Shown here: positions 1 through 32,000 of the stretch, piece by piece | Position numbering within the stretch: position 1 is the stretch's first letter | Layout of the letters: each line of letters opens with the position of its first letter | Assembly: GCF_000013905.1 (NCBI RefSeq) | Contig: NC_007968.1 | Span: forward strand, 1-32,000 | Direction: 5' to 3' | Source: Psychrobacter cryohalolentis K5 | GTDB taxonomy: Bacteria > Pseudomonadota > Gammaproteobacteria > Pseudomonadales > Moraxellaceae | DNA: 32,000 nt | Made by a program: the position numbers and the translations under genes | The notes under the pieces: model-generated | Databases searched by the model: none | What the model saw: the letters and a program-made list of their open reading frames with translations, nothing else | What the model was told of the DNA's origin: nothing

Positions 1-34
1 TTTAGCTATACGGTATATACCAAGGAAAAACAAA

Positions 35-715
35 ATGGATTGGATAAGTATTTTTATTTATGACACTACATGGGCTTTTGCGGCAGAAATAGTTATACGT
101 ACCACCATTATGTTTTGCTTGATTATTTTGTTATTACGAAGTACAGGCAAGCGCGGTATCCGCCAACTTTCAATTTTCGAATTAACTATAATTTTGGCAC
201 TTGGTTCTATTGCTGGTGATCCAATGTTTACAGAGGATCTGCCACTTATCCAAGCGGTGCTCATCATGAGCCTTGTCCTTTTTCTCTATAGACTTTTTAC
301 GTGGTTCAGCACAAAACATAAGCTTTTTGAGCTGTTATTAGAAGGCAAACCTACTTATATCGTAGAAAATGGCATGTTAATAATGGAAGATGTCAAGAAA
401 GGTAAAATGTCGCACGATGAGTTCTTTGCTGAAATGCGCCAACAAGGCGTGCGTCACCTAGGACAAGTGGAAGTAGGATTGCTCGAAACAGATGGTGAGT
501 TTAGTGTATTGTTATTTCCACACGAGGACACACAGTATGGACTACCCATTTTTCCTAAAGAGTTTCAGGCTACGAAAACCTTAAAGGATGGTCAGCTCTA
601 TGCTTGTATGCATTGCGGTTATGTCGAATGTATTTCAGCGCCAAATGAAGAATGCAATCGTTGCCATCATTCAAGAAGATGGGCTAAAGCTTTAAATAAT
701 AAGATTGTAAATTAG
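35..715 (+). CDS. DUF421 (YetF-like) membrane protein with a C-terminal 4-Cys zinc-ribbon-like tail
   Basis: The N-terminal TM helices and the stretch GKRGIRQLSIFELTIILALGSIAGDPMF are typical of DUF421. The C-terminus carries CMHCG...CNRCHH. An AGGAAAAA-type RBS region precedes the ATG. Confidence 0.7.
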   Translation: MDWISIFIYDTTWAFAAEIVIRTTIMFCLIILLLRSTGKRGIRQLSIFELTIILALGSIAGDPMFTEDLPLIQAVLIMSLVLFLYRLFTWFSTKHKLFELLLEGKPTYIVENGMLIMEDVKKGKMSHDEFFAEMRQQGVRHLGQVEVGLLETDGEFSVLLFPHEDTQYGLPIFPKEFQATKTLKDGQLYACMHCGYVECISAPNEECNRCHHSRRWAKALNNKIVN

Positions 716-1200
716 TCAGTATGGCGGTTTACCACCTCAATAATGCTCTTACAAATAAGACTATTGATGCTGCGTAGCTTTTGCTCAGGCACGCCTTGAC
801 AGATGCTGCGAAAATCATAAAGCTCATCTTTATAACCAATGCAATAAAAAAACGTTCCGACAGGCTTCTCCTCCGTTTCAGAGCCTCCAGGCTTTAATAA
901 ACCTGTACAAGCGACATGCAAGTCGGCATCAAACATTGTCTTAGACTTATTAACCAGTTCTTTTGTTACCTCTAGTGACTCAGGCGTACACTCAGCAATT
1001 AATTGGCTTGATATATTTAACACGTTCTTTTTTATCGCAACGTCGTAACATACCAAGCCACCCATTAATATGTCGCCTGAATAAGGACTCATAGAAAAGC
1101 GATGCGCTAGATAGCCCGCGGTCGCACTTTCAATAAAAACTATGGTTAATTGCTTATCTGCCAACAACTTTGCACAGCTATTAGTCACAACGCCCTCCAT
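712..1200 (-). CDS. CinA-family C-terminal domain protein (PncC-like nicotinamide-nucleotide amidohydrolase)
   Basis: TIVFIESATAGYLAHRFS...GGLVCYD and the C-terminal PVGTFFYCIG pattern resemble the CinA/PncC domain. The gene is convergent with 35-715 and their ends overlap by 4 nt. Confidence 0.7.
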   Translation of the reverse strand: MEGVVTNSCAKLLADKQLTIVFIESATAGYLAHRFSMSPYSGDILMGGLVCYDVAIKKNVLNISSQLIAECTPESLEVTKELVNKSKTMFDADLHVACTGLLKPGGSETEEKPVGTFFYCIGYKDELYDFRSICQGVPEQKLRSINSLICKSIIEVVNRHTD

Positions 1201-1342
1201 ATCAACATTAGAACAATCAAGGCTATTACAGTCCTTTCCTATTAAAAACTCAATTCATATCGTGATGAATTTGCGTAACAGTCTTTTTTAATTAGGTTTG
1301 CACTAGCAAAGGTAGAATAGGTAATAGTTTAGGTTCTGTAAT

Positions 1343-1424
1343 CTGATTAGATTAGAGTATACCCAAGAGAACCAATGAAACCGAATCTTTCTATCCAACG
1401 TCATTTGTCATAACGCCCGTTACG
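1343..1424 (+). repeat. Site a: GTATAC core (1357-1362) plus inward arm 1363-1424; inverted partner is site g
   Basis: GAGTATACCCAAGAGAACCAATGAAACCGAATCTTTCTATCCAACGTCATTT... Positions 1378-1424 match the reverse complement of 19213-19259 at about 41 of 47 positions (hand count). The shared AGAACCAATG (1368-1377 / rc 19266-19275) lies across a 6-nt indel. Confidence 0.7.
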
Positions 1425-1547
1425 TTTTTCAGCATAAATCACTTAGACATAGCGATTAACTGTATGTCATTATTCATCTTGAAATCAATCTCTTATTCTA
1501 ATTAATAAATAGTCGGCAGAAAAACTGACGCATTTTAGGGTTTTATT

Positions 1548-2117
1548 ATGAAAAAACTATCAACATTGAAGAAACCTCTTGTAATGGCACTGAGTGTCGC
1601 AAGCTTTAGCATTGCCTCTGTTTCAGCCAGTCAAGCAGCCCCTGCTGTGAATGAGGTAACGGCAGCGTCACAGAGTAAGATTAGCCTAGAGCAAGCGCTG
1701 GTCCTTGCTAATAAAGCGGTAAAAGGCGATATCATCAGTGCAGACTTTGATCAAGAATATCGTAACGCAAATAGCCATTACGATATCAACATCGTTACCA
1801 ACAATAATGAACAAGAAGTCAGCGTGAATGCCAATACAGGCAAGGTCACGAAAGGGGACACAGAGCGTTTAGACAAAGAAGACTTGGCAGAATATAAGGC
1901 TATGAAACAATCAAAAGTAAGTTTGTCTCAAGCCATAAAAAAAGCAAACCAAACGCTGAAAGGGAAAGTACTGGAAGTAGGATTCGATATGGATTTTGGC
2001 AAGCCTGTCTACAAAGTTGAAATTGGTAAAGGCAATCAGATTCATAAAGTTGTTGTCGACAGCATGACTGGTAAGATTACGCGCAGTCAGGTAAGCGACG
2101 TTGATCGTGATGATTAA
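1548..2117 (+). CDS. Secreted protein with two PepSY domains
   Basis: There is a signal peptide (MKKLSTLKKPLVMALSVASFSIASVSASQA). Two PepSY-like repeats are present: ISLEQALVLANKAVKGDIISADFD and VSLSQAIKKANQTLKGKVLEVGFD...YKVEI. Confidence 0.7.
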   Translation: MKKLSTLKKPLVMALSVASFSIASVSASQAAPAVNEVTAASQSKISLEQALVLANKAVKGDIISADFDQEYRNANSHYDINIVTNNNEQEVSVNANTGKVTKGDTERLDKEDLAEYKAMKQSKVSLSQAIKKANQTLKGKVLEVGFDMDFGKPVYKVEIGKGNQIHKVVVDSMTGKITRSQVSDVDRDD

Positions 2118-2158
2118 TTACTGATACCTTGTATTGCATATAGCCTCAAATATTAAAA

Positions 2159-2196
2159 AGCCCTAAGCTACTTTCTCAAGTGGCTTGGGGCTTTTT
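2159..2196 (+). terminator. Rho-independent terminator after the PepSY gene
   Basis: AGCCCTAAGC...GCTTGGGGCT forms a stem and is followed by TTTTT. Confidence 0.6.
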
Positions 2197-2571
2197 AATG
2201 GCCACTCTGATTTAATAGCAAGTCTAAATAAACAATTGTTGGTATCTAGTGTGGGTTCATATTTGTGGATTGTTGGCCGTTTTTTGTTTGTATGGTAAGA
2301 GATAGTTTTACTCGTTTACGAGTCACTTATCACATTAATGATGATAGTTACTTGCTAGTAAACGTTACTATATTAGTCACATTGTCAGTACAGCTACTAT
2401 AGTCACTGCACTACACAAGAGTTGTATTTTGGATATATATCATAAAATAATTTAGATAAGCCATTTTATACGACAAGTCAGATGAAGATTATTTTAAGAA
2501 CTAGCTTATTGGCTTAGCGGATTGTTCAATATTGAACTACCCCAAATGTATCGGAGGCAAAACTACTCGGG

Positions 2572-2661
2572 TCGATTCCTTATATGTATACCCCAAGATA
2601 ACCAATCAGGCGCTTTCACTGCTCCGGTACCCTAGTGAGGACTTGAACCTTAGGCTGTGAG
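2572..2661 (+). repeat. Site b: GTATAC core (2586-2591) plus inward arm of about 70 nt; inverted partner is site f
   Basis: GTATACCCCAAGATAACCAAT...TTCACTGCTCCGGTACCCTAGTGAGGACTTGAACCTTAGGCTGTGAG matches the reverse complement of 14545-14620, with one 7-nt indel. Confidence 0.7.
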
Positions 2662-2764
2662 ATATTGCTATTAGTACTCTAAATCTATTTAGATAAAATC
2701 AGTGTACATAGCAATGTAACTTTCAAAATGTAAGGTTGAGTATACAAACCGGGACGAATAATAA

Positions 2765-3208
2765 TTATTCAAGATTATCTTTTACTTTGAAAGGTTCTGA
2801 GAATTGTAGAATTAAGAAATTAACAACTGATAATATAATCGCTATCTCATAACGTCCATAAGCAACAGAGATGCCGATAGCAGCGGTATTCCATAAACTT
2901 GCAGCTGTCGCAGTGCCTTTTACCGTATTATCACCTTTAAAAATAGCCCCACCACCGATAAAGCCCATGCCCGTAATAATTGCGTACATGATTCTCGCTT
3001 CGGGTTCTGCTGCACCTCCATGATAGATATCGACAGCCACTAGCATGAAAGCACAGGATGCAATACTGACTAATGGGAAAGTTCTGAGTCCTGCACCCTT
3101 ATCTTTCATCTCACGATTAAGCGCAATCGGTAGGGAAAGCACGAAGGCAATTGCTAATTGAATTAGGTGATATACCATTAATTTTAAGTTTAAATCAAAT
3201 TCAAACAT
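2765..3208 (-). CDS. mgtC: MgtC/SapB family membrane protein
   Basis: GLRTFPLVSIASCAFM...GMGFIGGGAIF...GTATAASLWNTAAIGISVAYG is the characteristic MgtC core. Confidence 0.8.
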   Translation of the reverse strand: MFEFDLNLKLMVYHLIQLAIAFVLSLPIALNREMKDKGAGLRTFPLVSIASCAFMLVAVDIYHGGAAEPEARIMYAIITGMGFIGGGAIFKGDNTVKGTATAASLWNTAAIGISVAYGRYEIAIILSVVNFLILQFSEPFKVKDNLE

Positions 3209-3264
3209 GGTTTATTGCACTCTTTAAAAGAAGGTTAAATGAACAGGGGTGATTATCGTTATTT

Positions 3265-4188
3265 TTAATGCGTCGAAGATGACTTATTACTGCGTAATTT
3301 ACCAATCATGGTGACAATAGCCACGACAATAACACCGACGGCTAAACCTACCAACGCATTTAAGAGCATGGTTGTCACACTTCCAAATATGCCAGTTAGG
3401 TGCGCTAAGTCTTCCACTTCATGATGCAAAAAACTGATCCCGTGCACTAAGATACCGCCGCCCACTAGAAACATAGCTAATGTCCCAGCAATCGATAGAA
3501 ACTTCATCAGCTTTGGTGCCGCAGACAATAAAATCCCACCTATTTTCTGCTTTGCACCGTTCGTCTGTTTCATTAGGTAAAGACCTAAATCATCCATTTT
3601 AACGATACCCGCTACTAAGCCATAAACGCCTACTGTAATGCCAATAGCAATAATAGACAGCATCACGCTCTTCTCTAAAAGCGTCGCTCCAACTGCTGAG
3701 CCGAGTGCAATTACGATAATTTCAGCCGATAGAATAAAGTCGGTGCGCACCGCACCTTTGATTTTGTCCTTTTCAAAAGCAACCAAATCAATCGTCTCAT
3801 CAGCATTGGCACGTAGACGGGCTATTTGTTCTTCATCGTGAGGTAAGATATGTGGCCAGAACTTATGAATGATTTTTTCAGCACCCTCATAAGCCAAATA
3901 GACACCTCCGCACATCAATAAAAACGTGACTAATGGCGGGTAGATGGCACTAATCAGCAACGCTAACGGCACTAATATAAGCTTGTTAACGAATGAGCCT
4001 TTGGCAACGGCCCAAACTACTGGCAGCTCACGGTCTGCTTTAACACCTGAAACTTGCTCTGCATTAAGGGCTAGATCATCGCCCAATACACCCGCCGTTT
4101 TTTTAACGGCAACCTTGGTCATAAGTGACACATCATCTAATATCACACTGATGTCATCAAGCAAGGTTAATAAACTGGCTCCTGCCAT
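3265..4188 (-). CDS. DUF808 (YedI-like) inner membrane protein
   Basis: The N-terminus MAGASLLTLLDDISVILDDVSLMTKVAVKKTAGVLGDDLALNAEQV is typical of DUF808. Multiple TM segments are present. Confidence 0.7.
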   Translation of the reverse strand: MAGASLLTLLDDISVILDDVSLMTKVAVKKTAGVLGDDLALNAEQVSGVKADRELPVVWAVAKGSFVNKLILVPLALLISAIYPPLVTFLLMCGGVYLAYEGAEKIIHKFWPHILPHDEEQIARLRANADETIDLVAFEKDKIKGAVRTDFILSAEIIVIALGSAVGATLLEKSVMLSIIAIGITVGVYGLVAGIVKMDDLGLYLMKQTNGAKQKIGGILLSAAPKLMKFLSIAGTLAMFLVGGGILVHGISFLHHEVEDLAHLTGIFGSVTTMLLNALVGLAVGVIVVAIVTMIGKLRSNKSSSTH

Positions 4189-4247
4189 GTGTGCTCCTTT
4201 GCGTCTATTTATATAAATTAATTGATAGGTTTTTTATTAAAGTCTTT

Positions 4248-4772
4248 CTAATGTTTTTTGGTGTCACCGACAATCTTATCCATCAAAGCAAATAACAGGC
4301 CTGACAGTACAAACGTCATATGGATAATCACTTTCCACATCAATCTATCAGCATCACCTTCGCTCATCTCTTTAGGTATATCCATAAATGATTTAAGAAG
4401 ATCAATCGCAGAAATGGCAACGATGGCACCAATCACTTTGAGTTTTAGCCCAGAGAAATTGATTTTCCCCATCCATTCAGGGCGGTCCTCATGATCTCCG
4501 GTATCAATTTTTGAGACAAAAATCTCATAACCACTAAATATGATGATAAGCAATAAACTTGCGACTAATGACATGTCGATAAGCGCCAACGTACCAACGA
4601 TGACATCGGCTTCAGATGCACTGAACACATGAGTCGTCATATGCCACAGCTCTTGAAAAAACTTAATAAATAATAAAATGATACCGAGCACCAATCCCAA
4701 ATAGAACGGTGCTAGCAGCCAACGACTATTAAATATGGTTTTTTCTAATCTTTGTTCAGCTTTCTTCAGCAT
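4248..4772 (-). CDS. UPF0114 (YqhA-like) membrane protein
   Basis: The start RLEKTIFNSRWLLAPFYLGLVLGI is typical of the YqhA family, and the 174-aa size fits. Confidence 0.65.
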   Translation of the reverse strand: MLKKAEQRLEKTIFNSRWLLAPFYLGLVLGIILLFIKFFQELWHMTTHVFSASEADVIVGTLALIDMSLVASLLLIIIFSGYEIFVSKIDTGDHEDRPEWMGKINFSGLKLKVIGAIVAISAIDLLKSFMDIPKEMSEGDADRLMWKVIIHMTFVLSGLLFALMDKIVGDTKKH

Positions 4773-4845
4773 TTGTGTCTCTTGTTGTGGGTAATATAAA
4801 TGTTTAAATATGATGTCTATTATTAGGTAATAAAAAGCAATGCAT

Positions 4846-4891
4846 GTTAATAACAGGTTATACCAATTATTTGGTATAACCTGTTATTAAC
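4846..4891 (-). terminator. Perfect 21-bp inverted repeat with a 4-nt loop between the DUF475 and UPF0114 genes
   Basis: GTTAATAACAGGTTATACCAA-TTAT-TTGGTATAACCTGTTATTAAC lies just downstream of the 4935 stop on the minus strand. Confidence 0.45.
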
Positions 4892-4934
4892 GATATTCTA
4901 AGATAATAATTTTTTGCTTTACATTCTCTACACT

Positions 4935-5999
4935 CTAAGCAGTGAGTTTTGCCTGTTGCTTACGATGTTTCAGTGAAGCAAGCAGTGCCCAACCAATAAA
5001 GGCAATACCGATCAGTCCCGTAATAAGCTCTGGCACATGGAATTTCACCGATAACAACATGATGATGGCTAAAGCGCCGATGGCATAATGCGCGCCGTGT
5101 TCAAGATAGACAAACTCATCAAGCGTGCCTTTATCAACTAAGAAGATAGTCATCGAACGCACAAACATCGCACCGATTGCAAGACCCAGCATAATCACGA
5201 TAACGTCATTGGTAATCGCAAATGCGCCAATCACGCCATCGAAACTGAATGAAGCATCAAGGACTTCTAAGTATAAGAAACCGATAATACCGCCTTTCAT
5301 AATGGCGCTAGTTGCAGCACCAGTACTATTACCTTGAGCGTCTAGTTCTTCTTCAAGATCACCTTCAAGCATACCAGAAACCACTTGTACGCCAAGGTAT
5401 ACCAAGATACCCCAAATACCCGCAATCAATACCGCTGCTGACTGCTCAGGGTTAGCAAATGATACCGCAATCATCAACACGATAAGCGCCACAAACACGC
5501 TCATGGCATCGACTTTACCCAGTTTTGCCAAGCGGCTCTCGAGCCAATCAAACCAATGTACTTCTTTATCATCAAAGATAAAGTTCAAGAACACCAATAG
5601 TAAGAAGATACCACCAAAGGCTGAGATTTCAGCATGGTGTGCCATTAGTCTTGCCGAGTATTCTTTAGGATCGTTCAATGCCAAATCTATAACTTGCATC
5701 ATACCAAGATCAGCGGTAACCGCGACGATGACAATAGGGAATACCAAACGCATACCGAAGACGGCGATTAAAATACCGACGGTTAAAAATATCTTTTTCC
5801 AAAACTCATCCCAGCCTTTAAGAACTGAGGCATTGACCACCGCATTATCGAATGATAATGAGATTTCCATGACGGCCAAAATCGCGGTAATAGATAAGGT
5901 TGCGATCAAACCACCCATCCCGCCATGTGAATATCCCCACCATGCCGCGATCGCTAATGCAATGGCGGTAAAGATGAAGTCTAAATAAAAATGTCTCAT
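4935..5999 (-). CDS. DUF475 (TerC-related) integral membrane protein
   Basis: LSFDNAVVNASVL and a second ASFSFDGVIGAFAIT motif show the TerC-like duplicated architecture. Confidence 0.65.
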   Translation of the reverse strand: MRHFYLDFIFTAIALAIAAWWGYSHGGMGGLIATLSITAILAVMEISLSFDNAVVNASVLKGWDEFWKKIFLTVGILIAVFGMRLVFPIVIVAVTADLGMMQVIDLALNDPKEYSARLMAHHAEISAFGGIFLLLVFLNFIFDDKEVHWFDWLESRLAKLGKVDAMSVFVALIVLMIAVSFANPEQSAAVLIAGIWGILVYLGVQVVSGMLEGDLEEELDAQGNSTGAATSAIMKGGIIGFLYLEVLDASFSFDGVIGAFAITNDVIVIMLGLAIGAMFVRSMTIFLVDKGTLDEFVYLEHGAHYAIGALAIIMLLSVKFHVPELITGLIGIAFIGWALLASLKHRKQQAKLTA

Positions 6000-6299
6000 G
6001 ACACATCCTGTCTGGTTGCGTAAAGCTAAGTGTATCTACTAAAAGTATGAGGCATAAAAAAAGTGGCTATCGTGAGCCACTTCCCTATGTGATTTTTAAT
6101 AGAATATAAAGTATTTTTTTAAAATATTCTATGCAGAATTGTCACTGTATTTTTTATGCTTTGGCGATTAAAAACACCTTATATTTTAATAATAATTCTA
6201 AGTATAAGATACTGATCAAATAGAGTTATGCTGCGTAGTTTAGCTTCTGTATTAGCATTACTTAGAAAAATGCGAATTCCACTCACAAATAAAATTTTG

Positions 6300-6331
6300 C
6301 TATTTTGGGTATACCCTAGCGATACCAGTAA
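6300..6331 (+). repeat. Site c: GGGTATACCC (6307-6316) plus arm TAGCGATACCAGTAA; inverted partner is the left arm of the dyad at 8961-8982
   Basis: GGGTATACCCTAGCGATACCAGTAA compares with the reverse complement GTATACCCCAACTGAACCAGTAA. Confidence 0.6.
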
Positions 6332-6451
6332 AACAAACCATAATTTGAGCTAATGAGTTACCTAGAATGAACAATGTTAACAGGACTATTAATTATCTTA
6401 AATGGTTGCCTTTTGGCTACTAGCCCATGTTATGTCTAATAATGATAGAAA

Positions 6452-8224
6452 CTATGCCACCGCTGGCCCCTCTAGTTGTTTTAGGCCAATCGTTCTCAGT
6501 CTTCCTTGGTCATCAACTTCTTTAATGACCAACAACCATTCCTCATTAATCGCAACCGTATCGCCTGCTACGGGTGCCATCTTTAAGCTATCCTTAATGT
6601 ATTCAGCAACCGTTTGTTCCCACATATTTTTCGTGTTCAGGGTATCTTCTAGAGATTCGAATTTCATCCTATCGGTAAAGAAAGGCACATCTTTAAGTTT
6701 GACACTCGGCGATAGCATCCAATCGCCATAAAAATCATCGATGGCTCTACGGTCTAACGTCGTGTCATTAAAAACATTCGCAATCTGATCGGCATAATCG
6801 CCACTCATGGCATACCAAACGCTATCGCCAAATTTGAGCTTAGTCTCTTCATTAATTGCCAAGATTTGCTGACCACGCACTAAGGCAAAAACATGGATTC
6901 CTTCAGGGCTGATTCGCGCAGATATATCCCTCGGATGACGACCAATTGCAAACGCACCTAACTTTACTTCAAATTCATACAACGTAATGCTTGCTCTATC
7001 TGACACCCACACTTCATGCTCTTCTTTTGGGCCCTTATTGTTAGGAATACGCACCTTAAACAGATTGGCCATAAAAGGAATGGTCGTCCCTTGTAATACT
7101 AATGATAAAACTACCACACCAAAAGCAATATCAAATAGCATAAAGGCATTATCTACCCCTGCAATCACTGGCAACATGGCAAGGGTGATGGGTACCGCAC
7201 CGCGTAAGCCAACCCAAGAGATAAAGCCGATCTCTTTGTTTTTAAATTTAAACGGTAAAACACTGGTATAGACTGCAATAGGACGAGCCACTAAAATCAT
7301 AAAGGCAGCAATGGCCACTGAATAAGGCCAAACTTCAAGAACGTTCGATGGCGTGACCAATAGGCCCAATACCACGAATAACACCGCTTGCGACAACCAC
7401 GCAAAGCTGTCCATCACGCGCATGACATGCTCAGTTGAGCGTACCTTATGGTTGCCAATCATAATACCAGCGATAAAGACCGCGAGAAACCCACTACCGC
7501 CCAGTAAGTTAGTGGCAGAAAACACTGCTAAACCCGCCGACATTATTAAAATGGCATACATACCTTCTGCCAAATGTATCTTGGGTAATAATCGAGATAG
7601 GAAATAACCAAAGAACAAGCCCATTCCTAAACCAAAACTAAGCTGTTGTAATAGTAGGCCTAAGAAGCCTAGCGCTGTCTGTCCGGCAGGATCAACATTT
7701 AAAGCAATTAATCCTGTGACTAACAAAATCGCTAAAGGGTCGTTGGCGCCAGACTCAAGCTCCAAAGTTGCTTGGACGCGGTCGTTAAGCTTAACACCGC
7801 CATTACGCAGCAGTGAAAATACCGCTGCCGCATCGGTAGAGCCAACGATTGCCGCTAGCAATAGCCCAAAGCGCCAATCGACATCCAGCAGCCATGTGAC
7901 GAATACACCCAGTATCATGACTGTCGCAAGTACGCCCCAAGTGGCCAGTGTGATGGCTGGTTTTAAGCCAACTCGGAATGATTTAACAGAGGTGCGCAAC
8001 CCACCATCTAACAAAATACAGGCTAGGGCTGCTTGTCCGACAAAATTGGCTATCGCATATTGAGAAAATTCAATACCCAAGATACCTTCTTCACCAGCGA
8101 GCATCCCGACGACTAAAAACAATAGCAAAAGTGGAACACCCAAACGCGCCGATAACGTACTTGCCATGATACTGGCGAAAATTAATACTGCTCCTACGAG
8201 ATACACGATATTTAAGGTATCCAT
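6452..8224 (-). CDS. nhaP2: K+/H+ (cation:proton) antiporter, NhaP2/CvrA type (CPA1) with a C-terminal TrkA_C-like domain
   Basis: The N-terminus IFASIMASTLSARLGVPLLLLFLVVGMLAGEEG, about 12 TM segments and a soluble C-terminal domain of about 170 aa fit this type. Confidence 0.85.
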   Translation of the reverse strand: MDTLNIVYLVGAVLIFASIMASTLSARLGVPLLLLFLVVGMLAGEEGILGIEFSQYAIANFVGQAALACILLDGGLRTSVKSFRVGLKPAITLATWGVLATVMILGVFVTWLLDVDWRFGLLLAAIVGSTDAAAVFSLLRNGGVKLNDRVQATLELESGANDPLAILLVTGLIALNVDPAGQTALGFLGLLLQQLSFGLGMGLFFGYFLSRLLPKIHLAEGMYAILIMSAGLAVFSATNLLGGSGFLAVFIAGIMIGNHKVRSTEHVMRVMDSFAWLSQAVLFVVLGLLVTPSNVLEVWPYSVAIAAFMILVARPIAVYTSVLPFKFKNKEIGFISWVGLRGAVPITLAMLPVIAGVDNAFMLFDIAFGVVVLSLVLQGTTIPFMANLFKVRIPNNKGPKEEHEVWVSDRASITLYEFEVKLGAFAIGRHPRDISARISPEGIHVFALVRGQQILAINEETKLKFGDSVWYAMSGDYADQIANVFNDTTLDRRAIDDFYGDWMLSPSVKLKDVPFFTDRMKFESLEDTLNTKNMWEQTVAEYIKDSLKMAPVAGDTVAINEEWLLVIKEVDDQGRLRTIGLKQLEGPAVA

Positions 8225-8384
8225 GTTTCATTAAGCCCTATTTTATAATACTAAGCTGTTTTAACCAGAACGGGAGTAACATTTACCCATTGCTTTCAAC
8301 GGTTAATTATTGTTTTAACATACTCCTTAAGAATAACTGAGCTATGCTTGTATGTTGGTAAATATCTTATTATATTTTCGCTAA

Positions 8385-8756
8385 ATGAGTCATATTATGA
8401 AAAAAGAGACACTGACAGGACTGTCTATTATTACATTTGCAGCATTTTATATTTGGATTCAAAATGGCAGTAACCCATCTGATAAAAAAAGAAACACTGA
8501 ACTCGAACAAGCTCAAAAAACATCAAAGATTGCATTGCTAACGAAGTGCCAGAAAGCAGTACAGCCCATGCTTAAAGGTTTTAAATCTATGGACATTAAA
8601 CGAAAAAACACAGACTACAGACGATTAAATAATGGTAACTTTGAAGTCATAACACATTACTACGCTGAAGATAGCTTGGATGCGGCCCCGCTCATTATCG
8701 TCGACTGCTTATTCGATAAAGATGGCAGTTTATTAGAAACAGGGCAGGTTAAATAA
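8385..8756 (+). CDS. Hypothetical membrane-anchored protein (alternative start at 8397, MKKETL)
   Basis: The ORF has one N-terminal hydrophobic helix. I recognise no family. Confidence 0.4.
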   Translation: MSHIMKKETLTGLSIITFAAFYIWIQNGSNPSDKKRNTELEQAQKTSKIALLTKCQKAVQPMLKGFKSMDIKRKNTDYRRLNNGNFEVITHYYAEDSLDAAPLIIVDCLFDKDGSLLETGQVK

Positions 8757-8965
8757 CTTCCAGTATAGCTATGGAGCTGTAGTAGATAAGACTTTAAATA
8801 ACACACCTTTTTCTAAAATTTTTTAAGCTGCTCATGATGCTGGCCATTTGCTCAGCCAGTTTTTTAATATCAGATTGAGTAGTCATTGCTTATTCTCCTG
8901 TTATTGAATTATAAGCAGTTGCACAATTTTTAGGAAAAGCTTTTCAATCTGGAATTAAATTACTG

Positions 8966-8993
8966 GTTCAGTTGGGGTATACCCGAGCGGAAC
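8966..8993. repeat. 28-bp dyad GTTCAGTTGGGGTATACCCGAGCGGAAC (shared end of pairs c/c-prime and d/e)
   Basis: The arms GTTCAGTTGGGGTA and GTTCCGCTCGGGTA (rc) match at 11 of 14 positions around a central TA. Confidence 0.7.
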
Positions 8994-9076
8994 CGGCTAA
9001 CTCACCCTTCAAACCCATTGATAGACCATTTAAAATGGACTAAAGCAGTAAAACCACTTCAAGCGTACTATTATTA
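8974..9076 (+). repeat. Site d: imperfect inverted repeat of about 100 bp, partner of site e
   Basis: The ungapped alignment of 8977-9076 with the reverse complement of 13185-13284 is roughly two thirds identical by hand count. Conserved blocks include AGACCA.TTAAAA and AACCACTT. Confidence 0.7.
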
Positions 9077-9089
9077 GCATATTTTTAAT

Positions 9090-9118
9090 AAAAAAAAGCC
9101 AACCATAAGAGGGTGGCT
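9090..9118 (-). terminator. Terminator downstream of higA
   Basis: The GCCAACC...GGTGGC stem is followed on the minus strand by a run of T (A8 on the plus strand). Confidence 0.5.
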
Positions 9119-9148
9119 TATTAGCGTTTGAATCACTCGAATTCATTA

Positions 9149-9451
9149 TTACACATTAAAGCCTATGTGCTTCCCTGTTGGCAGCTCAACATCGATACGA
9201 AGCTTACCACCCATAGCTTCAACATATTTTTTCATGGTCGATATTTTAAGATCATTGCCGCGATTTTCTATAGCAGACAATGAAGGCTGTTTAATACCCA
9301 TGGTTTGAGCCAGCTCTTTTTGAGAGATCTCTAACTCTTCACGGATACGAGACAGCTGGTTTTCTAAAAGCAGTTGCTCTGCCAGTTGTTTAATACGCGC
9401 TTGGCTATCCAAAGAGCGCTCAGCTAACATCTCTTGTAATGTCTTAGTCAT
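9149..9451 (-). CDS. higA: HigA-type antitoxin, XRE-family HTH
   Basis: SQKELAQTMGIKQPSLSAIENRGNDLKISTMKKYVEAMGGKL is an XRE HTH. The gene starts 1 nt downstream of the toxin gene. Confidence 0.8.
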   Translation of the reverse strand: MTKTLQEMLAERSLDSQARIKQLAEQLLLENQLSRIREELEISQKELAQTMGIKQPSLSAIENRGNDLKISTMKKYVEAMGGKLRIDVELPTGKHIGFNV

Positions 9452-9452
9452 G

Positions 9453-9800
9453 TTATGGATCTCCTAAAGTTCTGAGGTGACACTCATACTGTTGGTCTGC
9501 AGTGGCTAGCATTTCTTTATAAAAACGCTTTCTATTACCCTTATCACCAATACAAAGCACAATCGCTTGCCGCTTTGGGTCAAAGGCAAAAAAGGCTCTG
9601 AGTGGCTTGCCTCTGTGCTGAATACGCAACTCTTTCATGTTGGTAAACTTTGAATCATACACCGTATCTACTAAAGGGCGACCCAAGCTTGGACCTTGCT
9701 GTTCTAAAACCACCAAAGCTGCCAGTACTTTTTCTTGCGTTGATTCGTCTTGCTGATCAAACCATTGGTTGAACAGCTCTGTTGTGATGACAGTCCACAT
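9453..9800 (-). CDS. higB: HigB-like RelE/ParE-superfamily toxin (Gp49-like)
   Basis: LVDTVYDSKFTNMKELRIQHRGKPLRAFFAFDPKRQAIVLCIGDKG is typical of the family. The toxin-first order is as in higBA. Confidence 0.8.
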   Translation of the reverse strand: MWTVITTELFNQWFDQQDESTQEKVLAALVVLEQQGPSLGRPLVDTVYDSKFTNMKELRIQHRGKPLRAFFAFDPKRQAIVLCIGDKGNRKRFYKEMLATADQQYECHLRTLGDP

Positions 9801-9812
9801 ATAAAAACCAAT

Positions 9813-9832
9813 ATATAGATTATAGTCTATAT
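9813..9832. promoter_or_regulatory. Putative higBA operator palindrome
   Basis: ATATAGA-ttatag-TCTATAT lies immediately upstream of the higB start. Confidence 0.35.
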
Positions 9833-9904
9833 TATACAGCTAATCGAGACAGTCTGCAATTATAGTGAGCAGCTCTTAACAGCCTATGCTTAGTGGCGAC
9901 CATA

Positions 9905-10015
9905 TTTTCTATCGTTAACCTATACCCAAAACATAAAACCTCTAAACGATAATTTAGCTATCATTTGACTTATATTAGTAATTAAACGATAGTAATATCT
10001 TGCTATTATCAATGA
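9905..10015 (+). promoter_or_regulatory. Putative res region of the intact resolvase (three A[CT]GATA[AG]-type dyads)
   Basis: CTATCGTT (9909), AACGATAATTTAGCTATCATT (9946-9966) and ACGATAGTAATATCTTGCTATTATC (9987-10010) lie directly upstream of the recombinase gene. Confidence 0.35.
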
Positions 10016-10052
10016 ACATTAATTATTGAGTCTAAGTAATAGAGGTAGCGTT

Positions 10053-10649
10053 ATGACCGTTCGTATTTATGTGAGAGCAAGCACTAAGGATCAAGACGCT
10101 AAGAGAGCCTTGTCTGACTTGATTAACTTTAGCCAAAGCTATGATGATAACCATGTGGAGTACGTTGAACATTTCAGTGGTACGAAACTTGATAGACCCG
10201 CACTTACTCTATTACTCAGTGACGCTGAAGAAGGCGATATTCTGCTGGTTGAAAGCGTGGATAGATTAAGCCGATTATCTCAAGATGATTTTTCGATTCT
10301 AAAGCAGCGTATTAAAGATAAGGGCTTACGATTGGTGGTGGCTGATCTACCAACCACACATACGATGAGTGACGGTATGACAGGTGAGATCCTAAAAGTG
10401 ATTAACGATATGCTGATCGATTTATTAGCGACCATGGCAAAGCTTGATAATGACAAGCGTAGAGAGCGCATTAAACAAGGATTGGCCAACAGTGGCTATA
10501 AACCCACTGGTAAGAAAGCCAATACAGTGAAACACAATCGTATTAGAGCATTGGCCAGTCAAAACAATATGACAAAAGAAGAGATCGCTAAGGCGGTTGG
10601 TGTTGGCGTAGCTACCGTTTATCGTGTCTTAAAGCAGGTTAATAGCTGA
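10053..10649 (+). CDS. Small serine recombinase (resolvase/invertase family) with a C-terminal HTH
   Basis: IYVRASTKDQD carries the catalytic Ser, and VESVDRLSRL is present. The C-terminus EIAKAVGVGVATVYRVL is an HTH. I prefer the ATG at 10053 with the AGAGG RBS over the TTG at 10026. Confidence 0.85.
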   Translation: MTVRIYVRASTKDQDAKRALSDLINFSQSYDDNHVEYVEHFSGTKLDRPALTLLLSDAEEGDILLVESVDRLSRLSQDDFSILKQRIKDKGLRLVVADLPTTHTMSDGMTGEILKVINDMLIDLLATMAKLDNDKRRERIKQGLANSGYKPTGKKANTVKHNRIRALASQNNMTKEEIAKAVGVGVATVYRVLKQVNS

Positions 10650-10816
10650 GGTGTTTTAAATATCGACTCAACGTGATCTTTGGGCTTTATCTAAAGGCAT
10701 CACAACGTCATATAAAAATCGATTTAATGCAATAATGCTTCATTATAATCATTATATTGCATTCATAATTGTTTTTACGCAAAATGGCTTATCTATAATC
10801 GCTTGAGCCACTCATA

Positions 10817-12397
10817 ATGAATACCCCTACCTCAGACCCTATTGGCGCAGCATGGCTTATCCGTCATGCAAGCATCGAGCTGGTTTCCCCTTTATATGTC
10901 AGCAGCAGTATCGGTGGGCGCAGACAAACCTATAAAGACGGTGACGTCATTCATAACGCTTATCAGGAAACCGCGCGTCCACTGGACACAATCATTGCGC
11001 ACTTACAATTTCACATGCGTCATGAAGTACTGAGTTTAGAGTTACTGACTCGTCTGTTTGAGCAGATAGGGGCTGATGATGTACAAGCATGGGTAAACGC
11101 TGAGCCCACAGGCAGCTATGCCCGTAGAATGGCTTTCTTGTATGAATGGCTCATGGGTCAGCAGTTAGCAGTACCGAGTAATTTAGGCGGTAACTATGTG
11201 GACGCTTTAGATGCTAAGAAGCAGGTTACTTCAAGCCCTGCGCATGTCATCAAGAATGCTCGTTGGCGTATCAATGACAATCTAGCAGGAACCCGTCATT
11301 TCTGTCCGATACTGGTGAAAACAGAGGCCTTTACGCAAGCAGCTGCACTCGATATTGCCATGATGGTTGACAAACTTAACGATGAATTTGGGCAAGACTT
11401 ACTGATGCGTGCCTCCGTATGGATGACATTACGAGAGAGTAAAGCCAGCTTTACCATAGAAGGTGAAGGGAAAGAGTTAAAACGTATTGAACGTTTCGCC
11501 GATGTAATGGCACGGCGCACAGGCAAGGGCGATATTCCGCTTGATCCTGAGTCGCTAGCAGAGTTGCAACAAGAGATATTGGGTAGTAAAACTATTATTC
11601 AGCAGTACGGCATCCGTCAATCACCAGTTTTTGTGTCGCATACTCAGGTCAATGGCTTTAAAGAGATTGTGCACTATATCGCGCCACCTGCTGATGACAT
11701 TGCTGAAAAGCTCAAAGGGTTACAGGCATTTATGGAAAAGACCGAGGGGCAATCGGCACTGATACGTAGTGCGGTTGCTTCCTTTGCTTTTGTATATATT
11801 CATCCGCTGGCGGATGGCAATGGCCGTGTACATCGCTTCTTAATTAATGACGTCCTCAGGCGAGACCAGGTCATTCATGAGCCGATTATCCTACCTATAT
11901 CACAAGCCATTGCTGAGCATCCCTCAGACCGTCATGCCTATGATAAAATTTTAGACCGTGTATCCGTGCCACTTATGGAGCAAATCCGTGATCATTACAG
12001 CTTTAATAAACAGGTGATTACTTACCCTGATGGTATTCGCTCAAACTTAAATTTTGAAAACACTCACCTTATTCAACCGGCATGGCGCTTTATGGACTTA
12101 ACGCCTCACGTTCAGTACTTATCAGGATTGATTGCTCATGTTATTGAAAAAGAGATGCATAACGAGTCGCAGTACCTAAGAAAGCATGACCATGCACGAC
12201 TGGCGATAAAAGAGATTGTTGAGATGCCCAACAGCTATGCCGATAGAATCATTCGCAGCATGCTACAAAATAAGGGTGTTAAAAGTAATAAGCTACTGAA
12301 GGATTATCCGTTTTTGGCAAATAATGAGGTTTGGGACGATATTTTCTCTGTCGTTGTAGAAACTTTTAAAGATGAAGCAGATGGTTTGAATAGTTAG
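10817..12397 (+). CDS. Fic-family protein (predicted AMPylase), class II type with an N-terminal inhibitory motif
   Basis: The Fic motif is HPLADGNGRVHRFLIN. The upstream SFTIEG matches the [ST]xxxE[GN] inhibitory helix. Confidence 0.85.
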   Translation: MNTPTSDPIGAAWLIRHASIELVSPLYVSSSIGGRRQTYKDGDVIHNAYQETARPLDTIIAHLQFHMRHEVLSLELLTRLFEQIGADDVQAWVNAEPTGSYARRMAFLYEWLMGQQLAVPSNLGGNYVDALDAKKQVTSSPAHVIKNARWRINDNLAGTRHFCPILVKTEAFTQAAALDIAMMVDKLNDEFGQDLLMRASVWMTLRESKASFTIEGEGKELKRIERFADVMARRTGKGDIPLDPESLAELQQEILGSKTIIQQYGIRQSPVFVSHTQVNGFKEIVHYIAPPADDIAEKLKGLQAFMEKTEGQSALIRSAVASFAFVYIHPLADGNGRVHRFLINDVLRRDQVIHEPIILPISQAIAEHPSDRHAYDKILDRVSVPLMEQIRDHYSFNKQVITYPDGIRSNLNFENTHLIQPAWRFMDLTPHVQYLSGLIAHVIEKEMHNESQYLRKHDHARLAIKEIVEMPNSYADRIIRSMLQNKGVKSNKLLKDYPFLANNEVWDDIFSVVVETFKDEADGLNS

Positions 12398-12605
12398 AAC
12401 AAACCCTGCTATACGCAGGAAAGTCTGCCTTGATAATCAAGCTCAAGCTAGTATCAGTATCATCGTTGCAATAATGATTCGTTTATAAAAGATTCGGCTA
12501 ACATACCGTAGCCTAAAGCGTAATTAGTATTTTTCTTGAGCCTATTTAATTTAATGAAATACTGATAGGAGGCTATTTTGATTTGACAAGCATGAATATA
12601 TATAA

Positions 12606-13178
12606 TTAAAATAATTTTGAGTATTTGAGTATTTGAGTATTTGAGTATTTGAGTATTTGAGTATTTGAGTATTTGAGTATTTGAGTATTTGAGTATTTGA
12701 GTATTTGAGTATTTACCTTAGTACAAGCAATACATTGCATCTGACGGTTAAGTCCATCCTCATAGTCCTTTTTAACAATAGCAGCGAGCATATCAAGCAT
12801 AATCGAATTAATGGTCTGTAATATGCTGATCATAAATTCAATGCTACTCTCAGATTGAGGCGTCATACAAGAGATCGGCAGCTCTTTTGATACGATAGAG
12901 AGCTTTTTTTCTGATAGCATTCTTTTGAGCGTATCCCAATCAGCTTGGTTCAAACGCGCCAAGCGATCAATCTGCTCAACCAAGATAACATCGGCCTTAT
13001 GAGCATCTTCAATCAGCTGCATAAGCGTGGGTCGCACCAAGGTAGCGCCTGATTCGTTTTAGACATAGAAGGCAGCAATTTTGTGGCCATGATCGTTGGC
13101 AAATGCTATGAGTTCGCTTTTGGCACGTTTAGCATCTTGTTCTTTGGTAGACGCTCGTAGATACGCTCTGATAAACAT
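12606..13178 (-). pseudogene. Decayed serine recombinase gene
   Basis: The minus strand from the ATG at 13178 reads MFIRAYLRASTKEQDAKRAKSELIAFANDHGHKIAAFYV. An in-frame TAA follows (13059-13061), and then NESGATLVRPTLMQLIEDA...VEQIDRLARL. The C-terminal HTH is missing and is replaced by the read-through of the 8-bp repeat array. Confidence 0.75.
12619..12714. repeat. Perfect tandem array (GAGTATTT)x12, i.e. ACTC boxes with AAAT spacers on the other strand; candidate parH-like centromere
   Basis: I counted twelve units directly, starting at 12619 with an exact 8-bp period. Confidence 0.9.
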
Positions 13179-13184
13179 AAACAC

Positions 13185-13300
13185 CTAAAATAGTCTGTTA
13201 TAAGTGGTTCCATTATACCAGTCTGTTTTAAGTGGTCTGTTAATAGGTTTGAAGGCCGAAATAACTGGTTCCCTTGGGGTATACTTTTAAGAACTGACTA
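13185..13300 (-). repeat. Site e: GTATAC core (13279-13284), inverted partner of site d; res-like region upstream of the decayed resolvase
   Basis: It aligns with site d as described there. Three direct GTCTGTT motifs lie at 13193, 13221 and 13235. The dyad centre is about 100 bp from the pseudogene ATG at 13178. Confidence 0.65.
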
Positions 13301-13753
13301 AGATTTATCATTTTTTAGCAGTTGCTCCGCTATTCTTTCTTCCCATTCAGTTTTAGAAAGACGACCTGTATTTTGCATCTTTATATCTTTTAAAACCTTA
13401 TGATGAGCATCAAGGTGGTTAATCATATTGATAATATTATTTTGCTGACGCTTTGTTTCAGCGAGCTTTTGGGTAATAACACTCAATTGTTTATCAACAT
13501 CAATCGTGCCATCGTAATAATCATTCAGGAATTCTTTAAATTCATTCAGATTAAACCCGATGGCTTGCGCACTCTTAATCATTTCAATACGCTCAACACA
13601 TTCTGGATGAAATTCAGTGTACAGTCTTGAGCCTGCTTGGCATTTGCGAGATTTCAATAATCCCATTTCATAGTAATGGCGAACCGTATCTTTGGTGGTG
13701 TTAGCTTGCGCTGCTAACGCCCCTATTAATAAAAAAGATGAGTGTGACGGCAT
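13298..13753 (-). CDS. MerR-family transcriptional regulator
   Basis: IGALAAQANTTKDTVRHYYEMGLL is a MerR HTH. The ATG at 13753 is preceded by GGGAGG, and the TTG at 13768 is less likely. Confidence 0.8.
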   Translation of the reverse strand: MPSHSSFLLIGALAAQANTTKDTVRHYYEMGLLKSRKCQAGSRLYTEFHPECVERIEMIKSAQAIGFNLNEFKEFLNDYYDGTIDVDKQLSVITQKLAETKRQQNNIINMINHLDAHHKVLKDIKMQNTGRLSKTEWEERIAEQLLKNDKS

Positions 13754-13825
13754 AGCATAACCTCCCAAAAATGAACTTCATTTAGCTTTTACTCTTATGA
13801 CCTATGTAGAAGCACTATAGATAAA

Positions 13826-14272
13826 TTATTCAGCTAACATTACTTCTAGCTTGGGTTTAATAATAAGTGACACAATAACTGAAAACACGATGCCGATCGG
13901 TAAGGCTGCCAGTAAAGTGGTAGCCCAAACAGCAGCAAGAGAGTTCCAATCAGAGAAACCATTGGTGTTAATGGTAGTAATCACTGCCATAATGGATTCC
14001 ATTGTCACTGCCATACATAAGCCAAAAATAACGTTCATTTTAACTTTTGAGATATTGGGCAATATTGCCGCTAAAGCTTTATGAATCAGCATGGCAATAA
14101 TGCCACCAATGGGTGCAATGAAAACCACGCATAGCGCAAAAGAGCTTATCCAAGACGCTAAAAACCTCTCATTAAACTCTATACTTTTCCAGGTCATGAC
14201 AAAAGTGAGTGTGCCACCAATAACGATGACTATGCTGAGAATGATACCTATTTTTTTAAGAAGTTTAGGCAC
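13826..14272 (-). CDS. Small 4-TM membrane protein, possibly DUF2798-like
   Basis: It has two tandem two-helix units and lies immediately upstream of the MerR gene on the same strand. The family call is from memory only. Confidence 0.5.
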   Translation of the reverse strand: MPKLLKKIGIILSIVIVIGGTLTFVMTWKSIEFNERFLASWISSFALCVVFIAPIGGIIAMLIHKALAAILPNISKVKMNVIFGLCMAVTMESIMAVITTINTNGFSDWNSLAAVWATTLLAALPIGIVFSVIVSLIIKPKLEVMLAE

Positions 14273-14544
14273 TGGACTATCCGTACTAGATGAAGGGCAG
14301 GTAGTCTAAGCTTATTTTTTCGATAAGTGCAGTCTTGTTCTTCAAGATTTTTTCTGTACAAACAACAGAAACGAGTAGAGCAGAAGGTAAGATGGAAAAA
14401 TACCTCATCTAGAGATTTTATAGTTATTAAACTCATATCTAACACTAGCAATTCGATACCTGTATAGCGCACCGATCACAAACAGAATATGTTAGGTACA
14501 CTACGAAGTACACTGTGACTATTTAAGTGCGCAAAACCATTGAT

Positions 14545-14620
14545 ACCATTAGCTTACAGCCGAAGATTCAAGTCCTCACTAGGGAACCGAACCAGTGAAA
14601 TTGGTTTGTCATAGGCATAC
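14545..14620 (-). repeat. Site f: degenerate core GCATAC (14615-14620), inverted partner of site b
   Basis: The reverse complement reads GTATGCCTATGACAAACCAATTTCACTGGTTCGGTTCCCTAGTGAGGACTTGAATCTTCGGCTGTAAG. Confidence 0.7.
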
Positions 14621-14635
14621 TTACAATAGATTATA

Positions 14636-14836
14636 GTGCAATGGGAAGATAGAACTAAGACAATTAAAGAGCTGATTAAAGAACTCCAAAGTTTTGAGGA
14701 TCAAAACTTGATTGTTATGATAACTAATGATGAAGGTGAAACATTTAACTCGGTAAAGTTGGTTAGCAAAGGGTTTGTAGCTAATAAAGATGATCCTGAT
14801 AAATATAAGAAAATTTATTGTGCTTTACACTTCTAA
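14636..14836 (+). CDS. Hypothetical small protein (GTG start)
   Basis: This rests on the ORF only. There is no recognisable family and the start context is weak. Confidence 0.25.
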   Translation: MQWEDRTKTIKELIKELQSFEDQNLIVMITNDEGETFNSVKLVSKGFVANKDDPDKYKKIYCALHF

Positions 14837-15049
14837 GCTTTAAGACCATCTAAGACAGTTAGTTAGTTTTTTAATCCCTAAACCCATGAAAATCGGTTGG
14901 GGGGTGATTTTTTTGCCGTGTGCAGAGAAAAGCAAGTCAAAGATTTTTTTTACTAGCTGCTTTAGCGATAACCATTATTTAAGATAATCTCGTTAAAGCA
15001 GCTATGACCTAACCTTTAAATGTTAAAAGTTAAGGGTAAATTTGAAAAA

Positions 15050-16213
15050 TTAAGGAGTTAAAATGACTTTACGACATTCTTCTTCACGCTTTTCGAAAAT
15101 TTCATAACCTTTAGCAGCGTCAGACAAATTCATACGGTGAGTAATAATAGCTTCAGGTGATAAATCACCATTTTCAATATACTCTAATAATTGTGGTAGA
15201 TACTTGTGTACATGGGTTTGGCCCATTTTGAAAGTAAGCCCTTTATCAAAAGCATCACCAAATAAGAAACCATGAATGGGTCCTGCATACACACCCGGAA
15301 CACTAACGACCCCGCCACGACGCACAGCTGCAATACATTGACGTAAAGCTGCACCACTTGACCCTTCAATTTTTAAATTGGTCATTATTGTTTCTAGCAT
15401 GCTGCCTTTGGCTTCAAAGCCAATCGCATCGATAACGCTGTCAACGCCGCGATGCCCTTTGGTCTGTTCAATAATAAATTCAGCAGCATCTACCTTATCG
15501 AAATTAACCGGAATAGCACCGTAGGTATCTTTCGCGTACTGCAAACGGTAGTCATTATGATCTACCACGAAGATCTGCTCAGCGCCTAACATTTTGGCAC
15601 AAGCTGCTGATAACAACCCCACAGGACCCGCACCATAAATAGCTACGGTTGAACCTTTAGTAATATTGGCATTAGTCACCGCCTGCCAAGCAGTCGGTAA
15701 AATATCTGATAAAAATAAAACCTTCTCATCTGACAGTGAGCCATTTACTTTGAACGGATTAAAATTACCTTTAGGAACCCGTACAAATTCTGCTTGTCCA
15801 CCAGGAATCCCACCATATAAATGGCTAAAACCAAATAAAGCAGCCGGTGGCGGAATTATTTTTTTATTAATAGCAGCGCCTGGGCCTGTATTTGTAGTCT
15901 CACAAGCGGACATTAGGTCATGCTGACAGAAAAAGCAGTTACCACATGCAATAACAAAAGGAATAACAACTCTATCGCCTTTTTTAACAGCAGTGACTTC
16001 AGAGCCTACTTCTTCAACCACGCCCATAAACTCATGACCGAAGATATCGCCTTCCTCGGTTGCAGGCATTTTGCCACGATACAGGTGTAAATCTGAGCCA
16101 CAAATTGCAGTCGCAGTCACACGTAAAATAACATCATCTTTTTCTTGCAGTTTAGGCTCTGGGACATTGTCCACTCGCACATCTTTAGCACCGTGGTAAG
16201 TTAAAGCACGCAT
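15050..16213 (-). CDS. Zinc-dependent alcohol/formaldehyde dehydrogenase family oxidoreductase (MDR superfamily)
   Basis: Supporting motifs are [24 protein letters not shown], the structural-Zn cysteines CGNCFFC and the Rossmann motif [10 protein letters not shown]. Confidence 0.85.
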
Positions 16214-16423
16214 AATTTCTCCAATTAAGCAAAGATTGCAAAATCTCGATAAACAATAATCTGTGATAATACAAGATGAAAGTTATTAGAATCAGTGGTT
16301 TATGTTATCTAAGTTAAGTATTACTCAATTATATTAGCACCTTGAAAAACAAGATTTATAATCAACGTGTGTTAAAAAGGTTGCGTGTTGTAAGTAAAAA
16401 ATTGTAGTGGTCAACTAATTTAG

Positions 16424-16663
16424 GACACTAATAAAATTCAAACCTACATCGCCATTCCTTATAAACCTGAGTCGAGAACGGATAATAATTATAAGCGTTG
16501 GGGCAACTTTTATGACCGCCAAGATCTGTTAGTAGGTGACGAATTATGGCAGCTTGTGTCAGGTGGTCAGTTTTCACTCAATGATATGGTTGATATTTTT
16601 AGAGAGGTCGGTGCTGAGTCTAAAGAAGATATCGAGAAGGCTTTAAATACAGATCATTTTTGA
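16424..16663 (+). pseudogene. 3-prime remnant of a gene, possibly a type II restriction endonuclease (TdeIII-like C-terminus)
   Basis: The frame is open from the stop at 16421 and has no start codon. It reads ...IAIPYKPESRTDNNYKRWGNFYDRQDLLVGDELWQLVSGGQFSLNDMVDIFREVG...*. The resemblance is from memory. Confidence 0.3.
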
Positions 16664-16820
16664 ATCAACAGCTTAGTTATATTAAATCAGTAAATGAATC
16701 CGTCACTCTGCTCGTCTACAATGAAAGCTTCATAATCTCATTAAAAAACTATTGTTTCTCTAGGGAATTTAGAACATATAAAAAATGCCCCCCTACTACT
16801 TGACGTAATAAGGGGGGGTA

Positions 16821-16896
16821 TAGAGCCTTTCCTAAAAAGTGTGTAACTATCATTTAGATTGTAGAAGTACTTACACGAAATTTAGGAAAGGCTCTA
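16821..16896. repeat. 16-bp perfect inverted repeat TAGAGCCTTTCCTAAA / TTTAGGAAAGGCTCTA with a 44-nt spacer
   Basis: I read it directly at 16821-16836 and 16881-16896. It is adjacent to the ColE2-type origin. Confidence 0.7.
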
Positions 16897-16917
16897 ATAA
16901 AAAGATGCCGGAAGAAT

Positions 16918-16955
16918 ACCCCAAACGGCTGTTATCTGATTTAGGCTTATCCAGT
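16918..16955 (-). other. ColE2-type replication origin
   Basis: The minus strand of 16921-16952 reads GGATAAGCCTAAATCAGATAACAGCCGTTTGG. This is close to my recollection of the ColE2-P9 ori core (AGATAAGCCTTATCAGATAACAGCGCC). It lies just 3-prime of the rep stop, as in ColE2. Confidence 0.6.
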
Positions 16956-16963
16956 GCAACTTT

Positions 16964-17845
16964 TTAAAGCTTACCTAGTTTCTTATGATTATAATAAGTT
17001 CTTCTCGAAATACCTAAGTCTTCCCAAGGCTTCATAGATTGCTCTGACGTAGCTATAGGCTTACGTTTAGATACCTTACCGCCTTTACTACCCTTAAGTG
17101 CCTGCCGATAAATAAACTCATTATAGTGATAAGCATCACGCTTCCAACAGTATTTAGCAATGCTTTTTGCAGTAGCCTTGATTTCTGAGTACGGTAACGG
17201 CTCTGAAAACATCATATTCACGCTTTGAGCGTGCTTAAGTACTGAACTGTACCATTGATCCCAAGTCTTGCCTCGATGCTCTCTAATGGCAGAATAAGCC
17301 CAATGGCGAACGGTATCGAACAGGGAGCAGTTCCTTCCAAGCCCATATTCTTTCTCGTTAGACGTTAAAGGTCTGAGATCTACGAACTCCGCAAGATAAT
17401 TTAGCTCATAGGCTTCTTTCGTCCATACTTCGGTACGCCAATGTTCGTGCAGGGGGTTTTTGGTGATGAAATTGGTATAACCAACGTCTGCGCGACTTGC
17501 TCTGACAAGCCCTGCTTGTATCTTAGCGAGATAATCTAAGGCTTTACGACTGCCATGCTCACTGGTACAAACAGGCGTTTTTAGCTCATAGACGATATGG
17601 GCGTGTCCGTTTGAGGGGTTTTGGCTTGTCCACCGTGGCGGTGGTAGGTATTCTTCTGCCCATCGCATAGCGCCATGCTCATGATCAATGTCTAAGCAGA
17701 TAAAATGAGTCATGCAAGGGGGGTTGTGCTGGATGTACCGCATTTTGACGGCAGTTTGCCTAGGACGAATGACAAGATTACCTAAACCATCGGTGCAATA
17801 GGGCTTGTAGGGGAGTGTTTCGTATATTTCCGGTAGTAATAACAT
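16964..17845 (-). CDS. ColE2/ColE3-type plasmid replication initiator (Rep primase)
   Basis: LPYKPYCTD, NPSNGHAHIVY, YGLGRNCSLFD and the C-terminal KPWEDLGISRRTYY parallel ColE2 Rep. I prefer the ATG at 17845 by homology, but the ORF is open back to a GTG at 17920. Confidence 0.85.
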   Translation of the reverse strand: MLLLPEIYETLPYKPYCTDGLGNLVIRPRQTAVKMRYIQHNPPCMTHFICLDIDHEHGAMRWAEEYLPPPRWTSQNPSNGHAHIVYELKTPVCTSEHGSRKALDYLAKIQAGLVRASRADVGYTNFITKNPLHEHWRTEVWTKEAYELNYLAEFVDLRPLTSNEKEYGLGRNCSLFDTVRHWAYSAIREHRGKTWDQWYSSVLKHAQSVNMMFSEPLPYSEIKATAKSIAKYCWKRDAYHYNEFIYRQALKGSKGGKVSKRKPIATSEQSMKPWEDLGISRRTYYNHKKLGKL

Positions 17846-17935
17846 CACGCACACTTGTATTGGTGCGCCTGCTGATATAAAATGTCCGTATCGAAAAATG
17901 GGTTTTATATCTGCTGACACAGATTAAAATTCATC

Positions 17936-17967
17936 TAACCCCCAGAGATTGCCGTCTCTGGGGGTTA
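17936..17967. promoter_or_regulatory. 13-bp perfect stem-loop in the rep leader; candidate antisense-RNA (ColE2 RNA I-like) copy-control element
   Basis: TAACCCCCAGAGA-ttgccg-TCTCTGGGGGTTA lies about 90 nt upstream of the rep ATG. Confidence 0.4.
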
Positions 17968-18137
17968 GTCGTTTCTAGCACATGAGTTTACGCTCTCATC
18001 GCACTTTCGTCAATTGTAAAATCCTCGTAAAGCCACGCCACTTAAGGGGCGCAAAAGTTATACCTACGTTATATTACATGGCATAATTGGGCTTTAATAA
18101 GACTGTCTGGAGCGTTAGTTTTTATATACGCTGATCT

Positions 18138-18169
18138 AAAAAAGAGCCCTTTAGTCGGGGCTCTTTTTT
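18138..18169. terminator. Bidirectional terminator-like hairpin
   Basis: A-run, GAGCCC-tttagtc-GGGGCTC, then T-run. Confidence 0.55.
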
Positions 18170-18179
18170 GTTAATTACT

Positions 18180-19159
18180 ACCCCACTCTCAACTTGAAAT
18201 AAGCAAATCAAACTGAAGAGGCGGATTACCAAGTTTTTTGTTGAGTACAAAGCACAGATTGTGTGAAAGAATCTTACGAATCAATCGATGAGACAAATGC
18301 CATAAATCTCTTGCTCGTACCCTTTGTATATTAAATCGTTCTGATAGCTGACCAATGACTGTTTCAACGATACGGCGGGCTTTCATTAGCCGCCTTACCA
18401 CAGGTTTGGGTCTATCCTCTTTCATGTTGGCTCTGAGTGGCGTTTGTAAATCCACGCCTTGAGCGTCGTAGTACGATGTCAGACTAGGGCTGATATACCC
18501 TTTATCAGCGCCAAGCAGCCCATGAATATGAGTGGTGATTTCTGGGGCAACCGCTCTTTCATCAACATTGGCAGGAGCAAAGGTAAAGCCTTTAATCATG
18601 CCCGATAAGTTAACAAGCAAATGGCCTTCAAAGCCATAGTACCTCTCTTGCTTAGCGGCACAGTAGCTAAAAGCTGCTAAGTCTTGATAATTCTTATGCC
18701 GATAAGCGCGTCCATAATGACAGACGGGTATCGGAAAGCCATCCATAAAATGAATGTTGTCACGGCCTTCAATTTGACTGACTTTATCTTGTATCTGCTG
18801 TTTGACTTGCCACAGATTGGCGCAGTGCTTTGCGAAGTTAGGGTATGAGCCGATGGCTGGAAACCAGTCTTGCCAATGCTGGGTAAAGTATTGCCAAATT
18901 TGTTTTTCTTGATCTAGGTGTAAAAATTCACCGACCATCTCCATGCAAATAACCTCAGGATCACTTAGCTTTGGCGCGTAACCTGCACTTCGCAAGGGTT
19001 TGGTGACGACTATTTTGTAATATTGCTCTACCATTAAATAGATATTGATGATAAATTCGTCTATGGGCATCTCACAACTCCATTGTATTCTTGGTCGAAA
19101 ACAATAGATTAGTGAGGTGCTCTTCTTTTTTCAATCACTTTCGAAGTTGAGAGTCGGGT
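18180..19159 (-). mobile_element. IS982-family insertion sequence, intact, with an 8-bp target-site duplication
   Basis: IRL is ACCCCACTCTCAACTTGAAA (18180-18199) and the reverse complement of IRR is ACCCGACTCTCAACTTCGAAA (19139-19159). The flanking direct repeat TAATTACT lies at 18172-18179 and 19160-19167. Confidence 0.85.
18189..19070 (-). CDS. IS982-family transposase (DDE)
   Basis: The 293-aa size, LSDPEVICMEMVGEFL and GADKGYIS are typical of the IS982 family. Confidence 0.85.
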   Translation of the reverse strand: MPIDEFIINIYLMVEQYYKIVVTKPLRSAGYAPKLSDPEVICMEMVGEFLHLDQEKQIWQYFTQHWQDWFPAIGSYPNFAKHCANLWQVKQQIQDKVSQIEGRDNIHFMDGFPIPVCHYGRAYRHKNYQDLAAFSYCAAKQERYYGFEGHLLVNLSGMIKGFTFAPANVDERAVAPEITTHIHGLLGADKGYISPSLTSYYDAQGVDLQTPLRANMKEDRPKPVVRRLMKARRIVETVIGQLSERFNIQRVRARDLWHLSHRLIRKILSHNLCFVLNKKLGNPPLQFDLLISS

Positions 19160-19169
19160 TAATTACTGT

Positions 19170-19287
19170 AAGTAATTATGATGGTTCCGTATAAGGAAAC
19201 CCTCGTTGCTTCCATAACAGACGTTATAAAAAATGACGTTGGATAGAAGGATTCGGTTTCATTAGCATTGGTTCTAGCGCCAGACTT
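19170..19287 (-). repeat. Site g: inverted partner of site a (tip degenerate, GTCTGG instead of GTATAC)
   Basis: The reverse complement reads ...AGAACCAATGCTAATGAAACCGAATCCTTCTATCCAACGTCATTTTTTATAACGTCTGTTATGG. A GTCTGTTAT motif and TATACGGAACCA lie further in. Confidence 0.6.
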
Positions 19288-19460
19288 TCAAAATCAATCT
19301 ACAGTTACTCAGACGTTCAAAAAATTGCTCAGTTTTAGCATTAGCTAGTCGCAACAGTCTCCAAGGATCTGGGAAATCTTGTTCACATAATCATGTATAT
19401 TAGGTCTTATTTGACGTACAGTAACCCTCAACACTAATAAGATTACAAGGATGTGATCAA

Positions 19461-20270
19461 ATGACTCAAGCTACCTATCAAACACCTAACGCTAAACCTC
19501 AGTTAACAGTATGCATTATCAATTCGTCCGGAAATTCCGGTAAGACTATTAGTGGCAGATGGTTAGTTAAACCGCGCCTCCAAGATCCAAAATATTATAG
19601 AATTGGATTCAATGATAGAAACATTAGTGGAGATGAGATTTTTGCGACTGTAGACAAACTTAGAGATGTACATGTTGAGCTAATGATGGGTACATCCGTT
19701 ATTGTTGAAGTGGAGATATCTGAATTTGAGCGTACTATTGATCGGATGGATCAAATGATGGGATGTCATGAAGATTATGATTTTTTCCTGGTGCCAGTGG
19801 TTGATTCATCACCCAAATTAATCGCAGATAGTATTGGAACGATCAAAATATTAGTCAACATGGGCGTACCGCCTCATAAAATCAGAATACTGTTTAACAG
19901 AGACCCTAGTAGACACTCTGCCTATGACTATTTTGAAGAACTGACAGATACTCTTGATGAGCTTAAAATACCTTATGATCTGAACGCTCAGTTTCAATGT
20001 TATGACTTTTACGAAAAACTAGAAGCACTAAACCTTTCTTTCGAAGATCTCACAGAACATAATTTAATAGACGCTAAGGCACACTTAAAGAAAATAAAAG
20101 AGAAAGGTAAAATCCATAGATTAACGGATACTCAGAAGGCCGCAAAAGCATTCTATGCTCAAGTTGTGCTGGTTCAAAGAGCTGCCCTTGCCTATAAATC
20201 AGAACATGATGAAGTGTTTGAAATCTTATTTCAAAATTATCCAGAGTCTGATATGGCTGAAAGTTGTTAG
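19461..20270 (+). CDS. Hypothetical protein with a P-loop-like motif (GNSGKT)
   Basis: LTVCIINSSGNSGKTI near the N-terminus resembles a deviant Walker A. The family is unknown to me. Confidence 0.4.
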   Translation: MTQATYQTPNAKPQLTVCIINSSGNSGKTISGRWLVKPRLQDPKYYRIGFNDRNISGDEIFATVDKLRDVHVELMMGTSVIVEVEISEFERTIDRMDQMMGCHEDYDFFLVPVVDSSPKLIADSIGTIKILVNMGVPPHKIRILFNRDPSRHSAYDYFEELTDTLDELKIPYDLNAQFQCYDFYEKLEALNLSFEDLTEHNLIDAKAHLKKIKEKGKIHRLTDTQKAAKAFYAQVVLVQRAALAYKSEHDEVFEILFQNYPESDMAESC

Positions 20271-20393
20271 ACTAACTGCCCATTAAAATTCGTAGGTGAA
20301 CTTCTTATTCAGGCCAGGATCACAAAGGGTATTTCTATCTTCTAAAGAATAATAATTGCTAGCATCAAAGCAAATGTTACCATCTATGCAATT

Positions 20394-20461
20394 ACTCATT
20401 TACTCATGTGAACATATGAGTATATACTCATTTGAGTAAAAACTTATATGAGTATATACTC
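20394..20461. promoter_or_regulatory. ParG-type operator/centromere: ACTC/GAGT tetramer boxes in a strict 8-bp register
   Basis: The boxes at 20394, 20402, 20410, 20418, 20426, 20434, 20442, 20450 and 20458 read ACTC, ACTC, GAAC, GAGT, ACTC, GAGT, ACTT, GAGT, ACTC. They are separated by 4-bp AT-rich spacers. Confidence 0.7.
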
Positions 20462-20479
20462 AAATACGGAATCATTTTC

Positions 20480-21115
20480 ATGAAAGTAATAGCGGTATTA
20501 AATCAAAAGGGCGGAAGCGGCAAAACGACAATCGCTACTCAATTAGCCCGAGGTCTACAGCTGCAAGGGCATAGTGTGTTGTTAGTTGATAGCGACCAAC
20601 AAGGTAGTGCGCGTGATTGGAGAGCAGTTGATGAAGATAACCCTGTGCCAGTTATTGGATTAGATAGACCAACTTTGGATAAAGATTTAAAAAACGTATC
20701 TGATAAAGAATTTGTAGTTATTGACGGTTCTCCGCAAGCAACCACTCTTGCTATATCTGCAATTAAGGCTGCTGATTTTATACTGATACCAGTACAACCA
20801 AGTCCTTATGATGTCTGGGCTACTAGCGATCTAGTAGATCTAGTTAAACAGCGCATCGAGATGACTGATGGTAAATTGAAGGCCGCTTTTGTGGTATCTA
20901 GGGCAATCCAAAATACCAATATCGGCAAAGAAGTGGCAACTGTTTTATTAGATTATGGTTTGCCTGTTCTGGACACTCGGATAATGCAGCGTGTGAGTTA
21001 CCCAAATAGTGCCTCATTAGGTAAAACGGTATTCGATACAGAGTCAGCTAATAGCAATGCTGTACAAGAAATGACGGCTTTGGTCAATGAAGTTAAAACA
21101 TTTTTCGATGAATAA
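20480..21115 (+). CDS. parA: ParA-superfamily partition ATPase, type Ib (ParF-like)
   Basis: [17 protein letters not shown] is the deviant Walker A, and VVIDGSP and [10 protein letters not shown] are present. I prefer the ATG at 20480 over the start of the longer ORF. Confidence 0.85.
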
Positions 21116-21127
21116 TGAGGTATAGAC

Positions 21128-21331
21128 ATGAAAGCAGGTAGACCAAGTAGAGACGCCAAAAACACCTTAGATTTATCAGATGTGACTAATGCTCCGAAAA
21201 AGACAGTAAGAGTTAACTTCAATCTAGATGAAGAAAAGTACATATTGTTAAAACAATATGCACTCAATAACCGTAAGACAGTGACTCAGCTATTAACTGA
21301 TATGATCGATGAAAAAATAGTTGAACGATGA
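21128..21331 (+). CDS. parG: ParG-like ribbon-helix-helix centromere-binding protein
   Basis: VRVNFNLDEEKYILLKQYALNNRKTVTQLLTDMI parallels the ParG sequence RVNVNFDEEKHTRFKAACARKGTSITDVVNQLV (recalled). The gene lies directly after parA. Confidence 0.6.
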   Translation: MKAGRPSRDAKNTLDLSDVTNAPKKTVRVNFNLDEEKYILLKQYALNNRKTVTQLLTDMIDEKIVER

Positions 21332-21588
21332 ATAAAATATGTCGCGAGCCACTGTTTGATTTTGTGTATGTATTTATCTAAATGGCAGTTACACAGAGTT
21401 CAGGATGGTTTCTCTAAGAGAGCAGCGCCAAGAGCAGTTGACGTTACAACGGCTAGCAGTAAAAATTGATATATCTGATAAAGATATAGAAATTTAATCA
21501 TTATTTTTACCTGTTAGAATCATGTTTCTTATTATATCCATGTATGTCGACATACCTAATATACATCTTTGACTAGATTAGAGTATTT

Positions 21589-22599
21589 ATGAGCAATTTA
21601 ATAAAAAGTATTAGAATAAAAAGATTGTTTGATGAAAAAGACGTTAGTTGGGAACTAAAAAAAATTAATGTCTTAGTTGGTAAGAATGGATTGGGTAAAT
21701 CTACTATTCTTAGGTTGATAAATGCTGCCGTCACTTTAAAACAAGTTGAAGACTTAAATTTATGTGAAGAAGTAAGCGTAGTAATGAAAGATGAAGAAAA
21801 ATACACTTCGAAAAAAAATAATTTAATAGATATTGAGATGTTAAAATTAGTTATAGAGGAGCTATCAAGGTTTGAAAAAAATTCTAGGAAAGATAAAAAT
21901 TCAGATAGCCATTATGTAAAATATAAAAGATTAAGCAATGATGAACTAAAAGAATTAACGACAGATTTGTTCAAAAAAATAAATAAAAATGCAACTAACT
22001 ATGAAATAGAGGATAATGATAAGAAATTAAATATCAAAAGAGATAATCAAGTTTTTAAACCTAAAAAAAAGATGCCTGTAGAGTTTATATCTACGATAAA
22101 TATGAGTGCGAACTCAGTAAATAACGTTATTGAGAGTGACGGAAATAAGACAACTTTTTTAGACGTAGAGATTGATAAGGAAGTAGAAAGACTAAATAAG
22201 GATCATAGAAACAAAGATGAACTACAAGAAAAGTTTATGAGTTCGTTAAACAATTTTTTTGAAGAAACCAACAAAAAAGTAGAGTTTGTAGACGATAAGA
22301 TAGAAATACTACTAATTAGTGGAAAGAGAATAGACTATCGCAACTTATCTTCTGGAGAAAGGCAGTTAATATTTATATTCCTAAAAATAATAAATGGCGG
22401 CGTTGATAACTCATTGATATTAATGGATGAACCAGAAATATCATTACATCTTTCATGGCAAGAAAAACTATTAACAGAGATCACAAATGCTAATAGCTCA
22501 AGCCAGATGATAATAGTAACTCATAGCCCAGCTCTAGTTATGGACGGTTGGCTAGACAACTTCATAGACATAAAAACCATAACAGAAGAAGTGTGGTGA
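21589..22599 (+). CDS. ABC-type (AAA_21/AAA_15-like) ATPase with a Lys/Glu-rich coiled-coil insertion; AriA-like
   Basis: Motifs are Walker A GKNGLGKST, signature-like LSSGERQ, Walker B LILMDEPEISLH and IIVTHSP. The insertion of about 200 aa is charged. Confidence 0.7.
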   Translation: MSNLIKSIRIKRLFDEKDVSWELKKINVLVGKNGLGKSTILRLINAAVTLKQVEDLNLCEEVSVVMKDEEKYTSKKNNLIDIEMLKLVIEELSRFEKNSRKDKNSDSHYVKYKRLSNDELKELTTDLFKKINKNATNYEIEDNDKKLNIKRDNQVFKPKKKMPVEFISTINMSANSVNNVIESDGNKTTFLDVEIDKEVERLNKDHRNKDELQEKFMSSLNNFFEETNKKVEFVDDKIEILLISGKRIDYRNLSSGERQLIFIFLKIINGGVDNSLILMDEPEISLHLSWQEKLLTEITNANSSSQMIIVTHSPALVMDGWLDNFIDIKTITEEVW

Positions 22600-22604
22600 G
22601 CGAC

Positions 22605-23591
22605 ATGTCAGAGTTTCATGACTTCTTTACTAGTAAAAATTTTATTGGCGCTTATAACGTTTTTTCATCTGGAGATATTAAAGATAAAAATAAAGGGATT
22701 ATTTATGTTGAAGATGCCTCTGATTACTCATTTTGGGAAGGGTTTATTGGCTATCATTACCCAAATGAATATATGTGCCGCCCTTCTTCAAAAGAAGGTA
22801 AAACAGTAACTGGCAAGAGGTTTTTAGAGAAAATATATAAAGATGCTAATGAAAAGATAATAATCGCAGTTGATAGTGACTATGACTACATTGCTTCTAA
22901 GGTACAAGAAGACCACATATTCAATCATAATAAATATGTTATCCATACTCATGGATTTAGTAGAGAGAGTGTCCAGATTGAAAAAGATAGTTTAGATCAT
23001 TTTTTCAAGCTATGTAGGTTAACTATCCCTAACACCGTTAACTTATCAAGCTTCTTAAATGATTTCTCTGAAATAGCTTTTAAAGGACTGGCTAAATATA
23101 TTGTTATTCTCAATAGAATTGATTACAGCAATATATATGATAGCGAATTCAATTCATGTTTCCATCTTCTTGATGAAAACATGGTTGATGAGAACTTACT
23201 AATCAGCAAATCCGGTATTGAAAAAATAGAGAAGAAAATGGACTTATTCTTCGATGATAAATGCATCTACGAAGACGATATAATAAAATCAGAATATTTC
23301 TTAAATGATATAGGAATTAATAGGGATAATGCTTATAGGTTTATATCAGGTCATGTTCTTTTTGACTTAATCAAAAAAATACATAAAATAAATTTATCTC
23401 AGCTAATGAAACACGAGATAAAGAATATCAATAAGAATGTAACTGGAAATGAAATAAAAGACAGGGTTAATCAAGTAAAGACTCGGTTTAATGACTCCTT
23501 TAGCTTTGATACTTACTGTCATATGCGTCAAGTAGATCTTGAAGATGAAGTCCATAAGTTCATACTCTCAGCCATTAAAAATATTAAATGA
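22605..23591 (+). CDS. DUF4435/TOPRIM-like protein; AriB-like predicted nuclease
   Basis: IIYVEDASDYSFWEG and IIIAVDSDYDY are Toprim-type acidic motifs. The start is the ATG at 22605, or a GTG at 22596 that forms a GTGA overlap with the upstream stop. Confidence 0.6.
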   Translation: MSEFHDFFTSKNFIGAYNVFSSGDIKDKNKGIIYVEDASDYSFWEGFIGYHYPNEYMCRPSSKEGKTVTGKRFLEKIYKDANEKIIIAVDSDYDYIASKVQEDHIFNHNKYVIHTHGFSRESVQIEKDSLDHFFKLCRLTIPNTVNLSSFLNDFSEIAFKGLAKYIVILNRIDYSNIYDSEFNSCFHLLDENMVDENLLISKSGIEKIEKKMDLFFDDKCIYEDDIIKSEYFLNDIGINRDNAYRFISGHVLFDLIKKIHKINLSQLMKHEIKNINKNVTGNEIKDRVNQVKTRFNDSFSFDTYCHMRQVDLEDEVHKFILSAIKNIK

Positions 23592-23750
23592 TAAGTATCA
23601 AGTTACTCATACTGTAAATAGTCTTTGATAGGACGTTTTTTGAACTTTGAGGCGTCTTTTTGGGAGCTTCCTAAGCATTTTATAAGTGAGTGTCTAGGCT
23701 GAGTGTACACCTACATGGATTTCAGGATACTATCGACTATTCATATTTGA

Positions 23751-24047
23751 CTAATGATCTAACAAATACTCTTCTAGCGCATCGTTAATCATATCTTGGT
23801 AGTTTCCGCCGGTCTTTTTAGCCCTATCCTGGAATCTAGCAATGATACTAGGACTCACGCTACTGGCACCGACCATAGAATCACTTGGCACTACGCTGCC
23901 ACGGGTCGCACTCGACCAGTCCGTCACTTCAGGCATATCAGACAAATCAATATCATGATCTAAAAGTACCGCCAATCGTTGCAAGTTTGCTTCTTGCGCA
24001 GCGCTTAAAGACGGTAACTCATTTGCTTTATAGCTAACCTTGTTCAT
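23751..24047 (-). CDS. brnA: BrnA-family antitoxin
   Basis: DIDLSDMPEVTDW...GGNYQDMINDALEEYL fits BrnA. The ATG at 24047 is preceded by AAAGGAGG. The longer 156-aa ORF is a read-through artefact. Confidence 0.65.
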   Translation of the reverse strand: MNKVSYKANELPSLSAAQEANLQRLAVLLDHDIDLSDMPEVTDWSSATRGSVVPSDSMVGASSVSPSIIARFQDRAKKTGGNYQDMINDALEEYLLDH

Positions 24048-24418
24048 AAAACCTCCTTTCAACCTTAGTGGCAGGTCGTGCTGATATGATACGAATAACC
24101 TCACCACCCTCACCATCTCTTTGAGTATGAGCAACAAAGTGCTTGAAAAAACAGTAAATGAAGCGAGAAAACAGTAAATGAAGCGAGAAAACAGCAAATG
24201 AAGCGAGAAAACAGTCCTCAAAAAAATATTGTTTTAGGGACTTTTAATAATTATTTCACCGCACTAAGCGCTTGCTACCGCTCTTCACCGTTTTCATATC
24301 GGTCTTGTTGACGCAAACACAAAGGATCAAAAAATACCCGAGCTGCTTCTTCAAAGCATAAGCCATGTTTGCGTTGATTACTGCTATTTTTCTGTTCATC
24401 CCATTCAAATTCAATCAT
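24034..24418 (-). pseudogene. brnT: brnT (DUF497) toxin gene, disrupted
   Basis: The N-terminal part MIEFEWDEQKNSSNQRKHGLCFEEAARVFFDPLCLRQQDRYENGEER ends at a TAG (24275-24277) where W is expected. A 3.5x 20-bp repeat follows. The C-terminal part HFVAHTQRDGEGGEVIRIISARPATKVERRFYEQG is in a shifted frame and overlaps the brnA start. Confidence 0.65.
24145..24215. repeat. About 3.5 tandem copies of the 20-bp unit GAAAACAGTAAATGAAGCGA inside brnT
   Basis: Units lie at 24145-24166 (two extra A), 24167-24186 and 24187-24206 (one mismatch), with a partial unit at 24207-24215. Confidence 0.85.
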
Positions 24419-24615
24419 TGATCACCGTCTTCAAGCGTATTGGTACTAGGCATTGTCTGGTAATCAAAAGACAGCGGTATGCTATTGGTTTCTGCTACCT
24501 GATGCAAAAATAACTTAATCGCCTGAGAAGGCGTTAAACCATAGCCTTCAAGCACCGAAAACGCCTTGTCTTTTAATTCTTGATCGAGACGGATATTATA
24601 ATTGGTTGTGCTCAT
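24415..24615 (-). CDS. RelB/DinJ-family antitoxin
   Basis: NIRLDQELKDKAFSVLEGYGLTPSQAIKLFLHQVAE is the DinJ/RelB RHH pattern. Its stop overlaps the brnT ATG (ATGA). Confidence 0.65.
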   Translation of the reverse strand: MSTTNYNIRLDQELKDKAFSVLEGYGLTPSQAIKLFLHQVAETNSIPLSFDYQTMPSTNTLEDGDQ

Positions 24616-24716
24616 AGCATTACTTATCGCTTATTTATGTACCGTCAATATAAGCGATAAGTAACGTCAATTCAATAATTTTAGGGCTTTGGTTTTTTAC
24701 GAACAATAATAATATG

Positions 24717-24977
24717 CTACTCATTCAATTCATGCAGAAAATTATCAATTCTCTGTTTTAGCTGTTTTTGTATGACGTAGAGTTCGCTCGCGCTACATTC
24801 TCTTAGCATACTTTCCTCATCTTTTAGCTCAAACATCTTTTTACGTATGCTATCGCTATGGGCTTCGTTTTCTAAACCAAAGGTGTTAAGACGCCCCATT
24901 TGACGGTAGTATTCTCGTTGTGCCTCTTCAAACATCATGAAATGGTTACTTGCTACTGATACACCTCGAATACTCAT
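24717..24977 (-). CDS. Hypothetical protein
   Basis: The ORF has plausible spacing in a minus-strand operon. I recognise no family. Confidence 0.4.
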   Translation of the reverse strand: MSIRGVSVASNHFMMFEEAQREYYRQMGRLNTFGLENEAHSDSIRKKMFELKDEESMLRECSASELYVIQKQLKQRIDNFLHELNE

Positions 24978-25044
24978 AGATTGCTCCTTTTTACACTAGG
25001 AAAATGTCCCTTTATGAAATTTTTATTTATCTATTATCAATAAC

Positions 25045-25446
25045 TTACCTATCAAGAAGAGATCTATTTCTTTTATTTGCTAGCTTCGCTTCGAATCTCT
25101 TCATAGCCGTATCTAATTCTTCATGTGTGGGCTGTACATAGGACTCATCATTAGGTTCTGTATTACTGTCTTGGATTGGGTCATTAGAATATAAGTCAAC
25201 AAAAACTTGTTTTCTCACCTCAGGCTTAACCTCAATATCACTACTAGAATTATCTGTTGCTACAGATAAATCCTTTGATTCTTTTCTATAGCGGTAAAGA
25301 TAATTGGTCAGTGTGCCAGTCGTTAGAATGAGGTCATGGCGCTCAGCTAATATCTCAACCACACCTTCATAGGTATATGAAACAGCCAGCTCTTCGATCA
25401 CCTCATAAAGATCACGAAATTTGGAAAACTTTGTTCTCTTAGCCAT
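25045..25446 (-). CDS. Hypothetical protein, possibly DNA-binding (first gene downstream of the 11-bp phased repeats)
   Basis: The ORF has a basic N-terminus and an acidic C-terminal half. I recognise no family. Confidence 0.4.
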   Translation of the reverse strand: MAKRTKFSKFRDLYEVIEELAVSYTYEGVVEILAERHDLILTTGTLTNYLYRYRKESKDLSVATDNSSSDIEVKPEVRKQVFVDLYSNDPIQDSNTEPNDESYVQPTHEELDTAMKRFEAKLANKRNRSLLDR

Positions 25447-25506
25447 AAATTACTCTCTATTTGGTTTTTAGCGGTCACTAATATGAGTACAAGGTGCTAT
25501 TTATAG

Positions 25507-25643
25507 TTTGCTCATAATTTGCTAGCGAAATGCTCGCAGTTTGCTTAGTTTTTGCTTGTATTTTGCTCATAATACAGCTTTCTTATTATATTTGCTCATA
25601 ATTTGCTAGTGAAATGCTCGTAGTTTGCTTAGTTTTTGCTTGT
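25507..25643. repeat. Two 53-bp direct repeats (25507-25559, 25591-25643; 2 mismatches) built from TTGCT motifs phased at 11 bp
   Basis: TTGCT/ATGCT occurs at 25508, 25519, 25530, 25541, 25552 and 25563, and again at 25592, 25603, 25614, 25625 and 25636. Confidence 0.85.
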
Positions 25644-25655
25644 GTAACGCTCTTA

Positions 25656-25815
25656 TAAGCCTTTTTAGCCAAAAAGGCTTACCACAGGTAGAAAATAACC
25701 GATTTTTCTACCTGATTTTTGGTCATTAAATTATCCAATTTAATGACTACACCTTACGCACCCTCTCGGGATGAAAAAAATCGTCTTAAATCAGCAACTT
25801 ACCTGATTTAAGACG
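25656..25815. repeat. Four consecutive perfect hairpins (stems of 11, 11, 11 and 13 bp)
   Basis: The hairpins are 25656-25681, 25685-25714, 25722-25747 and 25782-25815. I read them directly. Confidence 0.85.
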
Positions 25816-25907
25816 CTCTTTTCTGTACACAAAATGTTTACAAAATAGACTTAAGTAACTGATTTTTATGATATATTTCTGTCTACAATCTGTAAACAAG
25901 GATAATC

Positions 25908-26282
25908 ATGAGCACCCCTATCGTATCATTTAGATTAAAGCCAGAAATCTACCTAAAACTAGAAGCGATAGCCGCAGAAGCAGGGCAAACGCCTGGTGGC
26001 TACTTGAAGAAAAAATTGGAGTCAGATACCAATAACTTTCTTGAAGATCTTCAGTTTATGAAAGGAGATATTAGTGAGATTCTGCACTTATTGCAGTCAG
26101 ACGATAAAGGATCAAAGGCAGTAGAGAGCACATCAAATCAGAATGAGATGATGAAGGCTTTGATGCCGATAGTGCTAGAATCGTTATTGATATTAAGAGA
26201 GGTAGCAGCCCCTAATAAGGTTTCCAATGCTCAAAGATTGGTCGATAAAGCAGGAATAAAAGCATACAATAGTTTGGATTAA
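25908..26282 (+). CDS. Ribbon-helix-helix (CopG/MobC-like) domain protein
   Basis: The N-terminal IVSFRLKPEIYLKLEAIAAEAGQTPGGYLKKKL has an RHH pattern. Confidence 0.5.
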   Translation: MSTPIVSFRLKPEIYLKLEAIAAEAGQTPGGYLKKKLESDTNNFLEDLQFMKGDISEILHLLQSDDKGSKAVESTSNQNEMMKALMPIVLESLLILREVAAPNKVSNAQRLVDKAGIKAYNSLD

Positions 26283-26298
26283 CAATTAAATGTATATT

Positions 26299-26331
26299 GC
26301 CCTTGTATCAGCTGATACAAGGGCTTTTTTT
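26299..26331 (+). terminator. Rho-independent terminator
   Basis: The perfect palindrome GCCCTTGTATCAGCTGATACAAGGGC is followed by T7. Confidence 0.8.
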
Positions 26332-26580
26332 GAAAAGCTATTTGATAATAAGAGATTGATCCTTGATAGCGTAGTCATAAGAATCACTGGAATTCTAACG
26401 ATCTTCCGAAGATTTTAGTTGATATAAACAATCATGGAACTGTGCAAGCTCATATAAGCCGTCTAAGGAGGTTAAAATTTTTTTACCTAGTAACTTACCA
26501 AACGATACTTAGAACCTTATAGGGAGCTTAATACGATGTTATTAGCTATCTTTGACTAGTGCTTTGATCTCTCTTTTTAA

Positions 26581-26738
26581 ATTATTTGAAATTACTGATA
26601 TTGGATTCATTATTATTTTTACTGGCCTTTTTTTGTCACTCTAATTATTAATAACCAAAAAGGTTTTTAATGTTTTTAAATACTTTTAAAAGCTTTTAGG
26701 TGCTCTGAATCAATTGGTATGAAAGGCCTTTAATGTTG
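26581..26738. other. AT-rich segment of the Rep_3 oriV
   Basis: This very AT-rich tract lies immediately 5-prime of the iterons. Confidence 0.5.
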
Positions 26739-26858
26739 ATAAAGCTACGTCTATCGACCCATAAAGCTACGTCTATCGACCCATAAAGCTACGTCTATCG
26801 ACCCATAAAGCTACGTCTATCGACCCATAAAGCTACGTCTATCGACCCATAAAGCTAC
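26739..26858 (+). repeat. Iterons: five perfect 22-bp direct repeats ATAAAGCTACGTCTATCGACCC plus a 10-bp partial sixth
   Basis: Units start at 26739, 26761, 26783, 26805 and 26827, and the partial unit is 26849-26858. An inverted half-iteron GTAGCTTTAT lies at 26874-26883. Confidence 0.9.
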
Positions 26859-26923
26859 AATTATTTTATTTGTGTAGCTTTATAGAGTATAGTACTTATA
26901 TTGTTTACTATAGAGAGTATAAA

Positions 26924-27871
26924 ATGAGTAATAAGCAGTTAATTGCTAAAGACAATAAGTTAATCGGTGCTAGCTACTCTCTTGGTATACCCGAACAGCG
27001 TCTTATTTTCTTAGCAATTATTGAAGCAAGAGAACAAAAACAATTGATTGATGCTAAAGGTGTTCTGAACATTAGAGCAAAGAGCTATCAAGAACAATTT
27101 AAGGTAGAAAAACATACTTCATACGATGCATTGAAAAGTGCTACAAGTGGTTTATTTGATGCTCATTTTGAGTATGAAGATATTCATGAAAAAACAGGAA
27201 AACAGGCTCGCCATGTCATTAGATGGGTACAAAAAATAAGCTACATTGATGACGCTGGTATGGTTGAGCTGCAATTTACAGATGCAGTTATTCCGCTAAT
27301 AACAAGACTTAGCGAGCAATACACAGAATATGAGTTAAAACAGGTTAGCGAATTGCAAAGCGAATACTCAATCAGGCTTTATGAGTTAATGATGCAATGG
27401 AAGGCAGTTGGTAAAACTAACAAGATATCAGTTGACGATCTACGTAGGAAATTAGGTGTTGAGCCCAAGCAATATAAGAAAATGAATAACTTCAAGGCAC
27501 GAGTTCTAGACCATGCTATTAATCAAATAAATGAACATACAGATATTCAAGCTGAGTATGATCAGTATAAAGATGGACGTGCAATTGCAGGCTTTACATT
27601 TAAATTTAAAGTGAAGAAAAACAAAGTGAAAATTGCTGCCAAAGTTGAAGCTGATAACGTCGACAGGTCTACCATTGAAGGGCTAAACGATAAGCAGTTA
27701 GGGCGTATTGCTCGCAATCCTAGTTTTATAGCAGACTATAATGATTTAGTTAGTTCGACTAGCCCAGCTGGTCAAGATATGAATATGTGGGAATTAGAGA
27801 TGATTAATCGCCTTAAGAAAGACATTTCTCAATTTAAGAAACGTCCAATTAGAGAGTATCTTGAATACTAA
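26924..27871 (+). CDS. Rep_3-family (RepB/RepA-type) iteron-binding replication initiator
   Basis: KDNKLIGASYSLGIPEQRLIFLAI and YSIRLYELMMQW are typical Rep_3 motifs. The iterons lie directly upstream. I prefer the ATG at 26924 over the start at 26870. Confidence 0.85.
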   Translation: MSNKQLIAKDNKLIGASYSLGIPEQRLIFLAIIEAREQKQLIDAKGVLNIRAKSYQEQFKVEKHTSYDALKSATSGLFDAHFEYEDIHEKTGKQARHVIRWVQKISYIDDAGMVELQFTDAVIPLITRLSEQYTEYELKQVSELQSEYSIRLYELMMQWKAVGKTNKISVDDLRRKLGVEPKQYKKMNNFKARVLDHAINQINEHTDIQAEYDQYKDGRAIAGFTFKFKVKKNKVKIAAKVEADNVDRSTIEGLNDKQLGRIARNPSFIADYNDLVSSTSPAGQDMNMWELEMINRLKKDISQFKKRPIREYLEY

Positions 27872-28030
27872 GTCTTAAATGATGAAAAAGTGTATGGTTA
27901 AGAGGAAGCTGCAATAATGAGAGAGCAGCAACGCCAAAAATTGCAAGAGGTAAGAATAGGTAGAACTAACAAGGAAACAGAACTCTAGATTTAATTATTT
28001 GGCAACTAAGATCGCTATAAAGGACCTCTA

Positions 28031-29158
28031 ATGACAGACTTAAATAAAGAAATTGATAAAGCAAGACACAATGTTCGAACAGATAGCTATTCTATGTCTA
28101 TAGGCGAACTCGCTAGTATGTACGAAGATAATGAACTAGAAATACATCCGGCTTTTCAAAGAGTTTTTCGATGGAGTGATGAGCAAAAGAGTAATTTTAT
28201 AGAATCTATATTCTTAGGTATTCCAATCCCTTCTATATTTGTTTCTCAGCGCCAAGATGGCGTTTGGGATTTAGTGGACGGCCTTCAAAGATTATCAACC
28301 ATTTTCTCTTTTATGAATAAACTGAAGGATGAAGAAGGAAGTATTAGAGACCCATTCACTCCTGAGGCAACTAAGTATCTACCATCTCTTAAAGGAAGAA
28401 AGTGGGGAACAGAAGATTTAGACTCTGCCGACTTACTATCGAACAATCTCAAACTCTTGTTCAAAAGACAAAAGATAGCTGTAAATATTATAGAACGTGA
28501 AAGTGACGATGATGCTAAGTTCGAGCTATTTCAGCGGTTAAACACGGGAGGATCTGCTTTATCTCCACAAGAGGTCAGAAACTGTTTATTGATAATGTTA
28601 AACAATCAGGCTTTTGATTTTATTCAGGCTTTAACTAAAGATGAATCATTTCAAAAAACAGTCCTTGTTACAGAGGCGAAGGAAGATCAAGCATATTATT
28701 ATGAACTCGTATTGAGGTTCTTTATTAACAGACATGCATCTGATGAAATACGATCAAAGCATAGTGATGTACATCCTTATCTTAACAATGAAACAATCCG
28801 ATTATTTGATATTAACTCAGATTTTGAATACAACAAAGAAAGAGAGGTGTTCAAAAATACTTTTGAGCGTATAGCTCTTGCCCTAGGAGATGATGCGTTT
28901 AAAAAATACAACCCTCAAAAAGATAGATATGAGGGGGCTTTTAGCTTACCTGTGTTTGAGGCTATATCTACAGGCATATCGTTCCTAGTAGAAAGCGATG
29001 ATTATAATGAGGATGCTATAGTTGTAGTTATAGCAGCTAAGACAAAAGAGCTTATAGATAATAATGATTTTACAAACTCTTATGCTACTCGGATTAGACC
29101 TATAGACAGAACTAAGATAATGATTGGTATAGGTCGGAGTTTGTTTTGTGAGGATTAG
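28031..29158 (+). CDS. DUF262 (ParB/Srx-like, GmrSD N-terminal type) domain protein lacking a DUF1524/HNH nuclease domain
   Basis: Supporting motifs are IHPAFQRVFRWSDEQKSNFIESIFLGIPIPSIFV, WDLVDGLQRLSTI (a DGQQR variant) and FELFQRLNTGGSALSPQEVRNC. Confidence 0.8.
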   Translation: MTDLNKEIDKARHNVRTDSYSMSIGELASMYEDNELEIHPAFQRVFRWSDEQKSNFIESIFLGIPIPSIFVSQRQDGVWDLVDGLQRLSTIFSFMNKLKDEEGSIRDPFTPEATKYLPSLKGRKWGTEDLDSADLLSNNLKLLFKRQKIAVNIIERESDDDAKFELFQRLNTGGSALSPQEVRNCLLIMLNNQAFDFIQALTKDESFQKTVLVTEAKEDQAYYYELVLRFFINRHASDEIRSKHSDVHPYLNNETIRLFDINSDFEYNKEREVFKNTFERIALALGDDAFKKYNPQKDRYEGAFSLPVFEAISTGISFLVESDDYNEDAIVVVIAAKTKELIDNNDFTNSYATRIRPIDRTKIMIGIGRSLFCED

Positions 29159-29798
29159 AAATCTTGAACAACTGGAAAAATCGATGGTTAGCGACTTAAC
29201 TTGGCGTAGACGAGAGCTGACTACATTGAAGTTCATGATTCAGGAAAATAGCGCTATCCATAAGAAAAATATATTACACAGAGCTGCTATAGCCTTATTG
29301 TATTCACATTGGGAAGGACATGTTAAACATTGCTCTTTAGTTTATTTGAGTTATCTAAATAGCTTGGGTCTTCACTGTGATCAGATAGCAGATAACTTTA
29401 TACAACTAAATCTAAGCTCTTATTTTGATGTAAATCTTTCAATGAAATCTACAAAGAATCAAAAGGCCATCCATGATTACTTTTCTCGTTTGTCTGATGT
29501 TACGTTCAAAGTTGTAGAGAATAAAACAATAGACACTAAGTCGAATTTAAACTCTGAGGTTCTTTTAAATATACTCTCGCAATTGGGCCTTCCGAGTAAT
29601 GAATTTGAGTTGAAGAGTACGTTGATAGACACAGTTTTGCTAAAAAATAGAAATGCTGTGGTTCATGGAGAGATGTTGAATGCTGATGGCTTGAGAAATA
29701 CATATAATGAAATAGAAGATGATTTATTGTATTTGATCGAAACATTCCATAATCTTGTTAACAGTGCGGCAGCTAATGGTCTCTATCTAAAACAGTAG
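29148..29798 (+). CDS. HEPN-domain protein (MAE_28990/MAE_18760-like), predicted RNase
   Basis: The Rx4H motif RNAVVH sits in LLKNRNAVVHGE. DLTWRRRELTTLKF and LLYSHWEGHVK are as I recall for this family. The GTG start overlaps the upstream gene by 11 nt, and an alternative ATG lies at 29184. Confidence 0.6.
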   Translation: MRIRNLEQLEKSMVSDLTWRRRELTTLKFMIQENSAIHKKNILHRAAIALLYSHWEGHVKHCSLVYLSYLNSLGLHCDQIADNFIQLNLSSYFDVNLSMKSTKNQKAIHDYFSRLSDVTFKVVENKTIDTKSNLNSEVLLNILSQLGLPSNEFELKSTLIDTVLLKNRNAVVHGEMLNADGLRNTYNEIEDDLLYLIETFHNLVNSAAANGLYLKQ

Positions 29799-29812
29799 CT
29801 ATCTTTTCAAAT

Positions 29813-30763
29813 CTATGGGGAGTAAGGACCAAGAAACCTTACTCCATTAAAATGAATGAGATGAGAAGGAGCATCCGCTACCCAAACTTCTGTTTCCCAT
29901 GCAATTTCACTAAGATAACGACCCATTAGAGCTCTATTCGGAAAAGCTGTCACATAAACTAGCCCAGCAGTTGATTCTGAAAACAACTTAGAAAGCTCTT
30001 CATATCTTTTTCCGTCAACAGGTCCATGGCTAGTGACAGACTCAACTAATAACAGCCAGTTTTTTTCAGTGTAGTGCAATACGACGTCAGGCATTTTACC
30101 GTGTGAACCTACATCCACATTCAGTTCTTTCAGTAGCTCTTTGTCAAAATACCCCCACTTTTTCTCTGTGTCACCGGCATAAATCAAGATACTATTTGGT
30201 GCAAAACGTTCTGCAAAATCTTCAATAATATCTTTGATAAGCTCGCTATGAATACCAGGACTCAATGTAATTTCTTTACCATCTGCAATTCTTACAGGAA
30301 TACGATTTTGCTCTCGCTCTTTAGCATAACGCTCAACAAGCGATGTACGATCAGCTAAATAGCGTTCTAGGTGGCTGTGCCATGATGTAGTCCCATAAGT
30401 GCGAAGCAGGGTCAATACGTGAGGTTCGATTTGATAAACGGCCTTTGGACTATTGACGGGTCGGTCTGGCTTATCTGGATTATAAAGAGCTATACCTGCA
30501 TCACAAAACTGATGCATTGTTTGGCGACGAACTGTTTCCCGTGTGTTAGGAGCATAATCTTTACTGTAATGCTCACGGGCCCAATTCATGATAGGTGTAA
30601 TTCCCATTAACGGGCTTTTTACTTGTGTCCAGCTCTTACCTGGAGAAAGGTCTAGAAGAGCTAATAAAGTTAAGGCTGAGCGTTCATTATATTGTGCAGT
30701 AGGTAGACCTAAGCAAGCTATAATTTGTAGAGCTGCCTCAATGTGATCATCTTGTGTATTCAT
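29813..30763 (-). CDS. BsuBI/PstI-family type II restriction endonuclease
   Basis: The 316-aa size and GKMPDVVLHYTEKNWLLLVESVTSHGPVDGKRYEEL resemble this family (from memory). Its start overlaps the end of the methyltransferase gene. Confidence 0.6.
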   Translation of the reverse strand: MNTQDDHIEAALQIIACLGLPTAQYNERSALTLLALLDLSPGKSWTQVKSPLMGITPIMNWAREHYSKDYAPNTRETVRRQTMHQFCDAGIALYNPDKPDRPVNSPKAVYQIEPHVLTLLRTYGTTSWHSHLERYLADRTSLVERYAKEREQNRIPVRIADGKEITLSPGIHSELIKDIIEDFAERFAPNSILIYAGDTEKKWGYFDKELLKELNVDVGSHGKMPDVVLHYTEKNWLLLVESVTSHGPVDGKRYEELSKLFSESTAGLVYVTAFPNRALMGRYLSEIAWETEVWVADAPSHLIHFNGVRFLGPYSP

Positions 30764-32000
30764 TAAATTAAATCTCTAAATTGAGCATCAATGCTCTCTT
30801 GTGTGATATTTTTTTGTTCTAAAGCCCACTCACCAAGCTTAAATAAATTTTCACGGCTAGGGTACTTCATCTGCTTAAGATCTGTTGCATTGACCTGAGT
30901 ATGACCACTAAACCGCCTAAAATGCTCATCTACTGCGGTAGTGTTCAGGTATACCATAAGTCCACTTGCTAATGCCTCAGGCAAGCCGTTTTTATTGTCG
31001 TGGAATACGTTTAAGTGGTTTTCAAACCCCAGCATCGTGTATTCGCTAAAATCAGTAGGGTTTATCAAGTTTGCAACCATACGACGTTTTTCCTCCTTCG
31101 ACGAAAAACGTTTCACTACACAGTAAAATCCGTTAGGGTAAAGCCATTTCTCTGTATCGTTATTGGCTACGATTGCATTAGATTTTTTAAAGTTAGGTAT
31201 AGGCCAAGTGGTTTTATATGCCTTTAAGTGGGCTGGATAAATCAATGGCACAGCCCCTTCTTCAGGCCTATCTCGTAAATACTCTTTCAATCGGAAATCA
31301 ACTACTGGGCCAGTTGATAGCTTTATACCAATGTCAGCCATTGAATAACGCACAGCAGATGATAATTCGATGGCACTTTTCTCGGTCGTAGTCTGCACGT
31401 GAATAAACCGTTCTGGATCATCTGGAAATACTATGCGCTCAAAAGGAATTTCACAGTTAGTTAGGTCAGAAAAACTATCGTCAGTAGAGGTTGAGATAGT
31501 AACAGGTCCTTGCTTTCCATCACGTTCTAAGCAAATAATGATATTCTCTTGTAGTACCTGATCATCGCTAAAAGCTTTGCTGCGCGATTCAAACAAATGC
31601 ATCTGATGTATCGCTGCCCGTTCAAGAATGAAGTCGCGGAAAGGGCGATAATAAGGGCCATTGCAGAAACTGCGTGGAATAATAGCTACCATTTGGCCAC
31701 CTGGAGCCATCTCTCCCAGCGCTAATGCTATAAAAGCGGAATATAAATTAACTGTTTCAATACCAACACTACTTAAAGCTAATCGGTGCGCTGATTTACT
31801 ATTGATTTTTTTATAAGGTGGATTCAGAATTACGTGAGTGTAACCTTGATCCTGCAGACCTTTGTCTGTTGCCAGTTTGATGTAATCGTCAGAGAAAATA
31901 CGAGTTGTCACATGATCGTATGAGTTTAGATGCTGACTAAGATAGTTCGTCAGTTTCTTATCGATTTCGAAAGCGGTTACATCAACATCATTAAACCCAA
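30763..32000 (-). CDS. N6-adenine DNA methyltransferase (M.PstI/M.BsuBI/Eco57I-like); 5-prime end lies beyond the window
   Basis: The catalytic motif is VILNPPYKK. The reading frame stays open upstream of the listed GTG to base 32000 (...GFNDVDVTAFEIDKKLTNYL...), so the gene is cut by the window edge. Confidence 0.8.
   Translation of the reverse strand, partial: GFNDVDVTAFEIDKKLTNYLSQHLNSYDHVTTRIFSDDYIKLATDKGLQDQGYTHVILNPPYKKINSKSAHRLALSSVGIETVNLYSAFIALALGEMAPGGQMVAIIPRSFCNGPYYRPFRDFILERAAIHQMHLFESRSKAFSDDQVLQENIIICLERDGKQGPVTISTSTDDSFSDLTNCEIPFERIVFPDDPERFIHVQTTTEKSAIELSSAVRYSMADIGIKLSTGPVVDFRLKEYLRDRPEEGAVPLIYPAHLKAYKTTWPIPNFKKSNAIVANNDTEKWLYPNGFYCVVKRFSSKEEKRRMVANLINPTDFSEYTMLGFENHLNVFHDNKNGLPEALASGLMVYLNTTAVDEHFRRFSGHTQVNATDLKQMKYPSRENLFKLGEWALEQKNITQESIDAQFRDLI

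Follow-up and report, generated by a model that had tools for sequence, protein, structure and literature searches.

GTATAC-centred repeats on a Psychrobacter cryohalolentis plasmid look like crossover sites of small resolvase-type recombinases

The window analysed here, a stretch of 32,000 nucleotides, is from Psychrobacter cryohalolentis plasmid 1. Its gene modules are bordered by short repeats centred on GTATAC, which raises the question of what these repeats are and which enzyme may act on them. Lasek et al. (2012) noticed the repeats, without a core or a module model. The repeats are confirmed here, and they have the appearance of crossover sites for a family of small recombinases of the resolvase type. 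The sites are probably recombination sites of such serine recombinases, two of which, rec1 and its relative rec2, are encoded in the window.

Anatomy, pairing and frequency of the ends

The eight ends proposed by a sequence-only reading of this DNA are all present at the stated coordinates (Table 1), and the secondary cores TTATAG and GTATAG are additional to that reading. The proposed common terminus stands as the hexamer followed by CC, 5–6 nt and (G/T/A)AACC(A/G), but its leading GGGG is not general. The GTATAC of end a, for instance, is preceded by GA and not by GG.

Table 1. Coordinates of ends, sites and recombinase genes in the window.
Feature	Position	Strand	Description
End a	1357..1426	+	GTATAC 1357-1362 and a-type arm GTATACCCAAGAGAACCAATGAAACCGAATCTTTCTATCCAACGTCATTT...; PepSY module starts here
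End b	2586..2745	+	GTATAC 2586-2591; b/f-type long end with conserved block GGTWCCCTAGTGAGGACTTGAA...
End c	6309..6333	+	GTATAC 6309-6314 and short arm CCTAGCGATACCAGTAAAA
End c'	8958..8982	-	Short arm GTATACCCCAACTGAACCAGTAATT, read on minus strand
End d	8977..9072	+	Orphan copy of ~93-bp res-like unit, no recombinase gene behind
Site h	9905..10025	+	CTATAC 9920-9925; TATCGTT on left; AAACGATA-type repeats downstream
rec2	10026..10649	+	Intact small serine recombinase; annotated start 10053
rec1 pseudogene	12716..13178	-	In-frame stop
End e	13189..13284	-	~93-bp res-like unit (IRL type) upstream of rec1; hexamer 13279-13284
End f	14452..14620	-	b/f-type long end; tip GCATAC 14615-14620; inner core-like GTATAG ~14461
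18-nt piece TTACAATAGATTATAGTG	14621..14638	+	Between f hexamer and secondary core TTATAG (14631-14636)
End g	19215..19287	-	a-type arm; degenerate tip CCAGAC 19280-19285; partner of a

The motif common to the ends is (G)TATAC followed by CC-N5/6-(G)AACCA. The strict pattern of hexamer and arm occurs five times in 32 kb, always at an end (b, c, c', d and e), against about 0.02 expected from a composition-based estimate. Five occurrences of GGTATACC compare with 0.22 expected, and GGGTATACCC is found four times with at most one mismatch (0.23 expected). The arm motif with up to two mismatches has 16 occurrences (5.45 expected). A chance origin of the sites is excluded.

The third hexamer position is A in 40/40 and the fourth is T in 38/40, a composition that fits a central crossover. 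The IRR-specific T at the sixth position moves together with its arm. The outer flank mirrors the inner arm weakly, with G at -1 in 23/40 and T at -4 and -5 in 23/40. Together, hexamer and inner arm are best interpreted as one half of the "site I" that a small serine recombinase of the Sin/ParA kind would use. The outer half-sites lack the GAACC motif at most Psychrobacter sites, which counts against this interpretation.

The pairing of a/g, b/f, c/c' and d/e holds on realignment. Ends a and g align over 49 nt at 90% identity without gaps (57/72 with gaps), b and f over 58 nt at 84% (65/82 with gaps) and d and e over 96 nt at 71% (71/105); c and c' agree at 19 of the first 23 nt and at 39/55 overall. 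Arms of the a type are also found in three comparison loci (L023, L126 and L128), and the b-type end matches the 142-bp inverted-repeat type of Lasek 2012.

The gene content of the intervals agrees with the earlier description. End b opens the MgtC-DUF808-TIGR00645-DUF475 module, end c borders the K+/H+ antiporter (NhaP2) module on the left, end d opens the HigA/HigB module and IS982 is located just inside end g. Ends c' and d form a double site with a single hexamer (8977-8982), the c' arm on its left and the d arm on its right. Strict nesting, a(b(...)f)g, is valid as one description, but the sites also form a linear array of modules. The d/e interval has the proposed HigBA-resolvase-Fic content, but it is a composite of two modules and not one cassette, because the further site h lies upstream of an intact recombinase. 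Site h is the res-like region of rec2, and BLAST matches begin at 9905-9920.

Recombinase genes and the res-like unit

The window was thought to contain no cognate transposase. Likely cognate enzymes are present, however, in the form of intact rec2 and disrupted rec1. The 3' end of rec1 has given way to 12 TTTGAGTA repeats (12616-12711), a lesion already described by Lasek 2012. In this plasmid rec1 is dead, which counts against the serine-recombinase interpretation; present activity, if any, would depend on rec2 or on a rec1 copy in the chromosome. Both proteins consist of an N-terminal Resolvase domain and a C-terminal HTH_7 domain and are 44% identical. Their best solved relatives are Sin (2r0q; E = 7e-9) and Tn3 resolvase. 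The rec1 family belongs to the widespread plasmid resolvases, with matches in 1156 plasmid records.

A consensus of ~93 bp is common to 39 non-redundant e-type ends. The e/d-type end has a variable spacer of ~20 bp, followed by four head-to-tail 14-bp repeats (AGACyAyTtAAAAy and relatives). At about +101 a recombinase gene of ~210 aa starts, in the window as well as in L001, L002, L055, L056, L010 (Aeromonas) and L064 (an alphaproteobacterial MAG). The linkage of this end to a resolvase-type gene extends over Psychrobacter, Acinetobacter, Aeromonas and the alphaproteobacterial MAG. Three loci (L142, L064 and L010) have a two-armed palindrome centred on the GTATAC hexamer upstream of a rec1 homologue; in L142 it reads GGTTCGTTTTGG GTATAC CCCAAGCGAACC and lies 116 bp upstream of the gene. 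Recognisable accessory repeats are absent from ends a, b/f, c and g, which also counts against this interpretation; for the a, b/f and c arms the assignment to these enzymes is putative.

In at least 11 Psychrobacter plasmids, rec1 is part of a discrete 820-bp unit, IRL-rec1-IRR, which aligns end to end (positions 1-820) at 92–100% identity between unrelated flanks. IRR, the second and inverted res-like copy, overlaps the rec1 stop codon. Many orphan ends come from large contigs (65 kb to 3.3 Mb in length), which are presumably chromosomal.

Homology breakpoints and partner switching

Of 143 homology breakpoints, 16 are within 10 bp of strict sites (0.49 expected; maximum of 5 in 1000 trials). 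Among the 62 recurrent breakpoints, 24 lie within 6 bp of NTATAC/GTATAN compared with 1.6 expected, and control hexamers show no enrichment in this set. The proposal that homology changes partner at the GTATAC centre is supported by this clustering, but several breakpoints do not coincide with a hexamer (those at b in L001, at the left of a in L002 and at window position 16428) and count against the best explanation.

Individual joints illustrate the switching. The ccm-DUF3817 flank joins e+h+rec2 in L125, the rec1-pseudogene end in L124 and the rec1 unit in L135 and L136, and the flank GGCGGAAGTTTTTTAGG joins two different modules (L047 and L130). In L001, the left flank of c continues at the same hexamer into an e-type end. 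In L128, the h site is joined to the flank of the ADH module at a secondary CTATA(A/C) core, and homology of the window to L001 and L128 ends at its second core, TTATAG. Abutting ends with one common hexamer are found at c'/d of the window and in L023, L025, L126, L128, L134, L143, L146 and L152.

An uninterrupted CTATAC target exists in L128, where AAACTTTGA-CTATAC-TGCGTTTATT runs without a break within an IS3-like element. The left part of this target is followed by CTATAC and an e-end in L124; an e-end with GTATAC precedes the right part in L056 and L106. The two parts of the occupied site come from different genomes, which counts against the best explanation. Metagenome contigs contained no IRR'/IRL junction, either circular or tandem, a further point against it.

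Judged by the sequences, the sites look like the exact joints at which Psychrobacter plasmids and chromosomes swapped, inserted or flipped gene blocks. The (G)TATA(C) hexamer would be the crossover region, with exchange at the nearly invariant central AT, and the inner arm CC-N5/6-(G)AACCA would be one recombinase half-site. DNA would be fused, deleted or inverted when a site recombines with a second one or with a sequence resembling GTATAC. A segment between two inward-facing ends may leave as a circle that carries a full two-armed site and may insert again at a hexamer, with a preference for the tip of an end already in place. Such re-entry would give rise to tandem (c c'/d) as well as nested (a(b(...)f)g) arrangements, where adjacent ends have one hexamer in common. 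Canonical small serine resolvases act only when two full res sites are directly repeated within a single molecule (PMC2428073, PMC5698047). For such enzymes, integration, inversion and action on poor half-sites would be unusual, a point against the best explanation.

Alternative explanations and related systems

Two readings had been offered earlier. Serine-recombinase crossover sites with pdif-like shuffling are supported by the recombinase-linked res-like unit, the two-armed palindromes, the breakpoints, the partner switching and the common hexamers. Non-autonomous transposons fit in form only (inverted ends, a TATA-centred target that is regenerated), and no DDE transposase was found or is required. 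Alternatively, the e-type unit could be the res site of an ordinary multimer-resolution system, and the mosaic the result of rare recombination between res sites (or pseudo-sites) of co-resident replicons, followed by decay; inverted pairs and short arms would then be relics instead of the ends of mobile cassettes. Annotation has always assigned the gene to multimer resolution (Lasek 2012; PMC3632715; PMC10457243), its family is among the widespread plasmid resolvases, canonical two-armed sites precede rec1 homologues in other taxa and resolvase shuffling is a published concept (Kholodii 2001, in the form cited in PMC9501444). For resolution, however, one res site suffices and a second inverted copy at the stop codon is superfluous. 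The exact conservation of the 820-bp unit in its many contexts, the orphan ends on large contigs, an IS3 gene interrupted at a bare CTATAC and the absence of the second half-site from most partners make this explanation rather unlikely. Homologous recombination between dispersed repeats of 90–170 bp is very improbable as the source of the mosaic. The repeats (93–170 bp, 70–95% identical) are long enough for occasional RecA-dependent exchange, and breakpoints at repeat edges are expected here as well, only because the shared sequence stops there. The initial spread of repeats with precise hexamer tips is left unexplained, as are exchange at the ~25-nt arms of the c type and at bare hexamers (L128/L124/L056; window 14631-14636), single common hexamers between unrelated arms and the invariant central AT.

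A DDE transposon or Xer origin of the sites is also unlikely. In the former case, the ends would be terminal inverted repeats of non-autonomous MITE/TIME/MIC-like transposons, mobilized by a DDE transposase that is encoded elsewhere in the host and has GTATAC or TATA as its target, which it duplicates. The ends are inverted and nested, their similarity is pair-specific past ~20 nt, a hexamer is present at both junctions and the tip loosely resembles Tn3-family inverted repeats (GGGG...GAAC...). But the bases before the hexamer vary, therefore there is no GGGG tip, and a 5-bp duplication is absent. Abutting ends have one hexamer in place of separate tips and a duplication, no DDE transposase is consistently adjacent at ~40 loci (only IS982, IS3 and IS630 insertions are present) and a serine recombinase gene goes with the longest ends, which are res-like; accordingly, we regard this origin as improbable. 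That the sites are a Psychrobacter version of Acinetobacter pdif, with GTATAC as the 6-bp centre between Xer arms, is hardly credible. A 6-bp centre with ~12-bp arms suits tyrosine-recombinase geometry and modules between inversely oriented sites are a pdif hallmark (PMC6449649), but the arms are unlike XerC/XerD boxes and the sites co-occur with serine recombinase genes and are kept upstream of them. A dif-like pattern is no commoner than chance in the window, and Mindlin et al. reported no pdif sites among 31 Psychrobacter plasmids.

The serine-recombinase interpretation has several parallels. In the Hin H segment of Salmonella, the recombinase gene also lies within a ~1-kb segment between inverted crossover sites whose inner halves are conserved and outer halves differ. 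Site sequence and length are different, the unit described here occupies many locations, no Fis enhancer was identified in it and the Mpi invertase model scores 46.9, far below its cut-off of 272. The IS607 family relies on a small serine recombinase to bring a short element, via a circle, into loosely defined targets, as proposed here. IS607 TnpA has the opposite domain order with an N-terminal HTH, its model scores 27–33 (cut-off 110) and IS607 lacks the long inverted ends. The proposed exchange at the central AT has its parallel in the TTATAA at the centre of site I in Tn3/gamma-delta res.

The e/d ends resemble the res sites of Sin and beta recombinase, with a crossover site, a ~20-bp spacer and head-to-tail repeats; beta recombinase both inverts and resolves. 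By analogy with Sin (architecture in PMC2428073; 86 bp versus about 90 bp here), the e/d ends may comprise site I, a spacer for a bending protein and a head-to-tail accessory site. They contain four 14-bp head-to-tail units whereas Sin has one two-motif site II, the protein similarity is distant and binding of recombinase or HU/IHF is putative. Resolvase shuffling after Kholodii 2001, CinH-RS2 of Acinetobacter plasmids (compared by description) and hybrid Tn21-type elements likewise combine a small serine resolvase with a ~100-bp res-like site, and inter-replicon homology switches at the site I crossover to give mosaic plasmids in Moraxellaceae. In contrast to these, most sites here are one-armed, and gene modules are enclosed by sites in inverted pairs. 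The recombinase gene and the two inverted res-like ends on either side of it make up an exact 820-bp unit, and bare GTATAC-like sequences act as partners.

The pdif modules of Acinetobacter, recombined by XerC/XerD, are comparable in that toxin-antitoxin, transporter and other modules lie between inversely oriented short sites, adjacent modules use one site and the same module occurs in different contexts. The differences are a serine instead of a tyrosine recombinase, a site sequence unrelated to dif and ~70 bp of accessory repeats at some ends. If the proposal is true, the repeats are pdif-like joints of Psychrobacter gene modules that depend on a different enzyme class from the Xer-dependent modules of Acinetobacter.

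Site-ends and pairs in the window

Plasmid NZ_CP022042.2 of Psychrobacter cryohalolentis (41,221 bp) matches the window at 100% identity, with position 1 of that record lying at window position 1446. By BLAST, related segments are present in plasmids of Psychrobacter (55), Acinetobacter (8) and Moraxella (8). All eight site-ends listed by the sequence-only reading are located in the window. Each is composed of a hexamer (GTATAC or a variant) and an inner arm. In all listed sites the hexamer is followed by CC, 5–6 nt and (G/T/A)AACC(A/G). The leading GGGG that had been assigned to this terminus is not general; the bases before the hexamer differ between ends. Farther inward the similarity is pair-specific, as had been described, and amounts to 90% over 49 nt for a/g, 84% over 58 nt for b/f, 71% over 96 nt for d/e and ~23 nt for c/c'. 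The d/e interval had been regarded as a single cassette. Because site h lies upstream of an intact recombinase (rec2), the interval comprises two modules, d-HigBA and h-rec2-Fic-rec1'-e.

The site motif is far above chance in the window. GGTATACC occurs five times (0.22 expected) and the arm pattern 16 times (5.45 expected), and the strict combination of hexamer and arm is located solely at b, c, c', d and e.

Positions of site-ends and neighbouring features in the window
Feature	Position	Remarks
End a	1357-1362	GTATAC
End b	2586-2591	
Non-coding block	2614-2745	beside sites
Inverted repeat	4846-4891	between TIGR00645 and DUF475 genes
End c	6309-6314	
Ends c' and d	8977-8982	one common hexamer
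HigB/HigA region	8977-10053	between orphan res-like end d and rec2 res-like region h
Site h	9920-9925	CTATAC; ~100 bp upstream of intact recombinase rec2
Tandem repeats	12616-12711	twelve TTTGAGTA, in place of rec1 3' end
End e	13279-13284	inverted
Non-coding block	14452-14600	beside sites
Secondary core	near 14461	
End f	14615-14620	GCATAC; inverted
Secondary core	14631-14636	TTATAG
ColE2-type rep gene	16964-17920	
End g	19280-19285	degenerate CCAGAC; inverted
Palindromic repeats	20391-20467	TGAGTATATACTCA, related to those in rec1
ParA-type ATPase gene	20432-21115	repeats lie just upstream and overlap its start
Defence-type genes	21589-23591, 28031-31911	outside the sites' modules
Iteron-like set 1	24145-24215	20-bp GAGAAAACAGTAAATGAAGC x3; like pA3H11 iterons
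Iteron-like set 2	26739-26858	22-bp ATAAAGCTACGTCTATCGACCC x5; upstream of Rep_3 gene
Rep_3 gene	26870-27871	

The conserved non-coding block (100–170 nt; GGTTCGGTWCCCTAGTGAGGACTTGAA...CAGTGTACTTCATGGTGTAC...GATCGGTGCGCTATACAGG) is also present in other Psychrobacter replicons (L002, L050, L087, L106, L123, L128, L131 and L133). Its internal GTGTAC and CTATAC hexamers are points where relatives part, and in L050 a small ORF lies between them. Nothing supports the block as a structured RNA or a tRNA-derived att site (no Rfam match, no tRNA, 0 compensatory pairs). The inverted repeat at 4846-4891, perfect over 21 nt with a 4-nt spacer (GTTAATAACAGGTTATACCAA / TTGGTATAACCTGTTATTAAC) and kept in pA3H11, is probably an operator and not a module boundary. 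The two iteron-like sets together with the ColE2-type rep gene suggest a multi-replicon cointegrate. The defence-type cluster encodes an AAA_15/AbiEii-like ATPase with a partner gene, GmrSD, a RiboL-PSP HEPN protein and a BsuBI/PstI restriction enzyme with an Eco57I-type methylase.

Res-like ends, their recombinases and the 820-bp unit

Alignment of relatives defines the e/d-type end as a conserved ~93-bp unit with the consensus GTATACCCcAa.GGAACCAg, ~20 variable nt and ATTAAyAGACyACTtAAAAyAGACTg.tAtaaTgGAACCAcTTAtAacagAct. Its distal part consists of four head-to-tail 14-bp units (AGACCACTTAAAAC / AGACTGGTATAATG / GAACCACTTATAAC / AGACT...), a periodicity also visible in L064 and L142. The spacer and the four repeats are kept across taxa in e/d-type ends and form putative accessory sites between the crossover site (site I) and the gene. 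Where a gene follows the end, its ATG is located at ~+101 and the product of ~210 aa carries an N-terminal Resolvase domain. This arrangement is present in the window (with a disrupted gene), pA3H11 (L001), pA19H3 (L002), L055, L056, L010 and L064; the res-like layout noticed at e is thus found upstream of a Resolvase-domain gene across several taxa. A scan of the genome collection with the 14-base pattern GTATACCCNANNNNAACCA matches at least 120 loci, and most of the 120 listed are chance matches. About 20 of those listed are true family relatives; they stem nearly throughout from Psychrobacter, with additional ones from Acinetobacter, one Aeromonas and one alphaproteobacterial MAG.

In rec2 the catalytic Resolvase domain (PF00239, residues 14–155, 7.5e-22) is followed by a C-terminal HTH (HTH_7, residues 169–203), which is the layout of small serine recombinases (~180–210 aa). 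The fragment of rec1, the pseudogene beside e, also matches PF00239; intact copies have 210 aa. Among proteins of solved structure, rec1 is closest to Sin (2r0q, 7e-9) and next to Tn3 resolvase. In the 86-bp res of Sin, crossover site I is followed by a spacer for HU/IHF and then by site II, which is arranged head-to-tail (PMC2428073). The layout of the e/d-type end is clearly alike, whereas binding of recombinase and HU/IHF to it is putative.

In L142, GGTTCGTTTTGG-GTATAC-CCCAAGCGAACC lies 116 bp upstream of a rec1 homologue (MLTRAYLRASTNEQD...), and a second arm is also recognisable in L064 and L010. Together with the c'-d site of the window these are two-armed palindromes centred on GTATAC; most Psychrobacter sites have one good arm only. 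Judged by the two arms in L142, L064 and L010, the hexamer of other taxa forms the middle of a regular two-armed site I belonging to the rec1-type recombinase family.

A res-like unit with a rec1 homologue is also present in ~15-kb clinical A. baumannii plasmids (pAbPK1a, L157, 1460-1570). Its tip is degenerate (GTAAAC) and extends into the 3' end of a heme oxygenase gene, which is part of a heme-uptake cluster with a TonB receptor. The position of HigB/HigA between d and h recalls Tn3-family transposons, in which toxin-antitoxin pairs adjoin res and tnpR (PMC7157771).

Intact rec1 is enclosed by a ~93-bp e/d-type end at its start (IRL) and an inverted relative of ~90 bp (IRR, tip GTATAT or GTATAA), which overlaps the stop codon. 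The resulting 820-bp unit is discrete: BLAST finds it in at least 11 Psychrobacter plasmids with 92–100% identity and alignments running from 1-3 to 818-820, and the flanks are different in every case. The element-proximal half of the terminal hexamer is constant (TAC at IRL, ATA at IRR) and the distal half follows the flank (GTA/CTA/ATA on the left, TAC/TGA/TGC/TAG on the right). Lasek et al. (2012) described 83-bp inverted repeats around the rec1-type gene of pP62BP1 and sequences resembling them in several Psychrobacter replicons. They also reported an inverted pair of b/f type (142 bp) and, for the K5 copy, which is rec1 of the window, a nonsense mutation and 12 parS-like repeats. Later papers from that laboratory retained the label of a resolution system.

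The rec1 copy of the window plasmid is inactive. The parS-like repeats in place of its 3' end imply that recombination brought a partition site into this gene. Since an intact, 93% identical copy is present on a 467-kb contig of another P. cryohalolentis assembly, action of rec1 in trans is conceivable. On that contig (L137, 3560-4000) an IS630-family element removed most of IRL and left rec1 otherwise intact; nearby, within 2.5 kb, are one orphan end of e type and one end of b/f type.

Partner switching and the probable point of exchange

An all-against-all BLAST comparison between 24 loci from Psychrobacter gives 143 distinct homology breakpoints, of which 16 are no more than 10 bp away from a strictly defined site (0.49 expected; maximum of 5 in 1000 randomisations). 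For 32 loci, 24 of the 62 recurrent breakpoints are found within 6 bp of NTATAC or GTATAN (1.6 expected, maximum 6), and the control hexamers GATATC, TTATAA and ATATAT are not enriched there. Partners are switched at the hexamer, as the sequence-only reading had noted, but not in every case: homology to b in L001 begins at 2625, homology to a-left in L002 stops at 1294, and a further off-hexamer breakpoint is located at window position 16428.

Individual flanks illustrate the switching. In pA3H11 the c-left flank (...GCTATTTT(G/A)G) meets an e-type end with intact rec1 at the hexamer, and in pA19H3 the f-right flank meets the end of another module at GGGTATAC. Among the BLAST matches of the window, these two junctions come nearest to the 'empty' sites obtained by deleting c-c' plus d-e, and b-f, on paper. 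The ccm-DUF3817 flank (...TTATC(G/C)TAGG, then GTATAC) is joined to e, h and rec2-Fic in L125, to the rec1-pseudogene end in L124 and to the intact rec1 unit in L135 and L136. The flank ...GGCGGAAGTTTTTTAGG precedes GTATAC and two different modules in L047 and L130. Inversely oriented sites bound modules that recur in different contexts, the pattern by which pdif-type modules are recognised.

One target is present in uninterrupted form. In pPAMC27889 (L128) the sequence AAACTTTGA-CTATAC-TGCGTTTATTATAGATG lies within an IS3-like element. The left part of this target is followed by CTATAC and an e-type end in L124; in L056 and L106 an inverted e-type end is followed by GTATAC and the right part (97.5% identity, 996 bp). 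At the left junction the hexamer begins with C, as in the target, and at the right junction with G, as in the element. By these bases the exchange falls inside the hexamer, with the proviso that the two junctions belong to different genomes.

The 40 aligned entries (39 non-redundant e-type ends and one false positive) give the hexamer counts G34 T38 A40 T38 A39 C32/T7. The T at position 6 is specific for IRR and moves with it. The central AT hardly varies, if at all, among the 39 ends and is retained in the degenerate cores GCATAC, CTATAC, TTATAG, ATATGA, ACATAG and TCATAT. Abutting arms always have exactly one hexamer in common (c'-d of the window, L023, L025, L126, L128, L134, L143, L146 and L152). 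The outer flank of e-type ends weakly mirrors the inner arm, with G at -1 and T at -4/-5 in 23 of 40 entries each. Serine recombinases cleave with a 2-nt 3' overhang and a phosphoserine link; site I of Tn3/gamma-delta has a TTATAA centre and is cut with a 2-nt stagger at the central AT. The features of the hexamer would fit cutting of this kind at its own central AT. In most events, one partner probably contributed only a poor half-site.

Competing explanations and the cassette model

The sites are best read as halves or wholes of site I for resolvase-like enzymes of the rec1 type and probably also of the rec2 type. Recombination of a site with another site, or with a GTATAC-like sequence, would lead to fusion, deletion or inversion of DNA. 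A segment with two inward-facing ends could be excised as a circle with a two-armed site and re-integrate at a hexamer. Insertion at the tip of a resident end would yield a double site with a shared hexamer such as c'-d, and insertion inside a module would yield nesting such as b-f within a-g. The anatomy of the sites, their link to the recombinase gene, the discrete unit and the switching of partners at the hexamer are shown; we infer the route of excision and integration, and that the a, b/f and c arms belong to the same enzyme as the e/d-type ends. Without its inserts the a-g interval amounts to ~5 kb with the ColE2-type rep gene and the ADH gene. The ADH segment has relatives on small plasmids of Psychrobacter (L127, L128), as has the rep gene, which suggests that this interval is an integrated small plasmid.

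The main rival is a plain multimer-resolution res with occasional 'shuffling' by resolvase (Kholodii 2001, as cited in PMC9501444). Three points stand against a cassette mechanism: textbook small resolvases require a pair of complete res sites, directly repeated within a single molecule (PMC2428073, PMC5698047), the a, b/f and c arms have none of the accessory 14-bp repeats, and two scans of metagenome contigs revealed no IRR'-IRL circle or tandem junction. The second scan yielded canonical palindromic sites and further double sites. A plain res leaves unexplained why a second, inverted end is conserved, why the 820-bp unit recurs exactly in many contexts, why orphan ends lie on large contigs that are presumably chromosomal, and why bare hexamers are used. 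Homologous recombination between the repeats fails to account for exchange where the arms have 25 nt or the hexamer is bare. Shared hexamers, variable bases before the tip and the lack of an associated transposase make an origin of the ends from a DDE transposon unlikely.

Several known element classes do not match. Tn3-family transposons have ~38-bp terminal inverted repeats starting from GGGG, a 5-bp target duplication and TnpA. A member or derivative (TIME/MIC) was rejected, as the tip is not GGGG, the bases before the hexamer vary and a single hexamer is shared; neither TnpA in the window or related loci nor a 5-bp duplication at the ends was found. Xer sites are likewise unlikely. A pdif/dif site has 28 bp (XerC box, 6-bp spacer, XerD box); the arms are unrelated to it, and the dif-like pattern occurs three times in the window (2.55 expected), never at a module boundary. 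In the IS607 family the HTH is N-terminal, the catalytic domain is C-terminal and terminal inverted repeats are lacking. Here the domain order is reversed and the ends are ~90-bp inverted repeats (model NF033518, 26.7 and 33 against a cut-off of 110). Hin/Gin/Mpi invertases, which depend on a Fis-bound enhancer, do not match at the level of family sequence (NF009949, 46.9 and 26.7 against a cut-off of 272).

There is a substantial chance that this is a genuine resolvase-driven cassette system. Its fullest form is offered tentatively, as less likely than not: the 820-bp unit may be an autonomous mobile element with a Sin/ParA-like resolvase as 'transposase', and a/g, b/f, c/c' and d-type ends may bound non-autonomous cassettes, which this enzyme would cut out as circles and insert at GTATAC.

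Nothing is new about the enzyme class, about res-type sites or about mosaicism driven by resolvases, and the repeats were seen in 2012. In the literature consulted we found no account of the GTATAC/central-AT core, of one-armed sites delimiting modules, of shared-hexamer arrays, of the target evidence or of the parallel to pdif modules; a search on the motif string gave nothing relevant. In pSIT1 (L126, 5043-6046) blaCARB-16 is placed immediately inside an a-type arm and has ISPsma1 on the opposite side, so that a resistance gene adjoins a site on at least one side. The double site at 6041-6046 joins this a-type arm to an e-type end with one hexamer in common.

If the model is correct, adaptive genes are shuffled in Psychrobacter and in part of the other Moraxellaceae by a resolvase-type enzyme formerly credited with little beyond plasmid dimer resolution; the cargo would include ion transporters, toxin-antitoxin pairs, Fic proteins and, in pSIT1, the carbenicillinase gene adjoining a site. 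The 83-bp and 142-bp inverted repeats left unexplained by Lasek et al. (2012) would be such sites, and these replicons could be annotated with precise module boundaries. A natural small serine recombinase tolerating one-armed or minimal sites would furthermore be of interest for genome engineering. The system would be the serine-recombinase counterpart of the Xer-dependent pdif modules of Acinetobacter, which would explain the absence of pdif sites from Psychrobacter plasmids. It would parallel both pdif modules and integron cassettes, on plasmids and chromosomes of Psychrobacter and reaching Acinetobacter.

What the first reader, a model, noticed from the sequence alone, without database searches (positions are those of the whole stretch)
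8966..13300. A 4.3-kb cassette flanked by inverted res-like regions of about 100 bp, one abutting a dead resolvase
Seen: 8977-9076 and the reverse complement of 13185-13284 align without gaps, and about two thirds of positions are identical by hand count. The right copy ends about 6 nt before the ATG (13178) of the decayed serine recombinase. The dyad-symmetric core (centre 13281/13282) is distal, and three direct GTCTGTT[AT] motifs lie between the core and the gene. Established: in Tn3/gamma-delta type elements a res region of about 115-120 bp lies directly upstream of tnpR, with crossover site I furthest from the gene. As I recall, the resolvase half-sites look like TGTCYNNTA. Inference: site e is the res of the dead resolvase. 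Site d is a second, gene-less copy in inverted orientation. The HigBA-resolvase-Fic-ACTC-array segment is therefore bracketed by two recombination regions and may be invertible, or may be a relic of res x res exchange. The intact resolvase at 10053 has a different upstream repeat set (ACGATA type), so it probably does not use these sites.
Basis: partly seen in the sequence, partly recalled or inferred. Interest (0 to 1): 0.65.

Follow-up and report, generated by a model that had tools for sequence, protein, structure and literature searches.

The report
Inverted resolvase sites bracket plasmid cassette
Two diverged copies of a ~100-bp resolvase recombination site, common in Psychrobacter plasmids and chromosomes, face away from each other around a 4.3-kb plasmid segment; they look like footprints of past module swapping rather than a working switch, and part of this was already noted in a 2012 paper.

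Summary
In detail: 8977-9076 and the reverse complement of 13185-13284 match at 69/100 positions, against a window background maximum of 48. The window is Psychrobacter cryohalolentis K5 plasmid 1. Both regions belong to a ~100-bp element family found in 85 plasmid records and about 95 Psychrobacter genome loci. Lasek et al. 2012 described it as "IR-RES" but reported only one copy in this plasmid. The right copy is the pristine site and promoter of the dead resolvase (Res1 family). The left copy is a diverged, gene-less member. Across loci, conservation starts abruptly at the distal core GTATAC. At the right core the MerR flank is 98.8% identical to a metagenome contig, where it joins a different element variant. 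The intact resolvase (Res2) has its own discrete upstream site, the ACGATA-type block, which also occurs alone on small plasmids that lack the 100-bp element. Best reading: two orphan Res1-type res sites in inverted orientation, left by site-specific module exchange. Active inversion is unproven and unlikely. This is a new member of a known kind, of moderate interest.

The parts
8972..9076 (+). Left copy of the ~100-bp Res1-family res-like element (gene-less, diverged). Core GTATAC is at 8977-8982 with central AT at 8979-8980; the inner arm and accessory part run rightwards to 9076.
   Evidence: Profile hit of 57.9 bits, E 5e-16. It keeps 37/45 near-invariant family positions: 15/16 in the crossover part and 22/29 in the accessory part. 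It is about 70% identical to every family member. Identical copies sit in the same context in L140-L149, and L116 is 99/100.
8955..8986 (-). Outer arm of the left crossover site. It is a 32-nt fragment (core plus arm) of another copy, joined core-to-core with the left copy.
   Evidence: Profile positions 3-34, E 4e-4. It matches the family consensus at 18/20, better than the inner arm at 16/20.
9081..9874 (-). higBA toxin-antitoxin segment (higA 9149-9451, higB 9453-9800). It lies between the left copy and the Res2 site.
   Evidence: Pfam HTH_3 and Gp49. It is 92% identical to L007 2817-2022. The same left copy-higBA-Res2 arrangement occurs in L140-L149.
9902..10035 (+). ACGATA-type block, the probable res and operator of the intact resolvase Res2. 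Inverted half-site pairs are TATCGTT 9910 / AACGATA 9945 and TATCATT 9959 / AACGATA 9985.
   Evidence: It is conserved upstream of all Res2-family genes, with a sharp left edge in 7 unrelated contexts. Gene-less copies occur on small plasmids (H132-H134). Res2 plasmids pA46P2 and pA27P2 have this block but no 100-bp element.
10053..10649 (+). Res2, an intact small serine recombinase of 198 aa. It is the only intact site-specific recombinase on the plasmid.
   Evidence: Pfam Resolvase plus HTH_7. Best solved relatives are Sin/Bin3 at E 8e-10 and Tn3 at 3e-8. No other recombinase is annotated on the rest of the plasmid.
10817..12397 (+). Fic-domain protein gene, cargo of the cassette.
   Evidence: Pfam Fic. 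It is conserved with Res2 and the array in L004, L005, L087 and L093.
12616..12715 (.). 12 tandem TTTGAGTA (AATACTCA) repeats, a centromere-like (parS/parH-type) array. It abuts the truncated end of the dead resolvase.
   Evidence: the repeat finder family D1. Lasek et al. 2012 describe it as identical to the putative parS of pP62BP1. TACTCA/TGAGTA motifs cluster upstream of this plasmid's parA-parG.
12716..13178 (-). Dead Res1-family resolvase. It has TAA at 13061-13059 and lacks about 50 C-terminal codons (HTH).
   Evidence: tblastn against the intact homologue gives 83% identity over residues 1-161 with one stop. DNA is 91-92% identical to intact genes over 12716-13284. PMC3346939 describes the GAA to TAA change.
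13185..13284 (-). Right copy, a pristine Res1-family res-like element. Core GTATAC is at 13279-13284 with central AT at 13281-13282. The extended -10 TGGTATAAT is at 13220-13212. GTCTGTT motifs start at 13193, 13221 and 13235.
   Evidence: Profile hit of 103.8 bits. It keeps 45/45 near-invariant positions. The same region lies upstream of intact homologues.
13285..13298 (.). Weak outer arm of the right crossover site. It runs into the stop codon of the MerR-family gene (13298-13753, minus strand), the flank that has been exchanged at this core.
   Evidence: The flank is 98.75% identical to L131 up to the core, and the adjacent 60 nt match 60/60. After the core the element drops to 75/90.

Best explanation
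The two ~100-bp regions are copies of the recombination site (res) of one family of small serine resolvases, here called Res1, that is common in Psychrobacter, Moraxella and Acinetobacter replicons.

Each copy has a crossover site at one end: core GTATAC, with exchange at the central AT. This is followed by a strongly conserved inner arm and about 70 bp of accessory sequence with three direct (A)ACAGAC / GGAACCAsTTA-type repeats. In the gene-linked form the accessory part also contains an extended -10 promoter that reads into the resolvase gene.

The right copy is the intact site of a Res1 gene that has since died. The left copy is a diverged, gene-less copy. The two lie in inverted orientation with their crossover cores facing outward.

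The bracket is a product of site-specific exchange of DNA modules at these cores. This is shown for the right core and inferred for the left. The bracket persists because resolvase sites in inverted repeat are not substrates for deletion.

On this plasmid both copies are now orphans. The only intact recombinase, Res2, most likely works on its own ACGATA-type site at 9902-10035 to resolve plasmid multimers. The 100-bp copies could recombine only if a Res1-type enzyme were supplied in trans.

Shown: family membership, the position of the crossover, the exchange at the right core, and the separate Res2 site as a discrete unit. Inferred: which enzyme binds which site, the present inactivity, and the origin of the left copy.
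For: Significance of the repeat.

The same element ends 10 nt before the ATG of intact Res1 genes in about 17 loci. It occurs in 85 plasmid records.

Conservation profile: about 1.9 bits per position from ATACC inward, falling below 0.4 bits by -5 outward, across 71 unique flanks.

Crossover mapping: in 24 pairs with 60/60 identical outer flanks, inner identity is only 52-78/90 and the first mismatch always falls at +4 to +13. Positions 0 and 1 of the core travel with the flank. Together these bracket the exchange to the central AT.

Right core: the window and L131 share the MerR-DUF2798 flank at 98.75% up to GTATACCCCAAGG, after which a different element variant follows. The same flank plus element is joined to CRISPR-Cas I-F modules in L132-L139.

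Other exchanges: the DUF3817-lspA-ccmI flank is joined to at least 6 inner variants. The flank joined to IRL in L057 is joined to IRR in L082.

In-trans use of gene-less copies: strain ANT_H3 has one resolvase plasmid (PMC10457243) and five small plasmids that carry only the site.

Separate Res2 site.

Resolvases with regulatory sites act on direct repeats and block inversion (PMC2764113).

No other recombinase and no further copy exists on the plasmid.
Against: No experiment links either enzyme to either site. The assignment rests on adjacency and co-occurrence.

The 100-bp element is contiguous with the Res2 module in 9 of 26 plasmid records and in 25 genome loci at a fixed spacing of 174-178 nt, so cross-use by Res2 is not excluded.

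The left core has no direct evidence of exchange. Every relative shares the same outer flank, and the only breakpoint seen is at the accessory end, 9076.

The outer arms of the crossover site are barely conserved, which is unusual for a canonical dyad site I.

Both ends of solo copies are sharp, which simple res x res exchange does not explain.

The left copy is no more degenerate than IRR-type copies that do show exchange: 37/45 against 35/45. 'Orphan and inert' may therefore be too strong.

The host chromosome could not be searched for an intact Res1 homologue.
Confidence: 0.75

Rival explanations
1. Active invertible segment: Res2, or a Res1-type enzyme supplied in trans, flips the 4.3-kb cassette between the two cores, as a Hin/Gin-type switch does.
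For: The sites are inverted with cores outward. The central dinucleotide AT is palindromic, so both alignments are chemically possible (PMC2764113). The small Res1 unit occurs in both orientations relative to one flank (L057 against L082). The DUF3817 flank lies at opposite ends of the Res2-Fic segment in L004 and L005.
Against: The ~70-bp conserved accessory region is the hallmark of resolvases that block inversion. No outward promoter or split gene would be switched. Only one orientation of this plasmid is on record. All contigs carrying the left flank show the same junction. The cognate Res1 gene is dead and Res2 has its own site. Invertases score lower than resolvases against Res2: Gin 3.6e-5 against Sin 8e-10. 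The orientation differences between plasmids are equally explained by intermolecular exchange.
Confidence: 0.07
2. The left copy is the element normally attached upstream of Res2, displaced by an ~810-bp higBA insertion, and Res2 uses both 100-bp copies.
For: 25 genome loci and 9 plasmid records have a copy 174-178 nt upstream of Res2-family genes. In the window the distance is 983 nt, and the excess matches the higBA segment. The inner arm of the left copy (AGCGGAACC.GCTA.CTCACCC) is closest to a Res2-linked variant.
Against: 17 of 26 Res2-bearing plasmid records start homology at the edge of the ACGATA block, exactly where the window does (q187 against q190/191). That junction is therefore a recurrent boundary and not an insertion scar. 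Res2 plasmids exist without any element. The left copy is no closer to Res2-linked copies (68) than to others (66-69). In L131 a left-type copy and a Res2-linked copy persist in direct repeat beside an intact Res2.
Confidence: 0.1
3. The pair marks an exchangeable cassette. Two inverted, core-outward sites allow a double crossover (cointegration at one site, resolution at the other) that swaps whatever lies between them from one replicon to another. This would be a serine-recombinase analogue of Acinetobacter pdif modules.
For: 18 loci have two core-bearing copies in inverted, core-outward arrangement. The contents differ: 0.93-kb Res1 units, 1.25-1.37-kb Res2 units, 2.06 kb in L142, 3.6-3.9-kb Fic cassettes, and 4.3 kb here. 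Flanks are exchanged independently at both ends. There are 71 unrelated outer flanks.
Against: No identical cassette has been seen in two different flank pairs. Content also changes at junctions that are not cores, for example downstream of Res2 and at 9076. The left core shows no exchange. About 50 solo copies and one direct pair (L131) do not fit a strict two-site cassette. There is no experimental support.
Confidence: 0.25
4. Chance similarity, or a non-functional AT-rich repeat.
For: None beyond the modest 69% identity between the two copies.
Against: z is about 10 over the window background. Profile E-values are 5e-16 and 3e-30. The family is conserved across genera.
Confidence: 0.01

Closest known systems
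IRL-RES / IRR-RES repeats and the ORF19 serine recombinase (MRS module) of Psychrobacter plasmid pP62BP1 (Lasek et al. 2012, PMC3346939)
   Same: It is the same element family and the same recombinase family. The paper already describes this plasmid's disrupted resolvase (Pcryo_2509/2479, GAA to TAA), the 12 AATACTCA repeats at its 3' end, an IR copy upstream of it, and similar sequences in Psychrobacter chromosomes.
   Different: The paper reports a single copy in K5 plasmid 1. The diverged left copy, the crossover position, the flank-exchange evidence, the separate Res2 site and the recurrent bracketed cassettes are not described there. It gives no functional assignment beyond 'MRS'.
Tn3 / gamma-delta res-tnpR
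   Same: Shared features are a small serine recombinase, a ~100-120-bp site directly upstream of the gene that overlaps its promoter, a crossover site distal to the gene with a central AT, motifs resembling (T)GTCYNNTA, and orphan or exchanged res sites that shape mosaics.
   Different: The proteins are only distantly related (E 3e-8). Direct repeats are visible instead of three dyad subsites. There is no Tn3-family transposase or 38-bp IR. A second inverted copy overlaps the 3' end of the gene in canonical units. The outer arm of the crossover site is barely conserved.
Sin-resH (staphylococcal plasmids) and related two-subsite resolvase systems
   Same: Sin is the best solved-structure match, Sin/Bin3 at E 8e-10. 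The site is compact, 86 bp against about 95. The crossover site is at one end and a regulatory site built from direct repeats is at the other. Sin is selective for direct repeats (PMC2764113).
   Different: The sequences are unrelated at the DNA level as far as tested. A requirement for HU/IHF is unknown. Subsite boundaries are not defined here.
Hin/Gin/Cin invertible segments
   Same: Crossover sites lie in inverted orientation around a segment that contains a small serine recombinase gene. Recombination with quasi-sites is known for invertases (own knowledge).
   Different: Here a long conserved accessory region lies next to the crossover site. No switched gene or promoter is present, no second orientation is on record, and the recombinase is closer to resolvases than to invertases.
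Acinetobacter pdif (XerC/D) modules
   Same: Discrete modules, often toxin-antitoxin genes, are bounded by inversely oriented short recombination sites in Moraxellaceae plasmids and are shuffled between replicons.
   Different: The sites here are not Xer sites: there is no 11-6-11 XerC/XerD-type match flanking the cassette. The enzyme would be a plasmid-borne serine resolvase and not the host XerCD.

Membership tests
Serine resolvase res site (generic: resolvase gene plus adjacent multi-subsite recombination site) | Associated gene encodes a small serine recombinase with an N-terminal catalytic domain and a C-terminal HTH | tested here: met
   Intact homologues of the dead gene are 210 aa. The dead gene hits Pfam Resolvase, and Res2 hits Resolvase plus HTH_7.
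Serine resolvase res site (generic: resolvase gene plus adjacent multi-subsite recombination site) | Site lies directly upstream of the gene and overlaps its promoter | tested here: met
   The element ends 10 nt before the ATG in about 17 loci. The extended -10 TGGTATAAT inside it is read directly from the sequence. The simple sigma-70 scan did not list it because there is no canonical -35.
Serine resolvase res site (generic: resolvase gene plus adjacent multi-subsite recombination site) | Strand exchange occurs at a defined central dinucleotide of a crossover site distal to the gene | tested here: met
   The evidence is comparative only. In 24 pairs with identical flanks, the first difference falls at +4 to +13. 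Positions 0 and 1 follow the flank. The conservation step lies at the core.
Serine resolvase res site (generic: resolvase gene plus adjacent multi-subsite recombination site) | The recombinase binds the site and resolves direct repeats | not testable with these tools
   This needs binding and recombination assays. Indirect support comes from gene-less copies on small plasmids that co-reside with one resolvase plasmid in strain ANT_H3.
Tn3 / gamma-delta family res | Three subsites, each a dyad of TGTCYNNTA-like half-sites with 28/34/25-bp geometry | tested here: not met
   Only direct repeats are visible: three ACAGAC motifs and three GGAACCAsTTA-like motifs. No inverted partners are seen in the consensus.
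Tn3 / gamma-delta family res | Part of a Tn3-family transposon (tnpA, 38-bp terminal IRs) | tested here: not met
   No Tn3-family transposase is annotated on the plasmid.
Tn3 / gamma-delta family res | Recombinase closely related to TnpR | tested here: not met
   Tn3 resolvase scores E 3e-8 and gamma-delta 2e-7 against Res2, which is distant. All NCBIfam hits are far below their cutoffs.
Hin/Gin-type invertible segment | Two short crossover sites in inverted repeat flanking the segment | tested here: met
   The cores at 8977-8982 and 13279-13284 are inverted.
Hin/Gin-type invertible segment | Both orientations coexist, and inversion switches expression of a gene | tested here: not met
   Only one orientation is on record. 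There is no outward promoter or split gene at the boundaries. The metagenome junction scans were uninformative.
Hin/Gin-type invertible segment | Fis-dependent enhancer, and no accessory recombinase-binding sites beside the crossover site | tested here: not met
   A ~70-bp accessory region conserved across the whole family adjoins the crossover site. The enhancer was not tested.
pdif (XerC/D) module | Module bounded by 28-bp XerC-spacer-XerD sites in inverse orientation | tested here: not met
   The pattern search found one match with 3 mismatches at 2451-2474, against 0.26 expected; 21% of shuffles do as well. None flanks the cassette.
IR-RES element family of Psychrobacter (Lasek 2012) | Sequence similarity to the 83-bp repeats flanking the pP62BP1 recombinase, and location upstream of homologous recombinase genes | tested here: met
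   pP62BP1 (NC_019274) matches the right copy at 94% (H57). The IRL/IRR arrangement is reproduced in 10 loci. Both window copies hit the family profile.

The most novel reading that the evidence does not exclude
Inverted, core-outward pairs of these Res1-type sites define exchangeable cassettes. Cointegration at one site followed by resolution at the other would move whatever lies between them (resolvases, toxin-antitoxin genes, Fic, centromere-like arrays) from one replicon to another. Recombination of a strong half-site with weak pseudo-sites would capture new flanking DNA. This would be a serine-recombinase counterpart of the Xer-dependent pdif module system, operating in Psychrobacter plasmids and chromosomes.
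Probability: 0.3. Interest if true: 0.7.

Novelty: new member of a known kind. Interest (0 to 1): 0.45.

Why it matters
If the reading is right, a single ~100-bp site family explains much of the mosaic structure of Psychrobacter plasmids. The same cargo flanks (cytochrome-c maturation genes, MerR regulators, CRISPR-Cas I-F modules) are found joined to different partners exactly at one dinucleotide.

It also gives a concrete, testable site and enzyme pair for cold-adapted plasmid vectors. It shows that orphan res sites on small plasmids can depend on a resolvase encoded on a co-resident plasmid.

For this particular locus the message is more modest. The bracket is a footprint of past exchange around a stability island (toxin-antitoxin genes, resolvase, centromere-like array), not a new mechanism.

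Tried and rejected
(1) Interim hypothesis that Res2 uses the 100-bp element and that higBA was inserted between them. It rested on a sample selected for the element. It was rejected after an unbiased plasmid search, an alignment of the upstream regions, and the finding that small Res2 plasmids lack the element.

(2) Left copy as the site of a deleted resolvase next to higBA, as in NZ_CP012709. The topology fits, but sequence gives no support: 66% identity against 68-69% to the other types. Left open.

(3) Scans of metagenome contigs for the left flank joined to a typical inner arm, and for the native junction. Both gave 0 hits, so the test is uninformative.

(4) Xer/pdif sites: none found.

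(5) A tRNA or known RNA as an explanation for the second repeat at 2580-2671 and 14543-14627: none found.

(6) A target-site duplication or terminal inverted repeats within the element, which would indicate a transposon or MITE: none seen by reading the ends.

(7) The sigma-70 consensus scan does not support or refute the promoter; overall counts are at the shuffle level.

(8) The host chromosome could not be searched for an intact Res1 gene with the collections available.

Full report
SOURCE AND CONTEXT

The window is 100% identical to Psychrobacter cryohalolentis FDAARGOS_308 (strain K5) plasmid unnamed1, NZ_CP022042.2, 41,221 bp. Window coordinate equals record coordinate plus 1445.

Gene order around the finding:
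- K+/H+ antiporter on the minus strand
- a 119-aa hypothetical gene (8397-8756)
- the left repeat
- higA and higB, minus strand
- an intact serine recombinase, 10053-10649, called Res2 here
- a Fic protein
- 12 tandem TTTGAGTA repeats
- a dead serine recombinase on the minus strand, called Res1 here
- the right repeat
- a MerR-family gene and a DUF2798 gene, minus strand

The rest of the plasmid carries no other site-specific recombinase and no further copy of the repeat.

THE OBSERVATION

8977-9076 and the reverse complement of 13185-13284 match at 69 of 100 positions without gaps. The best unrelated 100-mer in the window reaches 48, with mean 26 and sd 4.4. The repeat finder gives the same pair.

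- GTATAC is at 13279-13284, so the centre is 13281/13282.
- Three direct GTCTGTT motifs start at 13193, 13221 and 13235.
- The recombinase ATG is at 13178, 6 nt from the repeat.

The recombinase has an ochre codon at 13061-13059. It also lacks about its last 50 codons, with homology to intact genes stopping at 12716 where the 8-mer array begins.

WHAT IS ALREADY PUBLISHED

Lasek et al. 2012 (PMC3346939) analysed plasmid pP62BP1 and compared it with this plasmid. They describe:
- the disrupted recombinase (GAA to TAA)
- the twelve AATACTCA repeats at its 3' end, identical to the putative parS of pP62BP1
- 83-bp inverted repeats (IRL-RES and IRR-RES) flanking the pP62BP1 recombinase
- 'single copies of the IR' upstream of the homologues in K5 plasmid 1 and pRWF101
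- similar sequences in Psychrobacter chromosomes

So the right copy and the dead gene are known. The left copy is not mentioned, and no crossover site or function was assigned.

THE ELEMENT FAMILY

blastn with the right copy finds 85 plasmid records: 57 Psychrobacter, 22 Acinetobacter and 2 Moraxella. A degenerate pattern that fits both window copies retrieved 120 genome loci, about 95 of them genuine, on plasmid-size and megabase contigs.

A profile of 81 copies hits the window exactly twice at significant level: right 103.8 bits, left 57.9 bits.

In that pattern-selected sample:
- About 17 copies end 10 nt before intact Res1-family genes.
- 25 copies lie 174-178 nt upstream of Res2-family genes.
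- About 50 are solo.

In at least 10 loci the Res1 gene is flanked by a full copy upstream and a diverged copy overlapping its stop codon. These are in inverted orientation with both cores outward, which is the IRL/IRR arrangement.

WHERE RECOMBINATION HAPPENS

Across 71 unique flanks, information content is about 1.9 bits per position from ATACC inward. It falls below 0.4 bits five bases outward. Only a faint mirror image of the inner arm remains outside.

Megablast and blastn homology between replicons stops at the core.

In 24 locus pairs whose 60 outer bases are identical, the inner 90 bases are only 52-78 identical. The first difference always falls at +4 to +13 from the G of GTATAC. Conversely, positions 0 and 1 vary with the flank while the inner sequence stays constant.

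At least eight independent flank groups show this. The DUF3817-lspA-ccmI flank alone is joined to at least six inner variants. The flank joined to IRL in L057 is joined to IRR in L082. A switch point confined to the first few bases, and not spread along the 100 bp, argues for site-specific and not homologous recombination. That last step is my inference.

THE RIGHT COPY

It keeps 45 of 45 near-invariant family positions. It contains a perfect extended -10 (TGGTATAAT, 13220-13212) reading into the dead gene. This is read directly from the sequence; the simple promoter scan, which needs a -35, does not list it.

Its outer flank is the 3' end of the MerR gene. In metagenome contig L131 the same MerR-DUF2798 segment is 98.75% identical up to GTATACCCCAAGG. 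It then continues into a different element variant (75/90) followed by a Res2-type gene. In L132-L139 the same flank and element are followed by a type I-F CRISPR-Cas locus.

The right boundary of the cassette is thus a demonstrable, fairly recent site-specific junction.

THE LEFT COPY

It keeps 37 of 45 near-invariant positions: 15/16 in the crossover part and 22/29 in the accessory part. Two of the three CAGAC motifs are altered. It is about 70% identical to every other family member, roughly 80% over the first 55 nt and 55-60% over the rest. It has no -10.

This is no worse than IRR-type copies (35/45), which do take part in exchanges, so it cannot be called dead on sequence alone.

Its outer arm (8986-8955, minus strand) is a 32-nt fragment of another copy and matches the consensus at 18/20. 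The left site is therefore a core-to-core junction of two copies. That is what a site x site crossover would leave, which is my inference.

All relatives that carry this copy share the same outer flank: L116, L131 and L140-L149. Where L131 departs from the window it does so at the accessory end (9076), not at the core. In L131 the copy has drifted at family-invariant positions, keeping 35/45.

Its origin remains open. A deleted Res1 gene upstream of higBA, as in NZ_CP012709, fits the topology but gains no support from sequence.

RES2 AND THE ACGATA BLOCK

I first thought Res2 used the 100-bp element, because of the fixed 174-178-nt spacing in 25 loci. That sample had been selected for the element.

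An unbiased search of the plasmid collection with a complete unit gave a different picture. Of 26 records that match the Res2 5' region, only 9 have the element contiguous. The other 17, including this plasmid, begin homology at q181-202, mostly at one point about 148 nt before the ATG.

An alignment of 11 upstream regions shows a conserved block starting at CTAYCATTAG, with unrelated DNA to its left in seven contexts. Gene-less copies of just this block sit on three small plasmids (H132-H134).

Plasmids pA46P2 (4,061 bp) and pA27P2 (4,982 bp) encode Res2-family proteins that are 86% and 84% identical to the window's. They have the block but no trace of the 100-bp element.

In the window the block spans about 9902-10035. 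It contains two inverted half-site pairs with different spacing: TATCGTT/AACGATA at 9910/9945 and TATCATT/AACGATA at 9959/9985.

Res1 and Res2 are 42% identical over 175 residues, and their C-terminal HTH regions do not align.

The junction between higBA and the Res2 module (about 9900) is a recurrent boundary of that site and not an insertion scar.

RECURRING BRACKETS

Inverted, core-outward pairs recur with different contents:
- Res1 units, 0.93 kb, in 10 loci
- Res2 units, 1.25-1.37 kb (L016, L042, L100)
- left copy-higBA-Res2-copy, 2.06 kb (L142)
- element-Res2-Fic-array-dead Res1-element, 3.6-3.9 kb (L004, L087, L093)
- the 4.3-kb window version

In all four Fic cassettes the Res1 gene is dead while Res2 is intact.

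The only direct pair with two cores is L131. It sits next to an intact Res2, which is consistent with Res2 not acting on these copies (inference).

MECHANISM

Both recombinases are small serine recombinases, distantly related to Sin/Bin3 (E 8e-10) and to Tn3/gamma-delta (3e-8 to 2e-7). They fall below all curated family cutoffs. Lasek et al. placed the Res1 type in the SR_ResPar subgroup.

For such enzymes, regulatory sites next to the crossover site restrict recombination to direct repeats and block inversion. A palindromic central AT leaves both alignments chemically possible (PMC2764113).

I therefore read the window pair as two Res1-type res sites that cannot delete the intervening DNA because they are inverted. 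They are orphaned because Res1 is dead. They mark where modules were joined. Res2 and its ACGATA block provide the plasmid's own multimer resolution.

Gene-less sites can work in trans. Strain ANT_H3 has eleven plasmids, and only pA3H11 carries the resolvase module (PMC10457243). Yet pA3H1, pA3H2, pA3H4, pA3H8 and pA3H9 carry the element without a gene.

WHAT REMAINS ODD

- The outer arm of the crossover site is hardly conserved, which implies many joins to non-site DNA or a one-armed requirement.
- Solo copies have sharp boundaries at both ends.
- The Res2 block shows the same one-sided conservation.
- Junctions also occur at non-core positions (9076, and downstream of Res2).

These features leave room for a more active module-exchange system. 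That is the novel reading, at about 0.3.

VERDICT

The locus is a new, diverged second copy within a known but uncharacterised site family. Its crossover point and exchange history are now mapped by comparison. Invertibility is not supported.

Noticed in passing
window 2580-2671 (+) and 14543-14627 (-): A second, different inverted repeat of about 90 nt, with a 45-nt core at 89% identity. Each arm starts with a degenerate core plus arm of the 100-bp element, followed by TTTCACTG.T.CGGT.CCCTAGTGAGGACTTGAA.CTT.GGCTGT.AG. The pair encloses 12 kb that include the cassette. The same sequence, inverted, abuts the Res2 block in L151 and L152. No tRNA or Rfam match was found.
   Followed up: partly
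window 2586-2608, 6309-6350, 1357-1375 (all +): Extra core-plus-arm relics of the element: 17/20, 15/20 and 14/20 to the family consensus. There are six hits of at least 14/20 in the window against 0.9 expected. The 6309 relic is an internally deleted copy that is conserved in P. faecalis (L116). They lie in intergenic gaps between cargo modules.
   Followed up: partly
window 12616-12715 and 20390-20470: The 12 x TTTGAGTA array has the ACTC-box-plus-4-bp-spacer form of ParG-type centromeres (my recollection of TP228 parH). TACTCA/TGAGTA motifs also cluster just upstream of this plasmid's parA-parG. The array recurs next to element copies in L004, L005, L042, L087 and L093.
   Followed up: partly
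L132-L139 (metagenome and isolate contigs): The MerR flank plus a Res1-type element copy (102 bits) is followed about 540 nt later by a type I-F CRISPR-Cas locus (cas1, cas2-3, csy1, csy2) in place of a resolvase gene.
   Followed up: no
L131 5436-8331: This contig joins the cassette's left flank and a left-type copy to an inverted DUF2798-MerR segment, then to a Res2-linked copy and Res2. The two element copies are in direct repeat, 1.46 kb apart, beside an intact Res2.
   Followed up: yes
L005 5781-5834, L004 about 5800-5850; window 12540-12600 (degenerate): A partial element remnant (profile positions 49-102, accessory and promoter part only, no core) lies between the Fic gene and the 8-mer array, in direct orientation with the upstream copy.
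   Followed up: partly
plasmids CP151287.2, MN657065, MN657069 (H132-H134): Gene-less copies of the ACGATA-type Res2 block sit on 4.5-6.5-kb plasmids. This parallels the orphan 100-bp elements and suggests in-trans use of Res2-type enzymes as well.
   Followed up: no
window 16964-17920 (-) and 26924-27871 (+): The plasmid carries two unrelated replication initiator genes (Replicase/PriCT_1 and RepM), so it may descend from a fusion of two replicons.
   Followed up: no
window 8797-8886 (-): A 30-aa ORF (MTTQSDIKKLAEQMASIMSSLKNFRKRCVI) lies just outside the left core. It is called as a gene in several metagenome contigs (L140, L142, L143 and L146-L149). Function unknown.
   Followed up: no

What the first reader, a model, noticed from the sequence alone, without database searches (positions are those of the whole stretch)
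12619..12714. Perfect (GAGTATTT)x12 array has the layout of a ParG/parH centromere, 8 kb from parFG
Seen: there are twelve exact 8-bp units. On the other strand each unit is an ACTC box plus the 4-bp spacer AAAT. The promoter region of the ParF-like gene (20394-20461) uses the same code, with ACTC/GAGT boxes every 8 bp. The 67-aa protein after parA aligns by eye with the ParG RHH core. Established (recalled from the TP228 parFGH literature): ParG binds arrays of ACTC tetramer boxes separated by AT-rich 4-bp spacers, both in the operator and in the parH centromere. Inference: the array is a second, unusually regular, all-direct centromere-like site for this ParG. It sits inside the d/e cassette, where it replaces the 3-prime end of the dead resolvase gene. 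The alternative is a slippage-prone octanucleotide microsatellite with no function. The unit length is not a multiple of 3, so the NTQILKYS repeat in the ORF track is a translation artefact.
Basis: partly seen in the sequence, partly recalled or inferred. Interest (0 to 1): 0.65.

Follow-up and report, generated by a model that had tools for sequence, protein, structure and literature searches.

The report
Orphan ParG centromere repeat array
The twelve perfect 8-bp repeats are a detached copy of the DNA array that the plasmid-partition protein ParG is thought to bind in Psychrobacter plasmids; this copy was already reported in 2012, and whether it works as a second centromere is untested.

Summary
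In detail: (GAGTATTT)x12, exact, lies at 12619-12714. On the minus strand this reads as 12 ACTC boxes with AAAT spacers.

The window is Psychrobacter cryohalolentis K5 plasmid 1. Lasek et al. 2012 (PMC3346939) already reported these 12 repeats. They noted that the repeats are identical to the putative parS (17x AATACTCA) upstream of parA-parG in pP62BP1.

My comparisons support the ParG reading:
- The same unit, in 4-17 copies, sits 18-20 bp upstream of parF in many sister plasmids. Their ParF is 90-94% (ParG 64-87%) identical to K5's.
- K5's own parF operator has 9 boxes in one 8-bp register.
- The ParG beta-strand is conserved with TP228 ParG.

The K5 array is not a local oddity. It belongs to a conserved unit: a sigma-70-like promoter, then the array, then the 3' end of a resolvase gene. 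This unit usually follows a Fic gene and occurs in about 40 species-level assemblies, with 3-27 copies.

Some replicons that carry the unit lack parFG altogether. The cis "second centromere" role therefore stays plausible but unproven.

Best reading: an orphaned par operator/centromere that K5 ParG very probably binds. Novelty is low.

The parts
12619..12714 (-). Array of 12 identical units. On the minus strand each unit is an ACTC box plus an AAAT spacer. This is the ParG-type parS/parH-like repeat.
   Evidence: The unit is identical to the parF-upstream arrays of sister plasmids and to the putative parS of pP62BP1 (PMC3346939).
12583..12612 (+). Sigma-70-like promoter, TTGACA-18 nt-TAAAAT, firing into the array. 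The array starts 6 bp after the -10 box.
   Evidence: It scores 11/12 in the promoter scan. TTTGACAAG and (C/T)AAAAT are kept in 22 distinct variants of this flank while the spacer varies. The extraction pattern required those motifs, but it captured 44 contigs, which match the Fic-linked arrays listed.
12715..13178 (-). Dead serine-recombinase gene (Res2 type). It has an in-frame TAA at 13059-13061 and has lost about 139 bp of its 3' end, so the open frame runs into the array.
   Evidence: Translation, Pfam Resolvase N-terminal domain only, alignment with L004/L002/L046, and Lasek et al. 2012 on Pcryo_2509/2479.
10817..12397 (+). Fic-family gene that precedes the promoter-array unit in most relatives. 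It is a candidate defence gene.
   Evidence: Pfam Fic. PADLOC PDC-S24, E 6e-176, full length. A Fic gene lies 225-253 bp from the array in most class A loci.
10053..10649 (+). Intact serine recombinase (Res1 type) upstream of Fic. In relatives without Fic it lies 124-170 bp from an array.
   Evidence: Pfam Resolvase + HTH_7; contexts.
20394..20461 (.). parF operator. It has nine tetramer boxes in one 8-bp register, in mixed orientation (OF-like), and overlaps promoter-like hexamers.
20480..21115 (+). parF (ParA-type Walker ATPase, type Ib).
   Evidence: It is 90-94% identical to ParF genes that have a perfect array 18-20 bp upstream.
21128..21331 (+). parG (ribbon-helix-helix centromere-binding protein).
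   Evidence: Pfam PF09274 above cut-off and 1P94 as best PDB match. The beta-strand KKTVRVNFN is shared with ParGs of array-bearing operons.
9006..9072 (.). Left arm of a 67-nt imperfect inverted repeat. The right arm is at 13189-13255, just upstream of the dead resolvase start. The repeat brackets the cassette TA-Res1-Fic-array-Res2.
   Evidence: The right arm matches the position of IRL_RES described by Lasek et al..

Best explanation
The array is a detached copy of the centromere/operator repeat of the Psychrobacter ParF-ParG (type Ib) partition systems.

Proposed mechanism, inferred from TP228:
- One ParG dimer inserts its beta-ribbon into each ACTC box, and dimers 8 bp apart coat the array cooperatively.
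- The ParG N-terminal tails recruit and stimulate ParF.
- In this plasmid, the ParG encoded at 21128-21331 should therefore occupy the 12 boxes. The array would act as an extra ParF-ParG loading site and ParG sink alongside the 9-box operator at parF.
- The array begins 6 bp after the -10 box of a conserved promoter. ParG binding should therefore also shut off that promoter, which reads antisense into the resolvase gene.

Proposed history:
- The promoter-array-resolvase-3'-end unit is an orphaned par regulatory region. Layouts of the form "resolvase, then boxes, then parFG" and "-10, then (GAGTATTT)n, then parF" exist elsewhere.
- The unit now travels with a Fic gene and resolvases among Psychrobacter and Acinetobacter replicons.
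- The only K5-specific event is a deletion of about 139 bp that fused the array to the dead resolvase frame.

Shown: sequence identity of the unit with parF-linked arrays, family membership of ParF and ParG, conservation of the promoter and of the linkage. Inferred: ParG binding, partition activity and promoter repression.
For: - In about 20 loci the same perfect array lies 18-20 bp upstream of a ParF that is 90-94% identical to K5's, followed by a ParG that is 64-73% identical.
- ParG-first sampling covered 12 Moraxellaceae plasmids in PLSDB (11 Psychrobacter, 1 Moraxella osloensis). Seven have (ACTCAAAT)n, n=4-17, upstream of parF. These include the three ParGs closest to K5's (81-87% identity).
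- The beta-strand KKT(V/A)RVNFN matches RVNVN of TP228 ParG.
- The literature shows that TP228 ParG binds ACTC boxes with 4-bp AT spacers, one dimer per box. parH has 12 boxes, an all-direct synthetic parH works, and either parH or OF alone is a centromere (PMC3130281).
- K5's own operator uses the same boxes in the same register, and the whole plasmid holds no third cluster.
- More distant ParG systems also have GAGT/ACTC boxes at 8-bp spacing: Xanthomonas, Wohlfahrtiimonas, and the Halomonas, Bacteriovoracia and Nitrosomonas MAGs.
- In Acinetobacter boissieri the array lies 62 bp downstream of parG, so it cannot be only an operator there.
- The unit stays GAGTATTT in all five PLSDB plasmids found by their flank alone, although those flanks are only 72-86% identical.
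- The -35 and -10 boxes of the promoter are kept in 22 variants.
- Ten contigs carry both a parF-linked and a Fic-linked array.
Against: - No experiment shows ParG binding to any Psychrobacter array; in the papers read here, parS is only described as putative or predicted.
- The promoter-array unit persists, often long, where no cognate ParG is encoded in cis: WY6 plasmid (11 units, no ParF/ParG by tblastn), Acinetobacter p10FS3-1-2 (22 units, unrelated ParA at 27% identity), ER1 chromosome (27 units).
- pPspP11G5a carries 22 units, but its own parF array is (ACTTATAT)n.
- In pA53P4, which has a cognate parFG array, the Fic-linked copy is only about 3 units. In pP32BP2 it was lost to an IS insertion.
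- The neighbouring resolvase is often a pseudogene.
- K5 already has a 9-box site at parF, so the array may be redundant.
Confidence: 0.6

Rival explanations
1. Inert relic. The array is what remains of a par operator/centromere after parFG was lost from a resolvase-par cluster. It is kept pure and variable only by replication slippage, hitch-hikes with the Fic/resolvase cassette, and does nothing useful in K5.
For: - It occurs in replicons and a chromosome without parFG.
- Copy number drifts from 3 to 27.
- It was lost through an IS insertion in pP32BP2.
- The adjacent resolvase is decayed in K5 and L004.
- K5 has its own operator/centromere at parF.
- The Xanthomonas layout, resolvase then boxes then parA-parG, gives a simple origin.
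Against: - The unit sequence is unchanged in all five flank-sampled plasmids, whose flanks have diverged to 72-86% identity.
- The promoter hexamers next to it are kept while the spacer varies.
- Left and right flanks mostly co-diverge as one unit, which points to long-term joint retention.
- Long pure 8-bp arrays are otherwise rare.
- ParG plasmids with ACTC-type arrays are common in the genus, so a binding protein is often present in trans.
Confidence: 0.25
2. ParG-independent regulatory repeat. The array is a slippage-prone tract in the leader of the transcript made from the 12583-12612 promoter. Copy number, or the self-pairing (GAGUAUUU)n RNA, tunes antisense transcription into the resolvase, as with 5'-UTR repeats in Moraxella.
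For: - The conserved promoter points into the array.
- Copy number is polymorphic.
- The RNA folds to -46 kcal/mol, z = -3.9.
- The unit is present without ParG in some replicons.
Against: - The unit is exactly that of the parF-linked arrays, a coincidence this model does not explain.
- The array is not between the -35 and -10 boxes.
- No conserved ORF or Rfam family lies downstream.
- What lies downstream differs between contexts: a resolvase, an IS, or DUF3817/lspA.
- 12 units were found in two independent sequencings of K5.
- The RNA fold follows trivially from the repeat.
Confidence: 0.08
3. Recombination junction. The identical arrays serve mainly as homology patches at which plasmid modules are exchanged or inverted. 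The position next to resolvases reflects that history rather than any binding function.
For: - One plasmid-sized contig carries several arrays, in inverted orientation in some (L006, L025, L026, L083, L107; a 39.7-kb P. nivimaris contig carries three arrays).
- Many contigs end inside arrays.
- K5 plasmid 1 carries two rep genes.
Against: - Left and right flanks mostly pair one-to-one or one-to-two, so shuffling at arrays is infrequent.
- This describes a consequence of the arrays. It does not explain why the arrays exist or keep their unit.
Confidence: 0.07

Closest known systems
Putative parS of Psychrobacter plasmids pP62BP1 and pP32BP2 (Lasek et al. 2012, PMC3346939; Arch Microbiol 2018 paper on Psychrobacter sp. 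DAB_AL32B, PMC6579772)
   Same: The 8-bp unit is identical (AATACTCA, the same repeat in another phase), the copies are perfect and direct, and the ParA/ParG family is the same. The 2012 paper explicitly lists the 12 repeats of K5 plasmid 1 as identical to pP62BP1's parS.
   Different: In those plasmids the array fills the gap between the -10 box and the RBS of parA. In K5 it lies 7.8 kb away, behind a different promoter and against a dead resolvase. The 2012 paper read this as a rearrangement and did not link the unit to the ACTC-box code. Binding has not been tested in either case.
TP228 parH centromere and OF operator bound by ParG (Wu et al. 2011, PMC3130281)
   Same: Both use ACTC tetramers with 4-bp AT-rich spacers at 8-bp periodicity. 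parH has 12 mostly direct boxes, and OF has 8 boxes of mixed orientation overlapping the promoter. K5 has both kinds: 12 direct boxes and 9 mixed boxes. Both have an RHH ParG and a ParF ATPase.
   Different: TP228's boxes are degenerate, and its two sites are adjacent, separated by about 5 bp. K5's array is perfectly repeated and 7.8 kb from the operator. ParG identity to TP228 is low (phmmer E = 0.02).
pSM19035 omega protein and its heptad arrays (from my own knowledge, not checked here)
   Same: An RHH dimer binds contiguous short repeats in direct or inverted orientation at several separate promoters. Each site serves as both operator and parS for a ParA-type ATPase (delta). This is the best analogue for one RHH protein serving dispersed array sites.
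   Different: The repeats are 7-bp heptads and the protein family is unrelated in sequence. All of its sites control known genes, whereas the K5 array's promoter has no evident target.
Dispersed sopC-like centromeres of phage-plasmid N15 (from my own knowledge, not checked here)
   Same: Centromere sites lie kilobases away from the partition operon and overlap promoters.
   Different: It is a type Ia SopAB system with inverted-repeat sites, not tandem arrays.
Simple-sequence contingency repeats (for example the AGAT repeats in the uspA2 leader of Moraxella catarrhalis; from my own knowledge)
   Same: Both are perfect short tandem repeats with variable copy number, lying downstream of a promoter, in the same bacterial family.
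   Different: Here the unit coincides with a protein-binding box code used at partition operons. No gene lies downstream whose expression the repeat could switch.

Membership tests
ParG/parH-type (type Ib) centromere-operator site | Array of ACTC tetramer boxes separated by 4-bp AT-rich spacers (8-bp period). | tested here: met
   12 of 12 boxes are ACTC with an AAAT spacer. The definition comes from PMC3130281.
ParG/parH-type (type Ib) centromere-operator site | A ParG-family RHH protein and a ParF-type Walker ATPase are encoded on the same replicon. | tested here: met
   PF09274 scores 24.3 bits, above the 21.4 cut-off. ParA-type domains are present. 1P94 is the best PDB match.
ParG/parH-type (type Ib) centromere-operator site | The same repeat is used as the parF-upstream site by closely related ParF/ParG pairs. 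| tested here: met
   About 20 loci have the array 18-20 bp from parF. Seven of 12 ParG-sampled plasmids do, including those with 81-87% ParG identity to K5.
ParG/parH-type (type Ib) centromere-operator site | Position immediately upstream of the parFG operon. | tested here: not met
   The array ends at 12714 and parF starts at 20480. The site at parF is a separate 9-box operator.
ParG/parH-type (type Ib) centromere-operator site | Specific, cooperative binding by the cognate ParG. | not testable with these tools
   This needs EMSA, footprinting or ChIP. The papers read here describe Psychrobacter parS only as putative or predicted.
ParG/parH-type (type Ib) centromere-operator site | Centromere activity: stabilises a replicon in cis when ParFG is present, and exerts incompatibility in trans. 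| not testable with these tools
   The indirect evidence is mixed. The array co-occurs with parF-linked arrays on 10 contigs, but it is also present on replicons without parFG.
Simple-sequence contingency (phase-variation) locus | Perfect short tandem repeat whose copy number differs between close relatives. | tested here: met
   Relatives carry 3-27 units. However, two independent sequencings of strain K5 both give 12 units.
Simple-sequence contingency (phase-variation) locus | The repeat lies within an ORF or between promoter hexamers, so that unit number switches a gene on or off. | tested here: not met
   The array lies after the -10 box, not between the hexamers. The only ORF through it is a dead resolvase. 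The post-array frames end within 3-13 codons. No conserved ORF lies downstream.
pdif (XerC/XerD) module boundary | A 28-bp XerC-spacer-XerD site flanks the cassette. | tested here: not met
   A degenerate dif pattern allowing 3 mismatches gave one hit, at 2451, no more than chance.

The most novel reading that the evidence does not exclude
The promoter-array unit is a mobile orphan centromere. Carried with a Fic-type defence gene and resolvases, it would let replicons that encode no ParFG (WY6 plasmid, Acinetobacter p10FS3-1-2) and even chromosomal islands capture ParF-ParG supplied in trans by co-resident plasmids. It could equally titrate ParG away from competing plasmids. ParG occupancy would at the same time act as a switch on the antisense promoter facing the resolvase.
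Probability: 0.15. Interest if true: 0.65.

Novelty: already known. Interest (0 to 1): 0.33.

Why it matters
If K5 ParG does bind the array, K5 plasmid 1 would be a natural split version of the TP228 parH-OF arrangement. It would have a regular 12-box site and a mixed 9-box operator on one replicon, 7.8 kb apart. That makes it a convenient substrate for asking how box number, orientation and distance affect segrosome assembly.

The wider pattern may matter more for plasmid ecology. The same perfect array sits in about 40 Psychrobacter species-level assemblies, often on several contigs of one assembly and sometimes on replicons without parFG. This raises testable questions about partition-based incompatibility, centromere sharing and hijacking in strains that carry many plasmids.

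There is also a practical point: these arrays break short-read assemblies of Psychrobacter plasmids.

Tried and rejected
- pdif/Xer sites around the cassette: the degenerate search gave nothing above chance.
- Rfam scan of 12300-13400: no family at E <= 1.
- Small ORFs after the Fic stop or after the array: present, but not conserved between K5 and L004.
- RNA structure of the array transcript: it folds strongly. The fold follows from G-U self-pairing of the repeat, so I did not treat it as evidence.
- A phase-variable C-terminal extension of the resolvase: (AAATACTC)n is open in every frame, but all post-array frames stop within 3-13 codons.
- Literature search by repeat sequence returned only noise. 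The ANT_H3 plasmidome paper does not discuss par sites. The pMET1 paper added nothing on a resolvase-par linkage.
- Hits to the same unit in Helicobacter pylori, Flavobacteriia and several other MAGs have unrelated flanks. I set them aside as independent microsatellites.
- Genome-wide co-occurrence of Fic-linked arrays with ParG could only be approximated.

Full report
**What the window is.** A megablast of 11800-13800 gives a 100% full-length match to Psychrobacter cryohalolentis plasmid NZ_CP022042.2 (41,221 bp), a re-sequencing of strain K5. Lasek et al. 2012 place the unannotated parG of K5 plasmid 1 (CP000324) at 21,128-21,331. These are exactly the window coordinates, so the window is the first 32 kb of that record.

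**The observation.** Positions 12619-12714 are twelve exact GAGTATTT units. TRF reports period 8, 100% matches and score 198. On the minus strand this reads as 12 ACTC boxes, each followed by AAAT. ACTCNNNNACTC occurs 14 times against 0.54 expected.

The parF upstream region 20394-20461 carries nine tetramers in a single 8-bp register: ACTC, ACTC, GAAC, GAGT, ACTC, GAGT, ACTT, GAGT, ACTC. They overlap promoter-like hexamers. No shuffle of the window put more than 3 boxes in register, and the complete plasmid has only these two clusters.

The 67-aa protein passes Pfam ParG above its cut-off, and its best PDB match is TP228 ParG. The upstream gene is a ParA-type ATPase.

**It is already in the literature.** Lasek et al. 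2012 (PMC3346939) describe the putative parS of pP62BP1 as 17 identical 8-bp repeats (AATACTCA) between the -10 box and the RBS of parA. They report "twelve 5'-AATACTCA-3' repeats" in K5 plasmid 1 that are not adjacent to parA and that form the 3' end of Pcryo_2479, the C-terminal half of a resolvase disrupted by a GAA-to-TAA change. A later paper describes eight such repeats as the parS of pP32BP2.

None of the papers I read reports a binding or stability test of the repeats. The 2012 paper does not mention the ACTC tetramer code. Synthetic all-direct sites work, and either site alone is a centromere (PMC3130281).

**Comparative evidence that this is the ParG site of the family.** An exact-pattern scan of one genome per species found 115 stretches with at least 4 units, mostly on Psychrobacter contigs, several of them high-coverage or plasmid-sized. 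In about 20 of them the array lies 18-20 bp upstream of a ParF that is 90-94% identical to K5's. A ParG that is 64-73% identical follows.

To avoid circularity I also sampled by ParG. I examined 12 Moraxellaceae plasmids in PLSDB (11 Psychrobacter, 1 Moraxella osloensis):
- Seven have (ACTCAAAT)n, n=4-17, upstream of parF. These include the three ParGs closest to K5's (81-87% identity).
- Three have (ACTTATAT)n, as does a fourth plasmid examined separately, pPspP11G5a.
- pA36P2 has a mixed-orientation operator like K5's.

The beta-strand KKT(V/A)RVNFN is shared by all of these and resembles RVNVN of TP228 ParG.

More distant ParG systems show the same grammar. Wohlfahrtiimonas has (GAGTTTAT)x4 and Xanthomonas has GAGT/ACTC boxes. 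The Halomonas, Bacteriovoracia and Nitrosomonas MAGs have arrays about 20 bp from parF. In Acinetobacter boissieri the array lies 62 bp after parG. I regard it as well supported that the unit is the recognition repeat of this ParG lineage, and that K5's ParG belongs to the ACTC-using group.

**What the K5 copy belongs to.** The array is not a K5-specific rearrangement. The same arrangement recurs in relatives: Fic gene, about 220 bp, TTGACAAG-N17/18-(C/T)AAAAT, 3-6 bp, array, then the 3' end of a convergent resolvase. It occurs in pPspP11G5a (22 units), Acinetobacter p10FS3-1-2 (22), the WY6 plasmid (11), pA53P4 (about 3), and in 44 contigs from 40 assemblies, with full arrays of 4-27 units.

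The -35 and -10 hexamers are kept in 22 distinct variants while the spacer varies. In K5 this is the best promoter-like site in the region, at 12583-12612, scoring 11/12. The array starts 6 bp after the -10 box. This is the same geometry as at parF promoters, where the array follows the -10 box (L039 and L113).

The resolvase side is also old. Several diverged alleles end within 0-25 bp of the array, some with the stop codon inside the first degenerate unit. The Xanthomonas plasmid shows a resolvase whose TAA lies inside the first GAGT-AAAT box-spacer, followed by boxes and parA-parG-parC. That gives a simple origin: the unit is an orphaned par operator/centromere that stayed attached to a resolvase.

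In K5 itself, alignment with three relatives shows that about 139 bp of the resolvase 3' end next to the array has been deleted. Translation shows the in-frame TAA at 13059-13061. (AAATACTC)n is open in all frames, which is why the dead ORF runs through it.

**What counts against a simple "second centromere".**
- The WY6 plasmid has no ParF or ParG by tblastn, yet it carries 11 units.
- Acinetobacter p10FS3-1-2 has only an unrelated ParA (27% identity) with a 99-aa partner, yet it carries 22 units.
- A 27-unit copy sits in the ER1 chromosome.
- pPspP11G5a uses ACTTATAT at its own parF.
- pA53P4 has a cognate 9-unit parF array, but its Fic-linked copy has only about 3 units.
- pP32BP2 lost the unit to an IS insertion.
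- Only 12 of the 40 assemblies with the promoter-linked array also showed a perfect parF-linked array. The scan cannot see operators like K5's, so this is a lower bound.

On the other side, ten contigs carry both kinds of array. The unit sequence is unchanged in all five plasmids found by flank alone, although those flanks are only 72-86% identical. The promoter is conserved. Both K5 assemblies have 12 units.

**Conclusion.** The array is a ParG-box array homologous to the family's parS/parH, which I consider near certain. K5 ParG probably binds it. Whether it contributes to partition, acts mainly as an operator for the conserved antisense promoter, or is a tolerated relic cannot be decided from sequence alone. 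I put about 0.6 on the binding and accessory-site reading, 0.25 on an inert relic, and the remainder on ParG-independent roles.

However, the core observation was published in 2012, and the kind of element is known. What may be new is the breadth and the conserved architecture of the promoter-array-resolvase unit, and its presence on replicons that lack parFG.

Noticed in passing
window 21589-23591: The two genes directly downstream of parG match the PARIS defence pair. AriA (AAA ATPase) scores E 2e-39 and AriB (DUF4435) scores E 1.7e-23 in PADLOC.
   Followed up: partly
window 10817-12397: The 526-aa Fic protein next to the array matches PADLOC candidate defence family PDC-S24 over its full length (E 6e-176). 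It also matches SoFic (E 2e-21). The cassette that carries the array therefore looks like a defence cargo flanked by resolvases.
   Followed up: partly
window 28031-29158: The DUF262 protein matches PADLOC NsnA (E 1e-61). It sits next to a HEPN-like nuclease gene and a BsuBI/PstI-type restriction-modification pair, so this part of the plasmid is a defence cluster.
   Followed up: no
window 26739-26858 and 24148-24215; rep genes at 16964-17920 (-) and 26870-27871 (+): There are 5.5 perfect 22-bp iterons directly upstream of repM, and a second set of 3.4 copies of a 20-bp repeat. With two replication-initiator genes, the plasmid looks like a cointegrate of two replicons with a single parFG.
   Followed up: no
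window 9006-9072 and 13189-13255: A 67-nt inverted repeat (72% complementary) brackets the cassette RelE/HTH toxin-antitoxin, Res1, Fic, array and dead Res2. The right arm lies just upstream of the dead resolvase start, where Lasek et al. place IRL_RES.
   Followed up: partly
L121 (pPspP11G5a) about 36745-36970; also L127, L128, L131: A second Psychrobacter ParG group (about 70% identical to K5 ParG, with the same beta-strand) has long perfect arrays of a different unit, (ACTTATAT)n, upstream of parF. Some exceed 25 units. This may be a distinct centromere specificity or incompatibility group.
   Followed up: partly
L005, L012, L028, L088: A block of 9-bp units (GAGTATTTT)n directly precedes the 8-bp array. 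L059 has a block of GAGCATTT units next to GAGTATTT units. Unit variants therefore arise and spread block-wise within arrays.
   Followed up: no
L140 (Xanthomonas perforans pGEV872.3) 500-630: The resolvase stop codon lies inside the first GAGT-AAAT box-spacer of the parA-parG-parC operator. This is a compact resolvase-boxes-par layout.
   Followed up: partly
L016, L022, L024, L031, L053, L092 (Helicobacter pylori): The same GAGTATTT unit forms a variable microsatellite (4-14 copies) at one conserved H. pylori locus with unrelated flanks. It is apparently an independent repeat.
   Followed up: no
window 12615-12800 (+ strand RNA): A transcript of the array would self-pair through G-U and A-U pairs into a long hairpin (-46 kcal/mol, z = -3.9). 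This probably follows from the repeat itself.
   Followed up: partly
L006, L025, L026, L083, L107; contig NZ_CAJHAL010000030.1 (L008, L046, L103): Many Psychrobacter short-read contigs begin and end inside these arrays, sometimes in inverted orientation about 8 kb apart. One 39.7-kb plasmid-like contig holds three arrays. The repeats break assemblies and could mediate inversions.
   Followed up: partly

What the first reader, a model, noticed from the sequence alone, without database searches (positions are those of the whole stretch)
28031..29798. Overlapping DUF262 + HEPN gene pair: candidate uncharacterised defence system
Seen: two co-directional genes overlap by 11 nt (GTG 29148 and stop 29156-29158). 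The first encodes a 375-aa protein with the DUF262 motifs (FQRVFRW, DGLQR, FQRLNTGGSALSPQEVRN) and an alpha-helical C-terminal half. It has no DUF1524/HNH nuclease module. The second encodes a 216-aa protein with an Rx4H HEPN motif (RNAVVH) near its C-terminus. Established: DUF262 is the NTP-binding ParB-like module of GmrSD, BrxU and SspE, where it is fused to a DUF1524 DNA nuclease. HEPN Rx4-6H domains are usually RNases of abortive-infection and TA systems. Inference: this looks like a GmrSD-type sensor whose DNase is replaced in trans by an RNase effector. The pair sits between a plasmid replicon and a convergent type II R-M locus, with only 14 nt between the stops, which is a defence-island context. 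I know of comparative-genomic mentions of a DUF262-HEPN association but of no named, experimentally characterised system with this layout.
Basis: partly seen in the sequence, partly recalled or inferred. Interest (0 to 1): 0.8.

Follow-up and report, generated by a model that had tools for sequence, protein, structure and literature searches.

The report
DUF262 sensor plus HEPN RNase pair
This is a real, strongly conserved two-gene operon (a ParB-like DUF262 NTPase and a HEPN ribonuclease) of the same design as the already validated E. coli anti-phage system PD-T4-2, so it is a distant new member of a known kind rather than a new kind of defence.

Summary
Gene A (28031-29158, 375 aa) is a DUF262/GmrSD_N protein with no HNH module. 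Gene B (29148-29798, 216 aa) is a RiboL-PSP/MAE_28990-type HEPN protein with an invariant RNxxxH motif. They overlap by 11 nt. The window is a 41-kb Psychrobacter cryohalolentis plasmid.

The pair is not a chance neighbourhood. In 88 of 88 loci holding a B relative, an A homologue lies directly upstream on the same strand. The B family has about 2,900 clusters at 50% identity.

The claim that no named, tested system has this layout is wrong. PD-T4-2 (Vassallo 2022) is listed as "DUF262, HEPN" with the same Pfam families, and it protects E. coli against T4.

I located PD-T4-2 and compared it directly. A is homologous (29% identity, E 7e-23). B shares only the Pfam family and the catalytic motif, and PADLOC models do not recognise it. 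It is therefore a distant, untested sister family.

One new point emerged. The window's closest relatives are three-gene prophage cassettes, A-B plus a convergent N6-adenine methyltransferase that co-diverges with them. PstI-family R-M genes also recur beside divergent A-B pairs. Functional coupling to DNA methylation is possible but unproven.

The parts
28031..29158 (+). Gene A: 375-aa ParB-like DUF262 (GmrSD_N) NTPase domain (aa 30-187) plus an alpha-helical C-terminal half (NsnA-type 'ParBDB' region). No DUF1524/HNH.
   Evidence: The PADLOC NsnA model covers aa 13-352 (1.1e-61); PD-T4-2_A covers aa 23-288 (5.2e-31). AF2 model pLDDT 83.6; best PDB folds are BrxU, SspE and ParB-CTP structures. 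70 columns are invariant in 37 homologues, including D83 G84 Q86 R87 and F42 Q43 R44.
28277..28291 (+). DGLQR motif of A. It corresponds to the DGQQR NTP-binding/hydrolysis motif of GmrSD, BrxU and SspE.
   Evidence: Sequence. D83, G84, Q86 and R87 are invariant. The role of the motif is taken from the literature.
29148..29798 (+). Gene B: 216-aa stand-alone HEPN protein (RiboL-PSP / MAE_28990 type), the predicted RNase effector. GTG start.
   Evidence: AF2 model pLDDT 92.1, all-alpha. Invariant residues: W19 R20 E23 Y52 H54 W55 E56 G57 N133 L134 G147 R168 N169 H173 G174.
29649..29666 (+). Rx4H HEPN catalytic motif RNAVVH (R168...H173).
   Evidence: R168, N169, H173 and G174 are invariant in 25 sequences. 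The equivalent His (H127 in RNAAAH) of PD-T4-2B was chosen for mutagenesis by Vassallo et al..
29148..29158 (+). 11-nt A/B overlap (translational coupling). GGAG Shine-Dalgarno at 29136-29139.
   Evidence: The modal overlap in relatives is 4 nt (ATGA), and 11 nt in Psychrobacter-type relatives.
29813..30763 (-). Convergent BsuBI/PstI-family type II restriction endonuclease (316 aa). Adjacent, possibly linked, but not required for the A-B family.
   Evidence: The same REase family lies beside divergent A-B pairs in viral loci L110/L112, L136, L149 and L150. However, 53 of 56 viral PstI-like loci lack A-B.
30763..32000 (-). Eco57I/PstI-type N6-adenine DNA methyltransferase. It is cut by the window end; the full protein is 488 aa in the plasmid record.
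   Evidence: It is homologous over its full length (24% identity, E 3e-39) to the MTase that follows an A-B pair in Terrisporobacter phage TVCOM_ph1.

Best explanation
A and B form an autonomous two-gene anti-phage (anti-mobile-element) operon of the PD-T4-2 design.

Proposed mechanism:
1. A is the sensor/switch. Its ParB-like DUF262 domain binds and hydrolyses an NTP, and its helical C-terminal half binds DNA. Together they recognise some feature of invading DNA.
2. B is the effector, a HEPN ribonuclease. It probably acts as a dimer that forms a composite Rx4H active site.
3. B is held inactive, most likely in a complex with A, since the genes are translationally coupled. It is released or activated when A is triggered.
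4. Active B cleaves RNA (tRNA, rRNA or mRNA; the target is unknown), which halts translation and phage growth.

Shown here: the domains, the conserved catalytic residues, purifying selection, near-obligate synteny, the mobile-element context, and homology of A to PD-T4-2A.

Shown in the literature for PD-T4-2 only: protection against T4 in the native strain ECOR65 and in K-12.

Inferred: the trigger, A-B complex formation, RNase activity and the RNA target.
For: - Domains and motifs.
- Synteny: A lies directly upstream of B in 88 of 88 loci across Proteobacteria, Chloroflexota, Cyanobacteria, Acidobacteriota, Bacillota and Bacteroidota, usually with a 4-nt overlap. It does so again in 58 of 61 viral contigs.
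- Autonomy: genes beyond the pair are heterogeneous and often housekeeping, so the cassette moves as a unit.
- Location: relatives sit at classic defence/moron positions. These include the region between the cI-like repressor and the integrase of prophages, a P2-like Klebsiella phage between tail genes, and the end of E. coli phage P2_4B2 next to the replication gene. PD-T4-2 itself lies in a P4-like satellite between psu and int.
- Selection: dN/dS is 0.07 for A and 0.10 for B.
- Homology: A versus PD-T4-2A gives 29% identity over aa 23-231, E 7e-23. PD-T4-2B homologues carry PF18735, the top Pfam family of B.
- Function of PD-T4-2: validated against T4. A HEPN His mutant was built as one of four site-directed mutants reported essential.
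- Structure: the A model resembles BrxU, SspE and ParB-CTPases.
- Plasmid context: the plasmid also carries a PARIS-like AriA/AriB pair and a type II R-M, so it is defence-rich.
Against: - There is no functional data for this family.
- B shows no significant similarity to PD-T4-2B beyond the motif: BLASTP E 5.6, and profile-profile E 0.057. No PADLOC model hits B or any of five other partner proteins tested (a sixth, Mcat32's, hit no model at E <= 0.01).
- Foldseek found no PDB match for the B model, so the HEPN fold rests on Pfam HMMs and the motif.
- Whether PD-T4-2 acts by abortive infection or directly could not be read from the held text.
- The repeated methyltransferase linkage in the window's own clade hints that the two-gene picture may be incomplete.
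Confidence: 0.6

Rival explanations
1. The pair is one arm of a methylation-linked system. One version: A reads the methylation state set by the neighbouring N6-adenine methyltransferase, or by the PstI-type R-M here, and fires B on unmarked or foreign DNA. That would be a restriction-modification logic with an RNase effector. The other version: A-B guards the R-M as the HEPN anticodon nuclease PrrC guards EcoprrI, firing when a phage disables restriction.
For: - Every close relative of the window pair examined (Citrobacter, Aeromonas, Acinetobacter, Haemophilus, Saccharicrinis and Psychrobacter-type prophages) has a convergent 416-447-aa (ORF-called up to 440) N6_Mtase abutting or overlapping the 3' end of B.
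- That MTase co-diverges with A and B: 45-63% identity where A is 48-73%.
- Non-homologous MTases occupy the same place in other variants. These are C5 MTases in E. coli phage P2_4B2 and Moraxella phage Mcat32, and an Eco57I/PstI-type MTase in a Terrisporobacter phage.
- PstI-family R-M genes lie beside divergent A-B pairs in four further viral clusters. One of these is a fused M-R gene 35 nt upstream of A on the same strand.
- Among 111 neighbours of 39 non-redundant viral loci, 11 carry N6_Mtase, 5 N6_N4_Mtase and 4 Eco57I domains.
- PD-lambda-5, a ParB-like protein plus a D12 methylase, is a validated defence system.
Against: - Most of the family has no methyltransferase nearby. Outside the window's own subclade, 0 of the genome loci match the tested MTase types, apart from one C5 MTase about 3 kb away.
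- PD-T4-2 has no MTase neighbour and works alone in K-12 without reported toxicity.
- The window pair has lost the cognate MTase, yet it is intact and under purifying selection.
- 53 of 56 viral PstI-like R-M loci lack A-B, and the closest relatives of the window R-M lack it.
- GC content differs between A-B (33-36%) and the R-M (39-43%).
- Defence genes cluster in hotspots in any case.
Confidence: 0.2
2. The pair is a toxin-antitoxin-like addiction module for the plasmid or prophage. B is a HEPN RNase toxin and A is its neutralising partner. Its main role would be maintenance of the element rather than phage defence.
For: - HEPN toxins form TA pairs (HEPN-MNT; own knowledge).
- The pair lies next to the replication gene of a plasmid that also carries RelE/ParE.
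- The genes have overlapping reading frames.
- The pair is always on mobile elements in the window's clade.
Against: - A is a 375-aa NTPase/DNA-binding protein with 70 invariant columns in a 37-sequence alignment. It is not a small labile antitoxin or an MNT.
- Many family members are chromosomal, beside housekeeping genes.
- The tested analogue PD-T4-2 gives phage protection.
Confidence: 0.08
3. A itself is the nuclease (a ParB/Srx-fold DNase acting on foreign DNA), and B is a regulator or a second, minor effector.
For: - ParB/DUF262 domains were annotated as nucleases in comparative-genomic work.
- PADLOC REase_II model PDLC03418 gives a weak hit to the N-terminus of A (3.2e-07).
Against: - In the studied relatives (GmrSD, BrxU, SspE) the DUF262 domain is an NTPase/sensor, and cleavage is done by DUF1524, which A lacks.
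- The catalytic R and H of B are invariant.
- A HEPN His mutant of PD-T4-2 is among the mutants reported to lose protection.
Confidence: 0.07

Closest known systems
PD-T4-2 (Vassallo et al. 2022, E. coli ECOR65)
   Same: - Two co-directional genes: a DUF262 protein without DUF1524, then a small HEPN protein of the RiboL-PSP/MAE_28990 type with an RNxxxH motif.
- Both are carried on a mobile element.
- The A proteins are homologous: 29% identity, E 7e-23. Both also match the NsnA model over their full length.
   Different: - B is 216 aa against 167 aa, and has no significant pairwise or profile similarity outside the motif.
- No PD-T4-2_B model hits B.
- A scores 106 bits on PD-T4-2_A, against 538 bits for a genuine member.
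- PD-T4-2 lies in a P4-like satellite with no methyltransferase.
- The window family has not been tested.
Menshen (NsnABC)
   Same: A has the NsnA architecture, ParB-DUF262 plus a helical 'ParBDB' half. NsnA is its best PADLOC hit (207 bits, aa 13-352). Menshen effectors are mostly RNases, so the logic is the same: a sensor coupled to an RNase.
   Different: There is no NsnB ABC ATPase and no NsnC inPIN effector next to A. The nearest ABC ATPase is 5.4 kb away and is AriA-like. Genuine PD-T4-2A scores 197 bits on NsnA as well, so that model is generic for this architecture.
GmrSD / BrxU / SspE type IV restriction enzymes
   Same: They share the N-terminal DUF262 NTPase fold and a DGxQR motif. 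BrxU and SspE are the top two structural matches that are restriction enzymes (ranks 1 and 3 overall).
   Different: A has no DUF1524 His-Me nuclease. The effector is a separate HEPN protein, so RNA rather than DNA is the predicted substrate.
PrrC-EcoprrI / RloC (R-M-linked HEPN anticodon nucleases; own knowledge, with mention)
   Same: An NTPase regulatory module plus a HEPN RNase, encoded beside restriction-modification genes.
   Different: In PrrC the NTPase is an ABC-type domain fused to HEPN, and the partner is a type I R-M. Here the NTPase is ParB-like, sits on a separate protein, and the R-M is type II. No interaction has been shown.
DUF262-Schlafen fusion EcoSlfn7 and PD-lambda-5
   Same: EcoSlfn7 fuses DUF262 to a tRNase effector and defends against T7 and other phages. 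PD-lambda-5 pairs a ParB-like protein carrying weak HEPN-like matches with a DNA methylase, and it is a validated defence.
   Different: These use different effector folds or fused architectures, and no sequence relationship was tested here.

Membership tests
PD-T4-2 | First gene: a DUF262 protein lacking DUF1524 that matches the PD-T4-2_A model. | tested here: inconclusive
   DUF262 only. PD-T4-2_A gives 5.2e-31 and 106 bits over aa 23-288, against 538 bits for the genuine E. coli protein. BLASTP to genuine PD-T4-2A gives 29% identity, E 7e-23, over the N-terminal 210 aa only.
PD-T4-2 | Second gene: a HEPN protein that matches a PD-T4-2_B model. | tested here: not met
   No PADLOC hit at E <= 1, although the three PD-T4-2_B models score genuine PD-T4-2B at 7.9e-64, 3.3e-37 and 1.2e-32. 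BLASTP E 5.6. hhalign of family profiles gives E 0.057 with 13 aligned columns. The two do share Pfam PF18735 and the RNxxxH motif.
PD-T4-2 | Protects against phage (T4) when expressed. | not testable with these tools
   This needs plaque assays.
Menshen (NsnABC) | An NsnA-like protein (ParB-DUF262 + ParBDB). | tested here: met
   NsnA model 1.1e-61, aa 13-352 against profile positions 42-359 of 385.
Menshen (NsnABC) | An NsnB ABC ATPase (AAA_15 + DUF3696) immediately downstream, followed by an NsnC inPIN-effector gene. | tested here: not met
   The downstream gene is the 216-aa HEPN protein, followed by a convergent REase. The only ABC ATPase in the window is best matched by AriA and lies 5.4 kb upstream.
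GmrSD / BrxU / SspE (type IV restriction) | A DUF262 N-terminal NTPase domain with a DGxQR motif. | tested here: met
   PF03235 at 1.2e-27. DGLQR is invariant. Structural hits to BrxU and SspE have probability 0.93-0.97.
GmrSD / BrxU / SspE (type IV restriction) | A C-terminal DUF1524 His-Me/HNH nuclease. | tested here: not met
   There is no Pfam hit other than GmrSD_N at E <= 1. The C-terminal half is all-helical in the model.
HEPN superfamily, RiboL-PSP / MAE_28990 families | A Pfam model above the gathering score, and a conserved Rx4-6H motif. | tested here: met
   PF18735 scores 110.8 bits (cut-off 28.4). PF18737 scores 91.1 bits (cut-off 26.8). R168 and H173 are invariant in 25 sequences.
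HEPN superfamily, RiboL-PSP / MAE_28990 families | A HEPN four-helix fold similar to solved HEPN structures. | tested here: inconclusive
HEPN-MNT toxin-antitoxin | A partner that is a minimal nucleotidyltransferase. | tested here: not met
   The partner is a DUF262 protein.

The most novel reading that the evidence does not exclude
In the window's clade, the DUF262-HEPN pair is the 'restriction' arm, or the guard, of a DNA-methylation module. Under this reading a ParB-like NTPase reads methylation set by a co-inherited gamma-class N6-adenine methyltransferase, or monitors a PstI-type R-M. It responds by unleashing an RNase instead of cutting DNA. That would be a restriction-modification logic with an RNA-directed effector. 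The Psychrobacter plasmid would then be a natural variant in which the cognate methylase was swapped for a complete PstI-like R-M.
Probability: 0.2. Interest if true: 0.7.

Novelty: new member of a known kind. Interest (0 to 1): 0.35.

Why it matters
- The family is large and cross-phylum: about 2,900 B clusters at 50% identity, and at least 580 loci among species-representative genomes. It has the same design as PD-T4-2, yet PADLOC v2 does not detect it, so defence censuses under-count this class.
- PD-T4-2 has no known mechanism. A well-conserved sister family gives useful material for working out how a ParB-like NTPase controls a HEPN RNase. B has 15 invariant residues, including a second motif, YSHWEG. 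The models are confident.
- The repeated, co-diverging methyltransferase partner is a concrete and cheap hypothesis to test.

Tried and rejected
- NCBIfam gave no hit for A or B.
- PDB sequence searches gave no relative for A or for the B profile.
- Promoter and terminator scans found nothing above shuffled expectation. There is no terminator between the convergent genes.
- tblastn of B against 50,697 phage records gave no match, although A-like genes with divergent HEPN partners are present there.
- Menshen membership is rejected because NsnB and NsnC are absent. The high NsnA score is generic, since genuine PD-T4-2A scores 197 bits on the same model.
- Type IV restriction (GmrSD) membership is rejected because DUF1524 is absent.
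- A regex screen for methyltransferase motifs missed known cases and was dropped.
- No room for a remnant of the lost cognate MTase in the window: only 14 nt lie between the B stop and the REase stop.
- Profile-profile comparison of the B family with the PD-T4-2B family aligned only the catalytic motif.
- The idea that the window's A-B and R-M were inherited together is rejected. Their closest relatives are found apart, and their GC content and divergence differ.
Full report
**What is there.** The window is part of the 41,221-bp circular plasmid NZ_CP022042.2 of Psychrobacter cryohalolentis FDAARGOS_308. Window coordinate equals record coordinate plus 1445.

Gene A runs 28031..29158 (375 aa). 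Gene B runs 29148..29798 (216 aa, GTG start). Both are on the + strand and overlap by 11 nt. The stop of B lies 14 nt from the stop of a convergent ORF.

RefSeq starts B at ATG 29184, but the longer form is better supported:
- Its first 12 residues align with the conserved N-terminus of 24 homologues of 213-255 aa, most of them 213-222.
- A GGAG sits 8 nt upstream of the GTG.
- The same 11-nt overlap is called in Psychrobacter-type relatives.

**Domain assignments.**
- A matches only GmrSD_N/DUF262 (PF03235, 1.2e-27, aa 30-187).
- B matches HEPN_RiboL-PSP (PF18735, 1e-31) and HEPN_MAE_28990 (PF18737, 1.5e-25).
- The convergent genes are a BsuBI/PstI-type REase and an Eco57I-type N6-adenine MTase.
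- The upstream gene is a Rep3 initiator.
- NCBIfam has no model for A or B.
- In 37 A homologues, 70 columns are invariant, including FQR and D83-G84-x-Q86-R87.
- In 25 B homologues, R168, N169, H173 and G174 of the Rx4H motif are invariant. So is a second motif, Y52-x-H54-W55-E56-G57.
- AlphaFold models are confident: B has pLDDT 92, A has 84.
- The A model resembles BrxU, SspE and ParB-CTPase structures at modest E-values.
- The all-helical B model finds nothing in the PDB by Foldseek. No solved structure is related by sequence.

**Is the pairing real?** Yes.
They span Proteobacteria, Chloroflexota, Cyanobacteria, Acidobacteriota, Bacillota and Bacteroidota.
- In all 88 loci examined (80 from that scan and 8 from look-ups), an A homologue lies immediately upstream on the same strand. 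It is mostly 366-383 aa, mostly with E between 1e-71 and 1e-197. The usual overlap is 4 nt.
- The same holds in 58 of 61 viral contigs. The other three loci show no A, two of them cut near the contig end.
- Genes beyond the pair are heterogeneous and often housekeeping, so the two genes form an autonomous cassette.
- An exhaustive profile search finds 2,919 B clusters at E <= 1e-3, almost all stand-alone proteins of about 215 aa. A has more than 6,500 relatives among the 8,000 candidates scored.
- Against a Psychrobacter relative, dN/dS is 0.07 for A and 0.10 for B.

**Is it already known?** Largely, yes.
- Vassallo et al. 2022 list PD-T4-2 as 'DUF262, HEPN'. HHpred gives PF03235 for PD-T4-2A, and PF18735 then PF18737 for PD-T4-2B.
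- Deleting PD-T4-2 from ECOR65 restores T4 plaquing, and the cloned system protects K-12.
- A PD-T4-2B H127A construct exists. The mutagenic primer shows the motif RNAAAH.
- A review tabulates PD-T4-2 under both DUF262 and PF18735.
- Anantharaman et al. [quoted passage not shown] Makarova et al. 2013 made a similar remark.
- DUF262 coupled to RNase effectors also occurs in Menshen, in ptuXYZ and in the DUF262-Schlafen fusion EcoSlfn7, which defends against T7.

**Direct comparison with PD-T4-2.** I used the 50-nt homology arms of the published lambda-Red deletion primers to find PD-T4-2 in 17 complete E. coli genomes.
- In strain 2009C-3133 it lies in a P4-like satellite between psu and the integrase at ssrA. 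It consists of a DUF262 protein and a 167-aa 'HEPN domain-containing protein', with no methyltransferase nearby. Both primer arms match exactly.
- As a positive control, PADLOC scores these proteins at 538 bits (PD-T4-2_A) and 213 bits (PD-T4-2_B). The A protein also scores 197 bits on the Menshen NsnA model.
- The window A scores 106 bits on PD-T4-2_A and 207 bits on NsnA. The window B hits no PADLOC model. The same pattern holds for every other A-B pair tested.
- Window A versus PD-T4-2A: 29% identity over aa 23-231, E 7e-23.
- Window B versus PD-T4-2B: BLASTP E 5.6. Profile-profile comparison of the two families aligns only the 13 columns around the RNxxAH motif, E 0.057.
- Even so, close PD-T4-2B homologues carry a precomputed PF18735 hit.

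So the window pair has the same architecture and the same Pfam families as PD-T4-2. Its A protein is homologous and its B protein is very divergent. It is a sister family, not a member of PD-T4-2 as currently modelled. It is also not Menshen, because NsnB and NsnC are absent.

- All close relatives of the window pair examined (B identity 39-74%) are prophage-borne three-gene cassettes. They come from Citrobacter, Aeromonas, Acinetobacter, Haemophilus, a Bacteroidota MAG and Psychrobacter-type prophages. Each has A, then B, then a convergent 416-447-aa (ORF-called up to 440) N6-adenine methyltransferase whose 3' end abuts or overlaps that of B. The cassette usually sits between a cI-like repressor and the integrase or recombination genes.
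- The methyltransferase is orthologous across these loci and co-diverges with A and B. It shows 45-63% identity where A shows 48-73%.
- Only the Psychrobacter plasmid lineage (the window and L010) has a PstI-like REase plus MTase in that position instead.
- Other variants carry different methylases at the same place. E. coli phage P2_4B2 and Moraxella phage Mcat32 carry a C5 MTase. Terrisporobacter phage TVCOM_ph1 carries an MTase homologous over its full length to the window MTase.
- BsuBI/PstI-family R-M genes lie beside divergent A-B pairs in four further viral clusters. To the window, A is 41-43% identical where A is present (three of the four), B 24-37% and the REase 41-59%. One case is a fused M-R gene 35 nt upstream of A on the same strand.
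- Among 111 neighbours of 39 non-redundant viral loci, 11 carry N6_Mtase, 5 N6_N4_Mtase, 4 Eco57I and 4 BsuBI_PstI_RE domains.

**Evidence against an obligate link.**
- Most of the family, in chromosomes of Chloroflexota, Cyanobacteria and others, has no methylase nearby.
- PD-T4-2 has none and works alone.
- 53 of 56 viral PstI-like R-M loci lack A-B, and the nearest relatives of the window R-M are among them.
- A-B and the R-M differ in GC content (33-36% versus 39-43%) and in divergence from L010 (dS 1.8 for A, 0.7 for B, 0.27 for the REase). The window junction is therefore a secondary recombination.
- A-B remain under purifying selection without the cognate methylase.

**Most likely mechanism (confidence about 0.6).**
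- The pair is an autonomous PD-T4-2-type defence operon.
- A is a ParB-like NTP-dependent switch with a DNA-binding helical half. It senses invading DNA.
- B is a HEPN RNase held inactive until A is triggered.
- RNA cleavage then stops translation and phage growth.
- Domains, conserved catalytic residues, synteny, context and homology of A are shown. The anti-phage role is shown only for PD-T4-2. The trigger, complex formation, RNase activity and RNA target are inferred.

**Rivals.** They are a methylation-linked system or PrrC-like guard (0.2), an addiction module (0.08), and A acting as a DNase (0.07).

**Verdict.** The pair is real, widespread and probably defensive. It is a distant new member of a known kind, not an uncharacterised class. 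Interest is moderate at 0.35. It comes from a detection gap in current defence catalogues and from the testable methyltransferase coupling.

Noticed in passing
window 21589-23591 (+): A 336-aa AAA/ABC ATPase followed by a 328-aa DUF4435 protein. They match PADLOC AriA (2e-39) and AriB (1.7e-23). This is a PARIS-like two-gene defence system on the same plasmid, about 4.4 kb upstream of gene A.
   Followed up: partly
window 29148-29184: RefSeq (WP_041753797.1) starts gene B at ATG 29184. This drops 12 N-terminal residues that are conserved in homologues. GTG 29148, with a GGAG 8 nt upstream, is the likelier start.
   Followed up: yes
L002, L006, L008, L011, L017, L094-L106 (relatives of the window pair): A conserved three-gene prophage cassette: A, B and a convergent 416-447-aa (ORF-called up to 440) N6-adenine methyltransferase (NPPF motif). 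The methyltransferase co-diverges with A and B across Gammaproteobacteria and a Bacteroidota MAG. The window lineage has replaced it with a PstI-like R-M.
   Followed up: partly
L110/L112, L136, L149, L150 (IMG/VR contigs): BsuBI/PstI-family R-M genes lie next to A-B pairs that are only 24-43% identical to the window pair. They occur as separate genes or as a fused 827-838-aa M-R protein, and in several different gene orders.
   Followed up: partly
L216 1504-2022 (phage RB49, NC_005066.1 115041-115559): T-even phages of the RB49 group encode a 172-aa protein whose start is 34% identical to aa 3-101 of A (the DUF262 N-terminus). It lies two genes downstream of a phage DNA methyltransferase. It could be a decoy or an anti-defence protein; its function is unknown.
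   Followed up: no
window 28031-30763 versus L010: Divergence from the Psychrobacter relative L010 is mosaic: dS is 1.8 for A, 0.7 for B and 0.27 for the REase. This points to recombination within the block.
   Followed up: no
L092 4104-4766 (Klebsiella phage ST16-OXA48phi5.4): In a P2-like phage, a 407-aa A homologue is followed by a 220-aa partner. The motif region of that partner reads YRGDYAHA, so the HEPN Arg/Asn are not conserved. The effector may be degenerate or of a different type.
   Followed up: no
plasmid record NZ_CP022042.2 (L001): The plasmid carries two replication initiator genes (record 15519-16400 and repM 25479-26426). It also carries an IS982 transposase, a RelE/ParE pair, a Fic protein and ParA/ParG. 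It looks like a cointegrate, accessory-rich replicon.
   Followed up: no
L215 6001-7603 (E. coli 2009C-3133): The published coordinates for PD-T4-2 span 1,540 bp. The two lambda-Red primer arms are 1,603 bp apart in this genome. RefSeq starts the DUF262 gene a further 33 nt upstream. This is a small discrepancy in the published coordinates or in start-codon choice.
   Followed up: no
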